A stretch of DNA of 64,000 bases, taken from IMG/VR virus record IMGVR_UViG_3300010885_031309; one strand, given 5' to 3'. The notes below the pieces were generated by a model. The model ran no database searches and was not told where the DNA came from. It saw nothing but the letters and a program-made list of their open reading frames with translations. Shown one piece after another: positions 1 through 64,000 of this stretch; position 1 is the first letter of the stretch, and the number at the start of each line of letters is the position of its first letter. The translations under genes were made by a program, and so were the position numbers. Source of the stretch: a virus (Duplodnaviria > Caudoviricetes).

Positions 1-605
1 TTTCTTTTCTTAAATCTGTTGTAGCATTGCGTTTCAGCAATTTCCGGAACATGAGCAGGGTTATGAACTCCAAACTTATTAAAAAACTTTTCCTGCCAAT
101 TTATAAAATTATGCGAAATCCCATGTCGTTCCATCATAGTGTTGATTCTTTTTTGTTTTACTTGTTCGTTACTACTGGGATTTTCTACTCCGTATTTTTC
201 AATAAAATGTTTTTTTCTTTGTTCTGCCATTCCGGGCAGATTCATAGGGTTGTCTACTCCGTATTTTTCCTGTAGAGTTTGTTTGGCTAATTTTTTAATT
301 CCTTTGCCTGCTACTTTGTAATCAGCAAACATACTATAACCTTCACTCATTCCGGGTATATCTATACTTTCAACAGCCGCTCCAGCTCTCCATTTTCTTT
401 CCCTACCCGAAATTGGGCATAACGGAACAATATTAGTTTTGTTCCAATAATGCCACAGTTTTCTCTGTAGGTTCCACTCTGCTGGCAAGTTCATTTGAAC
501 AAATTGGTTTTCTAATTCTTCAAACCAAGAAGCCTTGCGTAAGCTAAAGATTAGTTTCTTCTGTAGAGTAGATGATTGTAGGTATTCTAATATTTGTTGT
601 TTCAT
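1..605 (-). CDS. Homing-endonuclease-like protein with KYG-x-x-NP repeats (partial; runs off the window start, absent from the ORF track)
   Basis: Manual translation from ATG at 605: MKQQILEYLQ...QEKYGVDNPMN...EKYGVENPSS...NKFGVHNPAH, open to position 1. ATAAATA lies just upstream on the minus strand. Confidence 0.7.
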   Translation of the reverse strand, partial: MKQQILEYLQSSTLQKKLIFSLRKASWFEELENQFVQMNLPAEWNLQRKLWHYWNKTNIVPLCPISGRERKWRAGAAVESIDIPGMSEGYSMFADYKVAGKGIKKLAKQTLQEKYGVDNPMNLPGMAEQRKKHFIEKYGVENPSSNEQVKQKRINTMMERHGISHNFINWQEKFFNKFGVHNPAHVPEIAETQCYNRFKKR

Positions 606-832
606 ACTTTTATTTATCTAAATGATGGAGAAACCTATTAAATAATATACCTAACATACAATTAAAGATAAATACAATCAATAACAAATGGGTTCGATGG
701 GGAAATAATTACTTGGACAAAAGAACATGATTAAACACGCGATATGTTAACATATCGTCTCGCGCACATAAATATAGTAGTATATATTCAACCGACAAAT
801 AAAGAAATCTGTGACAGTTTCATCAATTAAAA

Positions 833-1723
833 ATGCAAAAAAATATACTAATAGTAACCAAACTAGACCGAAACGAATACGAATCCAGTAGATTAGCGGA
901 TAGTTTTGAGTCAAAGGGAATAAAAACAATAACGGCTCATCCGGATGATTTTGATATTATCGTGGACAAAAACATTCATACTGGATTAAAATATCGCGGT
1001 AAAGATATGAAATTACCCGATCTAGCATTAATTAGATTGGGTGCTGGAATACAACCATTTCAATTAGCGGTTGTTCGTCAATTAGAGCAATCTGGTGTCA
1101 CTTGTGTAAATCAAAGTGTATCAATAGAAACCGTCAAAGACAAACTTCACGCCAGTCAAATTCTTAGTAGACATGGTATATCAATTCCTAATACTATGAT
1201 GGTTAGATTGCCAATAGACGACGACTTGGTGAAAAATAATATAGGGTTTCCATGTGTAGTAAAGGTTGTTACTGGTAGTTATGGCGAGGGCGTATATTTG
1301 TGCGAGAAGCAACGAGATTATCGTAAATTAATGGAATTTATTAATAATTTAGAAAGTAAAAAAACATTAATAGTACAAGAATATTTGGGCGAAAGACCAG
1401 GTGAAGATTTAAGAGTGTTGGTAGTTGGTGGAAAAGTAATCGGAGCAATGAAACGCACTGCACCCGAGGGAGACTTTAGAGCAAATATTACCAACGGCGG
1501 AACTGGACAAAAATTTGAAGTAACTGATGAAATAGACTATTTGGCAAGAGAAACCGCTAGAGTATTAAATTTAGATATTGCCGGAATAGATTTGCTATTT
1601 GATAGTAGAGGGTTCAGAGTTTGTGAGGCAAATAGCAATCCTGGATTTAGTGGTTTTGAAAAATACTGTGGCGTTAATGTGGCAGATTTAATCACTGATT
1701 ATATTAAATTCAAAATTCAATGA
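833..1723 (+). CDS. rimK: RimK-family ATP-grasp ligase
   Basis: KDKLHASQIL, GFPCVVKVVTGSYGEGV, IVQEYL, DLRVLVVGG, FRANITNGG, GIDLL, VCEANSNPG. Confidence 0.85.
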   Translation: MQKNILIVTKLDRNEYESSRLADSFESKGIKTITAHPDDFDIIVDKNIHTGLKYRGKDMKLPDLALIRLGAGIQPFQLAVVRQLEQSGVTCVNQSVSIETVKDKLHASQILSRHGISIPNTMMVRLPIDDDLVKNNIGFPCVVKVVTGSYGEGVYLCEKQRDYRKLMEFINNLESKKTLIVQEYLGERPGEDLRVLVVGGKVIGAMKRTAPEGDFRANITNGGTGQKFEVTDEIDYLARETARVLNLDIAGIDLLFDSRGFRVCEANSNPGFSGFEKYCGVNVADLITDYIKFKIQ

Positions 1724-2724
1724 AAAAAATATTAATTATCACTGATAACATACATTCAGAACAGATTAATGGTGTAGTAACTACATTTCAAAATATTGAG
1801 CAACATGCCATAGCTGATGGATATACAGTTGAATATATTGACCCAACACATTTTAAACACTGTAATGCTCCGGGATATTCTGATGTTAAGCTGGCATTGC
1901 CTATTGGAATAGGAAAAAAAATTAAAAAATCAAATCCCGATCACATTCATATTGCTACTGAGGGACCAATTGGACTAGCAGCAAATCTATGGTGCTGGAA
2001 AAATAATTACAAATTTAACACTAGTTATCATAGTAAGTGGCCAGAATTTATTAAAAAGATGTATGGGATTCCAGAATTTTTAACATACTCGTATCTGCGC
2101 TGGTTTCATAATCATAGTGGAATAGTTCTTACTACCACTGATACTATTGTTAATGAGCTAAAACAGCATAAGTTTAAGAGTAATATTATTGCGTGGACAC
2201 GCGGTGTTGACAGATCAATATTTAATAGTAGTCAGCGAGATAATTCACTGAATTATAAAAGACCTATACTATTAAATGTTGGACGAGTAAGCATAGAAAA
2301 GGGACTTGAAGACTACTGTAGTTTACAATACAAAGATTGTACAAAAATAGTAGTGGGTGACGGCCCAATTAAAAATGAATTGGAAAAAAAGTATCCAGAT
2401 GTCATTTGGACTGGAACTAAAAAGGGCAGTGAGTTAGCTTATTATTATGCTAACGCTGATGTGTTTGTTTTTACCAGTGTTACAGATACTTTTGGGTTAG
2501 TAATGATAGAAAGCATAGCGTGCGGAACTCCAATAGTTGGATACCCTGTACCTGGACCACTGGACATAATAGACGCTAGAGTTGGATTTATTGACACTGA
2601 TTTAAGCGCAGCAATAGACAGAGCACTTCTATTGAATAGAACAGAAGTATTGGAAGCTAGTTATCGCTGGTCATGGGAAGAATGCTGGCGCATTTTCAAA
2701 ACTAATTTGATACCAATTAATTAG
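1720..2724 (+). CDS. Glycosyltransferase family 4 (GT-B fold)
   Basis: PDHIHIATEGPIG, RGVD, VGRVSIEKG, VVGDGP, DVFVFTSVTDTFGLVMIESIACGTPIV. Confidence 0.9.
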   Translation: MKKILIITDNIHSEQINGVVTTFQNIEQHAIADGYTVEYIDPTHFKHCNAPGYSDVKLALPIGIGKKIKKSNPDHIHIATEGPIGLAANLWCWKNNYKFNTSYHSKWPEFIKKMYGIPEFLTYSYLRWFHNHSGIVLTTTDTIVNELKQHKFKSNIIAWTRGVDRSIFNSSQRDNSLNYKRPILLNVGRVSIEKGLEDYCSLQYKDCTKIVVGDGPIKNELEKKYPDVIWTGTKKGSELAYYYANADVFVFTSVTDTFGLVMIESIACGTPIVGYPVPGPLDIIDARVGFIDTDLSAAIDRALLLNRTEVLEASYRWSWEECWRIFKTNLIPIN

Positions 2725-2758
2725 TTTTTGTTCAGTTCTATAAGCATATGTGTTAATG

Positions 2759-2765
2759 ATAAATA
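2759..2765 (+). promoter_or_regulatory. T4-type late promoter core ATAAATA
   Basis: The same heptamer precedes many genes: + strand 5645, 6164, 7891, 24549, 29154, 31660, 48284, 48830, 51565, 53770, 55082; - strand 37907-37913, 62485-62491, 63047-63053. It resembles T4 TATAAATA. Confidence 0.75.
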
Positions 2766-2787
2766 CTTTATATTTTGGACCATAATC

Positions 2788-5211
2788 ATGGCTAACATCA
2801 GAAAATTAATTGACATTATTAATGAAACCAGTGCAGGTGCAACTTCATCTGGAAGCGTATCGGTAGTTGAGCAACCGTTATTGAAGCAAAGTAGAGTTGA
2901 AACTCCAGAAGCTCCGCAAATACTTGAATATGGAATGTGGGAGAATAGTGTACTTGCGACCAATAAAAAATTAAAAAAGACTCGCACTAAGGCACGTGAT
3001 GTGGTCAAGAAAATATATGGCGAAGACCAACCAGACAAGCAAAGTGTGTCAGAAAACTCAAAAAAAGTAGCAAAGAAAAAGAGCGACGGTATTCTATGGC
3101 GCGTAGAGCAATCAGAAGCAACTCTAAGATATTATGTTGTCAAGGGCCATCAAAACAAAGAATACTGGACCAATAAGCTAGGGGCTTCTGACTTTAATAA
3201 TAAATCTGATGCTGAAGCAAAAGCAAATGAATTGAATAATAAAGTAGATGAAGGATTCAGTGGTGCTGCTGCAGGAGCTATTGGTGGAGCAATTTTTGGA
3301 AAATCGCCACAGGCGGCTGTAACAGGAGCTAATATTGGTAGTAAAGTACAAGACATGTTTTCTAATGAAGATGTGGCGGAAGACAGCTTACAAGAAATAG
3401 GATACGCTGACAGCCTTGATGATGCTAATTATCCAATAGATAGACTTTTAAAAATCGGTAAGTTATACGATACCATTGAGGGCAATAAAGTAATGACTGC
3501 TGCCACGGGATCAGAAAAAGTGTATTTTTTAGTAGTAGATGATCAAGTTACTGCCTTCTTGGGATTCAAAAATAATCATCTAAAAAACATAAAGAATTTT
3601 ACAAAAACTCCGGGCGTTATCAGAGCGCTGATAGGGTGTTTAGTACACAAGCATGGTCAAAAAATCATTATTTCCAATAGTGAACCACTAACATCAGACG
3701 GTAAAAAATGGGTGCTTCATCTGATACAATCCCCGCGGGGGCTAAACATAGTAGATCAAAACGGCAAGCAGATTGATAGCAGATCGCTAAAACAAGAATG
3801 GTTAGAGGCACGAAAAACTAGCATACCTGGACCTACCAGTGTAGTAATTAGCGAGAACTATGAATTTGGTAATAAATTGCGAGAAAATGAATCGTTGAGA
3901 GAAAGCAATTCATTGCTTATGCCATATCAGTTTTACGACACAAAAATTAAAAAGCAAGTTGTGGCGGAAGCTTTAGTTAATGAAATAGGATTTGCAAATG
4001 AATTAGGCAAATTGTCAATGTCTGAACAAGATATTCTGAATAATAGCATCGTTGACGGACAAATAGGACAGCGAGATGTAATGAGATTTGAAATAGACAA
4101 TAATGCATTATACTTTTTTTCTGGAAAAAATAAAATTGAGGCTCTATTATTGTTAGATGGCTCCAGATTAGCAGCAATAAAAAACTTTACTCAAAATAAA
4201 GGTTTAATTCATGGTTTGTTTAATTACGTAGTGAACATGAAGAGAAAAAAATTAAGAATTGATCCTAATGATCAGTTGTCCCCGTACGGAATAGATTGGT
4301 TACTAAAACAGATTGAACGATCAGATGGTATTAAGATCACCGATTTAAATGGAAAATCAATTAATGCTGATGAATTGAGAAATGAATGGAATAAATCTAA
4401 ATCAGATTCTGATCAAGCCCCAGGATCAATCGGTATTATAATCGGTGAATCTGCTATGGGAAAAAGATTACGAGACAATGAACGCTCATTGATGCCATAT
4501 GACATATTTGGGGTCAATAAACATATTAATAAAGAGCAAGATGTGACGGAAGGCTGGAGCAAAAAGTACAAGCGTAGTATTGATTGCTCACATCCTAAAG
4601 GATTTAGTCAACGCGCTCATTGTGCCGGAAAAAAGAAACACAACGAAAGCATTGAAATGGAAATGATTTGCCCAGATTGTAATATGTGCGAAACACATGG
4701 CAACAACATGATGGAAGTCAAACAGCGATTAGATGCAAAATGCTGGGCGGGAAAACACAAAGAAGGAACTAAGATTAAAGGTGGGGTCAGAGTTAATAAC
4801 TGTGTTCCAAACGAAAGCGTTAGTGAAGATGGAATGTCATTCGGTAATATAGCTTCTGCTTCAATTGGTGGTGGAACAAGTAGCGGCACTAGTGATGGCA
4901 CAAAAATGTTTTTGGAAACAGAAAATGAGCCTAAAGTTAGACGATACAAAGATAACTTTGGACAAGATCATTGGGAAGTTTTAGACTGGAAGGGTCATCG
5001 CGTAATAAGTTTTACTAATCGTTCAGCGGCGCACGAATATCTAAAAAAGAATTTGTATCGTTTAATTGATACTGAAGAATTAGAAGAGGGTGAAAACAAA
5101 CGCATCAAGGGTGGCGACCCATGCAGAAAAAACTATCAAATGGTAGGCATGAAGCAAAAAAACGGTAGATCAGTTCCTAACTGCGTACCAGTATCAAAAA
5201 AGAAAAAGTAA
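2788..5211 (+). CDS. Modular polyprotein with leader, glycine zipper, two tandem GNAT-like domains and Cys-rich mini-modules
   Basis: Start moved to MANIRKLIDIINE, downstream of the late promoter. Duplicated domain of about 180 aa (EIGYAD..MPYQFY / EIGFAN..MPYDIF). Linkers EDVAED, QVVAEA, QDVTEG. Confidence 0.75.
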   Translation: MANIRKLIDIINETSAGATSSGSVSVVEQPLLKQSRVETPEAPQILEYGMWENSVLATNKKLKKTRTKARDVVKKIYGEDQPDKQSVSENSKKVAKKKSDGILWRVEQSEATLRYYVVKGHQNKEYWTNKLGASDFNNKSDAEAKANELNNKVDEGFSGAAAGAIGGAIFGKSPQAAVTGANIGSKVQDMFSNEDVAEDSLQEIGYADSLDDANYPIDRLLKIGKLYDTIEGNKVMTAATGSEKVYFLVVDDQVTAFLGFKNNHLKNIKNFTKTPGVIRALIGCLVHKHGQKIIISNSEPLTSDGKKWVLHLIQSPRGLNIVDQNGKQIDSRSLKQEWLEARKTSIPGPTSVVISENYEFGNKLRENESLRESNSLLMPYQFYDTKIKKQVVAEALVNEIGFANELGKLSMSEQDILNNSIVDGQIGQRDVMRFEIDNNALYFFSGKNKIEALLLLDGSRLAAIKNFTQNKGLIHGLFNYVVNMKRKKLRIDPNDQLSPYGIDWLLKQIERSDGIKITDLNGKSINADELRNEWNKSKSDSDQAPGSIGIIIGESAMGKRLRDNERSLMPYDIFGVNKHINKEQDVTEGWSKKYKRSIDCSHPKGFSQRAHCAGKKKHNESIEMEMICPDCNMCETHGNNMMEVKQRLDAKCWAGKHKEGTKIKGGVRVNNCVPNESVSEDGMSFGNIASASIGGGTSSGTSDGTKMFLETENEPKVRRYKDNFGQDHWEVLDWKGHRVISFTNRSAAHEYLKKNLYRLIDTEELEEGENKRIKGGDPCRKNYQMVGMKQKNGRSVPNCVPVSKKKK

Positions 5212-5230
5212 AAATATAACAAGACTGATC

Positions 5231-5611
5231 ATGCGAGCTAAAGAATTTATATTAGAATCCAACAGTGTTGTTAAAATAAAACAGCGACTTCCTAAAAATG
5301 CAGAGTCTGCAATGACGGGTGCTCATAGAGTTGCCGGAACTCTAGATCGCACATACGACTTGAACAGAATTATGATGTTATTGGCTGGGACAGATGGTAA
5401 AAATCATACACACGCTTCTCCTCAAAGCTGGGCTGGAAAAAATAATACTGCACATCCATATACCGTAGAAGAACTAAAAATGCTTAAACATGTATATGCT
5501 CTTGCAAATATAGAATGGGATGATGTTATTGCACAAAATTCCTCTAATAAAAGCACTGAACTAGATGACACGAATAAGCGTAGTCCAGTTAACTCATTTA
5601 AGGGATATTAA
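5231..5611 (+). CDS. Hypothetical protein with MRAKEFILE leader
   Basis: ORF with the leader motif shared across the window. Confidence 0.75.
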   Translation: MRAKEFILESNSVVKIKQRLPKNAESAMTGAHRVAGTLDRTYDLNRIMMLLAGTDGKNHTHASPQSWAGKNNTAHPYTVEELKMLKHVYALANIEWDDVIAQNSSNKSTELDDTNKRSPVNSFKGY

Positions 5612-5658
5612 TGTTACGCAGTGTTAAATGCAGATAGCATTTTGATAAATACTATATT

Positions 5659-6078
5659 ATGAAAACAGCAGAAATAGTATTACAAGAAAATGTTACGAGT
5701 GTTACATGGGCAATAACTTATTTCTCAGAATCTGAATTAAGAAAACCTGCGCTTAGAAGAGTAATAAGTTCAAAGGGTGGATTTGTAACACCAGATGCAG
5801 CGGAAGAATGGGCCAAGACTAACAGAGTTGAGATACAAACACTATACAAAGAGCGTAAAAAGCCAACACAAGAAGCAATAAACCCAAATAATAGAATGGA
5901 TGACATTCCAACAACTACTACGTATATGCTGTATAAAAATACGGGTAATACATGGACTCCAGTTGCAAGATATCAAAGTGAAGCTGAAGCAAGACAGGTT
6001 GGACAAGAGATGATGCAAGAACTTGGCGGTAAGTTCAAAGTTAAAAAAATACAGTATCCTGTAACTAAATATGAATGA
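5659..6078 (+). CDS. Hypothetical two-module protein with MKTAEIVLQE leader
   Basis: ATAAATA at 5645; internal KPTQEA junction. Confidence 0.7.
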   Translation: MKTAEIVLQENVTSVTWAITYFSESELRKPALRRVISSKGGFVTPDAAEEWAKTNRVEIQTLYKERKKPTQEAINPNNRMDDIPTTTTYMLYKNTGNTWTPVARYQSEAEARQVGQEMMQELGGKFKVKKIQYPVTKYE

Positions 6079-6188
6079 TGTAAAATGCTGGTGCTTCTCT
6101 TTAGCATTAGAGTGGTTGGGTGTTGCTGTCTCGCGAACTACACTTTTATATATTATTTTTCTGATAAATACTTAAAATTGGAGTTATT

Positions 6189-6629
6189 ATGTTAGCCGAC
6201 ACGCTCAAAGTTATGTACGCTTCCACCTTTGTCTATTTCGTGAAATCGTTTGGATTTCATCATAATATTGAGGGTGAAAATTTCCCACAATACCATGAAT
6301 TTTTAAAAAACATCTATGAAGATGCACAAGATACATTAGATCCTCTTGCCGAATTAATTCGTCAATTAGATAGCTATACTCCTGGCAGTATTGCTCGTTT
6401 CTCTGAATTAAGTCAAATATCAGATCAAACAAAGATCCCACGGGCTGAATTAATGATGGCAGAATTATTCCAAGACAACCAGAAGTTGCTAGAAATGTGG
6501 AAGGCAGCATTCCCGCTAGCTGAAGAAGCAAATGAGCAAGGTATTGCTGATTTTATTGCCGGCAGAATTGATGCACATGGCAAGTGGGGTTGGCAACTAC
6601 GCAGCATTATGAAAAAGGAAAGAGCGTGA
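6189..6629 (+). CDS. dps: Dps/ferritin-like protein
   Basis: FHHNIEGENFPQYHEFLKNIYE, DPLAELIRQL, HGKWGWQLRS; four-helix ferritin pattern. Confidence 0.85.
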   Translation: MLADTLKVMYASTFVYFVKSFGFHHNIEGENFPQYHEFLKNIYEDAQDTLDPLAELIRQLDSYTPGSIARFSELSQISDQTKIPRAELMMAELFQDNQKLLEMWKAAFPLAEEANEQGIADFIAGRIDAHGKWGWQLRSIMKKERA

Positions 6630-7429
6630 AGATACGAGATTTATTAGAGAGTAAAATTCTAGTAGAAGGAGTACATGATCCCGCTATATTTAAGGCTGTG
6701 TTTGTAATTGGCGGCCCAGGTAGTGGTAAGAGTAAAGTTAGTGAATTATTGGCATTAAAATCGTTGGGTTTTGTTACTGTTAATAGCGACGAGGCGTTTT
6801 CTCACTTACTAACAAAACACGGTCTTAGTCTAAAAATGCCCCCAGAGGAAGAAACACAGCGTAGCGTTATGCGATCCCGTGCAAAAGAGATAACAGCTAA
6901 TAAAATGCAGCTTGCTCTTGACGGAAGATTGGGTGTTGTAATTGACGGAACAGGTGAAGATTACAGAAAAATAGCTGCAATTCATACAAACTTGAAAGAA
7001 ATGGGATATGAAAGTTTTTTGATCATAGTATATGCGAGTTTGGAAACAGCACTGCGTAGAAATGCAAAACGAGAGCGTAGTGTTCCAGAAACAATTGTTG
7101 AGAAAAAATGGCGCGGCGTACAAGAAAATTTGGATGAATTTTTGTTGACTTTTGAACACAGTACTATCATTGATAACAATGGAAACTTGAATGAATTAAT
7201 TCCACAGACTGAACATGTTTATAAAATGGTTGCACAGTGGTCTAAATCAGAACCCAGTAGTGATGAAGCTCAAACATGGATCAATGATCAGCTTGGTATC
7301 ACTGATGAACCCGACGAATACGATGATGTTGAAGACGACGATATTGAAGACGATGATATTGAAGATGATGAGCATGAAGATGACACTGACAGTGCTGAAG
7401 ATAACGATACTAATACAAAATTAAAATGA
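6626..7429 (+). CDS. Zeta-toxin/AAA_33-like P-loop kinase with leader and acidic tail
   Basis: GTG start overlapping the dps stop; MKIRDLLE leader; GGPGSGKS Walker A, NSDE, IDGTG, RNAKRER. Confidence 0.75.
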   Translation: MKIRDLLESKILVEGVHDPAIFKAVFVIGGPGSGKSKVSELLALKSLGFVTVNSDEAFSHLLTKHGLSLKMPPEEETQRSVMRSRAKEITANKMQLALDGRLGVVIDGTGEDYRKIAAIHTNLKEMGYESFLIIVYASLETALRRNAKRERSVPETIVEKKWRGVQENLDEFLLTFEHSTIIDNNGNLNELIPQTEHVYKMVAQWSKSEPSSDEAQTWINDQLGITDEPDEYDDVEDDDIEDDDIEDDEHEDDTDSAEDNDTNTKLK

Positions 7430-7845
7430 ACCACTGGATGACTTATGTTAAGGCTGCATATGAAGTCATTATGATGGCAGAGTCCAAGTCATCAGTGATT
7501 TTGGATCACGAGACCGAGGCATTTGTAGTTCACACATTTGCCAGATATATGGAACAACCTAATATACCTACTGATGTAATCGCAATCAAAATGATGACTG
7601 CTGTTAGTGAGCGTGGCGAAAAGCAAAAACACGCATTTCAACAAATTGCAGAAGAATGTTTGCTTATAAATGGGTTAGAATTGAATAGTCGTCGCTGGCC
7701 AACTAAAAACTACTACAGCGATATGGGCAAACTAGCACTGGAGCATCGTGCCTGGGTTGACCGTCCTCCAGAATTATTATACGAAAAAATTGCATATCAA
7801 TTTGACAACATCAGCAGAGTGTTGCACTCTATTAGACACGTCTAA
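7426..7845 (+). CDS. Hypothetical protein
   Basis: Coupled ORF, 139 aa. Confidence 0.7.
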   Translation: MNHWMTYVKAAYEVIMMAESKSSVILDHETEAFVVHTFARYMEQPNIPTDVIAIKMMTAVSERGEKQKHAFQQIAEECLLINGLELNSRRWPTKNYYSDMGKLALEHRAWVDRPPELLYEKIAYQFDNISRVLHSIRHV

Positions 7846-7903
7846 TTTACTCGTTCAGTTCTAGTAGAACAACTCAATCTGTGTTTGTGCATAAATACTA
7901 ATT

Positions 7904-8479
7904 ATGCATATATCAGAAGTCACCGAACAAAACACTGTTGATGATATTTCACCAGAGTTGCAACAGTTAATTGATATCGCCGGCAAAACTGGCGATAAGA
8001 TGGCTGCATCTAGCAAATACAAATATCAATTGTTTGTTCCACGCAAAACTGCGGTGTATGAAGACTTCAAGCCAAATGCAGAGCGCTGGACTAGTACCGC
8101 GATAAAACGCGGAGATACATACACTAGCGAGTGGGTAGAATGGTGTCATTTTAACATGCCACGATGGATAGATAATACTGGAACACTCTATCGTATAGAG
8201 CCTGGAGCAAAAATTCTGCACATTGGCAGTGATCGTCGTGCTATTGAGATTGCTAAATTATTCGGTAGACAATACAAAACTAGAAATTACGAACGATTAG
8301 GAAACTATCCGTGGAAAGAGTTAGGACTGTATTTTGATGCCATACATTATCCGGCAAGATTACGTCGTAGATATGACAACATATTGATGAGTTCATGGGA
8401 TGTAGAAAGCACTGCCTGGTATAACACTAACAAACTCACTGTTATTAAACAAGTGCAAGTTAAGGCGCGAGGTTGGTAG
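7904..8479 (+). CDS. Leader-bearing protein, possible ADP-ribosyltransferase-like fold
   Basis: MHISEVTE leader, ATAAATA at 7891; WTS...FDAIH...WDVES pattern. Confidence 0.55.
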   Translation: MHISEVTEQNTVDDISPELQQLIDIAGKTGDKMAASSKYKYQLFVPRKTAVYEDFKPNAERWTSTAIKRGDTYTSEWVEWCHFNMPRWIDNTGTLYRIEPGAKILHIGSDRRAIEIAKLFGRQYKTRNYERLGNYPWKELGLYFDAIHYPARLRRRYDNILMSSWDVESTAWYNTNKLTVIKQVQVKARGW

Positions 8480-8480
8480 T

Positions 8481-10226
8481 ATGAACATATTAGAAGTTAC
8501 ACAACAAGATACTGTTACATTACAAGACTTATATGGCGGAAATTACCCAGACGATACTGAGTTATTTTGGCAATTCGTAACTCCTGGTGACTTAACTGTT
8601 CCGTTGACAATAGAGCGACTAAGTTCACACAAAATTAAATCAATATTTGAAATTCAATATCATGTTGATGACATAGAAGATTTATTGTTTCGTCTGCGAG
8701 ATGAACAAAAAGAAACACTAGCACAGTATAGAGCAAGTACGCAGCTTGCTAATAGCATAGTAATTATTGCTGCTGGAAAAATCATTGACGGCAATCATAG
8801 AGCGTTGGCGGCAGCATTAAACAACATGTCTATCAGAGCCGTTGATTTATCCGAATTAGATGAAACAAGAACGGATGAAATGTTGAATGAATTAAACTTC
8901 AATAAATCGGTTCAATACACTAGAGACGCAAAACCCAAATCTCCCATGATATCAGATGAGATTAGCTTTACGGCAGAAATTCCAATCAATGATGTGATCA
9001 CTGATAAATTAAATGTTGTTTTTGATGTCTATAATGTCTACAAAAAAGAAAAAGCATTGGAAATATCATTTTCCGTCAATGATGACTGGGAGCCTACTGG
9101 TCGTGGAAACTTTGTGTTGATATTATCAACTGTAAAGTCTATAGTTTCTAATGAATTGCCAAAAATATTGAATGCTGATCAGCAAATTGTAAGACTTGTT
9201 TTTACTGCCGCTCGTGACCAGTCAGGAAGAGTAAAACACTATCGCAACACTGTTGTTCCATTTATCACCACTCTTCTAAACAAAACAAATAACACTGGTG
9301 GTTGGGTATACAGTGAAGATAATAAATCTGAACTACACAATATTCGGTTTGTATGGGAAAAAAACGCACAGCAAATTCCAGTGGATGAAATGGCAATGAA
9401 AAGTTACACACCACTCGGTGATTTTAGTGCACCGGGACCATTCAAAGACCCAGATTACAAATTGGTAGTTCATCCTACACACATTAAGAAGGTTGAAAGC
9501 TTCTTTAAGAACACCAACCAAGATTTTAGATTTTTCGTATCCAACTTACCTAAATTAAGAAAATATCGCGAGAGTGGAGAAGCAACCGCAGAAGAACTGG
9601 AAAAAATATTTGGACCAAAAATCTCACAGCAAATACTACAAGGGTCAGATGAAGCCATAACAGTAGTGTTTATGGGCAACTATGGTCTTAATAGAGTTAT
9701 GATGACTCCCTGGACTATGGCACATAGAATAGGACATGCCATCGCCGCCAGTGACGGTTATGGTACTAATACTCAGAGATCTATTCCAGAATGGCCAAGA
9801 TTGCGAGATGAATTCAGAAAGAGCACAGAAAAAATACTATCAACTTATTATGGAGTCTATTCTTCTATTATGCCATATGGCCGTTATTCTTATATTGAAG
9901 ATGCTAAAAGAGCATTGTATTACGGGCTTGGCACAACAAAGTCAAGTAGAGAACGCAACTTAAACACTTCAACTGAATTTATATATGAACAGTTAGCTCT
10001 TTTTATTTTAAAGGGCACTGTAGTTCTGAATCCGCTGCCAGTGAGCGTTGGGTACGGTCGTGTAGTAGGATGGAAGAACAAATCATACGAAAAGTATTTG
10101 AACATTAAATCAGAATTTCGCGATGAACCAGCGAGACAGCAAGCATCACAAAAATTAGCACATGAGTTGAACGGTTTACTGAACGATTTCTTATGGGCTG
10201 CTGTTGGTCGTGTGTTCATTATGTAA
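8481..10226 (+). CDS. Polyprotein: ParB/Srx-like + GNAT-like + HRxGH zincin-like domains
   Basis: IIDGNHRALAA; TGRGNFVLILSTV...FTA...R..HY; WTMAHRIGHA...EFIYE. Confidence 0.75.
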   Translation: MNILEVTQQDTVTLQDLYGGNYPDDTELFWQFVTPGDLTVPLTIERLSSHKIKSIFEIQYHVDDIEDLLFRLRDEQKETLAQYRASTQLANSIVIIAAGKIIDGNHRALAAALNNMSIRAVDLSELDETRTDEMLNELNFNKSVQYTRDAKPKSPMISDEISFTAEIPINDVITDKLNVVFDVYNVYKKEKALEISFSVNDDWEPTGRGNFVLILSTVKSIVSNELPKILNADQQIVRLVFTAARDQSGRVKHYRNTVVPFITTLLNKTNNTGGWVYSEDNKSELHNIRFVWEKNAQQIPVDEMAMKSYTPLGDFSAPGPFKDPDYKLVVHPTHIKKVESFFKNTNQDFRFFVSNLPKLRKYRESGEATAEELEKIFGPKISQQILQGSDEAITVVFMGNYGLNRVMMTPWTMAHRIGHAIAASDGYGTNTQRSIPEWPRLRDEFRKSTEKILSTYYGVYSSIMPYGRYSYIEDAKRALYYGLGTTKSSRERNLNTSTEFIYEQLALFILKGTVVLNPLPVSVGYGRVVGWKNKSYEKYLNIKSEFRDEPARQQASQKLAHELNGLLNDFLWAAVGRVFIM

Positions 10227-10240
10227 ACTAAATAGCTATT

Positions 10241-12784
10241 ATGAAAACTAATGAGATAACTTTAACAGAAGCAGCAATGAATCCAAGTGAGTTCGGGAAT
10301 GCTATTGCTCAGTCGGAGAATATGGGTGTACTTGTGGGATTTGAGTTTGAGTTTTGTTTTCCTAAAAATAAAATACAGGAACTTTTCTTATCTAAAGTTG
10401 GCGACTCAATTGATAAACAAGTCAGATATATACTTTCAATAAAATTAATTCGCGATAACGTAGCTAAATTAGACATAATATCTTTTTCCAAAATTATTAC
10501 TTCTGTAGATAAAAAACCCACACTTGAAGTGTATAAGAATTATATTGATAGTGTTTTATCTTCATTTATAAATGAGTACAATAAAACTACCGCAGAATTA
10601 TTGAAGCTGATAAATGGTGCAATTTATAATAAATACGATATAAACAATGTAGTATCATTGGGTGCAAAATTCAAATGGCTAAACCCAATACTTCAATTAG
10701 AGCATAGAAAACAAGAAATTCAATATATTGCATTGCTATCTGATATTATCAGATCAAATCTGCTTGATACTATTTTTGTGCAGAAAATTAATGCTAAAAA
10801 TTTAAATTTTAAAAATCAAGCAAGAAAATTAGCAGACGCGGCAAGATTTGCACTTTCATTACTGAAAACAGCGGACTTCATAACAGCGATAGAGCGTGAA
10901 TTTGGTAATGTCAGTGACGACGATTATGCAGACAATTATACGATTGATCATAAAGGGTTGCAATCAGAATTTCGTGTTACTAGTTTCTCTGAACTTATCA
11001 AAAACCCAGGATGGTATGAAATGGGCGCAGTAATGAAGATGTTGTGCGAAAAATATCTAAATACGAAACCAATATTGTTTAATTCCTACCATGAACGTAA
11101 AAAAGATAGTACACATTGGTATATAGAACCTGATGGTAGTTTACGACCAACTAGCGAAGAAATATCATTGGAGTTTGTTAGCCCTCCAATGAAGCCGCGT
11201 GATGCTATACAGGCACTGCAAATTTTTTATCAAATGGCCAGTGATTATGAATTCAGAACGTCCAAAGAAAGAAAAACTGGATGTCACATAAACGTAAGCA
11301 TTCCTGATAAAATAGATTTGATGAAGTTAGCACTATTTACTGGCGATCAATATATTCTACAGCAGTTTGGTCGCGAGAACAATTCATATGCTCGTAGTGT
11401 TTATGCTGAGCTAAAGTCAAAAAAAATTAGTTCTGCGCTATATTCTATTGACGATAAGTTCACTTTGAAAACTATTGCTGACATAGCAGAAAGGACCATG
11501 GATTCTCATTCTGCCAGTATAAGTGCAGAATCTGATAAAAAATTCATAAGCTTTCGTGGAGTAGGTAGTGATTACTTATCGCAATTTCAAAATGTGGTCA
11601 ACGCTAGTGCTAGATTCGTGCGATCAATGATGATAGCCAGTGATCCTACTCTTTATAGAGACGACTATCTCAAAAAACTTTATACATTATTGAAGAAATA
11701 TCCATCTACAACAACATCGGCGCAGCGTACACGAAAAAAAGTTGAACGAATTAGAACTCTGCGTAATACTATCGAGAGTGAAGGAATTCCAGTTCTAATA
11801 ATAGATGCTTATGTTAGAGATGGAGCTAAAAAGCTCAAAGACGCATTTACATCAGACAGTTCATTTTTATATAACCTAATTCCAGGTAATACCAAAACCA
11901 ATGTTGGATTTATTGTTCAAGTAGATAAAAAACAAGAGGTCATTGACAATTTGATATCTGCTATTAGTACTAATCAGAATGACGTTAAATATTATAATTC
12001 ACCATGGGACAAAGATGAGACAGTAACTGCCATAACAAATAGTGCTGATGGTGTTTATCGTGTAATTTTTTATCCAAAAACTATGCTTGGGTACAACCAA
12101 TTTAGGAAGAGACTACAAAAAGGTCCGGACAAATCACTAAATCATATACGAGTTCAGATGCCAGGATCCTCTATCATGCGATATTATGGGTGGAGACTAA
12201 ATTCATTTAGTATGATGCCTGGCAGTAGTGAATTTGCTACTAAGCTGACTGCTAATATCAAAGCAGAAATTGGAAATGTACTAGATGATCTGAAAAAAAC
12301 CAAAACCAGAAGGCGAAAGCTTCCGGAATCTGTGAGCAAAGCACCCATATACTATTTTGCGTATGGAATGCTAACTAGCGACAGAATAATGAATCAATAT
12401 GCTGCCAATAAAATTGGATCAGCAGCGTTGTCTGGATATAAATTTGAATTACTTGGACATGCCAATGTGATTAGAGATAATCAACATACATGTCAGGGTG
12501 TGTTGTGGCAAATTGACGCAGAAACATTACAAGAGTTGGATGCATTAGAAGGATATCCCGACTACTATACCAGAAAAAAGGTTCGCGTCGTTAGCAAAAA
12601 CAAAACATATAACGCCTGGGTATACACTATGACTGACTCTAGTAGAGCAAATTCATATGAACACGGACATCCATCTAATAATTATGTTAATACCATTGCT
12701 GCTGGGTATCGTAGTGCTGGAATGTCATTCAATCAATTGAACGCGGCAATAAGAGAACTAAACAGTAGATTTGAAGAACAATGA
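10241..12784 (+). CDS. Putative amidoligase (COOH-NH2 ligase type 2) fused to gamma-glutamylcyclotransferase
   Basis: GFEFEF, EPDGSL, LEFVSPP, TGCHINVS; C-terminal YYFAYG...LDALEGYPDYYTR; MKTNEITLTE leader. Confidence 0.8.
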   Translation: MKTNEITLTEAAMNPSEFGNAIAQSENMGVLVGFEFEFCFPKNKIQELFLSKVGDSIDKQVRYILSIKLIRDNVAKLDIISFSKIITSVDKKPTLEVYKNYIDSVLSSFINEYNKTTAELLKLINGAIYNKYDINNVVSLGAKFKWLNPILQLEHRKQEIQYIALLSDIIRSNLLDTIFVQKINAKNLNFKNQARKLADAARFALSLLKTADFITAIEREFGNVSDDDYADNYTIDHKGLQSEFRVTSFSELIKNPGWYEMGAVMKMLCEKYLNTKPILFNSYHERKKDSTHWYIEPDGSLRPTSEEISLEFVSPPMKPRDAIQALQIFYQMASDYEFRTSKERKTGCHINVSIPDKIDLMKLALFTGDQYILQQFGRENNSYARSVYAELKSKKISSALYSIDDKFTLKTIADIAERTMDSHSASISAESDKKFISFRGVGSDYLSQFQNVVNASARFVRSMMIASDPTLYRDDYLKKLYTLLKKYPSTTTSAQRTRKKVERIRTLRNTIESEGIPVLIIDAYVRDGAKKLKDAFTSDSSFLYNLIPGNTKTNVGFIVQVDKKQEVIDNLISAISTNQNDVKYYNSPWDKDETVTAITNSADGVYRVIFYPKTMLGYNQFRKRLQKGPDKSLNHIRVQMPGSSIMRYYGWRLNSFSMMPGSSEFATKLTANIKAEIGNVLDDLKKTKTRRRKLPESVSKAPIYYFAYGMLTSDRIMNQYAANKIGSAALSGYKFELLGHANVIRDNQHTCQGVLWQIDAETLQELDALEGYPDYYTRKKVRVVSKNKTYNAWVYTMTDSSRANSYEHGHPSNNYVNTIAAGYRSAGMSFNQLNAAIRELNSRFEEQ

Positions 12785-13506
12785 AAACAAAAGAAATAAT
12801 TTCAGAAGTTAAACTGCCAGCGACACTTCGGAGTATTCTTTATAACAAGGGATATAAATTTCTTGGAGCTGGAGTTGAACACAGTGTGTGGCAGGGTCCA
12901 GACAACTATGTTTACAAAATATTGCCTCCGCGATTTATCAAGGAAGAAACAGCAAAAGAACTTCACTTTGGCAGTCTAAGCCCAGAAGACTTGTACATGA
13001 CAGCATCTCAGCGTTGTTTTATCAGTTGGGTTGAGTATTGTCAACAACATCAATCAAATAATTTCTTGCCATTTTTTGACGACTGGCAACCATTCACGCA
13101 CAAGTTTATTCGCAACGACAAAACTTACTACTACATGTATATACAGTGTAGAACAGAAAGATTATTTCAGTTGTCACTAGAATGGAGCAGAGCATTACAA
13201 GAATTGGCACATGATATTACAGTTGGAAAACTACCCAAAGATCGTTTATATGATAGATTAAAATATGATTTATACGATCAGCGAGTATACGAGGTAATTA
13301 GTCATATGGGAGCAAAAGAGACAGGCATATTCTATGACACGATAGTTGAACTAGAACAGATAGCAAAAACCAACAGTTATAGACTTGATCTACACGGTGA
13401 TAATTTTATGTTGGGCAGCGATGGACATATAGTAATCAATGATCCATTTTTTATTAGATACAGCAATGCTTCTACTCTTGGAACAAATTATTTTAATATG
13501 AGCTAA
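12781..13506 (+). CDS. Protein-kinase-like (APH/PK fold) enzyme with leader
   Basis: LGAGVEHSV...VYKI...DLHGDNFM...IVINDP; MKTKEIISE leader. Confidence 0.75.
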   Translation: MKTKEIISEVKLPATLRSILYNKGYKFLGAGVEHSVWQGPDNYVYKILPPRFIKEETAKELHFGSLSPEDLYMTASQRCFISWVEYCQQHQSNNFLPFFDDWQPFTHKFIRNDKTYYYMYIQCRTERLFQLSLEWSRALQELAHDITVGKLPKDRLYDRLKYDLYDQRVYEVISHMGAKETGIFYDTIVELEQIAKTNSYRLDLHGDNFMLGSDGHIVINDPFFIRYSNASTLGTNYFNMS

Positions 13507-13557
13507 TGTGGATTTATATAGAGTTAAACAGTTAATTCAGACAAAAGGGACAACACA

Positions 13558-14472
13558 ATGAAGATCAGCGATTTTCGTATTCACAGCACTGACAAGTTAG
13601 ACGCCATGCTAGCCGAGTGTGTCAGCTTGATACTTGAGCATCAACAACAGGACAGTAAACATTGGGGCATGGTTGCCGCATGTGTATTGGATATGGACAA
13701 TCGCGTCGTGTATGGAGTTAATCATGCCATGCCAGATGGCACCCGCAAACACGCAGAACGAGTGGCTATTGACAACTACCGTGAACAATATGGATCAAAT
13801 CTGGAACATTGTATTGTAATAACTACACTGAGTCCGTGTAGCGAAGATATGGATGAACGACATGGTGATAGTTGCACCAATTTAATCAATGAAGTTGGAA
13901 TTCACAAAGTCTATTGTGGTTATAAAGATCCAAGTCAGCAACACAGTGATGCGTATTTACACAAGCACTTTCATGTTAAATCTACTCGCAATCCAAAATT
14001 GAATGAACTCTGTAAGAAACTGGCAGACACATTTTTAAAATCGGACGACGAGCAATTGACTGAAAATTTTCCTGGAAAAAATAAAAACAATATATACACT
14101 TTATTAGTAAACAGTGTTGGAGCTGGCCCATTTGATGGCGGATGCGTTATTTTTGCCAGAGCACTACAAATGATTTATGGTGGAGAGATAGTGGCATTGA
14201 TTGGATATGCACAGAGTTCTGTTGCATCCAAAAATCCAACTGCACAACATGCTGCACTGTTAGTTGACGGTCGTATGATAGATGCGGACGGAATCAAGTC
14301 ACAAGACGAGTTTGTTCGTAATTTTGAAAATAATGAATTAAAACATGTGGGTGGAAAAATAATCGGAATAAGACCACTGCACAATTCGGATCTATCAGAA
14401 GCACCTCGTGACGAACAACTATCGGCAAAAATATCCAAACTTTTAAAGTCCTCTAGTGCCAAAATAAGTTGA
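13558..14472 (+). CDS. Zn-dependent deaminase fused to a papain/transglutaminase-like domain
   Basis: HAE...LSPC...SC deaminase motif; GGCVIFARAL...QHAAL...IDADG Cys-His-Asp pattern after EQLTE. Confidence 0.7.
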   Translation: MKISDFRIHSTDKLDAMLAECVSLILEHQQQDSKHWGMVAACVLDMDNRVVYGVNHAMPDGTRKHAERVAIDNYREQYGSNLEHCIVITTLSPCSEDMDERHGDSCTNLINEVGIHKVYCGYKDPSQQHSDAYLHKHFHVKSTRNPKLNELCKKLADTFLKSDDEQLTENFPGKNKNNIYTLLVNSVGAGPFDGGCVIFARALQMIYGGEIVALIGYAQSSVASKNPTAQHAALLVDGRMIDADGIKSQDEFVRNFENNELKHVGGKIIGIRPLHNSDLSEAPRDEQLSAKISKLLKSSSAKIS

Positions 14473-14525
14473 CATTTTACGCAAGTGTAGTAAGATACAT
14501 ATTTATCTATCTACAAGGAGTAATA

Positions 14526-14807
14526 ATGTCTGATACCGAAAGTTTTGATACCCCAGTAACCTTTAGCGGTGACCAAAAGAAGAAGCTAACACAGGTAATT
14601 AACGAAGGCATGCAGGTTCTACACGAGGTAGACACTCTAAATGAGGGTCTAAGTGAAACCATTAAGGCAATTGCCGAAGAACTAAACATCAAGTCATCTG
14701 TGCTAAAACGGGCAATCAAAATCGCTCACAAGGCAGAATTTCATAAATCACAAAAAGAACAAGAATTGTTGGAAACCATTCTAACTACGGCTGGAAAAAC
14801 TCTGTAA
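14526..14807 (+). CDS. T4 DsbA-like small dsDNA-binding protein
   Basis: AGGAG then ATG at 14526; IKAIAEELNIKSSVLKRAIKIAHK helical pattern; upstream of DNA polymerase. Confidence 0.5.
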   Translation: MSDTESFDTPVTFSGDQKKKLTQVINEGMQVLHEVDTLNEGLSETIKAIAEELNIKSSVLKRAIKIAHKAEFHKSQKEQELLETILTTAGKTL

Positions 14808-15073
14808 TGAGCAGCAGCATTCAAGCCATTCACGACGACGAAGCTCAATGGGCCTACATTCGTCGTGTGGCAAACATTCCTGAAGTGTCATGGAGTGTTT
14901 ATAGCAGAGAGGCGACCGTTGCAAAACAGGGTTATACTGAACATGTTTATACCGGTAAACAGCTTAAGCTGTATGTCAAGCAACAGTGTGAATTGAATGA
15001 CTTGAAGCAGCGCCATTCCGCTGAATGGAAAGAACTTGCACTACTACTTGATTTGGAGAACAAATACGGATGA
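14807..15073 (+). CDS. Hypothetical protein
   Basis: Coupled ORF overlapping the polymerase start. Confidence 0.6.
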   Translation: MSSSIQAIHDDEAQWAYIRRVANIPEVSWSVYSREATVAKQGYTEHVYTGKQLKLYVKQQCELNDLKQRHSAEWKELALLLDLENKYG

Positions 15074-17268
15074 GTTATGTTGATGCTATTTTTGATCGCG
15101 AACGAGATACTATTCATGTAGTAGAGCGGTCGCACAACGGTCAGCGACTGTATCAACAGTATCCGGCTAACTATGTTTTTTATTATGATGATCCCAAAGG
15201 AAAGTTTCGTAATCTAAATCACGAGCCAGTAAGTCGCTTTAGTACCCGTAAGCGCGGTGAGTTCATAAAAGAACTTAAGATACACAGTGGAAAACGCAAA
15301 TATGAAAGTGATTTGAATCCAGTATTTCGTTGTTTGGCTGATAACTATTTGGATGCCGAACCTCCGAAACTGCACACTGTATTCTTTGACATTGAAACCG
15401 GCTTCAATCCAGATCGCGGGTTCGCACCAATCACTGATCCATTCAATCCAGTGACAGCAATCTCACTGTATTTGGATTGGCTACAGCAATTGGTTACACT
15501 GTGTATTCCTCCGCGACACATGTCATCTGAAACAGCGCAAGAGATAGCATCTCAATTTGAAAACACATTTGTGTTTGACAATGAAGTAGACATGTTCAAT
15601 GTGTTCTTTGACTTGATAGAAGATGCTGATGCTCTTAGTGGCTGGAATAGCAGTGGATACGATATTCCCTACATGGTTAATCGTGTCACGCGAGTTATGA
15701 GCAAAGATGATACGCGAAGATTTTGTTTGTTAAATCAGTTACCAAAGCTACGCAAGTATATTATGTTTGATCAGGAACAGGAAACATATGATTTAAGTGG
15801 CCGAATTCATATGGACTACTTGGAGTTGTATAAGAAATACAATTACGAAAGTCGTCATAGCTACAAGCTGGACTTTATTGGAGAAATGGAAGTTGGCGAG
15901 AAAAAGGTTCAATACGAGGGAACATTGGATCAGTTGTATAACAAGGATTGGAAAAAATTCTTAGAATACAACCGCCAAGACACCTTGTTGTTGTTTAAGA
16001 TCCATGATAAACTAAAGTTCTTGGATCTTGCCAACAGTATTGCTCATCAGAACACAGTGCTATTACAAACCGTAATGGGCAGTGTAGTAATGATTGAGCA
16101 AGCAATTATTAATGAAGCACATGCTCGTGGATTAGTAGTACCAGATAAAAGGAAAATTAATGAAGATACAGAACCAACAGCAGCCGGTGCCTATGTTGCT
16201 ACGCCCAAAAGGGGCATGCACGAGTGGATCGCGGCGGTTGACATCAACAGTCTCTACCCATCGGCTATCCGCGCTCTTAACATGGCACCGGAAACCATCG
16301 TTGGACAACTCAGACCCACTCTTACAGACAAATACATCGCAGACAAATTAGCCACTGGATTAGAATTCGCGCATGCTTGGGAAGGTTTGTTTGGAACACT
16401 AGAGTACTCTAGTGTAATCAACCAAGAGCGTGGAACAATGATTACCATAGATTGGGAGCGTGGTGGTAGCGAAACTGCCAGTGCGGCCGAAATCTGGAAG
16501 TTAATCTTTGACAGCAATCAACCATGGATGTTAAGTGCTAATGGTACTATATTCACTTACGAGCGCGAGGGTATTATTCCTGGATTGCTTACTAAGTGGT
16601 ACACTGAGCGTAAAGAGATTCAAAAGCAACTTAAAGAAGCAAAGAACGAAGAAGAGCGACAGTTTTATGACAAGCGACAACTGGTAAGAAAGATCCTCTT
16701 AAATTCAGCCTACGGAGCACTGCTTAACATTCACTGCCGGTTCTATGATATCAGAATTGGACAAAGCACTACTCTGTGTGGGCGTCAAATCGTAAAACAT
16801 ATGGGCTCTCATTTAAATGAGCAGATTACTGGGAATTACGATCATAATGGCGAAGCTATTATATACGGCGACAGCGTAACTGGAGACACAATTATTAGAA
16901 CAAGTGATGGTGATATGTCTATAGCTGATTTATTTGATCGGTGTATTGAACATGTTAAAGTTGGTGAAAAAGAATATGGAGTATGGAATGAAACTAAAGT
17001 ATTAGGATTCAATTCGGAATATATGGAAAAAATTGCTGCGCCACTAAACTGCGTAATGAGACATAAAACAAAAAAGAAGTTGTATAAAATTACTACTGCT
17101 AACGGAAAAACAGTAACTGTCACTGAAGATCATAGTGTAATGATTGATCGTGATGGATTTTTGATTGAATGTAAACCAACTGAAATTCTAGAAAATGATT
17201 TAATTATTACACTTTCATCAAAAAATTTCTGGAAACAGAACGGCGGCAGAGGTGTGGAAAAAAGATAG
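15070..17268 (+). CDS. Family B DNA polymerase, N-terminal fragment, fused to the N-half of a split intein
   Basis: Exonuclease FFDIET, GWNS.GYDIPY, YN.QD; motif A VDINSLYPS; motif B KILLNSAYG; ends at YGD|S. Confidence 0.95.
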   Translation: MSYVDAIFDRERDTIHVVERSHNGQRLYQQYPANYVFYYDDPKGKFRNLNHEPVSRFSTRKRGEFIKELKIHSGKRKYESDLNPVFRCLADNYLDAEPPKLHTVFFDIETGFNPDRGFAPITDPFNPVTAISLYLDWLQQLVTLCIPPRHMSSETAQEIASQFENTFVFDNEVDMFNVFFDLIEDADALSGWNSSGYDIPYMVNRVTRVMSKDDTRRFCLLNQLPKLRKYIMFDQEQETYDLSGRIHMDYLELYKKYNYESRHSYKLDFIGEMEVGEKKVQYEGTLDQLYNKDWKKFLEYNRQDTLLLFKIHDKLKFLDLANSIAHQNTVLLQTVMGSVVMIEQAIINEAHARGLVVPDKRKINEDTEPTAAGAYVATPKRGMHEWIAAVDINSLYPSAIRALNMAPETIVGQLRPTLTDKYIADKLATGLEFAHAWEGLFGTLEYSSVINQERGTMITIDWERGGSETASAAEIWKLIFDSNQPWMLSANGTIFTYEREGIIPGLLTKWYTERKEIQKQLKEAKNEEERQFYDKRQLVRKILLNSAYGALLNIHCRFYDIRIGQSTTLCGRQIVKHMGSHLNEQITGNYDHNGEAIIYGDSVTGDTIIRTSDGDMSIADLFDRCIEHVKVGEKEYGVWNETKVLGFNSEYMEKIAAPLNCVMRHKTKKKLYKITTANGKTVTVTEDHSVMIDRDGFLIECKPTEILENDLIITLSSKNFWKQNGGRGVEKR
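16873..17268 (+). mobile_element. Split intein N-fragment (Ser1), Pol-c site
   Basis: SVTGDT after YGD; block B TVTEDHSV; HINT-like end KPTEILENDLIITL plus 17 extra residues. Confidence 0.9.
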
Positions 17269-17395
17269 ATTAAAGATTAAAACAGCAGAAAATTATGGAT
17301 TTAGAGTATTAGTTGTATGGGAATCGGATTTTAGAAAAGACAAGAACAAAACAATTGAAAAGGTGACAGAATGGATTGTGAATGGACAAAAGTAA
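17204..17395 (+). pseudogene. C-terminal remnant of a Vsr-like homing endonuclease
   Basis: Alternative frame, no start codon: HFHQKISGNRTAAEVWKKDRLKIKTAENYGFRVLVVWESDFRKDKNKTIEKVTEWIVNGQK*. Confidence 0.75.
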
Positions 17396-17496
17396 GTAAA
17401 ATAGAATGTTTAGGAGAAGTAGATGATTATGTATACGATATAAGTATAGAAGAACAGGATCCGTTCTTTTTTGCTAATGATATTTTAGTACATAAC
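17371..17496 (+). mobile_element. Split intein C-fragment (42 aa, ends HN, +1 Thr)
   Basis: MDCEW...YVYDISIE...FFANDILVHN|TDS; own AAGGTGA ribosome-binding site. Confidence 0.9.
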
Positions 17497-18390
17497 ACCG
17501 ATAGCTGCTATTTCAGTGCATGGCCAACTTTGAGCAAGGATGAAAACTTCATGAAATCTTGGAACAAAGATGTGGCTGTTAATATCTATGATCAACTTGC
17601 AGAAAATACAAATCTCAGCTTTCCAGAATTTATGGAGCGAGCGTTTCATTGTCCGCGAAAGAGTGGAGCGATCATTAAAGCTGGACGAGAGCTAGTAGCA
17701 GATCGTGGTTTGTTTATTACAAAAAAGCGTTATGCCGTTAACATCTATGACAAAGAGGGAGACAGACTTGATTTGTACGATGAGAAGCGGGCAGCAAAAA
17801 AGGGTGTAATATCGGGCATGGGTAAAATCAAGGCAATGGGTCTTGATCTAAAACGCGCCGACACTCCCAAGTATATTCAGAATTTCTTGATGAATGTGTT
17901 GATTGATGTTCTTCGTGGACATGAACGACAAGCGATTGTTGATAAAATTGTTCAGTTCAAAACAGAATTAGAGAAGCAACCAAGTTGGACCATGGGAAGT
18001 CCCAAGGGCGTTAACAAGCTAACCTGGTATGGCGAACAGCAGGAAAAATCCGATAAAAAGATAAACATGCCCGGGCATGTTCGTGCTAGCTTAAATTGGA
18101 ATTATCTAAGAACACTCAATAACGATAATCACAGTCAAAAAATTGTAGATGGTATGAAAATAGTTGTGTGCAAGCTAAAAGACAATCTATTGGGAATGAC
18201 TAGCATAGCATATCCAACAGATGAATTGCGATTGCCACAGTGGTTCTTAGAATTGCCATTTGACGATAAAGACATGATTAATACATTGGTTGATGAAAAG
18301 ATTAATAATCTTATTGGAGTGTTAAATTGGAAAATTTCCAACGACATTAACATCAACAGTACATTTAACAGCTTGTTTACATTCAGTTAA
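17371..18390 (+). CDS. Family B DNA polymerase, C-terminal fragment, fused to the intein C-half
   Basis: TDSCYF completes YGDTDS; KKRYAV, KAMGLDLKRADTP. Confidence 0.95.
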   Translation: MDCEWTKVSKIECLGEVDDYVYDISIEEQDPFFFANDILVHNTDSCYFSAWPTLSKDENFMKSWNKDVAVNIYDQLAENTNLSFPEFMERAFHCPRKSGAIIKAGRELVADRGLFITKKRYAVNIYDKEGDRLDLYDEKRAAKKGVISGMGKIKAMGLDLKRADTPKYIQNFLMNVLIDVLRGHERQAIVDKIVQFKTELEKQPSWTMGSPKGVNKLTWYGEQQEKSDKKINMPGHVRASLNWNYLRTLNNDNHSQKIVDGMKIVVCKLKDNLLGMTSIAYPTDELRLPQWFLELPFDDKDMINTLVDEKINNLIGVLNWKISNDININSTFNSLFTFS

Positions 18391-18407
18391 TTTGGATACA
18401 CTCACGG

Positions 18408-18436
18408 TTGACTTGTGTAACACATCGCACTATAAT
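18408..18436 (+). promoter_or_regulatory. Sigma70-type promoter
   Basis: TTGACT-17 nt-TATAAT upstream of 18458. Confidence 0.7.
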
Positions 18437-18457
18437 TTAACACATTAAGGAAAAAAC

Positions 18458-19186
18458 ATGCGTGACTATTTAGAAGATATTATTCAACATACTTGCAGTC
18501 TTGGAAATATTGATTTAATAAAGATTGTTGGCGATCAAAATGAAACTTCAATTCGGTCTTTGACCGAAGATCGTTTCGTAATATTGAACGGAAAATTCAA
18601 GAACCCAAATCAGCAATTTGCTGGTGTTTTTGGAATGCCAAATCTTCCAAAACTCAAGACTATTCTTGGTTTTGATGAGTATGATGACAGTGCAATCATT
18701 CAAATGACACATCAACAACAAAATGGAGTTAATGTTCCTGCTGCCATTCACTTTGAAACTAAAAGTGGTGACTTTGTTAATGATTATAGACTAATGGGTC
18801 AGACTATTGTAGAAGATAAAATTCGCGATGTAAAATTTCAGGGTGCTAGTTGGAATGTACAATTTGAACCAAAAGTCAGCAGCGTTATTCGGCTAAAAAA
18901 GCAATCTCAGGCCAACAGTGAAGAAACTCTGTTTACAGTTAAAACTGAGGGCGGACACTTGAAGATGTTCTTTGGTAACATGTCAACACACAGTGGAAAT
19001 TTCGTATTTGAAAGCAATGTAACAGGAGCTCTGCAACGAACTTGGCGCTGGCCAATTCGCCCATTTTTGGCAATCATGGATTTGTTGGGTGACAAGCAAG
19101 TGTACATTAGCGATCAGGGCGCTATGAGAATTACGGTTGATAGTGGACTAGTAGACTACGAATATTTGCTTCCTGCACAAACTTAA
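18458..19186 (+). CDS. Probable sliding clamp (gp45-like)
   Basis: Size, beta-rich pattern and position after DNA polymerase. Confidence 0.5.
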   Translation: MRDYLEDIIQHTCSLGNIDLIKIVGDQNETSIRSLTEDRFVILNGKFKNPNQQFAGVFGMPNLPKLKTILGFDEYDDSAIIQMTHQQQNGVNVPAAIHFETKSGDFVNDYRLMGQTIVEDKIRDVKFQGASWNVQFEPKVSSVIRLKKQSQANSEETLFTVKTEGGHLKMFFGNMSTHSGNFVFESNVTGALQRTWRWPIRPFLAIMDLLGDKQVYISDQGAMRITVDSGLVDYEYLLPAQT

Positions 19187-19187
19187 A

Positions 19188-19532
19188 ATGATTAAGGCAC
19201 TTGTTTCAAATTCTACACATCTGACAGTAAGCAACGGTTCTATGTCATGGGTTTCTTCAAGTCCAAACTCAGGAACAGTCAGATATAATACAAACACTCA
19301 AACACTTGAAGTATCAGGTGATTATGGTTGGACTCAGTTGGGCACATACACTACTATTGATTTAAGCGAAACAACCCAAGAAGTTCTAAAATGGGCAAAT
19401 GAAAAGATGCAGCAAGAGAAACAATATAGTACACTTGCTGCTGAGTGTGTTTCAGTACAAGCGGCTCTTGAACAATTTGCCAAAGCTAAAGAGCAGCTTG
19501 ATATTATTGTTGCTTTGGCGCAAAAGAGGTAA
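19188..19532 (+). CDS. Hypothetical protein
   Basis: Coupled ORF; S/T-rich N-terminus, coiled-coil C-terminus. Confidence 0.65.
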   Translation: MIKALVSNSTHLTVSNGSMSWVSSSPNSGTVRYNTNTQTLEVSGDYGWTQLGTYTTIDLSETTQEVLKWANEKMQQEKQYSTLAAECVSVQAALEQFAKAKEQLDIIVALAQKR

Positions 19533-19535
19533 ATC

Positions 19536-19754
19536 ATGTTTGAAAATCGTATTAAACATTTGGAACAAATGCATCGCGACTTAGATAATCAGATCACTAA
19601 TTTGGATACTATTCATCCTCATGTTGATGAAGTTCATCTACATGAAATGAAAAAGCAGCGACTAGCGATTCGTGATGAATTGAATTCTCTTCGTCGTAAA
19701 CAATTTGAAATGTCAAGTGGACGAGAGACAGAAGACTGGGCCGACGACCGTTAA
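19536..19754 (+). CDS. DUF465/YdcH-like coiled-coil protein
   Basis: RIKHLEQMHRDLDNQI...MKKQRLAIRDEL. Confidence 0.65.
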   Translation: MFENRIKHLEQMHRDLDNQITNLDTIHPHVDEVHLHEMKKQRLAIRDELNSLRRKQFEMSSGRETEDWADDR

Positions 19755-19776
19755 ATTAATTTGGACTGAAATTAAA

Positions 19777-20133
19777 ATGATTGAAGATGCTCGTCGGGCT
19801 GCAAATACTGATCGTGCAATGAGAGTACTAAAGTGTTCCAAGCATAGTACTCTCATTTCAAACGATGTTAAAGATCTAAAGATCTCAGTTAAAATTGAAG
19901 CAAAAGTTTGCGATGACTTTGATTTCAATGGTATTAGACAACAGATCAATGATATTTTTACTAATTGTTCTCCAGAATCAGAAGACATTTGGAAGTGTGC
20001 GGATGACTTGTTTTTGCTATTAAGCGAAACATATAACGATAACAAGATTAGTATTAACATTACTGACAAAATCGGCTGTGGATTTACCACAAATTACTAC
20101 AACAATATCCCTCAACAAGTAATTAAAATTTAA
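19777..20133 (+). CDS. Hypothetical protein, possibly a degenerate T-fold (QueD-like)
   Basis: Start moved to MIEDARR; weak CADDLF..LSETY pattern; no catalytic His residues seen. Confidence 0.4.
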   Translation: MIEDARRAANTDRAMRVLKCSKHSTLISNDVKDLKISVKIEAKVCDDFDFNGIRQQINDIFTNCSPESEDIWKCADDLFLLLSETYNDNKISINITDKIGCGFTTNYYNNIPQQVIKI

Positions 20134-20143
20134 GGATTAAAAC

Positions 20144-20353
20144 ATGACAAATCAACTTAACAAGATTTTTGAAGATCTAGAAAACTTTCGCGAATTTTGC
20201 GTAAACTATGGATATCGTTTTGACGAGTCCAATCTATATAACATGCGTAGTTATGCTTTTCAACAATACATGAAATTTGCAAGTGGAAAGAACGCAAAAA
20301 ACATGTGGACCGAGGACGCAAAGAAGTTTAATGCGACTGTAAGTAACTTCTAA
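20144..20353 (+). CDS. Hypothetical protein
   Basis: AAGGA ribosome-binding site; 69 aa. Confidence 0.65.
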   Translation: MTNQLNKIFEDLENFREFCVNYGYRFDESNLYNMRSYAFQQYMKFASGKNAKNMWTEDAKKFNATVSNF

Positions 20354-20385
20354 AGTCTAATTAGCTGCTGAAGAAATTCAGAATT

Positions 20386-20417
20386 AATATGGCCCTGTGG
20401 GGCCATATTGTTTTGTT
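20386..20417 (+). terminator. Rho-independent terminator
   Basis: Perfect 10-bp stem AATATGGCCC-tgtg-GGGCCATATT followed by a T-rich tract. Confidence 0.8.
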
Positions 20418-20572
20418 GGTAAATCAAGTTAGCGATATACTCTAGGTATTTCTATAATCTAGTGTCATAAAACAAGAAACGACAATTACGAAGATTTATG
20501 GATTGTCAAAAAGATTTGACAGCAAATCAGCTACATGATACTATTCACTGTCTTAACAATTAATTTTATATT

Positions 20573-21607
20573 GTGACTATAAAGCGTATTGGATTTGCTT
20601 GTAAATGGATTGATCGTCCAGATCAATGTGACGGCATCAAGCCAAAGGACGATTGTGCAAAGTACAACACTGGCACAACTACTCGTGCTTGGCTAAATCG
20701 TCAATCTCGTGGTGTGGCTGAAGACAAGTTGTGGTCTTTAATGAAAGACAATATTGAGTCAATCAGACTACTTGTTCAGCGTGTTGGTACACTGGAACCT
20801 TCTCTGCGAATGGTTCGTCTGTCATCTGAGATTTTGCCCTTGTATACTGAAGCAGACTGGAAATATTTTTATCGTCAGTCTGATGTTGTCAGTTACATGG
20901 AACGACATTTTGCTACTGTTGGAGAAATTGCACGCGCAAACGATGTTCGTCTTAGTTTTCACCCAGGGCAATTTACCGTTATTGCCAGCGAAAATGAAGG
21001 CATTGTTCAAAACAGTCTAGCAGAATTAGAGTATCATACCGATATGATGCGTTGGATGGGATATGGTAATAACCTTCTTGAGACTAAAATAAATGTGCAT
21101 CTTAGTGGAAAGCTAGGAGTAAATGGATTCGATGCGGCATGGAATCGTATGAGTCCGGAATTGCGTAATATGCTAACCTTAGAGAACGATGAATTTCAGG
21201 CTGGACTTGATGCAGTGTTACAATTGAAACATAAAGTCGGGGTGGTGCTCGATCTACATCATCATTGGATTAACACGGGAGAATACATCAATGCAAATGA
21301 CTCGCGTATTAAAGAAGTTATTGAAAGCTGGTGTCGTGACGGCGGTAATCGGAGACCCACCATTCATTACAGTGTTAGTCGCGAAGATGTTCTTGACGAA
21401 CATTCTATTGATCAACAGCCGTTTCGTGACGCACTGATAGAATCTGGGCATAAAAAGGCAAAACTTCGTGCTCACAGTGATCGCATGTGGAATATCGCGA
21501 CAAATAAGTGGGCACGACAGCATTGGGAATGGGCCGATTGTATGATAGAAGCAAAAATGAAGAATATCGCCAGCAAAGAATTGTTTGAGCAATGGTCTAA
21601 GACTTAG
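20573..21607 (+). CDS. uvsE: UV-damage endonuclease UvsE/UvdE
   Basis: RIGFAC, RLSSEILP, RLSFHPGQF, LTLENDE, LDLHHH, HYS, AHSD, MIEAKMK. Confidence 0.92.
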   Translation: MTIKRIGFACKWIDRPDQCDGIKPKDDCAKYNTGTTTRAWLNRQSRGVAEDKLWSLMKDNIESIRLLVQRVGTLEPSLRMVRLSSEILPLYTEADWKYFYRQSDVVSYMERHFATVGEIARANDVRLSFHPGQFTVIASENEGIVQNSLAELEYHTDMMRWMGYGNNLLETKINVHLSGKLGVNGFDAAWNRMSPELRNMLTLENDEFQAGLDAVLQLKHKVGVVLDLHHHWINTGEYINANDSRIKEVIESWCRDGGNRRPTIHYSVSREDVLDEHSIDQQPFRDALIESGHKKAKLRAHSDRMWNIATNKWARQHWEWADCMIEAKMKNIASKELFEQWSKT

Positions 21608-21731
21608 CCTTGCAATTATCAAAATGATGACGCGATAAATTACTTTTGCCTCCAGTTATTCCACAATAACAGCAAGTTACAATCTGCTGTTTGTATCCTT
21701 TTTTTGGCCCACCTGAGAACTTGTATTCACC
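21597..21731 (-). pseudogene. C-terminal Zn-finger remnant of a homing endonuclease
   Basis: Startless frame ...KQQIVTCCYCGITGGKSNLSRHHFDNCKAKS*. Confidence 0.6.
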
Positions 21732-21752
21732 AGAAATATATAAATAGATATT

Positions 21753-22247
21753 ATGTTTGATAAGATTAAAAAGTTATTCAGTAAGTCTGACTCTACACAA
21801 TCTCAGAAAGTTAGTGCGACCGATTCCAAGCCTGAGACGAAACAGCCGCCCGCGAAAAAGACAAGAAAGCCGCGTCAACCAAAAAAAGCTGTAGTCACTT
21901 CACCGAAGATTGAGCTATCGGAAAAAGAACAAGCGACGCTAGCAGATAAGCCCTATATTTCTATTTTGAAAGTGGATGTTGATCCAACCAATATCAATTC
22001 TGGACAATTTGAGTTGGATTGGAACGATAAGTTTGTATTGAATTTGATTCGTGCTGGTTACAAAATCCGCGAGGACGATACAGACAATAATATAGTGGAT
22101 CGTTGGTTTCAAACTGTTTGCAGAAATATCGCTTTGGAAGTATATGAACAACAGGCAGCCGATCTTACTGACAGAAAGAATGTAAACTCTGATGTTAGAT
22201 CGGTTCAGGCTCGCGATCTTGGAAACGGGCGTACTGAAGTCAGTTAA
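21753..22247 (+). CDS. Hypothetical protein
   Basis: TATAAATA directly upstream; LDWNDKFV..L..AGY motif. Confidence 0.75.
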   Translation: MFDKIKKLFSKSDSTQSQKVSATDSKPETKQPPAKKTRKPRQPKKAVVTSPKIELSEKEQATLADKPYISILKVDVDPTNINSGQFELDWNDKFVLNLIRAGYKIREDDTDNNIVDRWFQTVCRNIALEVYEQQAADLTDRKNVNSDVRSVQARDLGNGRTEVS

Positions 22248-22295
22248 AATTAATAATTAATATATAATTTAATTTTCTACTACTTGATTATTTAA

Positions 22296-22817
22296 ATGGC
22301 TAAATCAAAAGTTTCAATTAATAAGATTTTTGTTCCTATGGATCAAAGACCTAGATGCACACACCCAAATTGTAATGAGCCCGCGCAGCATATGGGCACG
22401 TATCGTTTAGATGGCACACCTCATTTTAGAAAACTATGCTTTAAACATCACATGATCAGCGTGGCTAAATCTCTGGGTTACAGTTCCATTGCCGATTTTC
22501 AATTCGCTGTGCATGAGAAAACAGCGAAAAAGAAGGGATACGAGTCTGTTACAGAGTACAAGAACTCAAAACATCCTTATAGAAAATATCGTAAAGATTA
22601 TTGTGAAAATCGCGATGGGCGGTTGGGCTATAAGTGTAGAGTTAAGATAAGACATTCTGCTCAATTACAAGTTGACCATATCAATGGCAATCCAACTGAC
22701 AATCGTGAGAAGAATCTACAAACATTATGTGTGCTATGTCATGTTTTCAAAACACATGAAAATAAGGACTACATCACTCCCGGAAGAAAACATTTCAGTA
22801 ATTATGTGGAAAATTGA
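22296..22817 (+). CDS. HNH endonuclease
   Basis: LQVDHINGNPTDNREKNLQTLCVLCH. Confidence 0.85.
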   Translation: MAKSKVSINKIFVPMDQRPRCTHPNCNEPAQHMGTYRLDGTPHFRKLCFKHHMISVAKSLGYSSIADFQFAVHEKTAKKKGYESVTEYKNSKHPYRKYRKDYCENRDGRLGYKCRVKIRHSAQLQVDHINGNPTDNREKNLQTLCVLCHVFKTHENKDYITPGRKHFSNYVEN

Positions 22818-22842
22818 CATTAATTGATAATAGTAGTATACT
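22814..22842 (+). promoter_or_regulatory. Sigma70-type promoter
   Basis: TTGACA-17 nt-TATACT. Confidence 0.7.
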
Positions 22843-22876
22843 TAATCAACTTACATAGCTATATCTAATCATTCAC

Positions 22877-23923
22877 ATGAAGTACATCATCGTAGACACG
22901 GCTAATCTTTTCTTTAAGAGTAGACATGTTGCCAGTCGTCAAAGCACAGACTGGGAACGAATTGGAATGGCAATTCATCTGACGCTGGCCAGTGTCAACA
23001 GTCTTGTGCGTAAATTCAGCGACGGACAGCCAACTCATGTTGTATTTGCACTAGAGGGTCGCAGTTGGCGCAAGGATTTTTATGCTCCCTACAAGGCTAA
23101 TCGTGTTGTTGCTAAACAAGCACTGACCGAGGCTGAGCTTAAGCAGGATCAAATGTATTGGACCGCGTATGAGCAGTTTACTAACTTTTTGATTGAGCAG
23201 ACAAATACCAGTGTGTTGCGTTGTCCTACTGCTGAGGCAGATGACATTATTGCTAGATTTATTGCACTACATCCAGATGATGAACACACTATTGTTAGTA
23301 GTGATGGTGATTTTTATCAGTTGGTGTCATCAAATGTAAAGCAATACAACAGTTTGAATGCAATGTTGATCACTGACAGTGGAATCTACGATGATCGTGG
23401 ACGCAAGGTTGCATTTACATTGGACGGCAAAAGCAAGATCAAGATCGGTAAACCCGATGCTAATTTTGTTTCTCCAGAAAACTGGGTTGAGTATGGATTG
23501 TTTCTCAAGTGTGTGCGCGGCGATACTGGTGACAATGTGTTTAGTGCCTATCCTGGTGTTCGTGAGCGGGGAACAAAAAATAAGCCGGGACTAAAAGAAG
23601 CATTTGATGATCGTGATCGTCGTGGCTTTGCATGGAATAATCTTATGCTGCAACGATGGACCGATCATAACAACGAGGAGCACAAAGTTCTTGTTGATTA
23701 TGAGCGTAACCGAGTGTTGATTGATTTGAAATGTCATCCAGAACAGATTAGACAAACTGTTGATGAGTCCATCAAAGCTGGAATAAAGAAGACGAGAGTG
23801 TCCAATGTTGGCATTTATTTTATGAAATTCTGCGGTAAGTTTGAACTGAATAAAATCAGCGACAGCCCGGATTCGTATGCACGATGGTTGAATAACTCAT
23901 ATGCTGGGAAACTAGTGTCTTAA
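22877..23923 (+). CDS. rnh: T4 RNase H-like 5'-3' exonuclease
   Basis: IIVDTAN, EADDIIA, IVSSDGDFYQL, RGDTGDNV. Confidence 0.88.
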   Translation: MKYIIVDTANLFFKSRHVASRQSTDWERIGMAIHLTLASVNSLVRKFSDGQPTHVVFALEGRSWRKDFYAPYKANRVVAKQALTEAELKQDQMYWTAYEQFTNFLIEQTNTSVLRCPTAEADDIIARFIALHPDDEHTIVSSDGDFYQLVSSNVKQYNSLNAMLITDSGIYDDRGRKVAFTLDGKSKIKIGKPDANFVSPENWVEYGLFLKCVRGDTGDNVFSAYPGVRERGTKNKPGLKEAFDDRDRRGFAWNNLMLQRWTDHNNEEHKVLVDYERNRVLIDLKCHPEQIRQTVDESIKAGIKKTRVSNVGIYFMKFCGKFELNKISDSPDSYARWLNNSYAGKLVS

Positions 23924-23948
23924 TTTGATCTTAACAAGAGAAGTATAA

Positions 23949-24095
23949 ATGAAACTTATTTTTGATGACTTTAATGGTGTTTGGGTTTGGGTGTCTGAGA
24001 CAGATGAGGATGTTGAGCTAAGCCCACAGTTTGATGAAGAATTTTATGCGGTTCAATGGCAGAAGCGTATGAAAAAAATCTTTACTGGAAAGTAA
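23949..24095 (+). CDS. 48-aa microprotein, paralog A (absent from the ORF track)
   Basis: MKLIFDDFNGVWVWVSETDEDVELSPQFDEEFYAVQWQKRMKKIFTGK. Confidence 0.65.
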   Translation: MKLIFDDFNGVWVWVSETDEDVELSPQFDEEFYAVQWQKRMKKIFTGK

Positions 24096-24098
24096 ACT

Positions 24099-24404
24099 AT
24101 GCTGAAATTCAAGTTCATTGGATGGTGTAAAGATAGCAGCCATGACAAAGTATGGGGTGTTATATTTATTGATCAATCGGAAGAACGAACATACACTGGA
24201 GAACGGGTTTTAGTATTCTGGGGTCGCCGCGGCTCTAAATTACAAACCAAGTTAGATTACAACACCAACAAAATATCACGCTTGATTGACTCAAAGCGCG
24301 ACAAGGGATATCGTCAAATTGACCGAAGTGATCTAGATCAAGTTTACCCAGAATTTCAAAGTGATTTAGAGAAAACTGCCGTTTGGGCAATATTGAGTAG
24401 TTAA
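24099..24404 (+). CDS. WGR-domain protein
   Basis: DKVWGV...VFWGRRG...KRDKGY. Confidence 0.7.
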   Translation: MLKFKFIGWCKDSSHDKVWGVIFIDQSEERTYTGERVLVFWGRRGSKLQTKLDYNTNKISRLIDSKRDKGYRQIDRSDLDQVYPEFQSDLEKTAVWAILSS

Positions 24405-24406
24405 TT

Positions 24407-24556
24407 ATGAAGCTTGTTGAAGATATTTATAAACAGATTTGGTTCTGGGTTGATGATGCTGATGACAGCATCATTCTTAGCCCACGGTTTGATTATGAGG
24501 CGGACGCACTCTTATGGAAAAATCGTTATGTAAATGATGATGCCGAGCATAAATAA
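24407..24556 (+). CDS. 49-aa microprotein, paralog B (absent from the ORF track)
   Basis: MKLVEDIYKQIWFWVDDADDSIILSPRFDYEADALLWKNRYVNDDAEHK. Confidence 0.65.
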   Translation: MKLVEDIYKQIWFWVDDADDSIILSPRFDYEADALLWKNRYVNDDAEHK

Positions 24557-24579
24557 ATCAGTACAGTATTACTGATTTT

Positions 24580-26718
24580 ATGAGATATAAAGACTTTTCA
24601 ATCAATCAAATAAATGAGATTCGTATGAATCCACGTGCTTTTGATAAGTTTATCAGAAGCGATGCGTCTAGTAACATCAAATGTGGATTTGAGGCAGAAT
24701 TGTATTTTACAGACATGCCAAATTACGAAGATGATGAACCAGAGCCCGATTACAGTGAGGATGGAAGAGCCAGATCAATAGATAATATTTGTGATTTTTT
24801 TGATGATAGCCGTCGTCTAAGATCAACATTACAACAACGCTACGAAGATTGGCAATCCGATAAAATGGATGAAACATGGAAAAATGAACGAGAGGATCTA
24901 ATCAGACAATATATTGAAGATAACGATTGGGACTGGGATGAAAAAATAACAGAGCATCTTGTAGATTTAGGCTTATCCGAATCAGATGCTGAACATGTAG
25001 TACTTGTATCAAAACTATCAAAAACAGAGCAGAGTGAATTATTCACATATGATGAATCCATTAAGTTGTATAAAGAAGCCAAACAAAATGCAGGAACAGA
25101 ACTTGATGATGAAGTCAATAGTGCTATAAGATTTAGAGATTATAATTACAGAACAGCGTATGATGAGTTTGTTCAAGAGAAAACTGAAGATGGTGATTAC
25201 GACGAAGAATCATTTTTAATTGATATTGGTATTCGCAGATATAGCGATGTTCCGAATGTATTTTCGGAAGTTCAATGGCCATATTTGAACACATCATCAA
25301 CTGAGTTTGATGAAACTACTGGATACTGTTTTCAAGCCGCACAAGAACTGGCATATGATTTACAAACATCAATGATGCCTATTGTAGTTAATGGAAAACA
25401 ATACGCGCCAGAAGCAGTAGCTGGTGAAAGATACAAGAGTGTCAGAAGAAATTACGATACACGTCCTAACTTATGGATCGTAGAACCAGATGGAAGTTTG
25501 ACAGAGCCTGATTATCCAGGCCCGCATATGGGTGCAGAGATTATTGCACCTCCAATACCACTAGACCAAGTAGAAACTGTATATAAAACTTTTTGTGATT
25601 GGGCACAGAAATATTCTGCCTACAGTAAAGAAAGCACTGGATTACATATTAATGTAAGTATTGCTGATATTCCATTTGAACAGATTGATTACTTAAAGTT
25701 GGCTTTACTGCTTGGCGATCAGTATGTTGGTCAACAGTTTGATAGAGAGCTTGCAGATTACTGCTACAGTAGTATGTTAAAAATACGAGACAGTTTTCAG
25801 TTAATGGACATTGAACAACTGATGATTGACTTGAGACACAATCTACAAGATAATGCAGAAAAAATATTAAGACGTAAGACTGGCGCGGAAAAAAGATCCA
25901 GTATTCATCTTAAAGATGCATGGAATGCTATTGAATTTCGTGCAGCGGGTGGGGAAAAATACTTCAAAGAAGAAAATTTACCATTGGTATTAAACACTAT
26001 AAAAAGATTTGCATATACTACTTATATTGCTTCAAATTCAGCGTTAGAGAAAAATACATACGCGAAAAAATTAATATCACTGCTTTCATCCATATTGGTT
26101 GGTCGTAAATCTGTTACGAAATATTACGATCCAACATTGCCAGACAACGCAAAACAGCCAACAGTATTTGTTGATAAACCACAGCGCGGATTTAGACAGA
26201 TAACTGTTTCTCCTGAGTACAGTAAAGATCTTATTAATATTTTTACCCGTTATGCAATCGGTGATTTGCCACAAGCTGCACTAAAGAGTTTTATTAAACA
26301 GGCTCAACTACAGCGCAGTTTATCAGCAGATAAAAAATATTGGTGGAAGGTTGAATTTAATTCCTCTTCTATAGAAGTTGTTGCCAGCAGTGAACAGGAA
26401 GCAAAAAACAATGCACGGGCGGAATACGGTTGGAGAGCTTCAGATGTGAGAGATCTTCAAATGAAGGCAACAGTGCTGCGTCCATACGAAGATGAGAGTG
26501 GTATAACACTATCTACTACTGGTGGAGGAGGAATTCTCCCAGCAGAAGATGACAACGGAAATTGGGAAGTATACAATCGTAATAATAATATTACAGTGTA
26601 TAGATTTCAGGCCGATGATCAATCTGATGCACGGCGTGTAGCACAGTTATGGGCATTCAGGAATAATATGACACCTAATTTAGTCAATAATTATTCTGTC
26701 AGAGCATCCTCTACTTAA
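24580..26718 (+). CDS. Second putative amidoligase, with leader and C-terminal small repeats
   Basis: GFEAEL, EPDGSL, AEIIAPP, TGLHINVS, IEFRAAGG; MRYKDFSINQINE leader. Confidence 0.8.
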   Translation: MRYKDFSINQINEIRMNPRAFDKFIRSDASSNIKCGFEAELYFTDMPNYEDDEPEPDYSEDGRARSIDNICDFFDDSRRLRSTLQQRYEDWQSDKMDETWKNEREDLIRQYIEDNDWDWDEKITEHLVDLGLSESDAEHVVLVSKLSKTEQSELFTYDESIKLYKEAKQNAGTELDDEVNSAIRFRDYNYRTAYDEFVQEKTEDGDYDEESFLIDIGIRRYSDVPNVFSEVQWPYLNTSSTEFDETTGYCFQAAQELAYDLQTSMMPIVVNGKQYAPEAVAGERYKSVRRNYDTRPNLWIVEPDGSLTEPDYPGPHMGAEIIAPPIPLDQVETVYKTFCDWAQKYSAYSKESTGLHINVSIADIPFEQIDYLKLALLLGDQYVGQQFDRELADYCYSSMLKIRDSFQLMDIEQLMIDLRHNLQDNAEKILRRKTGAEKRSSIHLKDAWNAIEFRAAGGEKYFKEENLPLVLNTIKRFAYTTYIASNSALEKNTYAKKLISLLSSILVGRKSVTKYYDPTLPDNAKQPTVFVDKPQRGFRQITVSPEYSKDLINIFTRYAIGDLPQAALKSFIKQAQLQRSLSADKKYWWKVEFNSSSIEVVASSEQEAKNNARAEYGWRASDVRDLQMKATVLRPYEDESGITLSTTGGGGILPAEDDNGNWEVYNRNNNITVYRFQADDQSDARRVAQLWAFRNNMTPNLVNNYSVRASST

Positions 26719-26762
26719 CAAGCGTATCTAGTACATTTTTCAATAAATCCATAAATAAGTGT

Positions 26763-27167
26763 ATGAAGCACTTGAAGTGGACAATAACACTACTGCTACT
26801 AGTAGTATCAGAATTGATTTTTGCTCAAGAGTGGATTCCTATAGTCAAAACAGACAAGTCCTCTTTCTATATTTTAGAACAGTCTTTAAGAATTAATAAA
26901 ATTCAACAAGACAACGAGTATATATTTATGGTATTGGGCAAGCATGCGACCGAGTCTACTGCTGACACAGAAGTAAATGCATGGATTGTTACTGCAGGCG
27001 ACTGTTTGAAAAAACAGGGTACTTTTTATATGGCTGACAAAAACGGGAAAATAGTGCTAAAAACCGAGTTTAGCTTTGCTTCAAATACAATCAGTTCAAT
27101 CATTTCTAAGATTATTTGCACAACTGCACTAGATGTGCTAACGAAACCAAATTCAGTTGGAATTTAA
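26763..27167 (+). CDS. Exported protein with signal peptide
   Basis: Hydrophobic N-terminus ending IFA|Q; ATAAATA upstream. Confidence 0.7.
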   Translation: MKHLKWTITLLLLVVSELIFAQEWIPIVKTDKSSFYILEQSLRINKIQQDNEYIFMVLGKHATESTADTEVNAWIVTAGDCLKKQGTFYMADKNGKIVLKTEFSFASNTISSIISKIICTTALDVLTKPNSVGI

Positions 27168-27229
27168 TATTCCAATATCTATTGATATTTAATTGTAATT
27201 AGTTTATAGTTTACTTTTACAGGTGAATT

Positions 27230-27439
27230 ATGAACATGGAACTACGTTGGATTAAACGAAAAACCGGCAATCAATTGATGAATGATCATGGATTTTACTA
27301 TGATGAAACGGTAAAAGTTCTTCAATTTCGGATCTATTATGACAAAACCATATATGGTGGTATGGGTCCACATGGAGATTTTCTAAAACAAATGGTGTGG
27401 TCAGAATGGACCGATGTCAGAGAGGTTGACGAAGAATGA
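27230..27439 (+). CDS. Hypothetical protein
   Basis: AGGTG ribosome-binding site. Confidence 0.6.
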   Translation: MNMELRWIKRKTGNQLMNDHGFYYDETVKVLQFRIYYDKTIYGGMGPHGDFLKQMVWSEWTDVREVDEE

Positions 27440-27735
27440 TTAACTTTAACTTAGTACTACATAATATGTGGTGCAAAGAAGACTTTAAGAGCATCTGGGA
27501 TAAAAGTGGTAGTTTTACTAAACATAAGCACTGGGAATTGCAACTTACTAGATATAAACCAGAATACATCGGGCTCAGTGTTGATACACGCTGGCGAGGA
27601 CATGATCATGCGGGAATTTCGGTTGAATTGATCTTGCTAGGATATCATTTTGATGCTAGACTATATGATAGTAGACATTGGGACTACACAAACAATTGTT
27701 GGATGACTTACACAGAAGAGGAGAAAACATGCTGA
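27436..27735 (+). CDS. Hypothetical protein
   Basis: ATGA-coupled ORF. Confidence 0.6.
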   Translation: MINFNLVLHNMWCKEDFKSIWDKSGSFTKHKHWELQLTRYKPEYIGLSVDTRWRGHDHAGISVELILLGYHFDARLYDSRHWDYTNNCWMTYTEEEKTC

Positions 27736-28244
27736 CACTAAAAGATTTCATGGAAACTGTTAACTATCGTATTACTGAAGGCAGTGATTACTGTTGGAGT
27801 TGTTATGGATACAATGCGTATACGCTAGGTAGCTGGAACGGTGATAGTGACACTGGATATAGCGTTGATATTGTGTTTGATACTGTAACGCAAACGGTCT
27901 ACGAAATGAACGTTAGTGATTACAAAAATCAACGAGCTTATCGTTGGATTAATTCCGACTTCCGTGAAAAGTTTCAAACTGAATCAAAAGAACGATATGT
28001 TGACGCAAATCAAGCTTGGGACAATGTTACTTATATTGACTTAGAAACTGAGAAAGATATGCTAGAAAAAACTCGTGCTATTGTTGCTGGTGAAGATTAT
28101 GATACTCGGGTAGAAGTCCCGATAGAGTTGGATGATGAAGTTATTCTTAATGCTGCACTAGAGGCACACAAGCAAGATATTACACTCAATCAATACATTG
28201 AGCGTATTCTTCGTAATATGATTGAGTCCGAGAAACAAAAATGA
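27729..28244 (+). CDS. Hypothetical protein
   Basis: GAGGAG ribosome-binding site before MLTLKDF; possible C-terminal ribbon-helix-helix (ITLNQYIERIL). Confidence 0.7.
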   Translation: MLTLKDFMETVNYRITEGSDYCWSCYGYNAYTLGSWNGDSDTGYSVDIVFDTVTQTVYEMNVSDYKNQRAYRWINSDFREKFQTESKERYVDANQAWDNVTYIDLETEKDMLEKTRAIVAGEDYDTRVEVPIELDDEVILNAALEAHKQDITLNQYIERILRNMIESEKQK

Positions 28245-28471
28245 ACAAGCTTGTTGTATCCAAACTTATCAATAATGCTGGGTTTAGTCATACTTATGAA
28301 GCAGATCGCTTACAATTATTGGTTCAATTAACTCTAGAAGAGTGCATTAAGCAATTGAATAGTCTTCAATATAGTCAGGCAGTGAATAATCAAAATCATT
28401 CAAATCAGTGGCACGATGGAGTAGATAGCAGCATTCAAGCACTAACAGAATATTTTGAGGTCAACAAATGA
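28241..28471 (+). CDS. Hypothetical protein, distant member of the MNER..HFGVE family
   Basis: LTLEEC...EYFEV. Confidence 0.55.
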   Translation: MNKLVVSKLINNAGFSHTYEADRLQLLVQLTLEECIKQLNSLQYSQAVNNQNHSNQWHDGVDSSIQALTEYFEVNK

Positions 28472-28707
28472 GTAATTATGCTACGTATTTTTCCGAGAAC
28501 AGATATAAATCAACCTATCATTTGGGTGATCGTGTTCGTGGACGATGGAATGGAATTCCATTTAGTGGAACAGTACAGATTGATACATTAGTTGATGAAT
28601 ATGATGGCCCGTATGTGATTGTGTATAGTGATCTTCCAATCAAAGACAGTAACAATATCATTCACACTATGATCAAGGTCAAGCCAGACACTATTAACCG
28701 TATCTGA
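28468..28707 (+). CDS. SH3-like hypothetical protein
   Basis: LGDRVRGRWNGIPFSGTV. Confidence 0.6.
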   Translation: MSNYATYFSENRYKSTYHLGDRVRGRWNGIPFSGTVQIDTLVDEYDGPYVIVYSDLPIKDSNNIIHTMIKVKPDTINRI

Positions 28708-28713
28708 AATTAT

Positions 28714-29157
28714 ATGACGCTGATAGCAAAACCCTTAGTAAAAAACAAGCTTTGGATTGTGGTAAATGGACAATTAAAAGTTGGAAATGTAAAAGCAGAA
28801 GAAGACGGCTATGTAGTAAATATTGGAAAAAATTACAATAAGTTTTCCAGCACTGACAGCATTGAAGAATTTGCCAAGATTGAGTTTGAACGGCCAAGCA
28901 AAACATCAAAATTAAAAAATCCACTGTATAGTTATTGGCCAACGAATGACAAAACGCACAATGATATGTTTGATATCAAGCGAAAAATTCATTTGTACAC
29001 TAAAACTCAGCACAGTAAATCATACTATGCCAGTGGTTGGTATAAGATAAAGGTAAATAATCACTGGCATTCTTATTTTTGCCCAAAGTATATTTTAATT
29101 CAACGATACTCTTATGTGGGCCCCTTTATGACAAAGGAACAGGCCGACAATGCATAA
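28714..29157 (+). CDS. Hypothetical protein
   Basis: ORF in a co-oriented cluster. Confidence 0.7.
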   Translation: MTLIAKPLVKNKLWIVVNGQLKVGNVKAEEDGYVVNIGKNYNKFSSTDSIEEFAKIEFERPSKTSKLKNPLYSYWPTNDKTHNDMFDIKRKIHLYTKTQHSKSYYASGWYKIKVNNHWHSYFCPKYILIQRYSYVGPFMTKEQADNA

Positions 29158-29165
29158 ATACATGC

Positions 29166-29372
29166 ATGGTAAATATTAAAAAATTCTTTGACAAAGTATC
29201 AGTAATGGATGTTAGATCATCCAGAGATTTAATTTTATCTCTGGATGAAGCGCGAATGCTACGCGATGAAATTGCAAAGTTACTAGCAGATAAGGTAGAG
29301 CAACAACGAAATTTCTCATCTAAGTCTTCAAATGAAGTAATTCAAGTTGAGATTATGGGAGGAAAATGGTAA
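29166..29372 (+). CDS. Hypothetical protein
   Basis: Start moved downstream of ATAAATA at 29154. Confidence 0.6.
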   Translation: MVNIKKFFDKVSVMDVRSSRDLILSLDEARMLRDEIAKLLADKVEQQRNFSSKSSNEVIQVEIMGGKW

Positions 29373-29665
29373 TGTCCAGAACTCAACCAAAAATTTTGAT
29401 GGAGATTGTAGATAAGAAAACCTACAAGTGTGACCAGATAGTAGAGGCATCTGGAATTTGGGCCGTATTTCTGGATAATCAGCCAATAAACTTAAAAAAT
29501 CAGCACTATTTGGACAGCAATAGTGTTCCAAAATACAAGAAAACAAGTTTCAGTAATCCAGGACATGCCAGAAATCTATGTAGAAAACTGAATGCACAGT
29601 TCAAAACAAACAGATTTACTGTTGTATTGCTAAATCAAGGAACAAAAATATATCCAGATGAGTGA
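29366..29665 (+). CDS. Hypothetical protein
   Basis: Coupled ORF; KYKKTSFSNPGHARNL. Confidence 0.7.
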   Translation: MVMSRTQPKILMEIVDKKTYKCDQIVEASGIWAVFLDNQPINLKNQHYLDSNSVPKYKKTSFSNPGHARNLCRKLNAQFKTNRFTVVLLNQGTKIYPDE

Positions 29666-30047
29666 TTTTGTAAAAAATCGTTCTGCAATAGTAACGGCTA
29701 TTCTTCACATTATAAAACCAGATCACGCCGCCAAGGATATTGAAGATGCTAATCGTCTATGGTGGATAAACTTACGCAGTACTGGTGGTCTAGGGTTGAC
29801 TGATCTTGGATATGATTGCTTTCAACGAGCAGAACTTGAAAGTTATACTTTTCATATACAAAAAACTACTCCCAGCTTGGCTGTATATGGAGTAGAAATA
29901 GATAGAAAGTTGCAGTGTCCCTACTATCTTAGATATATAAAGAAGGATAGATATGTCACTGTATATGACACGCGAATAGCATCAATAATTCAATTACACG
30001 GTGATTTTGCGTCATATATTAATAGCATAAATAATTCTTATGACTGA
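29658..30047 (+). CDS. Hypothetical protein
   Basis: Coupled ORF. Confidence 0.65.
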   Translation: MSDFVKNRSAIVTAILHIIKPDHAAKDIEDANRLWWINLRSTGGLGLTDLGYDCFQRAELESYTFHIQKTTPSLAVYGVEIDRKLQCPYYLRYIKKDRYVTVYDTRIASIIQLHGDFASYINSINNSYD

Positions 30048-30225
30048 TAAAAAACGAAACTCAAATCCATTCATTCGCATGGCTCAGAAAGCAACAGAAG
30101 CGCAACAGTCGCAACAGACACTGGCGAATAAAAATGATCAACTAAAAATGCTAATAAATACAAAAGCTCCAAAGCCAACACCGGGTTTTGGGTCTAGAGT
30201 AGTTAAGAAAACAGGAAGAGCATAA
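30040..30225 (+). CDS. Small basic hypothetical protein
   Basis: Coupled ORF. Confidence 0.55.
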   Translation: MTDKKRNSNPFIRMAQKATEAQQSQQTLANKNDQLKMLINTKAPKPTPGFGSRVVKKTGRA

Positions 30226-30300
30226 AGAATTTGTTATTCCACTCTTGTTTACAACGCAATATTTTTGTTCTATAATTTTAACACTAACAAAGGAAACAAC

Positions 30301-30492
30301 ATGAAACAACTAATCACAATCGTAGCACTAGCATTTGCCGGCACAGCATTCGCTCAATCTCCCGCTTCAGCACCAGCCAAGGACGCCGCTAAGTCAGCAT
30401 CTGCTGCTTCTGCTCCAGCTAAAAAGGAAGTCAAAAAGGTTGAAAAGAAGTCTGAGACGGCACCTGCTGCTTCTGCTCCAGCTAAGAAGTAA
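30301..30492 (+). CDS. Small exported Ala/Lys/Pro-rich protein
   Basis: Signal peptide MKQLITIVALAFAGTAFA; internal AASAPAKK repeat. Confidence 0.75.
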   Translation: MKQLITIVALAFAGTAFAQSPASAPAKDAAKSASAASAPAKKEVKKVEKKSETAPAASAPAKK

Positions 30493-30509
30493 ACAATCTT
30501 TACTTCACT

Positions 30510-30542
30510 AAAAAGAGAGACAAATACTGTCTCTCTTTTTTT
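30510..30542. terminator. Bidirectional rho-independent terminator
   Basis: AAAAAGAGAGACA-aatac-TGTCTCTCTTTTT. Confidence 0.8.
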
Positions 30543-30601
30543 ATGCATAAATACATTTGACACAACTAATGTTGTCACACACTACACACAGAGGAAAATT
30601 T

Positions 30602-30772
30602 ATGTTAGATATAACAACCATCTTAATGGGATTAAGATCCCTATTCCGATCACCAAGCTACGGTGAAACTCTAGAACAATACATAGTATCCAAACATCCA
30701 AAAGACAGTTCAGACATTGATCGTCTTACTTTGGAATGGCAGCGTAATCAATCACGAGGGCTCATGCTATGA
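30602..30772 (+). CDS. Small hypothetical protein
   Basis: GAGGA ribosome-binding site; followed by two further micro-ORFs up to about 30950. Confidence 0.55.
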   Translation: MLDITTILMGLRSLFRSPSYGETLEQYIVSKHPKDSSDIDRLTLEWQRNQSRGLML

Positions 30773-31004
30773 ATACTCTAAGAAATCTATGGAATGCTCT
30801 AATGGACTGGGCAGAAGAAATTAACGAACATCGTCGCAAGAATGGTATTCGTTCTATGTATTAAGGAGATAAAAATGACACAATGGCAACCAATGACGGA
30901 GGAGGACTGGCAGTGGGTCAATTATGGCACACTGCCCAAAAATAGTTGACAACTCTAACACAAAAGTTGTAATATAGACATACACACATTAAAGGAGATA
31001 AATC

Positions 31005-31274
31005 ATGTCTGACTTTCAATTACCAAAGATGCCTGAGATTAAAGCAACAAAATCAGGATATGAAATTCGTGCTCAAATTTTACAGCAAGCACAAGAACTA
31101 GTTGCTCAAGAATTTAAGTTCAAATGGCAAGACTGGGAAATGTCACAACAGCGTGATAAAGATGGAAATCTTATTACCAAGGTTGATATGCCTGCATTTC
31201 CAGGCTTAGAGCAAGTATTGAGTACGGCTGAAAAAATGTATGCATTTGTTACTGCATTCAATAACAAAAAGTAA
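31005..31274 (+). CDS. Hypothetical protein
   Basis: AAGGAG ribosome-binding site. Confidence 0.7.
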   Translation: MSDFQLPKMPEIKATKSGYEIRAQILQQAQELVAQEFKFKWQDWEMSQQRDKDGNLITKVDMPAFPGLEQVLSTAEKMYAFVTAFNNKK

Positions 31275-31306
31275 TTTTTGACTACTTACTAAATACAGGG
31301 GCATTA

Positions 31307-31612
31307 ATGCCCCTAACTTTTATGTTTGAATTATTCTACTCAACACTAAACTGGATCAAAGAAGATTATCGCAGCAATCCGCTTAGATGTGCATTAGAAG
31401 TATTTGCATGGGTTCTAAGCATAAGTTGTAGCATTATTATGATGCTTACAGTTCCACATCCTCCTTTTTTACTGTTATATCCATTGTTCATTATACAGTG
31501 TGGTGTATTTGCTTGGGCGGCATGGTCTCGTCGCAGTAGCGGAATGCTAGCTAATTATGGTTTGTTGGTTACAATTGACACTATCGCGTTAACAAGGCTA
31601 CTGATTATGTAA
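31307..31612 (+). CDS. Small membrane protein
   Basis: Three hydrophobic segments. Confidence 0.7.
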   Translation: MPLTFMFELFYSTLNWIKEDYRSNPLRCALEVFAWVLSISCSIIMMLTVPHPPFLLLYPLFIIQCGVFAWAAWSRRSSGMLANYGLLVTIDTIALTRLLIM

Positions 31613-31613
31613 T

Positions 31614-31642
31614 TTGACAAATAATCGGATTAGTGCTATACT
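31614..31642 (+). promoter_or_regulatory. Sigma70-type promoter, in tandem with the late promoter at 31660
   Basis: TTGACA-17 nt-TATACT. Confidence 0.7.
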
Positions 31643-31683
31643 GCATTCATAGCTAGATGATAAATAGTTGTTGGAGTATACAC

Positions 31684-31866
31684 ATGAAAATCAATGAAGT
31701 TGTTCAATCCAAAAGTAGGGCTATCTTTGAAAGTCTTAGCTACGATTCGGATCATCCTTTTAGCAAGTCCACGCTGATGGAAATTGCTGATACAGTTTCA
31801 AATAGCGAATTTGAACCAGCGATGACCGCCGAGCAATTCTTTGAATGGTTGGATGGTGTCAAGTGA
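31684..31866 (+). CDS. Small acidic protein with MKINE leader; putative antitoxin
   Basis: Directly upstream of the YafQ-like gene; acidic C-terminus MTAEQFFEWL. Confidence 0.55.
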   Translation: MKINEVVQSKSRAIFESLSYDSDHPFSKSTLMEIADTVSNSEFEPAMTAEQFFEWLDGVK

Positions 31867-31872
31867 TCGTGG

Positions 31873-32580
31873 ATGCAAATAATACAAAAGAAAACCTTCA
31901 GAAACTCACTGTTATCACATAACACCGACCAAATAAAGTCTAAACTAAAGGACTTCATCTATCACAAGATGAAGCACCCAGCCAACGGGTCTGCGCCTGG
32001 AATTCATCCTCCGTTTGGAAGTAATGATAAGCAGTTTCATACTACTGGCCATTTTGGAAATGCTATTCGCGGTATAAGTCATGCTCACTTGACACACAAT
32101 ATCAGTGTTGTCTATCGTATTAGTGATGATGTACTAGAATTATATGGCATTTATACCCATGATGATATTGGAACAGGTCAGCCGCCAAATGTTCGTCGTC
32201 AGGATTCTTGGGCCGACCGTTGGAACAATAGTGTTAGTGAACCCTTTAGTACTAGCGATCTAGCACCATCGCCATCAAAATCATCTACTGCTACTGTGGC
32301 GTCAAAACAGTCGTCAGTAGTATATACTCCTAAAGCTAAAAGCACAGTTCCAACGATTACAGACCGTGTTTTACCGCTGGTTCAACGGGCTCAAGAAACA
32401 TATCCTCAGCGAAACTTGCTATCTAAATATCAATCATCAAATATGCAAGAATTTATGACTGTTTTGGCAGGAGAAGTACGATACTTGCAATCTATTCGCC
32501 GCGATGGTGGTCGTCTATATGCTAATCAATTGGAATATTTGAGTATTCTACAAGATATTGCCAAAATAGTATCTCGTTGA
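31873..32580 (+). CDS. RelE/YafQ-like mRNA interferase with C-terminal extension
   Basis: DKQF..GHF...ISHAHLTHNISVVYRISDDVLELYGIYTHDDI matches the RelE/YafQ core. Confidence 0.65.
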   Translation: MQIIQKKTFRNSLLSHNTDQIKSKLKDFIYHKMKHPANGSAPGIHPPFGSNDKQFHTTGHFGNAIRGISHAHLTHNISVVYRISDDVLELYGIYTHDDIGTGQPPNVRRQDSWADRWNNSVSEPFSTSDLAPSPSKSSTATVASKQSSVVYTPKAKSTVPTITDRVLPLVQRAQETYPQRNLLSKYQSSNMQEFMTVLAGEVRYLQSIRRDGGRLYANQLEYLSILQDIAKIVSR

Positions 32581-32581
32581 T

Positions 32582-32621
32582 TTGACAATAAATCGGTTCT
32601 CCGATATACTGTTCTCATAGT
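32582..32621 (+). promoter_or_regulatory. Sigma70-type early promoter, conserved extended unit
   Basis: TTGACAATAAATCGGTT..GATATACTGTTCTCATAGT; 17-nt spacer. Confidence 0.8.
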
Positions 32622-32638
32622 CAGTAAACCGAGTTAAT

Positions 32639-33061
32639 ATGAACTTGATCATGGAAATGACCCCGCTTGATCGCCAACAATTGGTAGATGCTAGTCTACA
32701 TTTTATGCGGGCTATCGGTAACATTTATGGAAGTGACCGTGCAATGGAAATGTGGAATACCATTGCAGACACGGTAAACCCAGACCTTAAGGGCTGGACA
32801 TTTGAGGCAATGTTGCTGGGTCGCATGAGCGAAACCATTGTGATTACCGCATTGCCCAGATATCCTCCAGACAAGGTAGGAGTGATCAAAGCGATTAGAA
32901 CCTATGATCGTCGTAATCTTGGCTTAAAAGAGGCAAAGGATATGTATGAGTCATTGGCAGACAGTCGTGCTACTCCAATCACGCTAGAAGTAACTCATGG
33001 AAGAACACCCGCGGCGCGTACAGAATTAATGAAGTTGGGCTGCGTTGGAATAGGAATTTAG
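32639..33061 (+). CDS. Protein with a ribosomal bL12 C-terminal-like domain
   Basis: KVGVIKAIRTY...LGLKEAKDMYE...L..LG. Confidence 0.65.
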   Translation: MNLIMEMTPLDRQQLVDASLHFMRAIGNIYGSDRAMEMWNTIADTVNPDLKGWTFEAMLLGRMSETIVITALPRYPPDKVGVIKAIRTYDRRNLGLKEAKDMYESLADSRATPITLEVTHGRTPAARTELMKLGCVGIGI

Positions 33062-33062
33062 T

Positions 33063-33767
33063 ATGTTTAATAATTTATTTGAAACAATCTCGCTAGATGA
33101 CAATCAGACAAAAATTTTCACACAGATAGATCCATTGACTGTCAGTGTGACTTATCATCGTCTTCGTACTGCAAAATCTTCTACAATTCCATATATTGAT
33201 CATTTTGACAATAATCTGTTGTATGCTCGGGTCAATCCATCAGATTATCTTACTGCTGCAAACATACGGTCCTACTATCAAAAGAAGTTAGTGTTCTGGA
33301 AGCTAAAGGGTATTGAACTGACACGATTTAGGACCGATCTAGAGAAATATCTTGTTAGAACTGACAACTACTACTACAGTAGTGAGCTAGGTCTACTTAC
33401 TAAGCTTCCTGAGTTTTACTACTATGATCTTCAGCTAGAAGCATTCCATGAACAACACTATTGTGAAGCTACTAGTTTTGATATTAAAAACACGGATGAT
33501 GAGTATATTTTTCTGAAAAAGTTTGAACGAAATATTAGATACAGAAAGTCTGCTATCTATTGGTTCAAGCGAACGGATGGAGCGTTAGTGTCATACGGCG
33601 TGGCTCTGCCAAATACACTTGCGTCGGCGTTTGATTCCGTGGTTTCAACTTCAAAATCACTGATTTTTACTGGACAATTTGATTTTTACAACACGCCCGT
33701 TCCGCACTATCAACTGAGCAAGCTTGCTACATTACAACCAATTTTTGACAATAAATCGGTTCAGTGA
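33063..33767 (+). CDS. Hypothetical protein
   Basis: 234-aa ORF. Confidence 0.65.
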   Translation: MFNNLFETISLDDNQTKIFTQIDPLTVSVTYHRLRTAKSSTIPYIDHFDNNLLYARVNPSDYLTAANIRSYYQKKLVFWKLKGIELTRFRTDLEKYLVRTDNYYYSSELGLLTKLPEFYYYDLQLEAFHEQHYCEATSFDIKNTDDEYIFLKKFERNIRYRKSAIYWFKRTDGALVSYGVALPNTLASAFDSVVSTSKSLIFTGQFDFYNTPVPHYQLSKLATLQPIFDNKSVQ

Positions 33768-33784
33768 TATACTGCTCTCATAGT
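33745..33784 (+). promoter_or_regulatory. Sigma70-type early promoter, conserved extended unit
   Basis: TTGACAATAAATCGGTT..GATATACTGCTCTCATAGT; near-identical to 32582. Confidence 0.8.
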
Positions 33785-33801
33785 CAGAAACGGAGAGAAA
33801 C

Positions 33802-34098
33802 ATGACCAAGTTTGACAAGTCTCAGTTTACTAGTGGTGAAGTTGCAACTTACAATGGACGATTTGTGGCTCGCTTCAAGCGTGGAGGTCGTGCTTCTTTC
33901 ATTTCGTTTCTGTGCAAGAATTTCACTGTTGAAGAGTACTTTGCAGAACTGGATGCTGGATTGACTCCACTGCAAGTTCTTCAGAATCGCGGATACATTT
34001 TGCCACACATTGTGCGATGGCTCAAGCAACAAAACTATCCAGTTACTGCGGCTGGATACAAACAATTTATCACTGATCAATCTACTGCACGGATGTAA
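33802..34098 (+). CDS. Hypothetical early protein
   Basis: GGAG ribosome-binding site after the promoter. Confidence 0.7.
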   Translation: MTKFDKSQFTSGEVATYNGRFVARFKRGGRASFISFLCKNFTVEEYFAELDAGLTPLQVLQNRGYILPHIVRWLKQQNYPVTAAGYKQFITDQSTARM

Positions 34099-34229
34099 TA
34101 ATGAGTCCAGAACTGTTGGCTGGTTTGTTGTTGATTGGCTTACCGATTTGGGTAATGATTATTGTATGGATACTAGTAAAGGTTTTAAACATTACTAGTG
34201 TTTTTGACTAACTATGAACATAAAATGAC

Positions 34230-34412
34230 ATGGGAAAAATTAAAGAAATTTTGCTTGAAATTGAAGACCGACTGAACGACAATCAATCTGTTGAGAGTAT
34301 TTCCAAAGATTTGAGTGTGTCTGCGGACTACATCACAGAAGTTGAATTGGAAATGAACTGGAGCCAATTTGCTCTGGTTTGTGAAGACCCTGAATATTTG
34401 AGGACCGTATAA
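34230..34412 (+). CDS. Small acidic hypothetical protein
   Basis: MGKIKEILLEIE. Confidence 0.6.
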   Translation: MGKIKEILLEIEDRLNDNQSVESISKDLSVSADYITEVELEMNWSQFALVCEDPEYLRTV

Positions 34413-34588
34413 TGAAGCGTGAAATTATTTCGTTTTCTGTTGCTAAGTCGCGCAATTTTGTTGCTCGCGATATGTTGAACCGTGATGGCCCATTCAAGCC
34501 GCGAGTTGAGAACACACAACGAGAATATCGTCGTAATGACAAACATCGTAAGAACTATTCGGATTACAACGACCGTTTTTATCGGTAA
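34412..34588 (+). CDS. 58-aa basic microprotein, weakly ArfA-like (absent from the ORF track)
   Basis: RNFVARDMLNRDGPFKPRVE...YRRNDKH. Confidence 0.5.
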   Translation: MKREIISFSVAKSRNFVARDMLNRDGPFKPRVENTQREYRRNDKHRKNYSDYNDRFYR

Positions 34589-34606
34589 TTTGGAAGAGTT
34601 AATTGG

Positions 34607-34635
34607 TTGACAAATAATCGTCGTTGAGTTATACT
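34607..34635 (+). promoter_or_regulatory. Sigma70-type promoter
   Basis: TTGACA-17 nt-TATACT. Confidence 0.75.
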
Positions 34636-34713
34636 ACTGTTTACTGTTGAGCAATTGGGATCTTCCCGAGTTCTGATTGTTCATTTTTAATCATCGGGTT
34701 ATAAGGAAATTTC

Positions 34714-35172
34714 ATGGCTACTCTTAATACTCTTTGGACTTGTGTTGGAATCACCAAGCATGTTGGTGCTAATGGTAAGGAAGTTGTAAAAGTTCGTTGC
34801 GGCGTTGACTTGGCTCGTCGCATCAAGTCTAGTCAGTCTGCGTCTTATGTAAAGAGTCGCGGCGAAAAACTTAAAGAAGTTCGTACTGACTTTATTTCTC
34901 TACCTACTCCCATGTTGCGTCTGGATGCACTAAAATTTGCTCTTGCTGCATCTGAGTTTCAATCTTCATCGGATCAGGCACTAATTCAGGACGCTATTGA
35001 TAGTCGCGTACCAAAGACTGCAAAGACTACCAAGGTAACTGCTACCCGTTCTTCAAAGAAGACTGCTCCAAGTCTGGACAGCATCAAGAGTCGTGTTCGT
35101 AAGAGCCGTGCTACTGCCGATGATGTTCTGGCTGCGGTAGTCGCGACTGAAACTGTAACAAAAACAGTTTAA
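34714..35172 (+). CDS. Basic hypothetical protein
   Basis: AAGGA ribosome-binding site; high-expression-like codon usage. Confidence 0.75.
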   Translation: MATLNTLWTCVGITKHVGANGKEVVKVRCGVDLARRIKSSQSASYVKSRGEKLKEVRTDFISLPTPMLRLDALKFALAASEFQSSSDQALIQDAIDSRVPKTAKTTKVTATRSSKKTAPSLDSIKSRVRKSRATADDVLAAVVATETVTKTV

Positions 35173-35181
35173 GGACTTATA

Positions 35182-35403
35182 ATGAGTAGGTTATCCTCGG
35201 TTGGTCGTCAGTGGGTCAGCTTTGATCCAATGAACGAAAATCATCGTCGTTGGTATGCGGACTTTGAGCGAACAAAAACTTGGGGTAGTTGTCCCGTTAG
35301 GTTCTTTGTCAACGAGGACCACGGGGATCTACTCAGTATGATCAGGTCTCAGCTAATTCAGTACTATATTAAGAGAGAATTCCAAGACAAAATTTGTCAA
35401 TAA
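35182..35403 (+). CDS. Hypothetical protein
   Basis: AAGGA ribosome-binding site. Confidence 0.65.
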   Translation: MSRLSSVGRQWVSFDPMNENHRRWYADFERTKTWGSCPVRFFVNEDHGDLLSMIRSQLIQYYIKREFQDKICQ

Positions 35404-35433
35404 ATTGGAATTCTGATATACTGCTCTCATAGT
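35394..35433 (+). promoter_or_regulatory. Sigma70-type early promoter, conserved extended unit
   Basis: TTGTCAATAAATTGG..GATATACTGCTCTCATAGT. Confidence 0.7.
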
Positions 35434-35451
35434 AGATAAGAGGATGCAGCG

Positions 35452-35655
35452 ATGAAGACCAGCACCAAAATTCGTGGTTACTCTGTGCAAGGTCGCGATG
35501 AGATACTTAGAGTTACCTTTGTCACTGGCTTGGAAAGCACGGAAAAACAGGACAGAAAGAGTCTGGGACAGATGCTTGCAAGTCATCAGTATTCCGAAAA
35601 AGAGAAAAAGACTCTGCGAGTTGTTCGTATCTCTGAAGTTATTGAAGAAATTTGA
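35452..35655 (+). CDS. Hypothetical protein
   Basis: GAGGA ribosome-binding site. Confidence 0.6.
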   Translation: MKTSTKIRGYSVQGRDEILRVTFVTGLESTEKQDRKSLGQMLASHQYSEKEKKTLRVVRISEVIEEI

Positions 35656-35680
35656 CAATAATTCGGTTTGGTGATACACT
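35652..35680 (+). promoter_or_regulatory. Sigma70-type promoter
   Basis: TTGACA-17 nt-TACACT. Confidence 0.7.
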
Positions 35681-35711
35681 GTATTCAAGTTAGAAAAACA
35701 GGAGAAACATC

Positions 35712-35954
35712 ATGAACGGCAAGATCAAGTTTCATAAGGCAACGGGTCCCGCGTTCAATGTGGGCGAAGTGTGGGTTAGCGTCACTGGCGTCAAGGTGGA
35801 AATCGTTGAGGTGGTCAAGTATCCTGGTGTCACCGAGGATCACACTGACGACTATAGCGTGACCTATCGTAACACCGTTGATGGAAGCCTTCACGAAAAG
35901 GATGCCTGGAATTTCCAGGTTCGCTACACCCACAACGCCGACCAGTTTGTGTGA
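35712..35954 (+). CDS. Hypothetical protein
   Basis: AGGAG ribosome-binding site; GC-richer codons than its neighbours. Confidence 0.7.
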   Translation: MNGKIKFHKATGPAFNVGEVWVSVTGVKVEIVEVVKYPGVTEDHTDDYSVTYRNTVDGSLHEKDAWNFQVRYTHNADQFV

Positions 35955-35973
35955 TGTGGGCAAGGAGCACACA

Positions 35974-36168
35974 ATGAACGAACAAATCAAAGAACTGGCG
36001 AGAGAATGCGGACTCCCTACTGATTCTGATAGAACCTTAACCCATGAGGTCGAGAGGTTCGCAGAAGATATGGTGAGGAAATGTAGCCTCTACCTTTGGA
36101 AGAATGAACCAGAATGGACTGCCTTCAAGGAAGATCGTCTGTTCAAACATTTCGGAGTTTCGGAATGA
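35974..36168 (+). CDS. MNER..HFGVE family protein 1
   Basis: MNEQIKELA...ERFAEDMVRKC...KHFGVSE. Confidence 0.7.
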   Translation: MNEQIKELARECGLPTDSDRTLTHEVERFAEDMVRKCSLYLWKNEPEWTAFKEDRLFKHFGVSE

Positions 36169-36347
36169 CTACTCAGATAAACGAATTAAAAAAATATCCG
36201 AACTGGATTGATACTCTCACGAAAGAACAACAGTATGCATGGTATGTGAGCATCAAGAAATCTTTGTCGCAGTGGCAAGAGCTGGGTGACATCACTGAGC
36301 TAGAACTAGCAATCAAAGAGTACGAAATCAAAAACAACATTGTATGA
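36165..36347 (+). CDS. Hypothetical protein
   Basis: ATGA-coupled ORF. Confidence 0.55.
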   Translation: MTTQINELKKYPNWIDTLTKEQQYAWYVSIKKSLSQWQELGDITELELAIKEYEIKNNIV

Positions 36348-36556
36348 AGATTGCTGAAGTCACCAGCGATGCAAGAAAAGTAATCAGACGGCTACAAAAT
36401 CTGTACTTGACATACTCGTTAAATGCTAATACATATAATGAACTTATGAATTTTATATTGGAAATTAGTAACACAGGTGATGCTGATGTGCTTAAAGAGA
36501 TTGCTATTATCAAAGCAAAATTGTATAATGAATTGATTGTCATACTGAGAAAATGA
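36344..36556 (+). CDS. Hypothetical protein
   Basis: ATGA-coupled ORF. Confidence 0.55.
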   Translation: MKIAEVTSDARKVIRRLQNLYLTYSLNANTYNELMNFILEISNTGDADVLKEIAIIKAKLYNELIVILRK

Positions 36557-36825
36557 ACGAACGAATCCTTGAACTTGTTAATCAAGCTGACATCAAATTT
36601 GATGTTTCTTCTGACAATTACGGTGTTGATACTGCTACAGTAACACCTTATGATTTAGAGAAGTTCGCCGAGTTGATTGTGCGTGAGTGCCTAAGGATCG
36701 TGGACGAAAATACCTACGGTCCGGGTGGTCTATACGATTATAGCTACTCCAGCGCGTCGGCTGCTGCTGACGACAGAGCAACCGCAATTTACACTAATAT
36801 CAGGGAACATTTCGGAGTCAAGTGA
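36553..36825 (+). CDS. MNER..HFGVE family protein 2
   Basis: MNERILELV...EKFAELIVREC...EHFGVK. Confidence 0.75.
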   Translation: MNERILELVNQADIKFDVSSDNYGVDTATVTPYDLEKFAELIVRECLRIVDENTYGPGGLYDYSYSSASAAADDRATAIYTNIREHFGVK

Positions 36826-37046
36826 TGAACGAACGAATTAAGGAACTCAAGCATCAAGCATCGCTATGGTGTGATAAGAATATTCCCGAGCAATATTCTG
36901 AAGAAACAAATGGATATGGTCGGGTTTGGGAGGACAAGTTCGCCGTTCTGATTATTCAGGAATGTGCTCGTAAAGTTGAAGATATGATTGACAATGGATG
37001 GTATGCTGATACCGGAGAAATGAAGGAACATTTCGGAGTTGAATGA
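36822..37046 (+). CDS. MNER..HFGVE family protein 3
   Basis: MNERIKELK...KFAVLIIQEC...EHFGVE. Confidence 0.75.
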   Translation: MMNERIKELKHQASLWCDKNIPEQYSEETNGYGRVWEDKFAVLIIQECARKVEDMIDNGWYADTGEMKEHFGVE

Positions 37047-37252
37047 TGAAAGTATCAGAATCTCCCTATGGTATGACAGAATCTTACAGTGTAAAGTTTT
37101 GGTATATAAATCAAGAAGGATTTTATAGTCAAATTGAAGAGACTATTTGGGCTAATAGCAAAAGTGCCCATGATGCGGTAGAGAAGTATTGTAATAAAAA
37201 TCTATCAAAATTCTATAAGAATTTCAGAATTATCAGTGTAACTTATCAATAA
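37043..37252 (+). CDS. Hypothetical protein
   Basis: ATGA-coupled ORF. Confidence 0.6.
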   Translation: MMKVSESPYGMTESYSVKFWYINQEGFYSQIEETIWANSKSAHDAVEKYCNKNLSKFYKNFRIISVTYQ

Positions 37253-37267
37253 ACATGTTGGAGTTGA

Positions 37268-37480
37268 ATGATGACACGGGCATACGAACGCACCAGCCAA
37301 CGACTGTTAGTTGGACTATCCAAACCCAAGAAGTACTGTCGGGTATGGGAAGGTAGGCTTATTTGTGGGACACAGAGCCTGCACCGGAGTCGTTCAGGTT
37401 GCCGTTACCGTATGTTCTGGCGTATCAAGAGTCTGCGCACCATTCTGACCAAGATTGACCCTATGAGTGAAAGAGTTTGA
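37268..37480 (+). CDS. Basic hypothetical protein
   Basis: GGAG ribosome-binding site within the cassette-junction motif. Confidence 0.5.
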   Translation: MMTRAYERTSQRLLVGLSKPKKYCRVWEGRLICGTQSLHRSRSGCRYRMFWRIKSLRTILTKIDPMSERV

Positions 37481-37487
37481 CAATAAA

Positions 37488-37902
37488 TCTGAGAAAGCTT
37501 AGATAATTTTCTTATTTCCCCTGTCGTCTTATGTTTGGCAGTGATCATCCCTGAATTTACTTTTGAAGCCGCTAACGATGCCGAATATCCGCCACCCGCA
37601 CAGTGCCCATTTAGGTAATTTTTGTTAGCCGGGACTTTCAATTTTTTAAGAACTCTTGACTCTCATGACACGGTTTCTTTTGGGTTATTTCCAAAAACTC
37701 GTCGAATTTCTTTTATATCAGGTTCGCCGTGCTGACTTGTCATCCTTTTGACTAGGGTACTCGATGTATAATACGTCACCCAAAAGTCAGACGGGTCACA
37801 GCCCTTAGCATAGCGGGACCCATAATAATTTATATTCAGTTTTGACCAACCTATTCTGTAGGTGTAACAATTTCTACTGTGGCAATTTTTCTTAGAGGGC
37901 AT
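37488..37902 (-). pseudogene. GIY-YIG-like homing endonuclease with an internal TGA and a truncated end
   Basis: YTYRIGWSKLNINYYGSRYAK...YYTSS..VK; frame continues through the TGA at 37663-37665 as ESRVLKKLKV..KNYLNG; ATAAATA upstream. Confidence 0.75.
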
Positions 37903-37923
37903 AAATTATTTATTACATATCAC

Positions 37924-37951
37924 TTGACAATAAACTTTTTTTCAGTATAAT
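37924..37951 (+). promoter_or_regulatory. Sigma70-type promoter of the RNA ligase gene
   Basis: TTGACA-16 nt-TATAAT. Confidence 0.7.
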
Positions 37952-37980
37952 ACTAAGTATTGAGATTACAAGGATAAATC

Positions 37981-38991
37981 ATGACTGACCGCAAGATGGC
38001 ATGGATTGCCAAAATAGACGAAGTTTCTCCTATTCCTAATGCCGACTCAATTGAGGCATATCGTGTTGGTGGATGGTGGGTAGTAGACAAGAAAAGTGCC
38101 TACAAAGTCAACGACATCTGCGTATATGTTTCCGTTGACAGTTGGGTGCCCACTGAACTAGCACCATTCTTGACCAAAGGTAGTGAGCCACGTGAATACA
38201 ATGGTGTCAAGGGTGAACGTCTGCGTACTGTGCGTTTGAGAAACACTCTATCACAAGGTTTGCTTATTCCTGCACTGGGTACTTTTTCAGAAGGCACGGA
38301 TATGACTGAAGCACTTGGCATCCAAAAGTGGGAAGCACCTGTTCCTGCGCAATTGGCTGGTCAAGTTCGTGGTATGTTCCCTTCGTGGGGTAAGCGGACT
38401 GATGCAGAACGGTGTCAGAATATTACCACAGAAATTACAGAAGCATACAATAATGATGTAAAATTTGAGGTTACCATTAAGTTGGATGGAACTTCAATGT
38501 CTGCGGGGATTGGACCAGATGGTGAATTTCATGTATGTTCACGTAATCTTTCATTGAAACTGGATCAAATTGGAAACACTTATGTTGATGTAGCCAAGAT
38601 GTATAACCTAGAAGACAAGATGCGGTCACTTGGACGACCACTTATGATTTCTGGGGAGTGCCTCGGCGAAGGAATTCAGAAGAACCAGGAAAAGATTAAG
38701 GGGCATGATTTCTATGTGTTTAACATTTGGGACCCTGTTCGCGGAGAATACATTTCAAGTGAAGAGCGTATGATTATTGTACGAGAACTTGGTCTTAAGC
38801 ATGCTCCAGTAATTCATGATTCTGTTACCCTGCGTGATCTAGGATTGGAAACAGTTGAACAGATTTTGAAGTTCGCTGAGGGTCCATCTTTGAATGCAGC
38901 ATCTCGTGAAGGTGTGGTATTTAAGTCAATTGATGGGTCATTTATGTTTAAGGCTGTGAGTAATTCATGGCTAATCAAACATGGAGAGTAA
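37981..38991 (+). CDS. RNA ligase (Rnl2/DRB0094-like, with N-terminal OB-fold)
   Basis: Motif I TIKLDGTS, GEC.GEGIQKN, FYVFNIW, REGVVFK, FKAVSN. Confidence 0.88.
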   Translation: MTDRKMAWIAKIDEVSPIPNADSIEAYRVGGWWVVDKKSAYKVNDICVYVSVDSWVPTELAPFLTKGSEPREYNGVKGERLRTVRLRNTLSQGLLIPALGTFSEGTDMTEALGIQKWEAPVPAQLAGQVRGMFPSWGKRTDAERCQNITTEITEAYNNDVKFEVTIKLDGTSMSAGIGPDGEFHVCSRNLSLKLDQIGNTYVDVAKMYNLEDKMRSLGRPLMISGECLGEGIQKNQEKIKGHDFYVFNIWDPVRGEYISSEERMIIVRELGLKHAPVIHDSVTLRDLGLETVEQILKFAEGPSLNAASREGVVFKSIDGSFMFKAVSNSWLIKHGE

Positions 38992-38993
38992 AC

Positions 38994-39197
38994 ATGCGTG
39001 ATGATGAAAAAACACTGAGTGACTATCCTTTAGGATCCGTGTTCCTTCTGGGAGTGTTTCTGGTTATGGTGTTTTGGGCAGCAGTGTTCCTAGGATGGGC
39101 TGTTGCTCACAACACTGTTGCAAAAGAGTGTCAACGACTTGGTTCATTCTACGTGGGCAACACTGTATATGAGTGTAAAGCAAAGACAGGAGAGTAA
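38994..39197 (+). CDS. Small membrane protein
   Basis: One transmembrane segment; C..LGSFYVG..VYEC. Confidence 0.65.
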   Translation: MRDDEKTLSDYPLGSVFLLGVFLVMVFWAAVFLGWAVAHNTVAKECQRLGSFYVGNTVYECKAKTGE

Positions 39198-39199
39198 AC

Positions 39200-39418
39200 A
39201 TGAGTGAAGATATCCAAGACTCGGGCAGTAGCAAGGCCCGAGCACAATTACAAAAGATTGACGAGCAGATTGCTGCCTACAACCGTAAGGTGTCCAAAGA
39301 GCGCTCTGTTGACATTGAGCGACATTGGCGGGCACGTGCTGAACGCAAGCGTCAATTGATGATCAAGGTGCGTGAACTGTTCACTCAGTCTGAACTTGAT
39401 GATCTTGGATTGTATTGA
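39200..39418 (+). CDS. Coiled-coil hypothetical protein
   Basis: AGGAG ribosome-binding site. Confidence 0.6.
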   Translation: MSEDIQDSGSSKARAQLQKIDEQIAAYNRKVSKERSVDIERHWRARAERKRQLMIKVRELFTQSELDDLGLY

Positions 39419-39505
39419 AAACCCGAATGGCTGATGGATACTTTTTCCAAATAGTCACGCAATAATTTAGATATCTGATATAATATTTGTTCAAAGGAGT
39501 AAATC

Positions 39506-39721
39506 ATGGAAAATGAAGTTCGCGTTGTAAATGGTTATGTTCAAAACAGTGATGGCAAGTGGGTTCTTACTGAAGAAGCAAAGGCAGAATCTAAGGCACT
39601 ATACTACAGTGGTCGTCTTGCATATGACAGGGAAGATACCAGTCATGCTATTGGTCGCTACAATTCCATTGGCGAAGTTATTCCGTTCAAGCCCTGGCCA
39701 TCCAAGTCCGTCGTTGAGTAA
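39506..39721 (+). CDS. Hypothetical protein
   Basis: AAGGAG ribosome-binding site. Confidence 0.65.
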   Translation: MENEVRVVNGYVQNSDGKWVLTEEAKAESKALYYSGRLAYDREDTSHAIGRYNSIGEVIPFKPWPSKSVVE

Positions 39722-39735
39722 ACGCTGACGCAATC

Positions 39736-40143
39736 ATGGGACTAGATCAATACGCATATGTCGCGGCCCGAGCCGACACAGAACATGGTGATCTCAGTAG
39801 GCGAGAATTGGCTTACTGGAGGAAACATCCGAACCTTCAAGGATGGATGGAGCGACTTTGGCTTAAAAAACTTGATGTGCCCAATAACGAAGGTGATCGG
39901 TTTATTGAATATAATTATCCGCCGCAAGATTTCAATTGTGTTGAACTCCAACTAAGTTGGGATGATATTGACAGACTTGAAAAGGATATTCTGTCCGGTG
40001 TGGTAGCTAAACTGGATACGCGAGGATTCTTTTTTGGTAATCATAGCGATTATCACTACCGTGAATATGATTTGAAATTTTGCAGAACGGCTAAAGCAGA
40101 GTTGTTTACTGGTCTAAAAGTATTTTATAATTCAAGTTGGTAA
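39736..40143 (+). CDS. Hypothetical phage protein
   Basis: MGLDQY...YWRKHPNLQGWM...GFFFG...YNSSW. Confidence 0.75.
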   Translation: MGLDQYAYVAARADTEHGDLSRRELAYWRKHPNLQGWMERLWLKKLDVPNNEGDRFIEYNYPPQDFNCVELQLSWDDIDRLEKDILSGVVAKLDTRGFFFGNHSDYHYREYDLKFCRTAKAELFTGLKVFYNSSW

Positions 40144-40148
40144 CTAAA

Positions 40149-40487
40149 ATGGCTGGATATAGTCTTGTTCGCAAAGTGCATGAACTAGAAGAACGCTGTG
40201 AGAGATTGGGTTTTATGATGTGTCCTAGCAGGCATAATTATACAGATTCAGTAGCGGTAATTCCCAAGTGTGCGAATAGTCTGCCAATCTATAGTCGCGA
40301 TGCTGAATTGTTTGTGGGCACACTTGAACAACTTGAAGTCTGGATACACGGCATTGAGTGGGCACGAGATTATGACAGAATGATTAAGTTAAGTGATAAT
40401 ACCAAGCGTGAGCGCAAAGAACAGGATGAACGAAATCGCATATTAGTTTCTATCTTGCGCGATGAAGAAATAAAAATTAAGGAGTAG
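40149..40487 (+). CDS. Hypothetical protein
   Basis: ORF in a co-oriented cluster. Confidence 0.65.
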   Translation: MAGYSLVRKVHELEERCERLGFMMCPSRHNYTDSVAVIPKCANSLPIYSRDAELFVGTLEQLEVWIHGIEWARDYDRMIKLSDNTKRERKEQDERNRILVSILRDEEIKIKE

Positions 40488-40585
40488 TGATGAATTATAA
40501 ATATCATTGCGAGATATTACTTTTAGTGAAGGCGAACGTTGAACTAGCACAATGAAAAATGGTACACCAATTAGTGTACTACGTG

Positions 40586-40620
40586 CTGATGATTCGGATG
40601 ATTACAAAGAATTTTGGATT
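40586..40620 (+). repeat. 35-bp direct repeat, copy 1
   Basis: CTGATGATTCGGATGATTACAAAGAATTTTGGATT; 33/35 identical to copy 2. Confidence 0.9.
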
Positions 40621-40672
40621 AATCTTGGTTGAAAACTAATTTAATTCATTTAAATATTTTTAGGAGAAACAT

Positions 40673-40933
40673 ATGGACTACTTATTAGGTTCTATTATTT
40701 GGTTAACATTTCAGTGGGCTCCCGTGGGCACCATGCTTGCAGAAGGTCAATGTTTAAGTATTGCTCAAAATGCAGCATTATATAGTTTAGTGGGCAATAG
40801 ATACGGTGGTGATGGTCGTCAGACATTCTGTGTACCAGATCTACGTCCAAAAAATCAAAATGGACAAGCTGACTGGGGTAATGGTCCTCGTGCAGTAATT
40901 GTCACTAGCGGTATATATCCAAGTCGTCCTTGA
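40673..40933 (+). CDS. Stand-alone phage tail collar domain protein
   Basis: LGSIIW...WAPVG.ML.EGQ.LSI.QN.ALYSLVG.RYGGDG.QTF.VPDLR. Confidence 0.85.
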   Translation: MDYLLGSIIWLTFQWAPVGTMLAEGQCLSIAQNAALYSLVGNRYGGDGRQTFCVPDLRPKNQNGQADWGNGPRAVIVTSGIYPSRP

Positions 40934-41016
40934 TAGAGTAGAAAAACAATCTCTATTATAGAGATAAAGTTATTAATCATTATTAAAATCCCATAAATGT
41001 TGATACTTTGATAAGT

Positions 41017-41051
41017 CTGATGATTCAGATGATTACAAAGAATTTTGAATT
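41017..41051 (+). repeat. 35-bp direct repeat, copy 2
   Basis: CTGATGATTCAGATGATTACAAAGAATTTTGAATT. Confidence 0.9.
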
Positions 41052-41087
41052 GATCTGTACTAACCGTTCTAAAAATTAGGAATAGTA

Positions 41088-41504
41088 ATGAATGAAATTG
41101 TAGATAGCTCAGCGGGCACAGTGTCTGAATGGAATGATGAACAATGGGCAAATTTCAAGTACTGGCTGAAAAATTTGCTACACAATGAGATTGTAGAGTT
41201 GGTTTTTATCAAAAGTGATGGAACTCAGCGAGTAATGAAGTGTACGCTTGATGCTCTAATACTAACTTCTGGTGTAATGCTGTTAGAAGAAAAGCGAGTC
41301 AGTAAGTCAGAAACTACTGGTCAATCTGAGCCAAAAAAGTCTCGTCCTAAACCAAGAGAAAACAAAGAAAATATCACAGTGTGGGATGTAGAAGCTGAAG
41401 ACTGGCGTAGTTTTAAAGTCCGCAGTCTAACGAATATTTTGACGCTAATTATTAAATATGATTATCGTGAGCCTAGCGTAGACGAATTTGAGGTAGCATT
41501 CTAA
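41088..41504 (+). CDS. WYL_2/DUF2693-like Sm/SH3-fold protein
   Basis: VFIKSDGTQRVMKCTL...VWDVEAEDWRSFK. Confidence 0.7.
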   Translation: MNEIVDSSAGTVSEWNDEQWANFKYWLKNLLHNEIVELVFIKSDGTQRVMKCTLDALILTSGVMLLEEKRVSKSETTGQSEPKKSRPKPRENKENITVWDVEAEDWRSFKVRSLTNILTLIIKYDYREPSVDEFEVAF

Positions 41505-42133
41505 TGAAACAAGAACTAGATAAACAACTTTGTGAAAAGTATCCAAAGATTTTTGTGAATCGTCACGCGGATATGCGCGTCACAGCTATGTGCTGGGGGT
41601 TCGAGCACGGTCCCGGATGGTACAATATTATTGATCGACTGTGCTCGAATATTCAAGGGCATATTGACTATTCACGAAAAGAACGAGCCCGTGTATTGAG
41701 ATACAATCGTGCATTGAAACGTGCATTGAATGGTGATGTAGCTGCGCTAGAACGGTATTACATGTATCCTGGTAATAAGAAATGGACTAAGTGGGCTGAA
41801 GAACGTACAGCAGAGGACCTATTGAAGCCTGTATTCAAGACCGTTCCTGAAGCTGTTCCACAAGTTGTTGCCGAACAAGTAAAAGAAAAGTTCGGTGGTC
41901 TACGTTTTTATTACCGTGGCGGCAATGATGTTATTGACGGTATGCTTCAAATGGCAGAATCTATGTCATATGTAACTTGTGAAGAATGCGGCAGCCCTGC
42001 TAAATCTACTACAGACGGTTGGATTGTTACAAACTGTCAATCATGTACTGATTCACGCGAAGAACGTAGACAAAGAGAACTAGCTGAATATAACGATAAA
42101 CACAAGGCTGAATACGAAAAAACAAATCAGTAG
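41504..42133 (+). CDS. Hypothetical phage protein
   Basis: GFEHGPGWY..I; QVKEKFGGLRFY; CEECG. Confidence 0.75.
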   Translation: MKQELDKQLCEKYPKIFVNRHADMRVTAMCWGFEHGPGWYNIIDRLCSNIQGHIDYSRKERARVLRYNRALKRALNGDVAALERYYMYPGNKKWTKWAEERTAEDLLKPVFKTVPEAVPQVVAEQVKEKFGGLRFYYRGGNDVIDGMLQMAESMSYVTCEECGSPAKSTTDGWIVTNCQSCTDSREERRQRELAEYNDKHKAEYEKTNQ

Positions 42134-42159
42134 CACTCTTGGTCAAAGCTATCATGTAG

Positions 42160-42188
42160 TTGACAATAATTCTAACAAGTGTTATACT
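42160..42188 (+). promoter_or_regulatory. Sigma70-type promoter of the DNA ligase gene
   Basis: TTGACA-17 nt-TATACT. Confidence 0.75.
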
Positions 42189-42213
42189 CTAATCTTAATA
42201 TATAGGAGTAATC

Positions 42214-43539
42214 ATGCCTGCACAATGGATTGAACGACTAAATGCTTCAGATAGTCGTCTACATAAAGAAGATGTACTTAAGCAGGCTCTGACTGCTGCC
42301 ACACTGGGTGATTATGGAAGTCAAGTGTTTCTTGGTCTTACAAACGCGGCATATAATCCAATGATTACTTGGGGAATCAAGCAAGTACCCAACACGGTTG
42401 GAATTGTTGATGCGGAAAACCCATGGGATGACTTCAATGCTCTACTGAATGATCTTAGATTGCGTGTACTCACGGGTAACGCGGCACGAGACGCTATCTC
42501 AAGTATGAGTCAGCGTTTCAACAGTAATGATTGGAACGATTTTTGTGCAGCAGTTCTACGCAAAGACTTGCGCTCTGGAATCAGTGATAAAACTATCAAT
42601 AAAGTTTGTAAGGGCACTAATTATCAAGTTCCGGTGTTCTCTTGTCAATTGGCAACCAGTTGTGAGGATCGCCCAGAAATGCGCGGTCCAAAGCGTCTTG
42701 AGCCTAAACTGGATGGTGTTCGCGTACTCATGCTATGTACTATTAGTGATGATGGCGGCCGATTGGTCACTAGCTACAGTAGAAATGGAAAAGTATTTGA
42801 AAACTTTGGACATATTGAAGAACAATTGATGTCAGTTATGGAACCGCTATCTGTTAAGACTGGTTGTACTAGCTTTGTGCTGGATGGAGAGGTTGTAGGA
42901 AATACATTTCAAGAATTGATGAAGCAAGCCAGACGCAAAGAAAATGTTCAGGCTACTGATAGTACATTTCATGTGTTTGACTTTATTCCACTCACAGACT
43001 TTATTAATGGATACTGGAACGCTAAGCTTAGCAAGCGACTGCTAGTTTTGGAAAAAATTCGCAGCGTTATTGAAAATCTCACAAGTGTAAAATTACTATC
43101 GCATATCAAGGTTGATCTTGATACTGCATCTGGACGAGAACAGTTAGACCGTTATGCCAATGATTGCGTTGCTCAAGGATTTGAAGGAATCATGATCAAA
43201 AATCTTGATGCTCCTTATGAGTGTAAACGCAACACATTCTGGCTAAAATGGAAACCTACCATTACTGTAGATCTGAAAGTAATTGACATTGAAGAGGGAA
43301 CTGGTAGAAATATTGATCGTATGGGAGCATTGGTATGTTCTGGAACTGATCAAGATAAACAGATTTCGGTAAATGTCGGTAGTGGTTTTAGCGATGAGCA
43401 GCGACATGATTTTTGGATCAATCGTAATTTTGTAATTGGTCAAACGGCCGAGATTCTTGCTGATGCTGTAACAAGAAATCAGGATGGTACATATTCACTT
43501 CGGTTTCCCCGTTTTTTTAGATTTCGTGAGGATAAATGA
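42214..43539 (+). CDS. lig: ATP-dependent DNA ligase
   Basis: EPKLDGVR, LDGEV, FHVFDFI, EGIMIK, WLKWK, VGSGFSD, LRFPRF. Confidence 0.95.
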   Translation: MPAQWIERLNASDSRLHKEDVLKQALTAATLGDYGSQVFLGLTNAAYNPMITWGIKQVPNTVGIVDAENPWDDFNALLNDLRLRVLTGNAARDAISSMSQRFNSNDWNDFCAAVLRKDLRSGISDKTINKVCKGTNYQVPVFSCQLATSCEDRPEMRGPKRLEPKLDGVRVLMLCTISDDGGRLVTSYSRNGKVFENFGHIEEQLMSVMEPLSVKTGCTSFVLDGEVVGNTFQELMKQARRKENVQATDSTFHVFDFIPLTDFINGYWNAKLSKRLLVLEKIRSVIENLTSVKLLSHIKVDLDTASGREQLDRYANDCVAQGFEGIMIKNLDAPYECKRNTFWLKWKPTITVDLKVIDIEEGTGRNIDRMGALVCSGTDQDKQISVNVGSGFSDEQRHDFWINRNFVIGQTAEILADAVTRNQDGTYSLRFPRFFRFREDK

Positions 43540-43784
43540 TGCATAATCGTAATGGTGTTGAATACAGTTTTGAAAAGGTAGGTAAGAATACTTACACTAT
43601 CAAGGGCGCTCTTGAGTATTGGCGATATGGTGGTCAGGAAGGTCAGGATAGAATTGACTACAATAATCTAGGATTTGTTGATCCCAGCGGCGGCCCTTTC
43701 ATCAGTGTGGGATATCCAATTGATGGACGCAAAGTTGTTCGTATCAGTATGGCAGAAGATCAGCTACACTTTGAGGTAGAATAA
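43536..43784 (+). CDS. Hypothetical protein
   Basis: FVDPSGGPFISVG; coupled ORF. Confidence 0.65.
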   Translation: MMHNRNGVEYSFEKVGKNTYTIKGALEYWRYGGQEGQDRIDYNNLGFVDPSGGPFISVGYPIDGRKVVRISMAEDQLHFEVE

Positions 43785-43880
43785 TGAAACTAATAAATGA
43801 TAAGTCAAAGACTTATCCAAATATATTGAAGTTAAATCACTCTATGTTTTATAATTGTGTTTCAATAACGGGAGATTTTA

Positions 43881-44126
43881 GTGAGCAAATTTAATACCTG
43901 GTTAGTAGAAAGTCTGGATCTTTTGAATAAGATTTTAGCTGGAATATTCCTAGCACTAGGAACATTCAAGTTTATTGATACTGTAGCAGACAATTTAATT
44001 GGTGCGGTGTTTGAGTCATTGACTATTGTGGGTGTTGGAATTCTAACTTGCGGATACATTGCACTAATGATTAACATTAATAACAATGTAGAAGCAATTC
44101 GCAATAAAATTCATGGAAGTGAGTAA
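43881..44126 (+). CDS. Two-helix membrane protein
   Basis: Two transmembrane segments; GGAG ribosome-binding site. Confidence 0.6.
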   Translation: MSKFNTWLVESLDLLNKILAGIFLALGTFKFIDTVADNLIGAVFESLTIVGVGILTCGYIALMININNNVEAIRNKIHGSE

Positions 44127-44130
44127 TAAA

Positions 44131-44418
44131 ATGCCATTATTCGTAGTTGAAACAATTCAAACATTTCGCCATCGGTATGTAGTAGAATGCAAGTCATTGG
44201 ATCATGCGTATGATACAGTGGCAATGGAGGAGGCAGATGAATTTAGTCAAATGCATCTAGGTGAACAGATCGTCACTGGTCGTGAGATTACTCAGGAACA
44301 ATTTCATGCTATGAACGAATCACTGAAAATTCACGGTGACGGAACACATTATCGGCCAGAACGTGGCAGTCCATGGATGGGTGAAAAGATGATTCACGTG
44401 GTAGAGTATGATCAATGA
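44131..44418 (+). CDS. Hypothetical protein
   Basis: VVETIQTFRHRYVV...EFSQMHLGE.I. Confidence 0.7.
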   Translation: MPLFVVETIQTFRHRYVVECKSLDHAYDTVAMEEADEFSQMHLGEQIVTGREITQEQFHAMNESLKIHGDGTHYRPERGSPWMGEKMIHVVEYDQ

Positions 44419-44520
44419 CTGAGAAATCGTTGAACTTGAAATGATTGTCAAGTACATCAGGCAAATAATTGATGTAGTTGATCCAAAGAAAATTGTTGAA
44501 ATTCTAGCGAGGTAACCATA

Positions 44521-44757
44521 ATGGGACAATATAGATCTATTACAGTAGAAGCAGAAGTTAATCTGGATGAGTTTGACACGGAAGACCTAATTGAAGAACT
44601 AGAAAGTCGCGGCGTGGACTACAACACTAAAGGTGTTGATGCCTATGAAATGCGTGAACTTCTAGAGCAGATTTGGCTAAAGCGCCGAAATGGTCGCACT
44701 GACTACCAGCGTGACTTGGATGATTTGATTTGGGGCGTTTTGGGAAAAATGGCGTGA
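44521..44757 (+). CDS. Hypothetical protein
   Basis: GAGG ribosome-binding site; acidic. Confidence 0.65.
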   Translation: MGQYRSITVEAEVNLDEFDTEDLIEELESRGVDYNTKGVDAYEMRELLEQIWLKRRNGRTDYQRDLDDLIWGVLGKMA

Positions 44758-45212
44758 AGAAAACTTTTTATGAAAAAGTAGGCAACAAGTATGTCCCAGT
44801 CCGAGAATATGACTCGGATTTTTCTTCTGCTTTTCCCGCTGGATCTCATCTTGTTGTAAGTGGTCCAGGCTATGGTCTAACACGATACAATATTGATCCG
44901 GCTTTTGCTCCACTGGTGGCTGCTGGTACTTTTGCCACTGATAAAATCGCCTCTAAGATTTCAGAAGCAAGTAGTTTGCGGCTGAGTAGTGAAATTCGTC
45001 GCGATGAGATTACACTAGAACAACGGTCAGCCTGGGAACATCTAGTGGACGTGTTCGGAGATTCTGCAAAAAGATTGGAGTGGCCTTCTACAATGGAGGC
45101 CGCTGAAGCCGGCGTAAATGCTCTGATTGAAGAAGCTAACAAAAAATTACAACATCCAGAAGTTAAAAAGGCATATGAGCAGTTTCTCCTAGTGTATAGT
45201 CTAGCAAAGTAG
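44754..45212 (+). CDS. Hypothetical protein
   Basis: GTGA-coupled start MKKTFYEK. Confidence 0.7.
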   Translation: MKKTFYEKVGNKYVPVREYDSDFSSAFPAGSHLVVSGPGYGLTRYNIDPAFAPLVAAGTFATDKIASKISEASSLRLSSEIRRDEITLEQRSAWEHLVDVFGDSAKRLEWPSTMEAAEAGVNALIEEANKKLQHPEVKKAYEQFLLVYSLAK

Positions 45213-45250
45213 TCTAGCGATGCTAGGTATTTTTTCGCTAAATACTGTCT

Positions 45251-46804
45251 ATGATTGAAAAATATTTTTCTTTAAGTACCTTTACTCTACTAGTGGCACT
45301 GTGTATCAGTGCCATTGCCGCTTGGTACAGTGTGGCTGGTCTAGCAACTATATTTGCCGGCGCTGTTGTTCCTATTATTATCATGGGAACAATTCTTGAA
45401 ATCGCGAAAATAACCACTACTGTGTGGTTACATAAGTATTGGAATTACGCTAGTGTAGTAATTAAAACTTATCTTACTGCTGCTGTAATAATACTGGCGT
45501 TTTTGACTAGTATGGGAATATTTGGATTTTTATCAAAATCACATAGTGACACTGGAGTAACCGGCGGTGATGTAGCAGCACAAATTGCAATGCTTGACGA
45601 AAAAATAAAAACACAGCGTGACAATATTGACACTGTACGCCGAGCACTACAGCAAATGGACGATCAGGTAAATCAACGACTGGCGCGCAGTGATAACGAA
45701 CAAGGAGCAGAACGTGCAGTGCAAATTCGCAGGCAACAATCTCCAGAAAGAGCAAAGCTGCAAAAAGAAATCGCAGATGCACAGGCAATCATATCTAAAC
45801 TCAACGAAGAAAGAGCACCTATCGCGGCAAATCAACGAAAAGTTGAAGCGGATATCGGCCCAATAAAATATATAGCTGCTCTAATATATGGTGATAATCC
45901 AGATTCCAACTTATTAGAGCGCTCAGTTCGTTGGGTTATCATAGTCATAGTAATTGTGTTTGATCCGTTGGCAATAATATTGATTCTTGCTGCAAACAGT
46001 AGTCTAAAAATTGACAGTGAGCGAAAAAATAAAACCGAGACAACTGATAGCAGTACTGTTACTACAACAGAAACAGTGACAGTTTCTCAGAAAGAGATAG
46101 AAATCTCAGCGGTTTCAGAAGAAATCTTAGATGACAAAGTTAAATCAACGAACAATTTTAATCTGAGTGATTACCCATATCTGTTCAAAACACCAGAATC
46201 TAGACATCCTCCTGGAGTTGAACCAGTTTTGCCTCAAGTGTATAAAGATACAAAATCAATAGTTGTTACGGACAACACGCTTGATTATGCTCAGGCTCAA
46301 TATGATACCAAGTACACACTAAATCCAACTACGATTAAATTAGAAGAAGTAACCGATGAAACTAATATCAATGATATCAAACAAATTCATGAGACTGATA
46401 GTACAGATGATTTAGTGGAAACAGTTGAAAAACCGCGATTTGATGAAAATCAAGAATATGTACATTTTGATGGGAAACTAACAAGTATCAAAGCTCTCAA
46501 GGAGACTCGTCCTGATTTGATAGTAAAAGATAAAAATAGTTCTATAATAAATTTTGGTTCAAAGTTTCCACAATATGCTTTTAGTGGAGAGTTCTGTATA
46601 AGAACTGACACCAAGCCGCATAAGATGTACAAATTTGAATCTAAGAAATGGGTAAATGTTGATAAAAATGCTGTAACAATCTATTTACAAAATGTTCAGT
46701 ATATAAGATACTTGATCAATCAAATAGAAGCTGGAGAGTATCATCTAGACTATCTAACAGATAGTGAGCAGCATGAAATTACTAATTATCTCAATCGTAA
46801 CTAA
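45251..46804 (+). CDS. Membrane-anchored coiled-coil protein
   Basis: N-terminal transmembrane helices, long coiled coil, IVIVFDPLAI transmembrane segment. Confidence 0.75.
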   Translation: MIEKYFSLSTFTLLVALCISAIAAWYSVAGLATIFAGAVVPIIIMGTILEIAKITTTVWLHKYWNYASVVIKTYLTAAVIILAFLTSMGIFGFLSKSHSDTGVTGGDVAAQIAMLDEKIKTQRDNIDTVRRALQQMDDQVNQRLARSDNEQGAERAVQIRRQQSPERAKLQKEIADAQAIISKLNEERAPIAANQRKVEADIGPIKYIAALIYGDNPDSNLLERSVRWVIIVIVIVFDPLAIILILAANSSLKIDSERKNKTETTDSSTVTTTETVTVSQKEIEISAVSEEILDDKVKSTNNFNLSDYPYLFKTPESRHPPGVEPVLPQVYKDTKSIVVTDNTLDYAQAQYDTKYTLNPTTIKLEEVTDETNINDIKQIHETDSTDDLVETVEKPRFDENQEYVHFDGKLTSIKALKETRPDLIVKDKNSSIINFGSKFPQYAFSGEFCIRTDTKPHKMYKFESKKWVNVDKNAVTIYLQNVQYIRYLINQIEAGEYHLDYLTDSEQHEITNYLNRN

Positions 46805-46828
46805 ATATCTATATAATAAATCAAATTC

Positions 46829-48040
46829 ATGTCAGAAGTAATTCATTTTCAAGAATGTTCATTTTGTGGGAAACACAAAAGTGTAGTAAAAAAACTAATA
46901 GTTGGAGACGGAACTGCTATTTGTAGTGACTGTGTTGAACTTTGTAATAGTCTCTTACTAGAAGAGAATGATTCTATTTCAAGTGTAGACAACGAAAAAA
47001 CCAGTTTGTATCCAGATAATATTAAATCATATTTGGATCAATATATTATTGGACAAGATCGTGCCAAGATGATTCTTAGCGTGGCGGTCAGTAATCATTA
47101 CAAAAGAATTAAAAATAAAGAATCAACTATAAAAATTCAAAAAAGCAATGTATTGATTCTAGGCCCAACTGGAGGCGGCAAAACATTGTTGGCAAAAACC
47201 GTAGCCAATTATCTGGATGTACCGTTTGTTGTGGCCGATGCAACAAGTCTTACTGAGGCCGGGTATGTAGGAGACGATGTTGAATCAATGATTGTTAGAC
47301 TGTTGGCGGCAGCAGATGGTGACATTGAAAAAGCACAATGTGGAATTGTATTTATTGATGAGATAGATAAGATTGCTCGTAAAAGCGAAAGTGCTAGTAT
47401 TACTAGAGATGTTTCTGGCGAGGGTGTACAACAGGCTCTACTCAAGCTGGTTGAAGGAACAGTTTGTCGTATTCCTCAAAGCGGTAAAAGAAAGAATCCA
47501 AACAATGACATGATAGAAATAGACACAAGCAATATTTTGTTTATATCTGGTGGTGCATTTGTTGGATTAAATGAAATTATTGCAAAAAGAGTTGATGGAA
47601 ATAGTATTGGATTTGAAGCAAAAATTCAAACACACAAAGATGAGATTGATTATTTGAGTCTAACTACCCCTGATGATCTTACTAAATTCGGAATGATACC
47701 AGAATTTACGGGAAGATTTACCAGTAGAGTTGCTATTAGTCAGTTAACCAAAGAACAATTAATTCAAATCTTGTTGAATGTTAAAAACAGTTACATAGAG
47801 CAGTATCAATATTTGTTTCAACTTGACGGAATTAAATTACTGTTTGACAGCAGTGCAATAGAAATCATAGCGGAAAATTGTCTTGCTCTAAAGACTGGCG
47901 CTCGTGGCTTGCACAGTGAAATAGAAAGAGTATTATTACCACATATGTTTAACATTCAAAGTTATTTGAAGCAAGATATCAAAAGCATAAATATTACAGC
48001 ACAATTGGTAAATGAACCAAAATGTTTATTGGAGAAATAA
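46829..48040 (+). CDS. clpX: ATP-dependent Clp protease ATPase ClpX
   Basis: Zn-binding CSFCGK..C..C; GPTGGGKT; [11 protein letters not shown]; FIDEIDK; [14 protein letters not shown]; TGARGL. Confidence 0.95.
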
Positions 48041-48246
48041 TGAAAGTAGTTAATACAAAGGATAATTTTGACCAGGCAATGCGTAAGTTTAAGAAGAAAG
48101 TAATTGACAGCGGATTACTTCAAACTTTGCGTGACCGTGAGTTTTATGTTAAACCAAGCATTGCCAAGAAAATTGCAAAGGGCAAAGCGGTTAATCGTTG
48201 GAAAAAATATCTGCAAAGTCAAGAGCTTCCAAAGAAGATGTTTTGA
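48040..48246 (+). CDS. rpsU: Ribosomal protein bS21
   Basis: FDQAMRKFKKKV..SG.L..LRDREFYVKPS; GGAG ribosome-binding site. Confidence 0.88.
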   Translation: MKVVNTKDNFDQAMRKFKKKVIDSGLLQTLRDREFYVKPSIAKKIAKGKAVNRWKKYLQSQELPKKMF

Positions 48247-48294
48247 TACCAAAATACTTGTATTTTTTGCGTAAAACTGTATCATAAATATACA

Positions 48295-48319
48295 AGTTAG
48301 CAGAATGGTTCTGTTAACT
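48295..48319 (+). promoter_or_regulatory. 5' hairpin with AGAATGGTTCT apex after a late promoter (hsp20 leader)
   Basis: AGTTAGCAGAA-tgg-TTCTGTTAACT; ATAAATA at 48284-48290. Confidence 0.65.
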
Positions 48320-48388
48320 ATCTCAGTAACGCCTATTACAGGGTTACAAATTAAATGTCATAACTTGCTTATATGAAAGGAGAAAACA

Positions 48389-48823
48389 ATGACAAATCTT
48401 CAACTTCGTTCTATTGATATTCCTCAGTTACATCGTGTCGGTGTAGGTTTTGATCGTGTATTTGATCATTTTGACGAAATGCTTCGTGCAAATCAAACTA
48501 ATTATCCCCCGTTTAATATCGTTAAGACTGATGAGAATAATTGGTTGATTGAAATTGCAGTTGCTGGGTTCAAACAGGGTGATATCAATATCACTGTCAA
48601 AGATCAGCAGCTAACTATAGAGGGCAAACAAGTAACAGAAGAAAATCGTGACTATGTTCATCGTGGATTGAGTAGTCGCGACTTTATTCGTAGCTGGACT
48701 CTTGCAGAGTATGTAGAAGTTCGTGATGCTTTTCAAGAGAATGGAATACTCAGTCTACATTTAGAGCGTGTGATTCCAGAGAATAAGAAGCCTCGTTCTA
48801 TTGCTATTACTTACATTAAATAA
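48389..48823 (+). CDS. Small heat-shock protein Hsp20 (IbpA-like)
   Basis: NYPPFNI, IEIAVAGF, YVHRGLSSRDF.RSW.LAE.VEV, NGILSLHL. Confidence 0.92.
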   Translation: MTNLQLRSIDIPQLHRVGVGFDRVFDHFDEMLRANQTNYPPFNIVKTDENNWLIEIAVAGFKQGDINITVKDQQLTIEGKQVTEENRDYVHRGLSSRDFIRSWTLAEYVEVRDAFQENGILSLHLERVIPENKKPRSIAITYIK

Positions 48824-48838
48824 TATAATATAAATACA

Positions 48839-48865
48839 CAGTAGAGAGAATGGTTCTCTCTACTG
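48839..48865 (+). promoter_or_regulatory. 5' hairpin with AGAATGGTTCT apex after a late promoter (clpS leader)
   Basis: Perfect 12-bp stem CAGTAGAGAGAA-tgg-TTCTCTCTACTG; TATAAATA at 48829-48836. Confidence 0.7.
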
Positions 48866-48881
48866 CACATAGGACTACAAC

Positions 48882-49187
48882 ATGGCAAATACCGATACCA
48901 AGACAAAAATTAAACCAAATCTAAAAATCTCTGAACCATCAATGTTCAAAGTTATCTATGTGAATGATGATGTTACAACAATGGAATTTGTAGTAGAGAG
49001 TCTAATGCAACACTTTGATTACTCATCCACTACGGCACTTGAAGTAACAGAAAATATTCACGCTAGTGGAAGTGCAGTAGTTGCAGTACTACCGTATGAA
49101 ATTGCTGAACAAAAAGGGATTGAAGTAACACTAGATGCAAGAAATCAAGGTTACCCGCTTCAAATTAAAATTGAAAGCGAAGCTTAA
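48882..49187 (+). CDS. clpS: N-degron adaptor ClpS
   Basis: PSMFKVIYVNDDVTTMEFVV...IHASG.AVV..LPYEIAEQK...YPL. Confidence 0.92.
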   Translation: MANTDTKTKIKPNLKISEPSMFKVIYVNDDVTTMEFVVESLMQHFDYSSTTALEVTENIHASGSAVVAVLPYEIAEQKGIEVTLDARNQGYPLQIKIESEA

Positions 49188-49882
49188 ATTTCAATTCTTT
49201 TTGGCCAATAGGGCTGTCCGGCTACATATGGATTATTAACATATCGTCTATTATTGAGCTTTATGTCAACACTTAATTCAGAGCCGCCAAACAGCCAATT
49301 TTTTACTTTACTTGTTTGATCACTGACTAAAGCAATTGCCGGATCTATTTTTTCATTTAATAAATGCTCTGAGTGATATAAAAAATCTTCTGCTGGTATA
49401 GAACTGGTAATTGCTACAATCTTTTTTGTCTCTTTGTGTGATTGTAAATTTCTTATTGTGTTGGTCAAATAACCAACATCCTCTACTTTTAACTCAGACA
49501 CTATGGCAACATCATCAATATTTTGAATGTTTGGATTATTTCTGAACCAACCGTTACAAGCAACAAAAGCAACACCATTTAGTACTACTACATGATTATG
49601 TAGAAATACAACATTGTTTATATTGTTACAAATTTCCTTGATGTTTTCTATAGTTTCTTGGTACTCTGATATTATTTCATGCTCAAATGCACCATCAATG
49701 TAAAATACCCCACGATAGTGCTTGCTTAAATGTTCTAGAACTGTTTTTATTTTTTTTATACTATGACTGATGCCCCCACCAATTACGCAGAACAAGCTTG
49801 TTGGCTTGTCAGTCCAATCAAATTCTTGATCCTCGTCTAAGTTAAGGTCACTAATGAAGTCTATAGCCAGCGAGGATTTCAT
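49184..49882 (-). CDS. Calcineurin-like metallophosphoesterase fold, probably degenerate
   Basis: ISDL, GGISH, YIDGAFEH; canonical metal-binding His residues partly lost. Confidence 0.65.
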   Translation of the reverse strand: MKSSLAIDFISDLNLDEDQEFDWTDKPTSLFCVIGGGISHSIKKIKTVLEHLSKHYRGVFYIDGAFEHEIISEYQETIENIKEICNNINNVVFLHNHVVVLNGVAFVACNGWFRNNPNIQNIDDVAIVSELKVEDVGYLTNTIRNLQSHKETKKIVAITSSIPAEDFLYHSEHLLNEKIDPAIALVSDQTSKVKNWLFGGSELSVDIKLNNRRYVNNPYVAGQPYWPKRIEI

Positions 49883-50235
49883 TATTTTTTAGTCTTTGTT
49901 GTCTTTGACTTTTGTTCCTTCATTGGTTTTGTTTCTGAAGGCTTTTTAGTTGCTGTAGATTTAGCTGCACTTTTTTTAGCGACTGGTACTGGGTTTTGCT
50001 TCACTGATTGCTTTCTTGCTCTTTTTGGCTTATCAGCAACGGGTTTAGCGGGATTTAATTCCAATTTTTTCTTTTCCCATTCATCCAGTGTCAATGCATG
50101 ATATCCAACACACACGCCAGATGGACTTCTGCCACAGCCACACATTTTTGGTTCAGCGGGCCGAATTGGATCTTCTTGTTTTTGTTCTTGCTCTTGTTTT
50201 TTTCCGAACAGCTTCATAAAAAATTCTTTAATCAT
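49882..50235 (-). CDS. CDGSH-like iron-sulfur/zinc finger protein with a Lys-rich tail
   Basis: CGCGRSPSGVCVGYH. Confidence 0.6.
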   Translation of the reverse strand: MIKEFFMKLFGKKQEQEQKQEDPIRPAEPKMCGCGRSPSGVCVGYHALTLDEWEKKKLELNPAKPVADKPKRARKQSVKQNPVPVAKKSAAKSTATKKPSETKPMKEQKSKTTKTKK

Positions 50236-50346
50236 TGTATAAACTCCTTATATTAATATTTATTGGTTTTAATACAATCAAATATTTTCTCTAATTGCTT
50301 GCTATTACTAAATCATTAGTGTAGACTACATTAATGGAGACTTTCT

Positions 50347-50955
50347 ATGACAGAAACACAAGAGACTGATATCACTTCTTACTCAGAAGAGTTGAATAAA
50401 GCTGGAATATATATATTCATGAATGAAGTTAACAGTGAAACTGTTAAGCCAGTAGTTGAATGGATACTACATGAAAATTATGTTTCTAAACAAAAGAAAA
50501 AAGAATTATTGTTAATGATATGCAGTCATGGCGGAGATTTGGCGGCTGCTTTTGCACTGATTGATGTAATGCACAACAGCGCTATTCCAATTAAAACTGT
50601 TGGCCTTGGCCAAATTGGAAGTTCTGGTCTGTTGATATTTATGGCTGGCACTCGCGGCAGGCGTATACTAACACCAAACACAAGTATTCTTAGTCATCAA
50701 TTTAGTTGGCACAACGAGGGTAAAGCTCATGAACTTTTTGCTACACTCCGTGAGCTTGAATTAACGCAGACACGCATGATTGATCATTATAGAAAATGCA
50801 CTGGTGCAGATGACAGCACTATAAAAGAATATTTATTGCCCGCACAAGATCGGTGGCTCAGTGCTGAAGAGGCGTTGAATCTTAAAATCTGTGATGCGAT
50901 CAACATGTCAAATCAAGTAATAACTCAATCAACCATTAATAGAAAGGTAAAATAA
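50347..50955 (+). CDS. ClpP-family protease (divergent)
   Basis: ICSHGG, IGSSG nucleophile region, [15 protein letters not shown]. Confidence 0.8.
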
Positions 50956-50956
50956 A

Positions 50957-51565
50957 ATGGCATTAGTACCAATTGTTATTGAACAAACAAGCAAAGGCGA
51001 GAGAAGCTACGATATATATTCCAGATTATTGCGAGACCGAATCGTCATGCTTACAACAGATGTTAATGAAGTATCGGCAAGTTTAATTGCTGCTCAACTC
51101 TTGTTTCTAGAGAGTGAAGATGATAAAAAGGACATTTACTTTTACATCAATAGTCCCGGAGGTAGTGTCACTGCTGGTCTAAGTATTCTTGACACAATGA
51201 ATTTCATAAGACCAGATATCAGCACCATTGTAATGGGACAAGCATGTAGTATGGGTAGTTTGCTTGCTAGTAGTGGAGCAAAAGGTAAGCGTTATATGTT
51301 ACCTAACAGTCGTCATCTAATTCATCAACCACTTGGCGGAGCCAGTGGGCAAGCAAGTGATATTCAGATCCAGGCAAAAGAAATTCTTCGTATGAAGAAA
51401 CAACTAACCGAGATATATGTACAAAACACAGGCAAGCCTTACGAGCAACTAGAGCGAGACATGGACCGTGATAACATCATGACTCCCGATGAATCAATTG
51501 CTTATGGATTAGCTGATAAGATTATCACCGCTAGAGAGGCGCGCCCAGAGACTTCGTTAATTTGA
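50957..51565 (+). CDS. clpP: ATP-dependent Clp protease proteolytic subunit
   Basis: [39 protein letters not shown]. Confidence 0.95.
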
Positions 51566-51592
51566 TAAATATTAGATACGGGAGTAATTATC

Positions 51593-53146
51593 TTGGATCC
51601 AATAGCAATAAGAAATATACTTAACAAAGTTAATATGATCACTGAAAGCACTGGCTTGGCTGGACGCAAGCCGGGTGCTGTGTTTACTGATAGTCAAACG
51701 AATGAACAAATAACATTCGTTGATCTACAGTTTTATCCTGAGGAGGGTGGAAAATTTCTCCCAGATGATTTAACAAAGGCGATCACACATATTGAATCCA
51801 AGATAGATGATCCTATTCAGTGGGAAAATCAGCGTGGACCAAGAACTGGCGGTTTTGCAATTGCTACTTTTACGACATCAGATAATAAAACTCTGGCTGT
51901 AGGAACATATCTACAAGAAATAAAGCAAATAGCAACACAAAATTATGTGTCTAACACAGTGTTGGGCAGATATAAGTTTTCTGGGAAAGCAGCAGCAAAA
52001 ACTCAAGCTGGATTAACTCCACAGGATCTATTGGAAAAAAGAAATGGCTTGTCTGTAGCAGAAATAATGAATCAACTTGCAAAGAAATTGGGCACAGATG
52101 ATGCACTATATCATGTTGCTCATCATGTTGCTCTTGGACAGCCATTGCCATTTGAATTTGATGCACCAGAGGGACAAAGCTTCACGGCATTTCGTGATTA
52201 CTTCTGTGAGATACTACAGCCGATTGCACTACACAAGGGCTTGTATAGTGGAAACGCTGGAGAAGCAGCAGAAATATTCTTGGGTGCAAGAGGGTTTGAA
52301 TCAACCAAGATTAACTTTGACGCTGCAAAAAATGCTGGTCTAAGTGATAGCATTCTCGATACTGCAGATGGTAAGTATGTAAAAGTAAGCAGTAAGGGTG
52401 ATAAGGGTGCAGAAGCCAGTGCTAAGAACTTGATTGATAGCGTAGATGAATTGGCCGAAACAGATCGTGGCAAAAAATTATTGGACAAGTATAAAACGAC
52501 TATTGATATAGTCAGAGAAATTCAGAAGCAGGGTCAAAGTGGAGCTCCATTGTATCTAGGAGTAAAATATGACGTGATCACTGAACAGGAATCAACTATT
52601 GTAAAGGGTCTAAAGAATGCTGGTCCAGTAGATATTAATAATGTAGAGCAATTAAAGGAAGCCAAGTTAACATCCACGCTGATAGAGTTGGCACAGAGTC
52701 GTGGAACAAAAACTCCCGAACGCACCAGTCTGTTCTATCACTTAATTGCTGCGATAGCACATAAAGCGGCAGATCAAGTAAATGAAAAAACCAATTTCAG
52801 TGATGCTGCGTCAGACATTCTAAACAACGGTGCTCTGGTTCAAGTATATACACAGGCAAAAGAAAAAAATGGAAAATGGGTGTTAGAGGGATTTGATACA
52901 GTTTACCCAGGAACTTCGGTAAGTGGAGTTGTATTAAGTGCCAAGAAAAATTATGCTAGTACAGCTATCAAAGGAAACTTTACCTTCAAAATTCTGCGAG
53001 GTAACGCAAAAGTAGCACCAGAAGATGATACTGAAGAAGTTGCTGTGCCCACTGAAGTTGATGACACTGTTCGTGAACCCGGAGAAAGAGTGTCTGTTAC
53101 CAAGGGTGAAAAGGCTAAACTGGGAGCAGGACGCGCTCGCAGATAA
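51593..53146 (+). CDS. Large leader-bearing protein, possible PD-(D/E)xK nuclease fold
   Basis: TTG start after ATAAATA at 51565; FCEIL...LSDSIL...VKVSSKG. Confidence 0.6.
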   Translation: MDPIAIRNILNKVNMITESTGLAGRKPGAVFTDSQTNEQITFVDLQFYPEEGGKFLPDDLTKAITHIESKIDDPIQWENQRGPRTGGFAIATFTTSDNKTLAVGTYLQEIKQIATQNYVSNTVLGRYKFSGKAAAKTQAGLTPQDLLEKRNGLSVAEIMNQLAKKLGTDDALYHVAHHVALGQPLPFEFDAPEGQSFTAFRDYFCEILQPIALHKGLYSGNAGEAAEIFLGARGFESTKINFDAAKNAGLSDSILDTADGKYVKVSSKGDKGAEASAKNLIDSVDELAETDRGKKLLDKYKTTIDIVREIQKQGQSGAPLYLGVKYDVITEQESTIVKGLKNAGPVDINNVEQLKEAKLTSTLIELAQSRGTKTPERTSLFYHLIAAIAHKAADQVNEKTNFSDAASDILNNGALVQVYTQAKEKNGKWVLEGFDTVYPGTSVSGVVLSAKKNYASTAIKGNFTFKILRGNAKVAPEDDTEEVAVPTEVDDTVREPGERVSVTKGEKAKLGAGRARR

Positions 53147-53147
53147 C

Positions 53148-53194
53148 TTGACAATAAGAGTTAACTGAGTTACAATAGTATTGCTCAGTTAACT
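53148..53194 (+). promoter_or_regulatory. Sigma70-type promoter overlapped by an 11-bp inverted repeat
   Basis: TTGACA-17 nt-TACAAT; arms AGTTAACTGAG (53159-53169) and CTCAGTTAACT (53184-53194). Confidence 0.7.
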
Positions 53195-53206
53195 ATTACA
53201 CTTACT

Positions 53207-53773
53207 ATGTCAACTTGGAAATATACCTGTAGTGGATGCAACATTGAAATACCATGGGGTGGCCCTACATACTGTAGTACTTGCAGACTTGAACGAGCAA
53301 TAGAACGAAATTCAACTGGCCCGGGTTTAGTTGAACGCAGTCAGTCTTCTTATAAAACAAGAAGCAATCTTGACGGTCTAGTAGAACTAGGTTCTTTGCT
53401 TGGCGTCATCTACGGTCAAGATGTCAAAACAAAAATGCGAGAATTGGAGATTCGTGAGCGAGAATTAGCTATTCGCGAAGCACAACTTGGAAAAAAGTAT
53501 TCCGCGCCCACTTCATCTTCGCGTACCTCAAGTTTCAATTACAGCCCTACAGTCTCACGTTCATCTGTTTCTTCTTTGCCAGCGGCATCACCACTTGACA
53601 CAAAAGCTCAGATAGTAGACGCGACTGAACCAAAATCATACGACACTGACTATACCAGGTTCAAGAAACCGACTATCAGAAATAATAGCTCTATATGGGA
53701 AGATAACGATGTATTCATCATTTTATTCACAATTGCGTGTATTATTATTCTGGTAATTATCAAATCCTTATAA
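53207..53773 (+). CDS. Hypothetical protein with an N-terminal Zn ribbon and a C-terminal membrane anchor
   Basis: CSGC..CSTC; C-terminal hydrophobic helix. Confidence 0.6.
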   Translation: MSTWKYTCSGCNIEIPWGGPTYCSTCRLERAIERNSTGPGLVERSQSSYKTRSNLDGLVELGSLLGVIYGQDVKTKMRELEIRERELAIREAQLGKKYSAPTSSSRTSSFNYSPTVSRSSVSSLPAASPLDTKAQIVDATEPKSYDTDYTRFKKPTIRNNSSIWEDNDVFIILFTIACIIILVIIKSL

Positions 53774-53781
53774 ATATTATC

Positions 53782-53958
53782 ATGACCACAAACGAAGAAA
53801 AAATTACATACGAAGTAACTACAGTTGAAGATCCAGAAACTGGAGATATTTTACTTCCATTTCCACCAGAACTTTTAGAAAAGTTGAACTGGAAAGAGGG
53901 CGACGAGATTAATTGGAATCAGTCAGATGACGGTGCTTGGATTTTAACAAAAAAATAA
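53782..53958 (+). CDS. AbrB/MazE-like DNA-binding protein
   Basis: GDILLPFPPELLEKLNWKEGDEINW; TATAAATA at 53769. Confidence 0.7.
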   Translation: MTTNEEKITYEVTTVEDPETGDILLPFPPELLEKLNWKEGDEINWNQSDDGAWILTKK

Positions 53959-53959
53959 T

Positions 53960-54406
53960 ATGAGTAACATGAGTTATCAAAATTCATCACTGCAAGATCT
54001 GTTAACAGAGACAATAACAATAACTGCTGGCCCCACTATTCAAAGTGGTGTATATGATACCAGTTATATCTACAATTCTGCACAAAATTCTACGGTCACT
54101 AATACAGTAATAACAAACAATACTGGAGGACCATATGGATGGTACGGCGACAATACTACATTTGGCTCAAATCTTAGTTCAACTTTGGATGTTAAAGGTG
54201 ATGTTGAAATCGCTGGTGCTCTAAAACTTCAAGGAAGAGATATTGGGTTTATTTTGGATAAAATATCTGAGCGTCTTGGAATTTTACAAACTAATCCAGA
54301 ATTAGAATCTCGTTGGGAACGACTGCGAGAGCTTCGTGAAGAATATCTAAAAGTAGAAGCCGAAATCAAAGAAAAAGAAGAAATCTTTCGTGCTTTGAAG
54401 ACTTGA
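53960..54406 (+). CDS. Hypothetical protein
   Basis: T/N/G-rich N-terminus; coiled-coil C-terminus. Confidence 0.7.
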   Translation: MSNMSYQNSSLQDLLTETITITAGPTIQSGVYDTSYIYNSAQNSTVTNTVITNNTGGPYGWYGDNTTFGSNLSSTLDVKGDVEIAGALKLQGRDIGFILDKISERLGILQTNPELESRWERLRELREEYLKVEAEIKEKEEIFRALKT

Positions 54407-54431
54407 CAATAAATCTTCGGTATGATAGACT
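54403..54431 (+). promoter_or_regulatory. Sigma70-type promoter
   Basis: TTGACA-17 nt-TAGACT. Confidence 0.65.
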
Positions 54432-54462
54432 ATAAAGATAGTAACAACACTATTTCAACAAC

Positions 54463-54843
54463 ATGAGTTTAGTTAAGGGTCTTACTCTTTCTGGCAAGAA
54501 ACGCGGCAAAGTTAAATTTGCAAGTGCAGAGGCAAAACGACAATACGAGCAATTGCAAAAAGATTGGGCCGATCTAAAAACTAAATGGGGCGTCACTGAC
54601 ACTTCCAAGCGTAAAACTACAGTGGTTGAATTGCCAACTATTGCCAAGTCACAAATTCGTGATAGTGCAAACGGCAAGCCAAAATCACTAAATTCTTGGG
54701 TTGTCGGTCCAGCGGCAAAAAAAGAAAGTAAGCAGTATACTGGAAACAAAATGGTAGGCATTGGAACTCTTCATAAGAGCAATGCCGTACCAGTGTTTTC
54801 TGATCAGGAGGCAAAGGAAATCGCTACAATGCGACGAAACTAA
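54463..54843 (+). CDS. Hypothetical phage protein
   Basis: [19 protein letters not shown]...A.EIA.MRR. Confidence 0.75.
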
Positions 54844-54845
54844 TT

Positions 54846-55064
54846 ATGGCAAAAACAGACACTATTAAACTTGAAGGTACCGTGGTAGACTTACTACCGA
54901 ACGCAATGTTTCGCGTAAAGCTACTTGAAAATGAACAAGTAATCATTGGGCACATCAGCGGGCGAATTCGTCAAAACGAAATTCGTATTCTACTTGGTGA
55001 TGCTGTTCAAATGGAATTTAGTCCATATGACTTAACTAAAGGTCGCATAGTCAAGCGACTGTGA
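54846..55064 (+). CDS. infA: Translation initiation factor IF-1
   Basis: [18 protein letters not shown]...HISGRIR...[19 protein letters not shown]. Confidence 0.93.
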
Positions 55065-55093
55065 TTATCTCTTACAGCATGATAAATACATGC

Positions 55094-55654
55094 ATGAGAG
55101 AAATTATTAATTTGGTTGAAAGTAAATCTCAGTCAAAAGATGAGATTGAAATAGTAAATCTTTCTTATTCGTCTAGTGCTCTTAGTCCAGTATTTTCATC
55201 ATCTCTGATGAAGCTGCACTACGAAAAGCTAGCTCATGGGTATGCAGAAAGATTTAATAAAAAAGAGGGTGACCCAACCTTCAATTATGCTGGCGCCTGG
55301 CTGCATAATGTGTTCTTTACGCAATTCAGACCTTCGCGTATGAACAATGTTCCCAACGGTCCAATTGGGAATATGATAAAAACCAAATTCAAAAGCTTTG
55401 ACGCATTCAAAGATGCATTTGAGCAAGAAGCCATGAAGCTACATGGCAGCGGATGGTTATACTTGGCTCGCGATGCTAGTATTAAAAGTATAAATAATCA
55501 TCAAGTCCGTAATGATATTCTAATCTTGGTAGACATGTGGGAACATGCTTATCAGCATGATTATGGTTCTAATAAACAAAAATATCTGGATAATATCTGG
55601 AAAATAATGGACTGGAATGTGTTGAACACAAGATGGGGACAGGGATACAAATGA
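55094..55654 (+). CDS. sod: Fe/Mn superoxide dismutase with an MREIINLVE leader
   Basis: LHYEKLAHGY, LHNVFF, GSGW, DMWEHAY; start moved downstream of ATAAATA at 55082. Confidence 0.88.
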   Translation: MREIINLVESKSQSKDEIEIVNLSYSSSALSPVFSSSLMKLHYEKLAHGYAERFNKKEGDPTFNYAGAWLHNVFFTQFRPSRMNNVPNGPIGNMIKTKFKSFDAFKDAFEQEAMKLHGSGWLYLARDASIKSINNHQVRNDILILVDMWEHAYQHDYGSNKQKYLDNIWKIMDWNVLNTRWGQGYK

Positions 55655-56205
55655 AAGCCCACGAGTTCTTAACTGAAATTGGTTCATTTAATTACAAGTT
55701 CAAAGAAGAGCCATATTACTTAGAAGACAACAAGAATTGGCAAAGAATACTATTCAATATTGCGAACAAAGTGGCTAGCTATTTTTCCAGACCTGTAGCT
55801 GGTAAAAAATATACATTCAGCACTGACAGTGGTGCGAAATACGAGGTGTATTTGGATCTATATATGAAATCGGGTCTAAACATACGATTTTTTTATGTTA
55901 ATCGTAGTGGAATCAGATTGCACAAACTTACTGGAACTGCTGCTGGAGAAGAGTTGAGAATCATAAGCACAGTAAGACAAATAGCAAAAAAATACATAGA
56001 CGAAGTACATCCGTCTGTTATAGCCTTTAGTGCCGTTGAATTAAAAGAAACATCCAGATTCAGCTTGTATGACAGAATTGCTAGAGATTTTAGCAGATAT
56101 TTTCCAGAATACAAGTTTCGCTCTAGTAAAGACACTCAACACGGAAAGACTTGGTTTTTTGGAAGAACAGAAAATTATGACAATACAGCTAACACAAGAA
56201 GCTAA
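55651..56205 (+). CDS. GNAT-like protein with an MKAHEFLTE leader
   Basis: TGTAAGEELRIISTV...FSA...SRFSLY; same domain as the middle of 8481-10226. Confidence 0.65.
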   Translation: MKAHEFLTEIGSFNYKFKEEPYYLEDNKNWQRILFNIANKVASYFSRPVAGKKYTFSTDSGAKYEVYLDLYMKSGLNIRFFYVNRSGIRLHKLTGTAAGEELRIISTVRQIAKKYIDEVHPSVIAFSAVELKETSRFSLYDRIARDFSRYFPEYKFRSSKDTQHGKTWFFGRTENYDNTANTRS

Positions 56206-56506
56206 ACTAAAAATCATAGACATACTAGCCACTACTGATGAAAACACTAGACTTCGTATTGCTGTAGTGGGCGGTGGTTGTGCTGGGCTAAATTATCATT
56301 TTGTACTGGACGAAGATTATAGTGAAGATGACTTTCTAATTGATTCTGGACCGGCACGAGTAGTAGTAGATTCTGTTAGCGCTCAATACCTAGAACAAGC
56401 GACAGTTGACTATGTAGACGAACTATGGGAAAAAAAGTTTGTTGTTGATAATCCAAATGCCGAAGTAAGTTGTGGATGTGGTAGCAGTTTTCGTCCGAAA
56501 ACTTAA
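56177..56506 (+). CDS. IscA/HesB/ErpA Fe-S cluster assembly protein
   Basis: LRIAVVGGGCAGLNY...VDY...NPNA...CGCGSSF. Confidence 0.92.
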   Translation: MTIQLTQEAKLKIIDILATTDENTRLRIAVVGGGCAGLNYHFVLDEDYSEDDFLIDSGPARVVVDSVSAQYLEQATVDYVDELWEKKFVVDNPNAEVSCGCGSSFRPKT

Positions 56507-56704
56507 TTATTCTTTTTTGTTGATTTTTGTAATTTCAGAGTAGGTTACAATTTTTCCGTTACTCAAAAGATATTTTGAACCTTCAACAGCAGTGACACTA
56601 CATGATTGTCCTTTATATTGTACAGTGTCACCAGCTTTAATTGGATTCTGACTATATGATTTATAGCTGTTATAGCCCTCAACAAGCACTTCGTGTATTT
56701 TCAT
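56507..56704 (-). CDS. Small SH3/KOW-like protein with an MKIHEVLVE leader
   Basis: IKAGDTVQYKG..C.VTAV. Confidence 0.65.
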   Translation of the reverse strand: MKIHEVLVEGYNSYKSYSQNPIKAGDTVQYKGQSCSVTAVEGSKYLLSNGKIVTYSEITKINKKE

Positions 56705-57975
56705 GATTCATCCATTTTAGTATTAAACCAGGGATCAACTATTACCAGTGTACCATCTTTGCGTTCCATGACATTTTCGGTATGTAGATCCCAGCCCTGT
56801 TTATCTAGCTTTCCACGCTTGTATAATAATCTCATCATTGAATAAAGAATATCAAACTTTACATAAGTCATTGCATCCAGGGACTTTAATTTTTTGATTA
56901 ATTCTTTATCAGTCGGCGGAGCATCCCAATGCTTCCATGTAGTTGGCTTTAACATTTCCGTGTAGGCTTGTTCCCAAGTCTTATCTTTTGCAGCTAGATC
57001 ACTCATCATCCATACTAGTGCTTGACTAAAACTACCGTCTTTTAATGGGCGTAGTCGTTCCATGCCAATCATAGTAAATTCGCGATTGTCTGCTTCAAAA
57101 GTAGCGTGATGGCCATCCTTTGTAATTTGTACAAACTTTGGTAGATTTGGTTGATCACTATTTTTCATACAGAATTCATAAAATAGCTTGAATGTTTTAA
57201 CTGCACCACTCATACTATCACGATCTTCTGGCATAATAATTTTGATAACGCTCTCGTCGTCTTTTGCCCAGACTGTTGCTTCAGCGCCACTTCCTAATTT
57301 TTTGTATCCCATTTCCTTGAATACTTTGTTTATTTCTTTTGATGCTTTGGTTCTAGTTTCTGCTTCGCTGATTAAATCAGAATTATTCAATAATTTTACT
57401 GATCCGTTATCGTTGACAAAGTATGGAAAGAATTTAATATCCGGATATTCTTGCTTTAATTTTGAAAATACACGAAGATTGGTCATGCTATCATCATACA
57501 TACTAACACGATAGTAGCGACCAGTATCTAAATATCGTCTGACAAATACTGCTTTTCTTTCTGCTGGTGTAGTTGGTTGTTCTAAATTTCCAGCACGATG
57601 TACATGTACGCGACTCATATCTATACCATACTTGGCAAAAGTTTGTAGAAATGTGTCGCGATCATCAAAATCACTACGAGCAGTAAGCATTATGATTTTA
57701 CAATTGGTTGCTACTTTAAGTATTGCTTTTAGTTTAGCTATCATTGGTCTGATAGGCTCACTCTCACGATTGAATTTTTCTGCGTTACGAAATTCTCCAA
57801 AATCAAACTGTTCATCTGGTTCTGGTTGATATGTATTGTATTCTTTATTGGTAAGACTACGAACTACTTTACCATTTTTGATGACATTTATTTTAGCCGT
57901 AGTATGAAACAGCGTGTCATCTATATCCATGATTATTAGATGTTCAGACTTTGAGTTTATATCTCTAATTCTCAT
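56701..57975 (-). CDS. HAD-superfamily phosphatase fused to a protein-kinase-like domain
   Basis: DIDDTL, LTARS, YDDS..NL; LGSGAEATV..VIKI...DLHTENVM..VIVDP; junction LISEAE. Confidence 0.8.
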   Translation of the reverse strand: MRIRDINSKSEHLIIMDIDDTLFHTTAKINVIKNGKVVRSLTNKEYNTYQPEPDEQFDFGEFRNAEKFNRESEPIRPMIAKLKAILKVATNCKIIMLTARSDFDDRDTFLQTFAKYGIDMSRVHVHRAGNLEQPTTPAERKAVFVRRYLDTGRYYRVSMYDDSMTNLRVFSKLKQEYPDIKFFPYFVNDNGSVKLLNNSDLISEAETRTKASKEINKVFKEMGYKKLGSGAEATVWAKDDESVIKIIMPEDRDSMSGAVKTFKLFYEFCMKNSDQPNLPKFVQITKDGHHATFEADNREFTMIGMERLRPLKDGSFSQALVWMMSDLAAKDKTWEQAYTEMLKPTTWKHWDAPPTDKELIKKLKSLDAMTYVKFDILYSMMRLLYKRGKLDKQGWDLHTENVMERKDGTLVIVDPWFNTKMDES

Positions 57976-58090
57976 ACAGTATTCTATTACATTTAGTAGT
58001 AGGACTGACCGTTTGCCATAATGCTACGCAATCCCTTGGCTAAATCCGGTAGATAGGACGCGTGATATACGTAAATAATTTCATTTATTT

Positions 58091-58501
58091 TCATTGTTCA
58101 TCCAATAGCATTATAGGATCGCCACCGGCATCTCCTATTATTTCAAACCCATAATTTTTATACCAATCAACGATACTGAACTCATTACTTTCATGTACAT
58201 CAGCAATTAACAGTATCGCTTCAGCACCCCTGTCATATGAATCATCTATAGCATTATTTAGCAGATTGCTACCTAAACCCTGCCCTCTTGAATCATCATC
58301 AATATACATGTTCTTAATAATACTTATTCTGCCAAATTTACTAGCGATATTGTTTATCAGTTGTTCAGATGCACCTTGAGATTCTAAGTAATTTTTCAAT
58401 TGTGACTTATCAGTGTCTACCACGTAACCCTCAAGTGCACCACCATCAATACTTTTTGATATCATTTGTATAGATTCGATTAGTAATTCTTTGATCTTCA
58501 T
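58091..58501 (-). CDS. GNAT acetyltransferase with an MKIKELLIE leader
   Basis: MYIDDDSRGQGLGSNLL...WYKNYGF. Confidence 0.85.
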   Translation of the reverse strand: MKIKELLIESIQMISKSIDGGALEGYVVDTDKSQLKNYLESQGASEQLINNIASKFGRISIIKNMYIDDDSRGQGLGSNLLNNAIDDSYDRGAEAILLIADVHESNEFSIVDWYKNYGFEIIGDAGGDPIMLLDEQ

Positions 58502-58503
58502 AA

Positions 58504-59946
58504 TTACATCACAAATATTTTACCAACGCTGTCACTCAACACATCATTGAACAACAATTCCATTGTATATGCTAAACGTTCGGCTTTTTGCTTTCTTGAA
58601 AGTTCATCACGATATTCAGGTTTAATGTTTAGATATTTTGTAGGTGTTCCCCATGCTTGTCTTCCGTAACCTAAATTAGTTGGTAATAGATTAAACGTGA
58701 CTTTGCCTGTGCCTAAATATTGTGCAAATATTTCATATAAGAATTCATATGGACGTTTAATCTGATTACTTCTACTACTACGTTGTGTGCCTAATGCATT
58801 GAACAGTGCATTATACTCGGGGGTCAAATCCCACTTGATTAGAGTATTGTATGTGTTTGCACCCCTATATGCTTTGCCATAGTGTTCTTCTAACACTGAA
58901 TTTACAGTTTCAAAGAAATACTTTTCTGCTTCAGCCCAAGCCTTCCAATTCTTGTTTTCATATGCAGCCTCTGCCCCTATAGCGTGTCCAAATCTATGTG
59001 CCATCATCCATGGCGTAAGCATTACTTTACTATCACCCTTGTTGCCCACATACACTACAGTTATAGCATCTTCACTGCCATTGATAATTTCTTCAGCCTG
59101 TTCTTTACCAAAAATTTGCATAATCTGCTCTGGGGGCATTGCACCGTATTCACTATACTTCCCAGTGCCGGGCACGTTACTAAAGAATAAACGGAAATCG
59201 TAGGGTGTTTTTTCAAAGAATGTAGTAGCTTTTTCTATGTTCTTGGGATGTGGCACAAGGTTTTTATCTGCTCCGCGAAATGGTCCTGGCTTAGTAAAGT
59301 CACCAAACGGTTGATACTTGGCTAATGCCATTTCACCTACTGTGTCTTCCGCCACGCCTTGGTTTGGTCTGCTTAATGTATGCTTTTCTGTTCTATAATC
59401 GTATGTAGCACCTAACTTCTTATATATTTCTCTTGCTGCGTTGTTATGGTCTTGATCAGAAATGATATTGTAGTGCTTGGACAATCCTTTTAGAAAGTCA
59501 GTGTAAATGCCTTTGCCTCTTAACTTTTCATCAAAGACTTCAGAGTATTGAACTTCAACCGTATCGTTGTAAACATCGGCCCAAACACCTAATACTGTTT
59601 TACCTTTACTGTCTTTCACTCTAATAAAGGTGTTTGCTTCAGCGCCAGATTTCCAGGGTACTTCGTCACCGGGTTCAAATGACCATGTGTAGCCCGATGG
59701 TGTTTTGCCGCTGACAGATTCCGTAACATCTTGCTTGTCAAGTTTCTCTAAACGATGTATCTCATCGGCAACCTGTGTCCAATAACGATATTGTGGAGTA
59801 TTACTTTCATAACTCATGGCATGGTCGTTGGCACGTTGAGCAGCAGTATAGGAATGATCTTTATACCGATCATACATTCGTTTTGCCGTTGACTTTACTT
59901 CTAAGTCACTGGAATTATTTTCAACAATAAAATCATTTGCTCTCAT
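58504..59946 (-). CDS. Polyprotein: small helical module + GNAT + HRxGH zincin-like domain
   Basis: MRANDFIVE leader; linkers QDVTES and QGVAED; RGKGIY..A..IY.KLG; WMMAHRFGHA. Confidence 0.8.
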   Translation of the reverse strand: MRANDFIVENNSSDLEVKSTAKRMYDRYKDHSYTAAQRANDHAMSYESNTPQYRYWTQVADEIHRLEKLDKQDVTESVSGKTPSGYTWSFEPGDEVPWKSGAEANTFIRVKDSKGKTVLGVWADVYNDTVEVQYSEVFDEKLRGKGIYTDFLKGLSKHYNIISDQDHNNAAREIYKKLGATYDYRTEKHTLSRPNQGVAEDTVGEMALAKYQPFGDFTKPGPFRGADKNLVPHPKNIEKATTFFEKTPYDFRLFFSNVPGTGKYSEYGAMPPEQIMQIFGKEQAEEIINGSEDAITVVYVGNKGDSKVMLTPWMMAHRFGHAIGAEAAYENKNWKAWAEAEKYFFETVNSVLEEHYGKAYRGANTYNTLIKWDLTPEYNALFNALGTQRSSRSNQIKRPYEFLYEIFAQYLGTGKVTFNLLPTNLGYGRQAWGTPTKYLNIKPEYRDELSRKQKAERLAYTMELLFNDVLSDSVGKIFVM

Positions 59947-59956
59947 ATTATTACTC

Positions 59957-60883
59957 TTAAATTGCCAATACATCAATGAACACAATATTGTTTCTACGCG
60001 GATCCCACATTACGTTATCGTCGTGAAGATCCAGTCCACCATGTTTTACCGACATTCTGAATAATTCAGTAGCTAGCTCAGACAGATCTGGATCTTTTTT
60101 GATACTGTTTTCTGCAATCACTTTCCAGTGTTTGGCATCAAAGAACCACATGTAATTTAAACGCTTTGATGGCTTACTACGCATAATATCTGTTGCTAAA
60201 TTGTCTGAAAGAAAACCGATGATATAGTTAACAAAGTTATTAATTACATCAGGATTAGTTATCTTTTCTAATTTGCGTAGATACAGTATACCTATTCTTT
60301 CATTTGTTTTAATAGTGTCGTCTTTTCTCAAGTGTTTGTATAGCTTAACGACACTACCATCTTCATATGGTATGATTTCTGGAACATATTTGTTATTTTG
60401 ATGAGCGACCATCCATCGTAAATATTCAGCATAACCACGATCATTTGAAAATATCTTTAATACTGTAGCATTGTTTTTTGGATCTTGCAGCACGGTTGCA
60501 TAGTGTCCAGTACCAACAATTTGCATACCCTCGCCCTGTTTACGAAGTGCTATCTCAGTGTGTCTTTCCGAGCTAGGCATAAATGATAGTGCTTCGTCAG
60601 TAATTTCATACTCACTTAAATCTTTCTTTGGCGGAATAAAAAATATTCTGGTTCGTCTGACATCATGTGGGTCTCGTTCCCATATAGTTTCATTATTAGC
60701 CGCATCTTTTACTAGCCAATGACTTGGAGCTTCTCCTTCTTCATCACGCACTTCTTGCTCGGCGGCTCCAATAGCTTCATCGCGATCATAAAAAGTGTCT
60801 ATTAGATGATCATAACAATACAACTGATATCTATTTTTGTAATCAGTAGCATCATATTCAGTGATAAAATCATTTGCTCTCAT
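59957..60883 (-). CDS. Small module + protein-kinase-like domain with an MRANDFITE leader
   Basis: VGTGHYATV...VLKI...DLHDDNVM...VFID. Confidence 0.75.
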   Translation of the reverse strand: MRANDFITEYDATDYKNRYQLYCYDHLIDTFYDRDEAIGAAEQEVRDEEGEAPSHWLVKDAANNETIWERDPHDVRRTRIFFIPPKKDLSEYEITDEALSFMPSSERHTEIALRKQGEGMQIVGTGHYATVLQDPKNNATVLKIFSNDRGYAEYLRWMVAHQNNKYVPEIIPYEDGSVVKLYKHLRKDDTIKTNERIGILYLRKLEKITNPDVINNFVNYIIGFLSDNLATDIMRSKPSKRLNYMWFFDAKHWKVIAENSIKKDPDLSELATELFRMSVKHGGLDLHDDNVMWDPRRNNIVFIDVLAI

Positions 60884-60904
60884 TATCTTTCCTTGAATTG
60901 TTAT

Positions 60905-62461
60905 TCATATTCTTCTCATTATTGAATAGCCACCAACTTTTGCCATTTCAAACCAAATTGGGCGTTTTGCAGTCGGACTCTGTACCGCTTCAGAATCTTT
61001 AATTTTTCTTATGTCTACATTTCTTGTTATTAAATCGGCTATATCGTTTATGCTTACTGAATCACGACCGCGACCAGATTCTGATTCTAAAGCTTTAGCG
61101 AATACTTTTTCCATGGCTATTATACTATCCATAGAATCATCGTCATCATCTTTTTCGTTGTATATCTTCATAATCTGTTTGTAATTTAGTTCAGCAACAT
61201 ACTTTACATCATTATAAAATCGTCTGGCAGAGTCGTTATAGTTCAAATAATCTAATTCAGAGTTGTCAGCTACTTTATCCCAGTCAATGCCTTCATCTTC
61301 AGTTTTGTATTCTGGGTTTTCATCTACAAACCCAACAATATAATCATAATAGTCATCATCAGACCTGTTCATATCTTCTATCATTGAATTTGCTGTGTCC
61401 ATTGCCATCTCGCCTATTGTTTTCCATATCTTTTCAACAACTTCTGAATCGGCGAATATAACAGCTTCTGATAGTTTTGGTTCCAATTTCAGAAATATCT
61501 CTCGTAATTCGGGAAATCTTTTCTCAAACAAGACGCTTACACTTATCGGGTCATCGTTCTCGTTCATAAACTGATTACTATTTACATGAACTTGATATTT
61601 TTCACCCTCATATGTAGGCGTCTGAGGTATGATAATATACATTGGACCCTGACGATTATAATAGTCAAACTGATTTGTTCTAGGAGGTATGTATGCTGTA
61701 CACCACTCAGTTGGTCCTCCTAACACACGACCAAAATATAATGATGCCGCTTTGTCTCGCGGATGTATGACTACTACATCACTTGCTATTTCTACGGCGG
61801 GAGCACCACTGATTAAATCATTAGTAACAGCTAATTTACCGTATACAACATCATACTCGCCCATGTTATAGGCAATGCCCTCTGGATCATTTGGGTTAAA
61901 TCTAGCTACGATAGAGTGTAATTGCTGTGCTGTTAAGCGAACAATATCTTTTGCTTCTTGTGGGAATCCACGACGACGCTTGTTTGCTTCGTATAGTACC
62001 AAATCGGCAGCGGCGTCGGTAACATCTTCTAACAATCTAATATTGTTATTAGCGTATTCTCTTAGTATCCACGGGATGTATTTACGAATGCTATGATTCG
62101 TATAAGTTTCAATATATTCAGCGATATATAGCGATGTCAGTTCATCATCAATTAGTTTTCTAAACTCTGGTTTTCTTATAATATCACTGTATCTTACATC
62201 ATTGATGTTAATAGTCAAATAGTTAACGTTTTGATTATAAACCATGAGTTTAAGATGATTCATCAATGATTGAGCATTATTAAGCCCTAATTGTATTTCT
62301 CTGAGAAAAATCAAATCGTGCGCGGCTTCTTCTCTCGCACGATTATAATCAATCATCAAAAACTTATCAGTTAATTTTTTACGAAACGCTGGATTACGCA
62401 GCGTAATCTCGCGATTGTATTCTAATAATACTTGTTCTGTGATAAATTGATATGCTCGCAT
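60905..62461 (-). CDS. PcfJ-like domain protein with an MRAYQFITE leader
   Basis: TEWCTA...NQFDYY..QGPMYII...KYQVH...FMNENDD. Confidence 0.65.
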   Translation of the reverse strand: MRAYQFITEQVLLEYNREITLRNPAFRKKLTDKFLMIDYNRAREEAAHDLIFLREIQLGLNNAQSLMNHLKLMVYNQNVNYLTININDVRYSDIIRKPEFRKLIDDELTSLYIAEYIETYTNHSIRKYIPWILREYANNNIRLLEDVTDAAADLVLYEANKRRRGFPQEAKDIVRLTAQQLHSIVARFNPNDPEGIAYNMGEYDVVYGKLAVTNDLISGAPAVEIASDVVVIHPRDKAASLYFGRVLGGPTEWCTAYIPPRTNQFDYYNRQGPMYIIIPQTPTYEGEKYQVHVNSNQFMNENDDPISVSVLFEKRFPELREIFLKLEPKLSEAVIFADSEVVEKIWKTIGEMAMDTANSMIEDMNRSDDDYYDYIVGFVDENPEYKTEDEGIDWDKVADNSELDYLNYNDSARRFYNDVKYVAELNYKQIMKIYNEKDDDDDSMDSIIAMEKVFAKALESESGRGRDSVSINDIADLITRNVDIRKIKDSEAVQSPTAKRPIWFEMAKVGGYSIMRRI

Positions 62462-62520
62462 AGACTAAATCTTAGTTGATTTAGTATTTATGCGTGATTT
62501 GCCGATACTGTAACTGTTAT

Positions 62521-62934
62521 TTAATCGCCAGCTTCCATCACTTCAAATGTAGTTGGCCATGATCCTTTAAACCCACCTGGTCCGTTTGGAGCTCTAGGAA
62601 TACCAGGCATGTTTCTGTAATGATCGTAATTTGTATTATCGCGACAGTGCGACATTAATCTTTCTGCCATGGTTTCTGCTACATCTGAGCTAGCATAAGT
62701 AGCTACCACGTGCCAGCCACCGCGATGTGCTCTCATCATTCTCTTAAAAGCACCCTGCTCAGATAATCCTAAAACTGAACGCAGTGCTTCAAGTACCACT
62801 TCAAATGGAGTAACATTGTCGTTTAGCAATACAACATTGAACCCACCTGGTTTGTCCAACTCAATTTCTTGTGGCTGTTTAACTGGTGGTCTATCAAGCA
62901 CTTCTAATTCATTGAGTAGTTTTCTAAAGTTCAT
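62521..62934 (-). CDS. clpS: Second ClpS-like protein with an MNFRKLLNELE leader
   Basis: FNVVLLNDNVTPFEVV..L...A...M..AH..G...V. Confidence 0.8.
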   Translation of the reverse strand: MNFRKLLNELEVLDRPPVKQPQEIELDKPGGFNVVLLNDNVTPFEVVLEALRSVLGLSEQGAFKRMMRAHRGGWHVVATYASSDVAETMAERLMSHCRDNTNYDHYRNMPGIPRAPNGPGGFKGSWPTTFEVMEAGD

Positions 62935-63052
62935 CGCAATATTATAATAAGTCCTCACTTTGTCTACAGAATGGCGTTAATGTAGAACTAGCAGCAGGCG
63001 CCATATACACACCGTGACTAAAAAGTCCTAAGGTAGGTGTTATTAGTATTTA

Positions 63053-63484
63053 TCAGCACCACGAAGCTTTTGCTTCTCCAAAGTAGGGACGAGCATATCC
63101 ACTGCCAATAAGCATTGATCTCAAACTGACTCCATCTATTAGAACATCCCCAAGTACGCGACCGCCATACTTGTCCCAGTCAATGATCACCACTTGAGTG
63201 CGTTTAGCATTACCAATCATTTTTTTAGTAAAAGCTGATGCTTCTAATCCCTTTTTATTTTCTGCATCACATTTGGCGCGAAATCCTTTTTCTGGAGTAT
63301 CAACTCCATAAACTCTTATAGACATTTCCTTTTTTAGTGGATTCGGCAGAAATCTTGCTTCAAAACCAACAGTATCACCATCAATTATTCTGGTGATTTT
63401 GTAGTCATATGCTACGCCTGTTTTTTCCGTTGCTGCAACAGCGAATGTCACGGTTGCAAGTAATAGTGTTATTAATAGTTTCAT
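63053..63484 (-). CDS. Exported thermonuclease (SNase fold)
   Basis: Signal peptide; IIDGDTV, IRVYGVDTPE, DKYGGRVLG, GYARPY. Confidence 0.92.
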   Translation of the reverse strand: MKLLITLLLATVTFAVAATEKTGVAYDYKITRIIDGDTVGFEARFLPNPLKKEMSIRVYGVDTPEKGFRAKCDAENKKGLEASAFTKKMIGNAKRTQVVIIDWDKYGGRVLGDVLIDGVSLRSMLIGSGYARPYFGEAKASWC

Positions 63485-63497
63485 AATTATTCTTTAT

Positions 63498-63986
63498 TCA
63501 ATTAAAAGTAGCTACGTAGTCGTCTACAGCAATTTTTTCTACAACGTTACCAGTTTCTACTGTAGCGAGATAAAAGTTTAGCGAATTTTTAATCCACGTT
63601 GATATATTGCCAATGTCATTAGAATTCATATACAATGGCCATCTATCTCTAGGATATCTTCTATTATGATCAGCATAATCTCTAAATGTTTCGTACAGTA
63701 TTGCTTCGTATACATACTTTAAATCATACACCGTGTTCATACTAGAGTTATATTGCCGATTGTGTTGATCAATCACAATACGTATCTGTCTGGCTGTGGT
63801 ATACGCTGTGAACCAATCATCTAACTGTTCGCGGTAAGTTTCTAATGATACTTCATCCGTGTCTACTAATTGATCACTAAAATGCTTCAATATTAATCTA
63901 GTACCTGCACGATACAACTCGTGTAGAGTTTCATCTGGTATCAATTCAAGTTGATCTTTCAGACTATAACCCAATTTTTCAAACAC
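63498..63986 (-). CDS. Hypothetical protein
   Basis: 162-aa ORF. Confidence 0.6.
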   Translation of the reverse strand: MFEKLGYSLKDQLELIPDETLHELYRAGTRLILKHFSDQLVDTDEVSLETYREQLDDWFTAYTTARQIRIVIDQHNRQYNSSMNTVYDLKYVYEAILYETFRDYADHNRRYPRDRWPLYMNSNDIGNISTWIKNSLNFYLATVETGNVVEKIAVDDYVATFN

Positions 63987-64000
63987 TGATATTAATTGCG

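Follow-up and report, generated by a model that had tools for sequence, protein, structure and literature searches.

A leader resembling the T4 capsid targeting sequence on about twenty proteins, many of them enzymes, of an uncultured giant phage

About twenty proteins, many of them enzymes, encoded by a 64,000-nt stretch of DNA (the window; 99 genes called) from an uncultured giant T4-related phage share an N-terminal leader and, judging from sequence, are probably carried in the virus particle. The leader spans 9-18 residues with the consensus M-[KR]-(A/T/I)-x-[EDQ]-[FILV]-[ILV]-x-E and the core form MRAxEFIxE, and a second, scaffold-like form (...L-I-D-I-I-N-E) was also seen, giving at least two sub-types in the window. 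The favoured explanation, with fairly good confidence, is that the shared residues form a capsid targeting sequence (CTS) of the T4 type together with a site for the prohead protease, delivering late-made cargo into the head.

The enrichment of the motif was analysed over all gene starts. The pattern M-[KRHN]-x-x-[EDQ]-[FILV] was present at 18 of 99 starts against 0.92 expected from internal protein positions (binomial P 3e-18), and the fuller pattern with [LIV]-x-E was present at 10 against 0.12 (P 1e-16). When each N-terminal column was shuffled independently, matches averaged 5.3 and never exceeded 13 in 2000 shuffles. These counts bear out the motif, and all 20 N-termini listed there were recovered as given and in place. 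Four further genes carry variant leaders (total 22). The leader genes are as follows.

2788..5211, plus strand: 807-aa protein, variant scaffold-type leader MANIRKLIDIINE; ATAAATA at 2759, 22 nt upstream
5231..5611, plus strand: 126-aa protein, full leader MRAKEFILE
5659..6078, plus strand: 139-aa protein, leader MKTAEIVLQE; ATAAATA 7 nt before ATG
6626..7429, plus strand: P-loop kinase (Zeta_toxin/AAA_33), leader (V)MKIRDLLE; GTG start overlapping the stop of the ferritin-like gene
7904..8479, plus strand: 191-aa protein, leader MHISEVTE; ATAAATA 6 nt before ATG
8481..10226, plus strand: 581-aa protein, partial leader MNILEV; C-terminal 280 aa paralogous to the 58504-59946 protein
10241..12784, plus strand: 847-aa amidoligase-like and gamma-glutamyl cyclotransferase (GGACT) protein, leader MKTNEITLTE
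12781..13506, plus strand: 241-aa protein, weak T7 gp0.7-like kinase match, full leader MKTKEIISE
13558..14472, plus strand: 304-aa dCMP/cytidine deaminase-like protein, partial leader MKISDF; doubtful member, absent from the earlier list
24580..26718, plus strand: 712-aa protein, paralogue of the 10241 amidoligase region, long leader MRYKDFSINQINE; ATAAATA 24 nt upstream
31684..31866, plus strand: 60-aa protein, partial leader MKINEV; ATAAATA 17 nt upstream
51593..53146, plus strand: 517-aa protein, 18-aa variant leader (L)MDPIAIRNILNKVNMITE; TTG start with GGGAG Shine-Dalgarno (SD) site; ATAAATA 21 nt upstream
55094..55654, plus strand: Fe/Mn superoxide dismutase (SOD), 17-aa N-terminal extension made of MREIINLVE and a linker; ATAAATA 5 nt before ATG
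55651..56205, plus strand: 184-aa protein, full leader MKAHEFLTE; translationally coupled to the SOD gene
56507..56704, minus strand: 65-aa protein, full leader MKIHEVLVE
56701..57975, minus strand: 424-aa HAD-like phosphatase (DUF2608) and T7 gp0.7-like kinase, partial leader MRIRDINSKSE; HAD DxDxT motif from residue 17
58091..58501, minus strand: 136-aa GNAT acetyltransferase, full leader MKIKELLIE
58504..59946, minus strand: 480-aa protein, full leader MRANDFIVE
59957..60883, minus strand: 308-aa T7 gp0.7-like protein kinase, full leader MRANDFITE
60905..62461, minus strand: 518-aa protein, fold not recognised, leader MRAYQFITE; ATAAATA 23 nt upstream, heading the minus-strand array
62521..62934, minus strand: 137-aa ClpS-like protein, weak leader MNFRKLLNE; doubtful member

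Six or seven of the matches are partial (8481, 31684, 57975 and 62934, with 13558, 36344 and 34230 added in the follow-up), and the terminal [LIV]-x-E is missing from the leaders of 13558 and 57975. Doubt attaches to about six partial leaders and to that of ClpS; the ClpS-like protein of the relative L008 starts MKKKLDENK with the leader absent. The leader proteins had been described as unrelated, which is correct for most of them; three paralogous groups were found (10241 with 24580, 12781 with 56701, 8481 with 58504), and about 14 or more independent families remain when paralogues are merged. The first 20 nt are indeed identical in the neighbouring genes at 59946 and 60883, yet BLASTP revealed no similarity between the two proteins. 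At the conserved residues the codons vary synonymously (AAA/AAG, AGA/CGA, GAA/GAG, GAT/GAC, TTT/ATA/TTA/GTN), which indicates selection on the peptide and not on RNA; the leader signal is at the peptide level. The genes for DNA polymerase, RNase H-like exonuclease, ligases, ClpX, both ClpP, Hsp20 and IF1 in the window all lack the leader, in accordance with the earlier statement on replication and Clp core genes.

The T4-late-promoter-like element ATAAATA shows no excess in the window overall (35 sites against 36.6 expected). However, 16 of these stand before a same-strand start at a distance of 5-28 nt (P 4e-18).

2759..2765, plus strand: ATAAATA, one of the 16 start-proximal sites
5645, 6164, 7891, 21740, 24549, 26751, 29154, 30027, 31660, 47987, 51565, 53770, 55082, plus strand: other start-proximal ATAAATA sites
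50263, 62491, minus strand: other start-proximal ATAAATA sites

The suggested co-occurrence of leader and element was confirmed: a site of their own precedes 8 of 22 leader genes and 8 of 78 others (odds ratio 5, P 0.007), and the leader genes without one lie in tight same-strand runs behind a site. About half of the ATAAATA-driven genes in the window lack the leader; the late promoter and the leader are associated, not equivalent. In a complete relative, the 367-kb IMG/VR genome G002 (DNA polymerase 68% identical; 47% for PA5oct), the element stands 6 nt before the portal gene, no significant link ties the leader to an ATAAATA directly beside it, and 49 of the 53 genes with a site are without leader. 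In PA5oct the element precedes 21 of 91 virion genes against 13 of 261 others, and the tail proteins lack the leader. As most G002 late genes and the PA5oct tail proteins are without it, the leader is not a general late-gene feature.

The consensus MRAxEFIxE is a near match to the T4 CTS MKTYQEFIAE, which is present on IPI, IPII and IPIII, all internal proteins, and on Alt, and is removed by the prohead protease gp21 (Mullaney & Black 1996; summary in PMC7411985). Further T4 N-termini were read from NC_000866 (gp22 MLKEQLIAE, gp24 MAKINELLRE, Alt MELITELFDE, gp21 MNEPQLLIE). A single regex built on the T4 internal proteins, gp22, gp24, Alt and gp21 matched 9 N-termini of the window where 1.6 were expected (P 3e-5), which upholds the likeness proposed earlier. 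Both leaders stand at the extreme N-terminus, measure about 10 residues, have a basic position 2 and an E-F-I-x-E core closing in the gp21 consensus [LI]-x-E, and are fused to unrelated cargo, in T4 including one enzyme (Alt). Late promoters of the TATAAATA type are likewise common to both, as is, in the lineage, a head module of portal, core, S77 protease and gp23. The window leader differs in being one residue shorter and in having at least two sub-types, and about 20 leader genes occur in 64 kb compared to 4 CTS genes in T4. T4 cargo is small, basic and DNA-binding, whereas the window cargo is mostly large enzymes with a median pI of 6.3. The leader proteins take up 38% of the window coding capacity and some measure 700-850 aa, which is far beyond T4 precedent and speaks against the best explanation. 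The propeptides of the T4 core and vertex proteins (gp22, gp21, gp24, gp67, gp68) also have an N-terminal E-phi-phi-x-E, like the scaffolds of relatives (G002, G001, PA5oct; ...LIDLIINE / ...LLLNE) and window gene 2788, whose leader is similar to how the scaffolds of G002 (MDNKKFEKLIDLIINE) and PA5oct (gp151, MSHRKELEKVLDLLLNE) begin. These T4 proteins are structural and are degraded or trimmed, whereas the window proteins are mostly enzymes with no detectable similarity to core proteins.

Two other systems were compared. In phiKZ-like giant phages diverse proteins are loaded into the head and the prohead protease cuts after Glu (PMC7411985; PMC13282480). Loading of many proteins and cleavage after Glu are shared with their propeptides (phiKZ gp175, SPN3US gp245), but these are long (tens to >100 residues) with no common N-terminal consensus, their A/S/G-X-E motif has a small P3 where the window leader has a hydrophobic one, and the phages belong to another lineage. 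Encapsulin cargo-loading peptides, a functional analogy only, also send unrelated enzymes into an HK97-fold shell by a short conserved peptide; they are usually C-terminal, uncleaved and unrelated in sequence, with no protease or DNA packaging involved.

The head module was read in relatives, the window phage's own protease, scaffold and capsid genes lying outside the window. That of G002 comprises Portal_T4, a 75-aa MKLFEMFDQ protein, a scaffold-like protein with the MDNKKFEKLIDLIINE N-terminus, Peptidase_S77 and a Gp23 capsid protein whose N-terminus reads MSQVLLESRWDETKEALLE-GLKG. The module recurs in G001 and G004, and a T4-type portal, S77 and Gp23 are encoded by PA5oct. The core and capsid proteins of G002 and PA5oct have an N-terminal [LIV]-x-E. 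From the mass spectrometry annotated in GenBank for PA5oct virions, with the leader scored at the annotated start, 7 of 93 virion-detected proteins carry it against 6 of 352 others (P 0.008; only 13 leader proteins), and as this proteome also includes the obvious contaminants ribonucleotide reductase, thymidylate synthase, ClpP and FtsH, a protein's presence in that list does not prove that it is packaged. Among the seven is gp150 (MKINDIITE), encoded immediately after the portal gene; gp261 (SOD homologue) and gp205 (518-aa homologue) also belong to the leader proteins detected in virions.

The leader is well conserved within families. Among 46 aligned SOD homologues, conservation reaches at least 90% at R2, I5, L7 and E9, and the arrangement of leader, variable linker and enzyme is retained by more than 100 metagenomic homologue clusters. 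Every homologue of the 518-aa protein starts MRAxEF(L/I)xEY, down to 27% identity, and its AF2 model places residues 3-8 of the leader in a short low-confidence helix, detached from the body; the leader peptide is probably helical. The 5231 homologue in G002 (41% identity) starts MRANEFISE. Kinase orthologues have swapped leader variants and linkers, yet the leader is always at the extreme N-terminus; in P0151 and P0152 (45-48% identity to the 59957..60883 kinase) another leader, MKIHDIINE, is fused directly to the kinase domain. The L008 counterpart of 51593 has ...NKVNM(L)TE encoded by bases 5' of the called ATG, and the 184-aa protein of 55651 has a gene call on metagenome contig L012 as well.

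Other readings of the leader were weighed. It may serve assembly only, the tag bringing proteins to the prohead core and the protease cutting it, after which most would be degraded or expelled, or act in head maturation, with a fate like that of T4 gp22, gp67 and gp68 and with no enzyme arsenal delivered to the next host. In T4, proteins of the scaffold and core with like N-termini do get degraded (T4 annotation; PMC7411985), 2788 and 51593 have scaffold-like leaders, and the large leader proteins hold many internal [LIV]-x-E sites. This reading is nevertheless considered unlikely, since the cargo consists of folded enzymes with likely host targets (T7 gp0.7-like kinases, GNAT, SOD), whose late synthesis is most sensible if they are carried to the next host, and since PA5oct homologues were found in mature virions. 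It is still less probable that the tag is read by another co-encoded machine, either the Clp system (as degron or adaptor signal) or peptide-modifying RimK-like ATP-grasp enzymes or amidoligases. ClpX, two ClpP, two ClpS, RimK-like ATP-grasp and amidoligase-like proteins are encoded beside the leader arrays in the window, and a cut behind the first acidic residue would leave F, L, I or V at the new N-terminus, partly like an N-degron; but T4 has the motif without any Clp or ATP-grasp genes, the RimK/GT4 genes of G002 do not adjoin leader clusters, the motif closes in the consensus for gp21 cleavage, the scaffold and capsid proteins of relatives have matching N-termini, and PA5oct leader proteins are enriched in virions, not absent.

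A role of the first codons in translation initiation on SD-less or leaderless late mRNAs, by downstream enhancer or nascent-peptide effects and with no sorting, appears very improbable. Many leader genes do lack an SD, and three lie only 5-7 nt behind ATAAATA, which would make their mRNAs nearly leaderless; against this, what is conserved is the amino-acid sequence, synonymous changes being free, an SD site is present in about 40% of leader genes, the leader is missing from late genes for tail and baseplate, and 5 of the 8 window genes that start 5-7 nt behind the element do without it, like most of the 26 genes so arranged in G002. The identical 20 nt in two adjacent genes and the paralogy of some leader proteins could suggest functionless relics of duplication or recombination between gene starts, but at least 14 unrelated families carry the leader with codons differing between genes, and, although the adjoining linker varies, the leader itself persists in more than 100 SOD clusters and in homologues of as little as 27% identity; this reading is given hardly any credence.

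Under the capsid-targeting explanation, leader proteins would be made late from ATAAATA promoters, the leader would dock the cargo onto the scaffolding core during prohead assembly, a gp21-family (Peptidase_S77) protease would cleave after Glu of [LIV]-x-E, and the cargo would be retained in the head; docking, cleavage, head retention and injection we infer. The preliminary proposal of such a leader on late enzymes stands in part, its core having survived all the tests that were run: the T4 likeness, the peptide-level signal, the head module and [LIV]-x-E of relatives, the PA5oct enrichment and the SOD conservation favour it, and on the weaker side the ClpS leader is not conserved, several leaders are partial, and promoter and leader are not equivalent. 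The candidate cargo comprises P-loop and T7 gp0.7-like kinases, the HAD phosphatase-kinase, GNAT, amidoligase/GGACT, SOD and several proteins of unrecognised fold, and it probably enters the next host together with the DNA. The leader genes are conserved in G002 in 2 of 19 cases against 26 of 43 other genes (P 3e-4), and this fast turnover suits cargo that is accessory or engaged in an arms race, as at the T4 internal-protein loci.

The window (64 kb, 37% GC) belongs to a jumbo phage that has not been cultured. Its DNA polymerase shares 47% identity with the polymerase of the cultured Pseudomonas phage PA5oct and 68% with that of G002, a complete 367,104-bp IMG/VR genome. Megablast of the window against the phage collection gave no match, and no close relative beyond the PA5oct group was found among the cultured phages searched. 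A total of 99 genes were called. The genes without the shared N-terminal leader were identified by Pfam and PHROGs searches; IF1 and S21 (ribosomal protein) homologues were identified apart from these searches. The replication and nucleic-acid genes in this group are a split family-B DNA polymerase, an RNase H-like 5'-3' exonuclease, a UvdE endonuclease, an RNA ligase and a DNA ligase. The same list holds the proteostasis genes ClpX, two ClpP, two ClpS and Hsp20, along with a ferritin-like (Dps-like) protein, a RimK-like ATP-grasp protein and a GT4 glycosyltransferase.

Further genes noted in the window
833-2724, plus strand: RimK-like ATP-grasp ligase and GT4 glycosyltransferase, directly 5' of the first leader cluster
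6189-6629, plus strand: ferritin-like (Dps-like) gene without leader, inside a leader cluster, with its own ATAAATA
15070-17268 and 17371-18390, plus strand: consecutive DNA polymerase ORFs, both matching the PA5oct polymerase
46829-51565: ClpX, S21-like protein, Hsp20, ClpS and two ClpP, a proteostasis/translation set
54846-55064: IF1, same set
62521-62934: second ClpS-like gene, same set
63053-63484, minus strand: staphylococcal-nuclease-like protein with signal-peptide-like N-terminus MKLLITLLLATV..., adjoining the leader array

The two ClpP paralogues are divergent (25% identical). The PA5oct DNA polymerase is itself interrupted by a homing-endonuclease gene, and the GT4 homologue of G002 lies distant from the main leader clusters of that genome. 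The pairing of ferritin with a leader gene is also seen on an unrelated-looking 46-kb metagenome contig, L010 (7520-7963), which additionally encodes CsgG/CsgF, FecR and a CHASE2 cyclase. The staphylococcal-nuclease-like gene recurs on the metagenome contig L008 (14451-14882) with ATAAATA 6 nt before its ATG; the protein may be a secreted late nuclease.

The N-termini of the window proteins were analysed for the leader. All 20 N-termini listed in the preliminary description read as described there. The pattern M-[KRHN]-x-x-[EDQ]-[FILV] was found at 18 of the 99 gene starts against 0.92 predicted by how often it occurs at internal protein positions (P = 3e-18), and with a subsequent [LIV]-x-E it was found at 10 starts against 0.12 expected. 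Shuffling of the N-terminal columns gave a mean of 5.3 matches and a maximum of 13. Variant leaders occur on four more proteins, named by their start coordinates: 2788 (MANIRKLIDIINE), 24580 (MRYKDFSINQINE), 51593 (...NKVNMITE) and 55094 (MREIINLVE), and about six leaders are only partial (8481, 13558, 31684, 36344, 57975 and 62934). The closing phi-x-E ends at residue 8-18 in 17 of the 22 leader proteins and is present solely at residue 5 or residue 20 in four; protein 56701 has none in its first 25 residues.

Most carriers are not related to one another, as had been claimed; BLASTP gave just three paralogous groups, and at least 14 unrelated families are represented. Among the carriers are a Zeta-toxin/AAA_33 P-loop kinase, an amidoligase-like plus GGACT protein, a GNAT, an Fe/Mn SOD and three T7 gp0.7-like kinases, one of them fused to a HAD phosphatase-like domain; a ClpS-like protein, a deaminase-like protein and several proteins without match complete the set. 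Two adjacent genes do share an identical first 20 nt, and they are otherwise dissimilar to each other. The leader genes form three clusters, at 2.8-14.5 kb, at 51.6-56.2 kb and in a minus-strand array at 56.5-62.9 kb, which jointly make up 38% of the coding residues of the window.

The leader was compared with the capsid targeting sequence (CTS) of T4, MKTYQEFIAE, through which IPI-III and Alt dock onto the core of the prohead and which the protease gp21 cleaves off (PMC7411985). The T4 N-termini read from NC_000866 were MLKEQLIAE for gp22, MAKINELLRE for gp24, MELITELFDE for Alt, MNEPQLLIE for gp21 and MEGLIE for gp67. A single regular expression covering the T4 internal proteins, gp22, gp24, Alt and gp21 matched nine N-termini of the window where 1.6 were expected (P = 3e-5). 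The window leader shares a basic residue 2 with the T4 CTS and E-phi-phi-x-E with both the CTS and the core propeptides, and most window leaders end in phi-x-E, which corresponds to the gp21 cleavage consensus (L/I/V)-x-E. The dominant leader of the clade is MRAxEFIxE, represented by MRAKEFILE and MRANDFI(V/T)E in the window, MRA(S/T)EFITE in G002 and MRADQFITE in L008; it has the same E-F-I-x-E core as the T4 CTS, placed one residue nearer to the Met. The median pI is 6.25 for the leader proteins and 6.27 for the others; the leader proteins are not basic proteins of the kind seen among the T4 internal proteins.

The ATAAATA heptamer is not over-represented in the window overall (35 sites, 36.6 expected), but 16 of them stand 5-28 nt ahead of a gene start on the same strand (P = 4e-18), and their spacings fall into two classes, 5-7 nt and 17-28 nt. 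In PA5oct it precedes 21 of the 91 virion-protein genes and 13 of the 261 others (P = 3e-6), and in G002 it stands 6 nt before the portal gene. This enrichment at starts, together with the marking of the PA5oct virion genes and the G002 portal gene, supports a reading of ATAAATA as a putative late, virion-gene promoter. The association of leader and promoter stated in the preliminary description was upheld in part: a site of their own precedes 8 of 22 leader genes and 8 of 78 others (odds ratio 5, P = 0.007), and the remaining leader genes follow such a site in closely packed runs on the same strand, but half of the ATAAATA genes lack the leader. The same was found for 49 of the 53 ATAAATA genes of G002, huge structural proteins included. 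The leader thus marks a subset of the presumed late proteins and not late expression itself.

ATAAATA sites of the window lying 5-7 nt before an ATG
5645, 7891, 21740, 26751, 29154, 30027, 53770 and 55082 (eight sites, one for each of eight genes)

In G002 (L098-L116) ATAAATA lies 4-7 nt before 26 genes, the portal gene among them, and over the window and G002 together the spacing is bimodal (4-7 and 15-29 nt). With the site only 4-7 nt before the ATG, the late mRNAs from these close-set sites would be leaderless or nearly so.

The head genes of the relatives were also considered. Peptidase_S77, the family of gp21, and the capsid protein Gp23 are encoded by G002 and by the related records G001 and G004, and in PA5oct they correspond to gp152 and gp154. 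A further record, G003, which has a leader-bearing SOD and no S77 match, was rejected as a counter-example because it ends inside its capsid gene. The head module of G002 has the gene order of T4.

Head module of G002, in gene order
1: portal
2: 75-aa protein, start MKLFEMFDQ
3: scaffold-like protein, start MDNKKFEKLIDLIINE
4: protease, start ...SMVVE
5: 366-aa protein, start MFDAIKPLLDTGIINE
6: capsid protein, start MSQVLLESRWDETKEALLE-GLKG

PA5oct gp150, given as the counterpart of the 75-aa protein, starts with MKINDIITE. The proteins of this lineage that must be processed thus carry the same [LIV]-x-E-terminated N-termini as the leader proteins, and the leader of window protein 2788 mimics the scaffold-type N-terminus.

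The conservation of the leader within single families was then examined. The SOD homologues (120 clusters among the matches listed) are 59-99% identical and of the same length. Nearly all of those examined start with MR(D/E)(I/L)I.L(L/I/V)E, followed by a variable linker of about 7 residues and the SOD fold, and in an alignment of 46 sequences conservation is 90% or higher at leader residues R2, I5, L7 and E9. To our knowledge, cellular SODs such as E. coli SodB do not have this 17-residue N-terminal extension. For the 518-aa protein (60905-62461, minus strand; leader MRAYQFITE), MRAxEF(L/I)xEY is kept among the 28 homologues down to 27% identity, with two exceptions, one N-terminally truncated and one with a marginal E-value. 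Family members (P0001-P0028) have 400-760 aa and an invariant core after the leader, ...GRGTRWCTAA...YN.QGPLYIL.PK...GEKYQLHF...FMDE.D, and form paralogue arrays in relatives (L008 3942-14436; PA5oct gp203-gp206). Among them, PA5oct gp205 is a virion protein. For the 518-aa protein, the AF2 model is confident overall (mean pLDDT 82.5) but has a low-confidence helix at residues 3-8 and then a break before the protein body. Foldseek of this model found no PDB match with E below 1, the best VIA-align wide match (Z 6.2) covered helical segments only, an HMM search of PDB sequences gave no match, and no related locus was found in IMG/VR with this protein; related loci were recovered with the SOD alignment.

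Window protein 59957, one of the kinases, has MRANDFITE and an extra segment of about 100 aa. Homologues of its kinase domain (45-48% identity, with 61% of the query covered) bear another leader variant, MKIHDIINE, fused straight to the kinase domain; the architecture changes, but the tag keeps its place at the very N-terminus. Of the 19 leader proteins with 100 aa or more, only 2 have a G002 homologue over half their length, compared with 26 of 43 other proteins (P = 3e-4), and the leader clusters hold their positions in G002, beside the DNA polymerase and beside SOD. The leader genes would represent a conserved address on hypervariable cargo, as do the internal-protein loci of T4. An arms-race function is suggested by this fast turnover of the predicted cargo.

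The PA5oct GenBank record flags 93 virion proteins detected by ESI-MS/MS (Lood et al., PMC7318152). The leader is present at the annotated start of 7 of these 93 proteins (gp150, gp205, gp230, gp238, gp349, gp380 and gp381) against 6 of 352 others (P = 0.008), in a proteome that holds contaminants; with our own gene calls the counts are 7 of 91 and 5 of 261 (P = 0.016). ClpS aside, the only PA5oct homologues of window leader proteins are gp205 and the SOD gp261 (N-terminus ...YISIAE), and both were detected. The proteome also lists RNR, thymidylate synthase, ClpP and FtsH, so its backing for a virion location of the leader proteins is supportive but not decisive.

Taken together, the leader is probably a CTS and prohead-protease leader of the T4 type, in this case extended to a large set of cargo proteins rich in enzymes. 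Delivery of the leader proteins into the host is a further step, to which slightly less than even confidence is given. The widest reading, a general address label by which an uncultured freshwater jumbo clade pre-loads dozens of rapidly exchanged enzymes in the head and injects them, is tentative. According to it, T7 gp0.7-like protein kinases, a phosphatase-kinase, acetyltransferases, an amidoligase/GGACT protein and SOD would be pre-loaded into the head via the leader and would be injected as a ready-made kit for host takeover and counter-defence.

Other explanations of the leader were weighed against the CTS-type reading. Targeting for assembly only is the strongest of them and is still unlikely. 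Three more are unlikely to a higher degree. That the leader is a tag read by another co-encoded machine, for example as a degron by Clp or by a modifying enzyme, is quite improbable. A translation signal at the RNA level is less probable again, as the codons at conserved positions vary synonymously, which places the constraint on the peptide: position 2 is encoded by AAA (6), AAG (4), AGA (4) and CGA (2), position 5 by GAA (9), GAT (5), GAG (2) and GAC (1), and the hydrophobic position by TTT, ATA, TTA, GTC, GTT and GTG, a variation resembling the rest of the genome. A functionless relic of recombination is scarcely credible.

This kind of system is already known from T4, but neither its scale nor its enzyme cargo, nor its occurrence in a jumbo clade related to PA5oct, is described in the literature searched. 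No paper on a CTS in PA5oct- or RaK2-like phages was found, and the MIJ3 paper mentions neither SOD nor propeptides. The capsid-tag idea is testable in the cultured relative PA5oct, where the same leader is present on a handful of virion proteins. The short portable tag could serve to load foreign proteins into jumbo-phage capsids, a use to which the T4 CTS has already been put. Should the leader prove to be a capsid tag, the proteins could be listed by a simple sequence rule, namely those carried into hosts by an uncultured giant-phage clade, which are normally found only through virion proteomics of cultured phages. If the address-label reading is true, the leader alone predicts the 'ejectome' of any clade member from sequence, and more than one third of the coding capacity in some genome regions would be virion cargo. 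The predicted cargo, with protein kinases related to the T7 host-shutoff kinase, GNAT, SOD and amidoligase-type enzymes, would widen the range of injected phage effectors well past T4 Alt and the internal proteins.

Follow-up and report, generated by a model that had tools for sequence, protein, structure and literature searches.

An 18-base inter-domain linker as a probable protease site and in-frame recombination junction in the polyproteins of freshwater T4-like jumbo phages

The polyproteins of freshwater T4-like jumbo phages are divided by a short linker whose 18-base coding sequence, CAAGGTGTGGCGGAAGGC, is probably a protease site that doubles as a short-homology junction for in-frame recombination. 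The silent positions of this 18-mer are fixed, it is restricted to polyprotein linkers, and the breakpoints of module exchanges coincide with it.

The DNA analysed (64 kb, referred to as the window) contains two polyprotein genes (Table 1). The five linker copies which the initial annotation had reported in these genes were all found, with the positions, sequences and codons given there, and 5/5 are in frame. They had been described as lying at domain boundaries, and this is confirmed by the homology to relatives, which begins and ends in them; the homology of module A1 in relatives, for example, starts directly 3' of linker 1. The copies of the window are degenerate, with 2-6 mismatches each to the clade consensus (3 in linker 1), and a second V-G-E site lies 5 residues after linker 5. 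The claim that they use rare codons is also correct, as in the ~100 called genes of the window Val is encoded by GTG in 16%, Ala by GCG in 12% and Thr by ACG in 8.5% of cases. Of the 14 V-[A/T]-E tripeptides that are in frame in the window, the noted linkers all use NCG (5/5) and the others never do (0/9). Moreover, when codons were shuffled 1000 times with every protein and the codon pool kept, 0.17 in-frame GTGRCGGAA were expected in the window against 4 observed, and none of the 1000 shuffles reached 4. An extra GTGACGGAA at 44336 is out of frame, and a look-alike with 4 mismatches at 20708-20725 is at chance level.

Table 1. Features of the two polyprotein genes in the window
Feature	Coordinates	Strand	Remarks
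T4-late-promoter-like GATAAATACT	2758..2767	+	20 nt upstream of polyprotein gene 1 start
Polyprotein gene 1, 807 aa	2788..5211	+	Leader, N-terminal modules, tandem A1 and A2 (~190 aa each), Cys-rich C-terminal part; holds linkers 1-3
Capsid-targeting-like leader MANIRKLIDIINE	2788..2826	+	Last residues I-N-E
Linker 1, E-D-V-A-E-D	3367..3384	+	GAA GAT GTG GCG GAA GAC; GAAGATGTGGCGGAAGAC
Module A1	3385..3954	+	Paralogue of A2; ~73% DNA identity to A1-like module in L028
Linker 2, Q-V-V-A-E-A	3955..3972	+	CAA GTT GTG GCG GAA GCT; CAAGTTGTGGCGGAAGCT; left breakpoint of A2 cassette
Module A2, mobile cassette	3973..4536	+	GNAT-like predicted fold (tentative)
Linker 3, Q-D-V-T-E-G	4537..4554	+	CAA GAT GTG ACG GAA GGC; CAAGATGTGACGGAAGGC; right breakpoint of A2 cassette
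C-terminal Cys-rich modules	4555..5211	+	WSKKYKRSIDCSHPKGFSQRAHC onward; conserved in cyanophage and IMG/VR proteins
C-terminal module, ~280 aa	58507..59343	-	In most relatives a stand-alone protein directly behind a leader
Polyprotein gene 2, 480 aa	58504..59946	-	Length from leader ATG at 59946; holds linkers 4 and 5
Linker 5, Q-G-V-A-E-D	59344..59361	-	CAA GGC GTG GCG GAA GAC; CAAGGCGTGGCGGAAGAC
Middle module, mobile cassette	59362..59715	-	R-G-K-G motif; 91.5% copy in L020
Linker 4, Q-D-V-T-E-S	59716..59733	-	CAA GAT GTT ACG GAA TCT; CAAGATGTTACGGAATCT; most degenerate copy
Capsid-targeting-like leader MRANDFIVE	59920..59946	-	

The polyproteins related to gene 1 are mosaics, 450-1400 aa in length, and their coverage of it is only 23-60%. 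They begin with the same type of leader, as in P0004 (MSDIRKLINIISE), whose modules stand in a different order. The structure matches of module A2 in the Atlas are viral GNAT clusters (TM 0.60-0.67) and can be taken as a lead only. Upstream of the gene, the near-identical strain X4 carries ~2 kb of additional DNA at 2760-2766, and ATAAATACTA is also found just 5' of several other leader-bearing genes. The C-terminal module of polyprotein gene 2 was found in 23 IMG/VR loci with 57-74% identity, the homology beginning at residues 212-216, and it presents Atlas features like those of zincin/ATLF-type peptidases, again as a lead. Its stand-alone homologues in relatives are headed by a leader of the MRANDFIVE type. 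The module is thus preceded at one and the same position by a leader in some proteins and by a linker in others, which gives indirect support to packaging and to cleavage after Glu.

Proteases of the T4 family cleave after Glu and the capsid-targeting leaders of T4-type phages are propeptides of 10-20 residues (PMC5694885, PMC3012670). Leaders of this kind, ending in hydrophobic-x-Glu, are present in the window, where at least 15 genes, including both polyprotein genes, start with M-[R/K]-x-x-[E/D]-[F/I/L/V]-[I/L/V]-x-E. Peptidase_S77 (the gp21-type protease) and gp23 were each above cut-off in 3/5 large linker-carrying relatives, and the ORFs scanned in the window yielded neither this protease nor a gp23-type capsid gene. 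The reading of the linker as a putative Glu cleavage site fits with the T4-like leaders and with the gp21-family protease of the relatives, and the polyproteins would be packaged in the capsid.

In the relatives the linker reads K-Q-G-V-A-E-G ([K/E]-Q-G-V-A-E-G) and its DNA is nearly always CAA GGT GTG GCG GAA GGC. The synonymous bias noticed in the window does not vanish with more copies and instead grows overwhelming. In 25 non-duplicate G-V-A-E-G sites, taken from loci retrieved by protein similarity, Val is GTG in 23 (background 17%), Ala is GCG in 20 (9%), the first Gly is GGT in 23 (40%) and the second is GGC in 20 (26%), while GCG is used in 0/12 other V-A-E sites. In 228 kb there are 77 near-consensus matches against 0 in shuffled sequence; 77/77 are in frame, all are sense-oriented within genes, and their third codon positions are as strongly conserved as the first and second ones. 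The T at position 6 and the C at position 18 of the consensus are likewise fixed. Even the variant linkers are one-base neighbours of the consensus (ACG, ATG, GAT, GAG, TCG) in which the other rare bases are kept. The conserved core is exactly the 18-mer, with flanks that are otherwise random over 413 distinct contexts, and all of the more than 400 contexts are in frame. Moreover, at least 120 IMG/VR stretches contain the 18-mer without a mismatch, against 0 for the reversed control and 12 for a common-codon synonym.

This codon usage does not extend to other candidate cleavage sites. Those in the head genes of the relatives have ordinary codons, with NCG in 1/28 and GTG in 0/28 of the [LIVM]-[A/T]-E sites in the head core, protease, scaffold and capsid genes of three relatives. 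Only 1-7 copies of the motif are present per genome of ~340-374 kb and they are clustered in few genes. The ORFs of the relatives have up to 9 linkers each and a median module of 84 aa.

Comparison with hundreds of contigs from related phages shows that the exchanges between relatives coincide with the motif, and identity ends inside the linkers. Over 604 nt, module A2 is 98.3% identical in DNA to L028 (10559-11162), the flanks on either side being unrelated, and the middle module of gene 2 has 91.5% DNA identity over 376 nt to L020 (4935-5310), where it belongs to a different polyprotein with unrelated neighbours. The latter identity starts in the last codons of linker 4 and stops right after GGAAG in linker 5. 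For the high-identity segments as a whole, 131 of the 259 internal ends lie within 10 nt of a linker (5.6 expected). Among 429 junctions, 153 pairs share a flank, 151 of them on one side only and 2 on both. In addition, the ~99%-identical strain X4 is without module A2 (depth 0.89 against about 30) and its contigs are interrupted within linkers 2 and 3, stopping at 3970 and restarting at 4547. The skip from 3970 to 4533 is 562 nt long, which is not a multiple of three, and may be a replacement instead of a clean deletion. At the left boundary of the middle-module cassette of gene 2 the linkers of the window and L020 differ at ~6/18 bases, which shows that a junction need not display good homology.

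The initial annotation had proposed a short signal for swapping modules in frame, like an integron or shufflon inside an ORF. The silent-site bias and the location of the exchanges at the motif, the two points on which the initial annotation had said that the idea could fail, support such a signal, and the DNA motif may drive the exchanges rather than merely mark where viable ones survive. As a mechanism the integron or shufflon finds no support: tyrosine and serine recombinases (PF00589, PF00239) were found in 0/5 large relatives (completeness at least 97% in three), with control genomes positive, and the 18-mer consensus has no palindrome or dyad symmetry, the sites being direct repeats. This makes general recombination between short homologous stretches the likelier mechanism, and RecA-family matches (the family of T4 UvsX) were obtained in 4/5 relatives.

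We suggest that the N-terminal capsid-targeting leader brings the whole polyprotein into the prohead, where the linker ([K/E]-Q-G-V-A-E-G, or one-base variants such as the Q-D-V-T-E-G of the window) would act as a hydrophobic-x-Glu site cut after Glu by a T4 gp21-type prohead protease. The polyprotein would thus be separated into modules of ~50-230 residues which would travel with the DNA into the host. At the DNA level the 18 bases would be a phase-0 short homology which all genes of this kind share across a large pool of freshwater T4-like jumbo phages, and the general recombination of the phage, probably through a RecA-family (T4 UvsX-type) recombinase, would cross over within them. As the crossover would take place within a shared linker, any module could be inserted, deleted or swapped in frame with the cleavage sites kept. 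Modules flanked by near-consensus linkers would spread to new genomes, and for this reason, we infer, the silent positions stay fixed. Nevertheless, 18 bases are short for efficient homologous recombination and maintenance of silent sites through transferability is a second-order selective argument. Moreover, breakpoints at the linkers would also be expected if exchange occurred anywhere and only the in-frame products that respect the boundaries survived.

That last point becomes a full alternative if the silent positions are fixed for an RNA or translation reason and selection for in-frame, domain-respecting chimeras alone places the breakpoints in the linkers. The candidates would be a ribosome pause on rare or G-rich codons at domain boundaries, an anti-Shine-Dalgarno-like AAGGTG, or a two-tetrad G-quadruplex (GG-TGT-GG-C-GG-AA-GG). 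The consensus is indeed G-rich with rare codons, every copy is in frame and in sense orientation, and on inspection GTG and GCG are exactly the codons which make four GG runs in GGT GTG GCG GAA GGC. However, rarity alone would not favour GTG, as GTC is rarer still, nor GCG, as GCC is just as rare, and the fixed T (position 6) and C (position 18) are not required by a quadruplex. Neither the four G runs nor AAGGTG occur in the V-T-E variants or in any of the five window copies, yet these keep GTG-RCG-GAA-G. A pause at the linker would come while the upstream module is still in the ribosome tunnel, before its exit, which is against this candidate. As no conserved structure flanks the 18-mer in the 413 contexts, and as module adjacency, which is almost never conserved, would be left unexplained, we find a reason of this kind unlikely. 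The 18-mer could also be the target of a dedicated phage-encoded factor (a sequence-specific nuclease, nickase or annealase) driving programmed in-frame cassette exchange, and would then be a genuine integron inside an ORF, common to the whole jumbo phage gene pool. The core is as sharply bounded as a protein recognition site, the turnover of neighbours is extreme, and inspection of the motif reveals a direct repeat (CAAGG...GAAGG) about one helical turn apart. Such an enzyme is nonetheless quite improbable: the five large relatives have no tyrosine or serine recombinase, no candidate was identified, the motif is not palindromic, and a site cut by the phage's own nuclease would normally be selected against.

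It could finally be argued that nothing is special and that the window copies are alike only by tandem duplication of domain and linker, plus chance. A1 and A2 are tandem paralogues, and linkers 2 and 3 therefore share ancestry; moreover the five copies were chosen after the fact. Against this, more than 400 unrelated contexts, spread over many genomes, show the same rare-codon DNA, the null model of shuffled codons is rejected and the IMG/VR controls point the same way. Duplication and chance are thus effectively refuted, and we give them hardly any credence.

If the reading as a combined protease site and recombination junction is true, the linker is a standard connector for injected phage cargo, one short sequence securing frame, proteolytic release and exchangeability, which would explain the quick renewal of the anti-host arsenals of large phages. 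The 18-mer would serve as a simple handle to catalogue thousands of uncharacterised capsid-delivered effector modules in metagenomes and as a clear example from nature in which recombination, and not translation, constrains silent sites. It would also suggest the loading of foreign proteins into T4-type capsids as cleavable strings.

Several known systems resemble this one in part. Shufflons and integrons also have repeated short sites that allow cassette rearrangement, although they depend on a tyrosine recombinase of their own and on sites that are inverted or structured. Here the 18-mer has no such structure, and the five large relatives no such recombinase. In polymorphic toxins, pre-toxin motifs (VENN in CdiA, PxxxxDPxGL in Rhs) part the constant region from exchangeable modules and presumably supply homology for cassette replacement, in which one C-terminal toxin and its immunity gene are swapped in bacterial chromosomes. 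Here too a short conserved peptide and DNA motif lies at the border of exchangeable modules, but the exchangeable modules are numerous, internal and flanked at either end, and the motif would be a protease site.

The polyvalent proteins of phages and conjugative elements are highly mosaic, have 2-15 effector domains and enter together with the invading DNA (Iyer et al. 2017, PMC5512222). The polyproteins described here likewise combine several unrelated effector-type domains in mosaic fashion, with a largely unannotated domain repertoire. In the text of that study 'linker' is absent and 'prohead' occurs only in the reference list, so a conserved inter-domain linker or head-protease site is not described there. 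From the internal proteins of T4 (IPI-III, Alt) the gp21 prohead protease cuts off a capsid-targeting sequence (PMC3012670, PMC5694885). Both systems have a diverse, fast-evolving cargo, a Glu-specific S77 protease (here in the relatives) and, on many late genes that are otherwise unrelated, short leaders of the form M-K-T-x-x-E-[F/I]-[I/V]-x-E. Whereas each T4 internal protein has its own leader, several cargo modules stand here behind one leader, with internal sites of fixed DNA.

Motif-mediated modular shuffling has been described for the PeSL promoter-terminator cassettes of T4-type phages (PMC2839356, PMC4122927), and conserved motifs are involved in the shuffling of their tail-fibre adhesin genes (PMC3157838; Tetart et al. 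1998 as cited there). As in these cases, the 18-mer is short conserved DNA that borders the insertions, deletions and replacements by which close relatives differ, with general recombination credited. However, PeSLs are intergenic and consist of an early promoter and a terminator stem-loop, whereas the 18-mer lies inside ORFs, in frame and without a stem-loop. The adhesin motifs are structural parts of one domain, whereas the 18-nt phase-0 linker joins unrelated domains and encodes a putative protease site. Unlike for both, the fixation of its silent sites is documented over hundreds of contexts.

The five 18-base linkers are present in the window exactly at the positions and with the codons that the initial annotation had claimed, three in polyprotein gene 1 and two in polyprotein gene 2. 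The described preference for codons ending in A or T also holds, the shares of GTG, GCG and ACG among the Val, Ala and Thr codons being 16%, 12% and 8.5%; the G+C content is 37%. Among the 14 in-frame V-[A/T]-E tripeptides of the approximately 100 called genes, NCG is found only in the five linkers. When synonymous codons were shuffled among all genes, 0.17 in-frame copies of GTGRCGGAA were expected compared with four observed, a number reached in none of 1000 shuffles. The conservation of the linker DNA in the window is real and beyond chance. A look-alike, CGTGGTGTGGCTGAAGAC (R-G-V-A-E-D; 20708-20725, plus strand), is found close to the beginning of an ORF resembling an endonuclease and has four mismatches to the consensus, which is the level of chance matches in shuffled sequence.

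The homologues of gene 1, found on contigs as long as 570 kb, are polyproteins 450-1400 aa in length, with a query coverage of only 23-60%, along which K-Q-G-V-A-E-G is repeated many times. The linker DNA of six homologues is near-invariably CAA GGT GTG GCG GAA GGC, and V-[A/T]-E outside the linkers has ordinary codons. For a codon census, loci were retrieved by protein similarity and sites were chosen by peptide only, so that there is no bias towards the DNA motif. Its 25 non-duplicate G-V-A-E-G sites have GTG for Val in 23 cases (background 17%), GCG for Ala in 20 (9%), GGT for the first Gly in 23 (40%) and GGC for the second Gly in 20 (26%). GCG is used at none of the 12 other V-A-E sites of these loci and NCG at none of the nine non-linker V-[A/T]-E sites of the window, which speaks against a general GCG-GAA codon-pair preference. 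The NCG-GAA bias noticed in five copies persists with more copies, both in the census and in 413 contexts.

Allowing up to four mismatches to the 18-mer, a similarity search at the DNA level gave 77 near-consensus copies in 228 kb and none in shuffled sequence. Each of these copies is in frame within a long ORF, with mismatches distributed over all three codon positions and no excess at the third. Variant linkers, the five copies of the window included, are one-base neighbours of the consensus in which the other rare bases are retained (Thr ACG, Met ATG, Asp GAT, the rare Glu GAG, and Ser TCG). In the 413 linkers whose flanks are distinct, the conserved core, consisting of the 18-mer and two upstream A's, is sharply bounded by random sequence. 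The exact 18-mer occurs in at least 120 IMG/VR stretches, compared with none for the reversed 18-mer and 12 for a common-codon synonym of the same peptide. Throughout 596 Gb of bacterial and archaeal genomes it is at chance level but for a few small MAG contigs; the 56 matches are mostly chance occurrences in high-GC genomes, and the few small MAG contigs resemble binned phage. Three exact linkers lie inside 900 nt (108-977) of an 8.9 kb MAG contig (CAILDT010000116.1) binned with a freshwater Bacteroidetes MAG; this is probably a phage contig, and its binning is a very weak hint to a Bacteroidetes host.

Head-core, protease, scaffold and capsid genes of three relatives hold 28 [L/I/V/M]-[A/T]-E tripeptides, the likely capsid maturation site H/M-L-A-E (cut before N) among them, with NCG once and GTG never. 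A protease motif as such therefore has no need for GTG or NCG. Near-complete genomes (340-374 kb) have only 1-7 motif copies each, grouped in few genes.

Domain exchanges between relatives coincide with the motif, and the linkers are, as had been proposed, at module boundaries, where identity starts and stops. Module A2 with its two linkers (3952-4555) is 98.3% identical to positions 10559-11162 of the related locus L028, the identity beginning at AAGCAAG.TGTGGCGGAAG and ending after GTG.CGGAAGGCT, with random-level identity on both flanks in the same register. The rest of the two genes is ~72% identical or unalignable, and a WRVEQSEAT module common to both proteins lies at a different place in each. 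The module between the minus-strand linkers (59721-59346) shares 91.5% identity with 4935-5310 of another locus, L020, where it is within a different polyprotein with unrelated neighbours and is again bounded by linkers. When 155 loci were all compared with one another, 131 of the 259 internal ends of segments with at least 88% identity fell within 10 nt of a linker; 5.6 were expected, and none of 200 randomisations gave more than 14. Among 429 non-redundant junctions, with a side counted as shared at 70% identity or more over 60 nt, 151 pairs are alike on one side only, the other being unrelated, and only two on both, which indicates that neighbour relations are lost faster than the sequence diverges. 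A silent-site comparison of linkers and flanks, aimed at in-situ purifying selection, found only four junction pairs conserved on both sides at 60-97% flank identity, a scarcity that also points to rapid turnover.

A strain ~99% identical to the window, in sequencing run X4, has a depth of ~32, and of 0.89 over module A2. Its contigs end at 3970 and resume at 4547, inside linkers 2 and 3, and one contig joins 3970 to 4533 across a gap of undefined content. Logan contigs from three other runs span both linkers with no differences, evidence that the mosaic did not arise from chimeric assembly; chimeras are unlikely also because the repeat is shorter than the assembler word length of 31. About eight polyprotein ORFs terminate 0-6 residues past a linker, which suggests that a module and its 3' linker form a single unit. 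Linkers of one contig share their non-consensus bases with each other in 117 pairs (88 ± 9 expected), an excess equalled in none of 1000 permutations. Positions 14250-15107 of L028, considered as a stand-alone gene resembling A1 (the tandem paralogue upstream of A2), proved to be an N-run artefact inside another leader-bearing polyprotein. At ~14700-14720 of this locus, which belongs to a close relative, the linker reads K-Q-D-V-T-K, one base change having turned Glu into Lys with the other motif DNA kept, and this copy is probably uncleavable.

The window is part of a large, novel phage. The INPHARED phage collection holds no close relatives, only Cys-rich motif matches to cyanophages, and Pfam and PHROGs gave no informative domains for either polyprotein. 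T4-like replication genes are present, with the DNA polymerase divided over two ORFs, and the runs containing the phage are freshwater metagenomes. At least 15 genes of the window, including both linker-bearing ones, start with M-[R/K]-x-x-[E/D]-[F/I/L/V]-[I/L/V]-x-E, for example MRANDFIVE, MKTKEIISE and MRAKEFILE; the T4 leader is MKTYQEFIAE. This is the pattern of the T4 internal proteins, whose capsid-targeting sequence of 10-20 residues is cut off after Glu by the gp21 prohead protease (PMC3012670, PMC5694885). The leader-bearing genes include kinase-like, polynucleotide-kinase-like, amidoligase/GGCT-like and deaminase-like enzymes, and together suggest a very large capsid-delivered enzyme set.

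Coordinates of linker-bearing genes and associated features in the window
Feature	Position	Strand	Remark
Polyprotein gene 1	2788-5211	+	807 aa; linkers 1-3
Polyprotein gene 2	59946-58504	-	linkers 4-5
Linker 2	3955-3972	+	
Linker 3	4537-4554	+	
Second hydrophobic-x-E sites	3385-3399, 3973-3987	+	
Second hydrophobic-x-E site	59343-59329	-	
Leader-bearing genes	5231, 5659, 7904, 8481, 10241, 12781, 13558, 24580, 55651	+	T4-like capsid-targeting leader
Leader-bearing genes	56704, 57975, 58501, 59946, 60883, 62461	-	T4-like capsid-targeting leader
ATAAATACTA	~2758-2767, 5644-5654, 7890-7900	+	late-promoter-like
ATAAATACTA	~62482-62491	-	late-promoter-like
Family-B DNA polymerase	15070-17268 and 17371-18390	+	two consecutive ORFs

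In most of 23 related IMG/VR loci the C-terminal 280-residue module of gene 2 forms a protein by itself, directly behind a leader (MRASEFLIE, then APLTDYQTMGDF...); in the window it stands behind a linker instead (QGVAEDTVGE, then MALAKYQPFGDF...). Leader and linker are thus equivalent in position, which is the best indirect support for the idea that a common protease would remove both. Peptidase_S77 (gp21 family) and a gp23-type capsid protein are each encoded in three of five large linker-bearing contigs of relatives, and four of the five encode a recombinase of the RecA family, to which T4 UvsX belongs. Five residues past three of the linkers there is a second hydrophobic-x-E site (DSLQE, ALVNE, DTVGE), which could allow a double cut freeing a pentapeptide or be the relic of a former leader. 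TSAGATSSGSV, after the polyprotein 1 leader (2827-2870), resembles the predicted mature gp23-type N-terminus of relatives, NATAGATSAGNV (loci L155-L157), and a 117-aa ORF in contig G001 gives a match to the Gp23 model at model positions 1-30.

Upstream of several leader-bearing genes, 3-20 nt before the ATG, is ATAAATACTA, similar to the late promoter of T4 (TATAAATA). No obvious Shine-Dalgarno is seen at these sites, and the late mRNAs may have little or no 5' untranslated leader. In the X4 strain ~2 kb of extra DNA is inserted at 2760-2766, in the late-promoter-like motif that precedes polyprotein 1, and 6084-6603 is replaced by 416 bases of other sequence. As with the PeSL cassettes, shuffling may thus also take place at the promoter motif, which would be a second type of junction. 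The first 20 bases of the leader DNA (ATGAGAGCAAATGATTTTAT) are common to two adjacent minus-strand genes (59946-59927 and 60883-60864), and leader DNA may itself provide homology for gene shuffling.

The best-supported reading of these sequences is that the linker is a dual-use element, a candidate protease site and a DNA recombination junction. Its peptide would be cut by the Glu-specific S77 protease, each module being freed inside the capsid, and its DNA would be a phase-0 short-homology patch at which general recombination swaps modules. Silent sites would be kept by selection on the module, since flanking linkers that match the pool consensus would lead to more frequent transfer, and a fast arms race would sustain the high turnover. 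Module-level selection seems the most economical reason for the maintenance of the silent sites. Of what the initial annotation proposed, the short in-frame crossover signal is supported by the bias in further copies and by the breakpoints at the motif. The integron- or shufflon-type mechanism is unsupported, because no tyrosine or serine recombinase was found in the five large relatives and the site lacks dyad symmetry; exchange is more likely homology-driven than site-specific.

The fixed bases could possibly have a reason at the RNA level, such as a pause site, the anti-Shine-Dalgarno-like AAGGTG or a two-tetrad quadruplex, but these readings account for only part of the conserved bases and fail on the window's own copies and the V-T-E variants. 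The quadruplex, rejected on these grounds, does fit the clade consensus but leaves the fixed T6 and C18 unexplained. An internal start at the GTG or ATG was rejected too: AAGG, as its ribosome-binding site, would be only ~1 nt away, and Met is the commonest substitute of Val because it is its transition neighbour. A frameshift site was discarded as there is no conserved slippery heptamer. A dedicated factor recognising the 18-mer is possible but less likely.

In T4, capsid-targeting leaders and Glu-specific maturation have long been known. A full-text literature search for GVAEG returned no phage paper. Mosaic polyvalent effector proteins are known (PMC5512222), and such a linker is unmentioned in the searched text of that paper. 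T4-type phages are known to shuffle the intergenic PeSL cassettes by way of motifs (PMC2839356, PMC4122927), and conserved motifs in adhesin genes of these phages likewise mediate shuffling (PMC3157838). The combination encountered here, an 18-nt in-frame junction that is also a candidate protease site, with silent positions fixed across hundreds of module contexts, appears to be undescribed.

Follow-up and report, generated by a model that had tools for sequence, protein, structure and literature searches.

T4 carries internal proteins (IPI, IPII and IPIII, together with Alt) in which diverse cargo sits behind a conserved tag, the capsid targeting sequence (CTS), a short N-terminal leader ending in hydrophobic-x-Glu that is removed by the prohead protease gp21. 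Repoila et al. reportedly described polymorphism of the IP1 locus of T4-type phages in 1994, where recombination occurs at short conserved sequences, and the promoter-stem-loop cassettes of Arbiol et al. (2010) are said to have short conserved border DNA that is thought to mediate the exchange of variable genes. In giant phages, head proteins such as phiKZ gp175 and SPN3US gp245 are cut after Glu at A-x-E, at several sites each, and processed head products are ejected into the host, while the specificity motif of gp21 is L/I-x-E (PMC10052503, PMC9026906). Replacing this Glu by Asp prevents processing in T4 (PMC9026906). Polyvalent proteins combine 2 to 15 unrelated domains in one polypeptide, with extensive mosaicism and with packaging and delivery together with the DNA as predictions (Iyer et al. 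2017, PMC5512222); their repertoire includes GNAT domains, and release of domains by proteolysis has been proposed (PMC5512222).

The protein described here (P0001, a candidate polyprotein of 807 aa) is the product of an open reading frame called at 2788-5211 on the plus strand of the 64,000-nt stretch of viral DNA that we analysed (the window). It resembles the T4 internal proteins and Alt in its short leader and in the diversity of cargo behind a conserved tag, and a gp21-type protease is encoded in related genomes. Unlike them, a single ORF holds up to about nine cargo modules with a cleavage-type motif repeated between them, the leader of P0001 is followed by an apparent copy of the post-cleavage segment of the capsid protein, the joint between modules is conserved as DNA and seems to be used as a crossover point, and the cargo includes GNAT-like proteins (enzymes whose catalysis is putative) and, in relatives, proteins with Tat signals. 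Multi-site cuts after Glu at a three-residue motif and ejected products, as known for phiKZ gp175 and SPN3US gp245, are here predicted from sequence, whereas in giant phages it is mostly the N-terminal propeptide of a single protein that is cut off, and the literature on their processing (PMC10052503, PMC9026906) describes neither shuffled cassettes nor a nucleotide-conserved joint.

Like polyvalent proteins, P0001 has several unrelated domains and its relatives show mosaic architectures. However, autoproteolytic processing via an MPTase domain has been proposed for polyvalent proteins, while P0001 would be cut in trans, at a defined site that recurs along the chain. A Pfam search at E <= 1 found in P0001 none of the domain types of PMC5512222, including the MPTase peptidase, and no conserved linker was found in that paper ("linker": 0 occurrences). 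One window ORF has a weak Kinase-PolyVal match. In contrast to the IP1 locus and the promoter-stem-loop cassettes, the conserved patch lies inside the coding frame, keeps that frame and encodes a protease-type site. The polyproteins of picornaviruses and potyviruses offer a further parallel in having one ORF, short motifs between units and a virus-encoded protease (whose cutting is here proposed), but P0001 belongs to a tailed dsDNA phage, the protease would be the capsid-maturation enzyme and the order of modules is shuffled. Searches of the literature yielded no relevant paper on the joint peptide, on DUF6321 or on DUF5872, and matches to the joint string were papers on alpha-synuclein.

The most probable reading of P0001, at roughly 0.6, is a precursor that is made late, enters the prohead and is processed there behind Glu residues to yield about six products; its source would be an uncultivated, T4-related jumbo phage from fresh water. 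The leader and the capsid-like segment behind it would bring P0001 into the assembling prohead, where a gp21-type serine protease (Peptidase S77) would cut on the C-terminal side of Glu, both at the leader and at every joint between modules. This would release about six products of 4-22 kDa, i.e., a Gly-zipper piece, two proteins of GNAT fold, the beta3-alpha mini-domain and two basic pieces, one Cys/His and one a Cys hairpin. These products would stay in the head until they are delivered, together with the DNA, into the next host. Of these events, late timing, packaging, cleavage and ejection are all inferred. Five independent, circumstantial lines argue for the Glu-specific precursor that the preliminary description had proposed: the fit of the joints to the gp21 motif, the interchangeability of joint and leader, the capsid mimicry, the Tat signals and the protease in relatives. 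Modules that stand alone with their own leader, the predicted exposure of the joints and a late-promoter-like motif also count for it, while the position of the gene outside the head module, three non-canonical sites and the looseness of the [VIL]-x-E motif count against it.

The bead-on-string layout of this ORF, already recognised in the preliminary description, proved to be real when P0001 was compared with its relatives in metagenomes, which number more than 240. Its homology to other proteins breaks off at aa 196-199, 388-396, 582-590, 680 and 767, and these breakpoints coincide with VAE198, VAE394, VTE588, VSE680 and LEE767, i.e., with the Glu-ending boundaries that had been noted, of which the one given as "NES" is really NESVSE. 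The order of modules also stood for the leader, the Gly/Ser/Thr segment, the two repeats and the Cys/His modules, though the glycine zipper can only be called zipper-like. The start codon is the ATG at 2788, which is common to homologues (N-termini MSDIRKLINIISE and MTSIKKFIDIVSE), and all parts that follow lie on the plus strand. A 13-residue leader (MANIRKLIDIINE; 2788-2826, aa 1-13) ends in I-N-E as a candidate targeting sequence or propeptide cut site, and behind it a Gly/Ser/Thr segment (TSAGATSSGSVSVVEQPLL; 2827-2883, aa 14-32) resembles the region of the capsid protein just after the predicted maturation cut. The glycine-zipper-like stretch (3244-3339, aa 153-184) matches Gly-zipper_YMGG (PF13441) at E 0.0029 with 17.7 bits, below the Pfam cut-off of 28.9. 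Joint 1 (VAE196-198, codons GTGGCGGAA, 3373-3381) is a homology breakpoint and is followed by residues with pLDDT <50. GNAT-like module 1 (3382-3969, aa 199-394) ends in joint 2 (VAE392-394, GTGGCGGAA at 3961-3969) and GNAT-like module 2 (3970-4551, aa 395-588) in joint 3 (VTE586-588, GTGACGGAA at 4543-4551). The Cys/His module (4552-4827, aa 589-680) contains C-x-H..H-C, C-x2-C-x2-C-x2-H and a Cys hairpin and ends in NESVSE (4819-4827). Beyond it lie a disordered linker (4828-4914, aa 681-709, pLDDT 41-49), a beta3-alpha mini-domain ending in LEE765-767 (4915-5088, aa 710-767) and a C-terminal Cys hairpin mini-module with the stop codon (5089-5211, aa 768-807). The linker includes a second Gly/Ser/Thr stretch, GGGTSSGTS, which by eye only resembles the N-terminal one.

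Structures were predicted with AF2 as two sub-models, both C-terminal of residue 198; these were folded in place of the full length after the MAFFT alignment A2 of fragments had misplaced the repeat fragments. The two GNAT-like modules are paralogous repeats of about 195 aa (29% identity, E 8e-24), and the modelled repeat reaches pLDDT 80. Almost all of the 50 rows listed by VIA-align for it are GNAT-superfamily proteins (best Z 7.8), and in the ESM-Atlas it matches viral GNAT clusters with TM 0.59-0.62. Foldseek gave weak matches only (E 2e-3 to 1e-2) with none in the PDB at E <= 1e-3, and the Pfam search of P0001 gave no GNAT match. At the turn between beta4 and alpha3, where the acetyl-CoA motif Q/R-x-x-G-x-G/A is expected, the aligned residues are K-T-P-G-V-I and, in repeat 2, N-K-G-L-I-H, which by eye are non-canonical. 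A GNAT-like fold is predicted for both repeats, and acetyltransferase catalysis is putative. The Cys/His module is 80-87% identical across more than 100 proteins, in which it is placed N-terminally, internally or C-terminally, and its AF2 model is confident for aa 640-674 only. The last mini-module (aa 768-807) is a paralogue of its last third and matches PHROG 9737 (E 3.4e-12), with pLDDT 88-90 for the hairpin at aa 783-801, while the mini-domain before it reaches 80-95 for aa 710-760. No similarity was detected between aa 88-155, around the putative small beta-alpha module at about aa 95-150, and aa 700-770, so this comparison gives no sign of a relationship between the two "beta-alpha modules". 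Some phages encode the same modules as small stand-alone genes with their own leader.

Across the family, the joint has the consensus (E/K)(Q/E)G-V-A-E|G in 282 unrelated contexts, and VAE occurs 312 times in 121 relatives against 30.8 expected, an excess of about tenfold. Module borders were scored by register-exact counts of flanks; BLAST HSP ends had been tried for this purpose and gave only a two- to threefold enrichment near V-x-E, because HSP ends are fuzzy. Among the sequences that flank the Cys module on its upstream side, all 77 distinct ones have Glu as the P1 residue, two residues before a conserved Trp, and P3 is hydrophobic in 64 of the 77, compared with 2.1% at random positions. 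This Glu is kept even where codons and the P2 and P3 residues vary (YNE, LDE, LNE, VEE), which argues for selection at the level of the protein. In keeping with the linker position of the Glu residues in the preliminary description, the AF2 models place them outside folded cores at low pLDDT: the flanks of joints 198 and 394 as well as VTE588 and VSE680 fall below 50, and LEE767 lies in the tail of a helix (about 58). The joints are thus predicted to be exposed, as the stretches that hold them between the folded units are disordered or modelled with low confidence. Three of the six proposed sites in P0001 (INE13, VSE680 and LEE767) are non-canonical, and about 11 occurrences of the loose motif [VIL]-x-E are expected by chance per 807 aa. 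The proposed extension to other window proteins is not supported; none of their boundaries (KLPES, EQLTE, LISEAE, MLNE and VDE) uses the canonical joint. This joint occurs in only one other window ORF, at 58504-59946 on the minus strand, which has the T4-type leader MRANDFIVE and carries NQGVAE|D with the codons GTGGCGGAA at 59347-59355.

The joint is also conserved as DNA, a property that, like its role in recombination, was absent from the preliminary description. It reads GGT GTG GCG GAA GG in rare codons, with GTG used in 81% and GCG in 94% of cases against backgrounds of 19% and 8%, and the conserved element extends over about 18 nt as (CAA)GGTGTGGCGGAAGG(C/T). All three copies of GTGGCGGAA in the window, where 0.2 are expected, are in-frame VAE joints. 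A block of 604 nt (window positions 3952-4555) is 98.3% identical to the gene of a diverged relative (P0003) that is unrelated to P0001 outside this block, and it ends exactly at two joints. Crossovers fall exactly at joints, where one side has 97-99% identity and the other does not. Judged from these sequences, the joint DNA is also an in-frame crossover point for the exchange of modules between related phages, so the family appears to behave as a combinatorial cassette system.

Such a motif, with its rare codons, could be maintained by recombination or gene conversion alone, and this could explain part of its conservation even if no protease were involved. Taken to its end, this argument makes P0001 an uncleaved multidomain ("polyvalent") protein with modules that act on one chain, in which the joint is a flexible linker whose DNA is kept as a homology patch for in-frame exchange. 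The rare codons and the one-sided identity at crossovers suit such a protein, and phage multidomain proteins that are packaged uncut are known, e.g., the N4 vRNAP (PMC5512222). We nevertheless consider it unlikely, given a P1 Glu that persists in every flank despite differing codons and P2/P3 residues, a joint that can stand in for a T4-type leader, an N-terminus that mimics a capsid cleavage site and internal Tat signals that would be senseless on an uncut chain.

The leader of P0001 is of the roughly 10-residue type ending in hydrophobic-x-Glu, with the same chemistry as in T4 IPII and IPIII, which both begin MKTYQEFIAE (T4 record NC_000866), and the leaders of relatives have the nine-residue consensus M-K/R-x-x-E-F/I-I/L-T-E. 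The joint consensus fits the T4 sites in NC_000866 (FIAE|A, ITE|A and FLTE|A) as well as the motifs of gp21 and of giant phages. In 37 proteins the Cys module is N-terminal, and in 34 of these a nine-residue leader ends in the Glu that stands in the register of the joint; by this comparison, joint and T4-type leader are interchangeable in the same register. A profile of the N-terminal leader segments had as its sole match in two whole jumbo-phage proteomes the N-terminus of the major capsid protein (E 1.1e-5 among 379 ORFs and 1e-4 among 437 ORFs). All five capsid proteins of related phages that we identified via PF07068 (E 1e-81 to 1e-99) have N-termini of the type L-A/M-E|S/N-A-T/S-A-G-A-T-S/Q-A-G-N-V-A, as in the form ..LAE|SATAGATSAGNVATL. 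On this evidence, the N-terminal "TSAGATSSG" segment appears to be a copy of the maturation-cleavage region of these phages' own major capsid protein. The gp21-type protease (PF03420, Peptidase S77) is encoded on all five long module-bearing contigs of related jumbo phages (E 1e-25 to 1e-29), one of which is a complete genome of 322.5 kb. An example of a cognate gp21-type protease is the ORF at 203110-203739 of the related sequence G001.

Four relatives contain a complete twin-arginine (Tat) signal inside the chain, at residues 111, 349, 671 and 878, and a Glu-ending site directly precedes it in each (..VAE|D in two, ..MDE|D and ..KNE|D in the others). Tat signals function at the N-terminus only. 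These internal signals would make no sense on an uncut chain and hence count for cleavage at the preceding Glu. They could suggest a need for release in the cytoplasm, where another phage or host endoprotease would cut the chain in the producing cell and the products would act there, e.g., after Tat export to the periplasm, while remaining unpackaged. The location outside the head-gene module would suit this scenario, which we regard as improbable, even more so than an uncleaved protein, in that we identified no candidate Glu-specific cytoplasmic endoprotease, leader and capsid mimicry point to the prohead, and Tat export would still be open to proteins after their ejection into a new host. 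The window also encodes ClpX and ClpP, which are processive degraders. That the modules are separate translation products of a stop-less gene array, with junction RNA as an internal ribosome-binding signal, is highly improbable and we reject it because no start codon stands at usable spacing after the joint (the in-frame residues are G, D, A or E, then W or S), even if the AAGG/GGTG stretch is faintly Shine-Dalgarno-like and the residue before SRR is Met in two of the four Tat segments, given that it is Leu in the other two and that hundreds of clusters keep the frame uninterrupted.

Beyond the precursor reading of P0001 itself, we tentatively propose, at somewhat less than even odds, that a combinatorial system of effector cassettes is at work in T4-like jumbo phages from lakes and oceans, with the (CAA)GGTGTGGCGGAAGG element of about 18 nt serving as both protease site and homology patch. 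The continually re-dealt proteins would enter the head via capsid mimicry and be injected with the DNA, and some, once released, would be re-exported to the host periplasm via Tat. Confirmed cleavage would mean that a tailed dsDNA phage follows a polyprotein strategy tied to its capsid-maturation protease, of which we found no description in the papers that we searched. It bears on how packaged anti-host proteins diversify, as one short sequence would be protease site and recombination joint at once, and it concerns a large family, with the Cys module alone matching 3,064 representative clusters at E <= 1e-3. It also offers a rule for predicting, from the sequences of uncultivated jumbo phages, their mature products and the proteome that they inject. 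For the engineering of phage-capsid cargo, it supplies a candidate "cut-here" linker, natural and portable, as well as a candidate targeting tag. Phage proteins that are injected or released may also be directed to the periplasm, as the internal Tat signals suggest.

P0001 lies outside the head module, among metabolic and replication genes. In a tblastn search of isolated phages, only a piece of 30-50 aa of the Cys module was matched, in cyanophages, with no cultured close relative. Upstream of the gene, 21 nt before its start codon, the motif ATAAATACT (2759-2767, plus strand) resembles the T4-type late promoter TATAAATA, which stands at a similar position upstream of T4 late genes. The strict T4 form TATAAATA is not enriched in the window (6 copies against 6.6 expected); only the variant ATAAATACT is, with 6 copies against 1.56 expected, a number reached in none of 100 shuffles. 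All six are on the coding strand just upstream of gene starts; ATAAATACT would be the promoter of P0001, and its expression would be late. The identical P0001 protein is present on two independent metagenome contigs.

The bead-on-string layout of P0001, with modules separated by short Glu-ending joints, is a real feature of this protein, and cleavage at the joints is putative. Translation of window positions 2788-5211 (+) gives the 807 aa claimed in the preliminary description; the start Met is common to P0001 homologues, and the identical protein is present on two metagenome contigs. A Pfam search of P0001 returned no match above threshold, and the glycine zipper named earlier corresponds to a Pfam match at aa 153-184 that is, however, sub-threshold. 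Among 5.8 billion proteins there are 189 matches to P0001, each covering just one or a few of its segments, and the order and position of these segments vary among relatives. Module boundaries had been proposed at Glu motifs, and homology breakpoints indeed fall at aa 196-199, 388-396, 582-590, 680, and 767. By these comparisons, the modules are independent units; the predicted products would measure 4.5-22 kDa, several of them basic.

Two modules, aa 199-394 and aa 395-588, share 29% identity (E 8e-24) as paralogues and had been described as GNAT-like repeats. Their structural neighbours suggest a GNAT-type fold; the acetyl-CoA motif is non-canonical and acetyltransferase activity is putative. 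The AF2 model of the repeat (pLDDT 80) has neighbours that nearly all belong to the GNAT superfamily (VIA Z <= 7.8 among the matches listed; Atlas TM 0.59-0.62), with weak matches in Foldseek. Members of this module family are framed by VAE..LxE on the N-terminal side and by KQGVAE on the C-terminal side. The Cys/His module (aa 589-680) matches 3,064 representative clusters at E <= 1e-3 (711 at E <= 1e-10) and is found, at 80-87% identity, in proteins of 77 to ca. 1,300 aa, where it can be N-terminal, internal, or C-terminal; stand-alone short genes comprise a leader and this module alone. Its spacings are CHHC-like and CCCH-like, and its AF2 model is confident just in the last third (helix and hairpin).

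The flanks of the Cys/His module are unrelated apart from a conserved motif, which on the 5' side nearly always reads ..(Q/E)GVAE ahead of a conserved Trp and on the 3' side NCVPNE(S/G)(V/I)xE. The upstream Glu sits at identical register in 77/77 distinct flanks, with V/I/L/M/F at P3 in 64 of the 77 (2.1% at random positions), and [VILM]-x-E lies no more than nine residues away in 51/76 downstream flanks (13.8% at random). In a set of 121 proteins, VAE was counted 312 times where 30.8 would be expected, and its 282 distinct contexts yield the joint consensus (E/K)(Q/E)-G-V-A-E-G, outside of which conservation stops. AF2 models place the joints, predicted to be exposed, between folded units, with pLDDT below 50 on either side of GNAT-like module 1 and at VTE588 and VSE680, and ca. 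58 at LEE767.

The joints are putative cleavage sites of a gp21-type prohead protease. The capsid targeting sequence (CTS)/gp21 system and multi-site processing of head proteins are already known. The T4 prohead protease gp21 has the specificity L/I-x-E, the proteases of phiKZ and SPN3US S/A/G-x-E or A-x-E, and in T4 internal proteins the ten-residue CTS ends in the Glu at which it is cut (PMC9026906, PMC10052503). In the T4 record these sites read MKTYQEFIAE↓A for IPII/IPIII, ..ITE↓A for IPI, and ..FLTE↓A for the capsid protein gp23. Where the Cys/His module lies at the extreme N-terminus (37 distinct proteins), it is preceded in 34 by a nine-residue leader with the consensus M-K/R-A/I-N/S-E-F/I-I/L-T-E. 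The last Glu of this leader takes the exact position of the joint Glu, so leader and joint are interchangeable and would give the same mature N-terminus. T4-CTS-like leaders such as MRAKEFILES, MKTNEITLTE, MRANDFITEY, and MRAYQFITEQ also begin otherwise unrelated ORFs of the window at 5231, 5659, 7904, 8481, 10241, 12781, and 24580 (+) and at 56704, 58501, 59946, 60883, and 62461 (-). All five long module-carrying contigs encode a gp21 homologue (Peptidase_S77) adjoining scaffold and capsid genes. Among cultured T4-like cyanophages, Synechococcus phage S-SM2 gp108 (L135, 1186-1614) and a Prochlorococcus phage P-TIM68 protein (L136, 994-2115) carry the first third of the Cys/His module with x-x-E before it. 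Both have a CTS-like leader (MKTLKQFLKE or MMKSFIDFSE) and a capsid-like Gly/Ser/Thr stretch, and they adjoin tail-fibre or major-head genes.

P0001 (IINE-TSAGATSSGSVSVV) and 52 other proteins, e.g., YVLES-ASGGGTSAGSVASV, open with a leader and, behind it, a Gly/Ser/Thr segment; in four proteins the segment is internal, each time directly behind x-x-E. Searched against the complete 322.5-kb jumbo-phage contig G001 (379 ORFs), a profile of these N-termini matches only the polyprotein of that phage and the major capsid protein at its N-terminus (E 1.1e-5), while in the related contig G002 (437 ORFs) its sole match is the capsid protein (E 1e-4). All five capsid proteins, assigned by PF07068 (E 1e-81 to 1e-99), read ..L-A/M-E↓S/N-A-T/S-AGAT-S/Q-AGNVATLNRVILPVIRR, a region homologous to the stretch of T4 gp23 just past its known cut. 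P0001 and the other leader-segment proteins mimic this predicted capsid cleavage region at their N-termini. An ORF of G001 (210325-210942, -) with the CTS-like leader MRIHDLIIE and a long glycine-zipper/low-complexity region resembles the N-terminal part of P0001; it lies ca. 3.5 kb from portal and head genes.

Four relatives contain a complete internal twin-arginine signal, SRRGFL(K/R)G..AAGAA, which in two cases comes with a signal-peptidase site, AHA↓Q. The signals (P0057 aa 671, P0068 aa 111, P0093 aa 878, and P0105 aa 349) stand immediately behind VAE↓D, MDE↓D, or KNE↓D and can work only after becoming N-terminal.

The joint is also conserved at the nucleotide level and marks a point of crossover. 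Codons of the GVAE joint are GGT (100%), GTG (81%), GCG (94%), and GAA (90%) versus 45%, 19%, 8%, and 82% in the same ORFs; VAE tripeptides outside joints use ordinary codons, and codons within the Cys/His module are free to vary across the same loci. DNA conservation extends only from ca. -9 to +11 nt around GTGGCGGAA (58 distinct contexts), which occurs three times in the window (0.2 expected), always as an in-frame joint: at 3373 and 3961 (+) in P0001 and at 59347 (-) in ORF 58504-59946. At its VTE joint, P0001 has GTGACGGAA, which differs by one base. Loci L009 and L010 are 99% identical over 150 nt 5' of a joint and unrelated 3' of it, L010 and L012 are 97% identical 3' and unrelated 5', and all four upstream-downstream combinations occur. 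Furthermore, window positions 3952-4555 (GNAT-like module 2) are 98.3% identical to a block of the otherwise unalignable P0003 gene, with both ends of this block within two joints. One-sided identity and joint-ended sharing therefore indicate recent, joint-bounded module exchange. A pure recombination linker on a protein that stays uncut would explain this DNA conservation and is the main alternative, yet we consider it doubtful: it leaves unexplained why P1 Glu is invariant across differing codons and why leader and joint are equivalent, and it does not account for the capsid mimicry or the internal Tat signals. Cutting of the polyprotein in the cytoplasm by another protease seems less probable still. 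Internal initiation at the joints is unlikely; in two of the internal Tat signals, out of four, SRR follows Leu rather than Met.

"Polyvalent proteins" are described as multidomain proteins, mosaic and packaged, but no defined repeated joint for cleavage in trans is part of that description (Iyer et al. 2017, PMC5512222). We found no description of the joint, its nucleotide conservation, or the mimicry of a capsid cleavage site in the literature searched.

The window comes from a freshwater jumbo phage that is uncultivated and belongs to the T4 supergroup; its family-B DNA polymerase (PolB) is ca. 47% identical to the PA5oct, Atu_ph07, and SCTP-2 enzymes by sequence comparison. Genes near P0001 encode RimK, a GT4 glycosyltransferase, ferritin, a zeta-type kinase, an amidoligase-GGCT fusion, a deaminase, UvdE, and ligases. 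Farther along are a ClpX homologue (46829-48040, +; zf-C4_ClpX finger and AAA_2 domain) and two adjacent ClpP paralogues (50347-50955 and 50957-51565, +), one strong (E 1.9e-79) and one divergent (E 1.2e-27). A leader-bearing ORF (56701-57975, -) has a weak Pfam match below cut-off (E 3e-4) to Kinase-PolyVal, a kinase occurring in polyvalent proteins, as well as DUF2608. The start codon of P0001 is preceded at 21 nt by ATAAATACT, which is similar to T4 late promoters and has six copies in the window (1.56 expected) at 2759, 5645, 6164, and 7891 (+) and 62483 and 63045 (-), each on the coding strand and 5-30 nt 5' of a gene start. The motif is apparently the late-promoter variant of this phage, and P0001 is probably expressed late. 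By eye, clear sigma-70-type TTGACA-17-TATAAT boxes lie 5' of 18458, 20573, 37981, 42214, and 53207, where, in contrast to ATAAATACT, they precede replication/repair genes, e.g., RNA ligase and DNA ligase. In G002, a cluster of leader-bearing, joint-rich polyprotein genes (126360-137752, -) adjoins the PolB gene (120954-123611) and is syntenic with the window, where P0001 lies at 2.8 kb and PolB at 15 kb.
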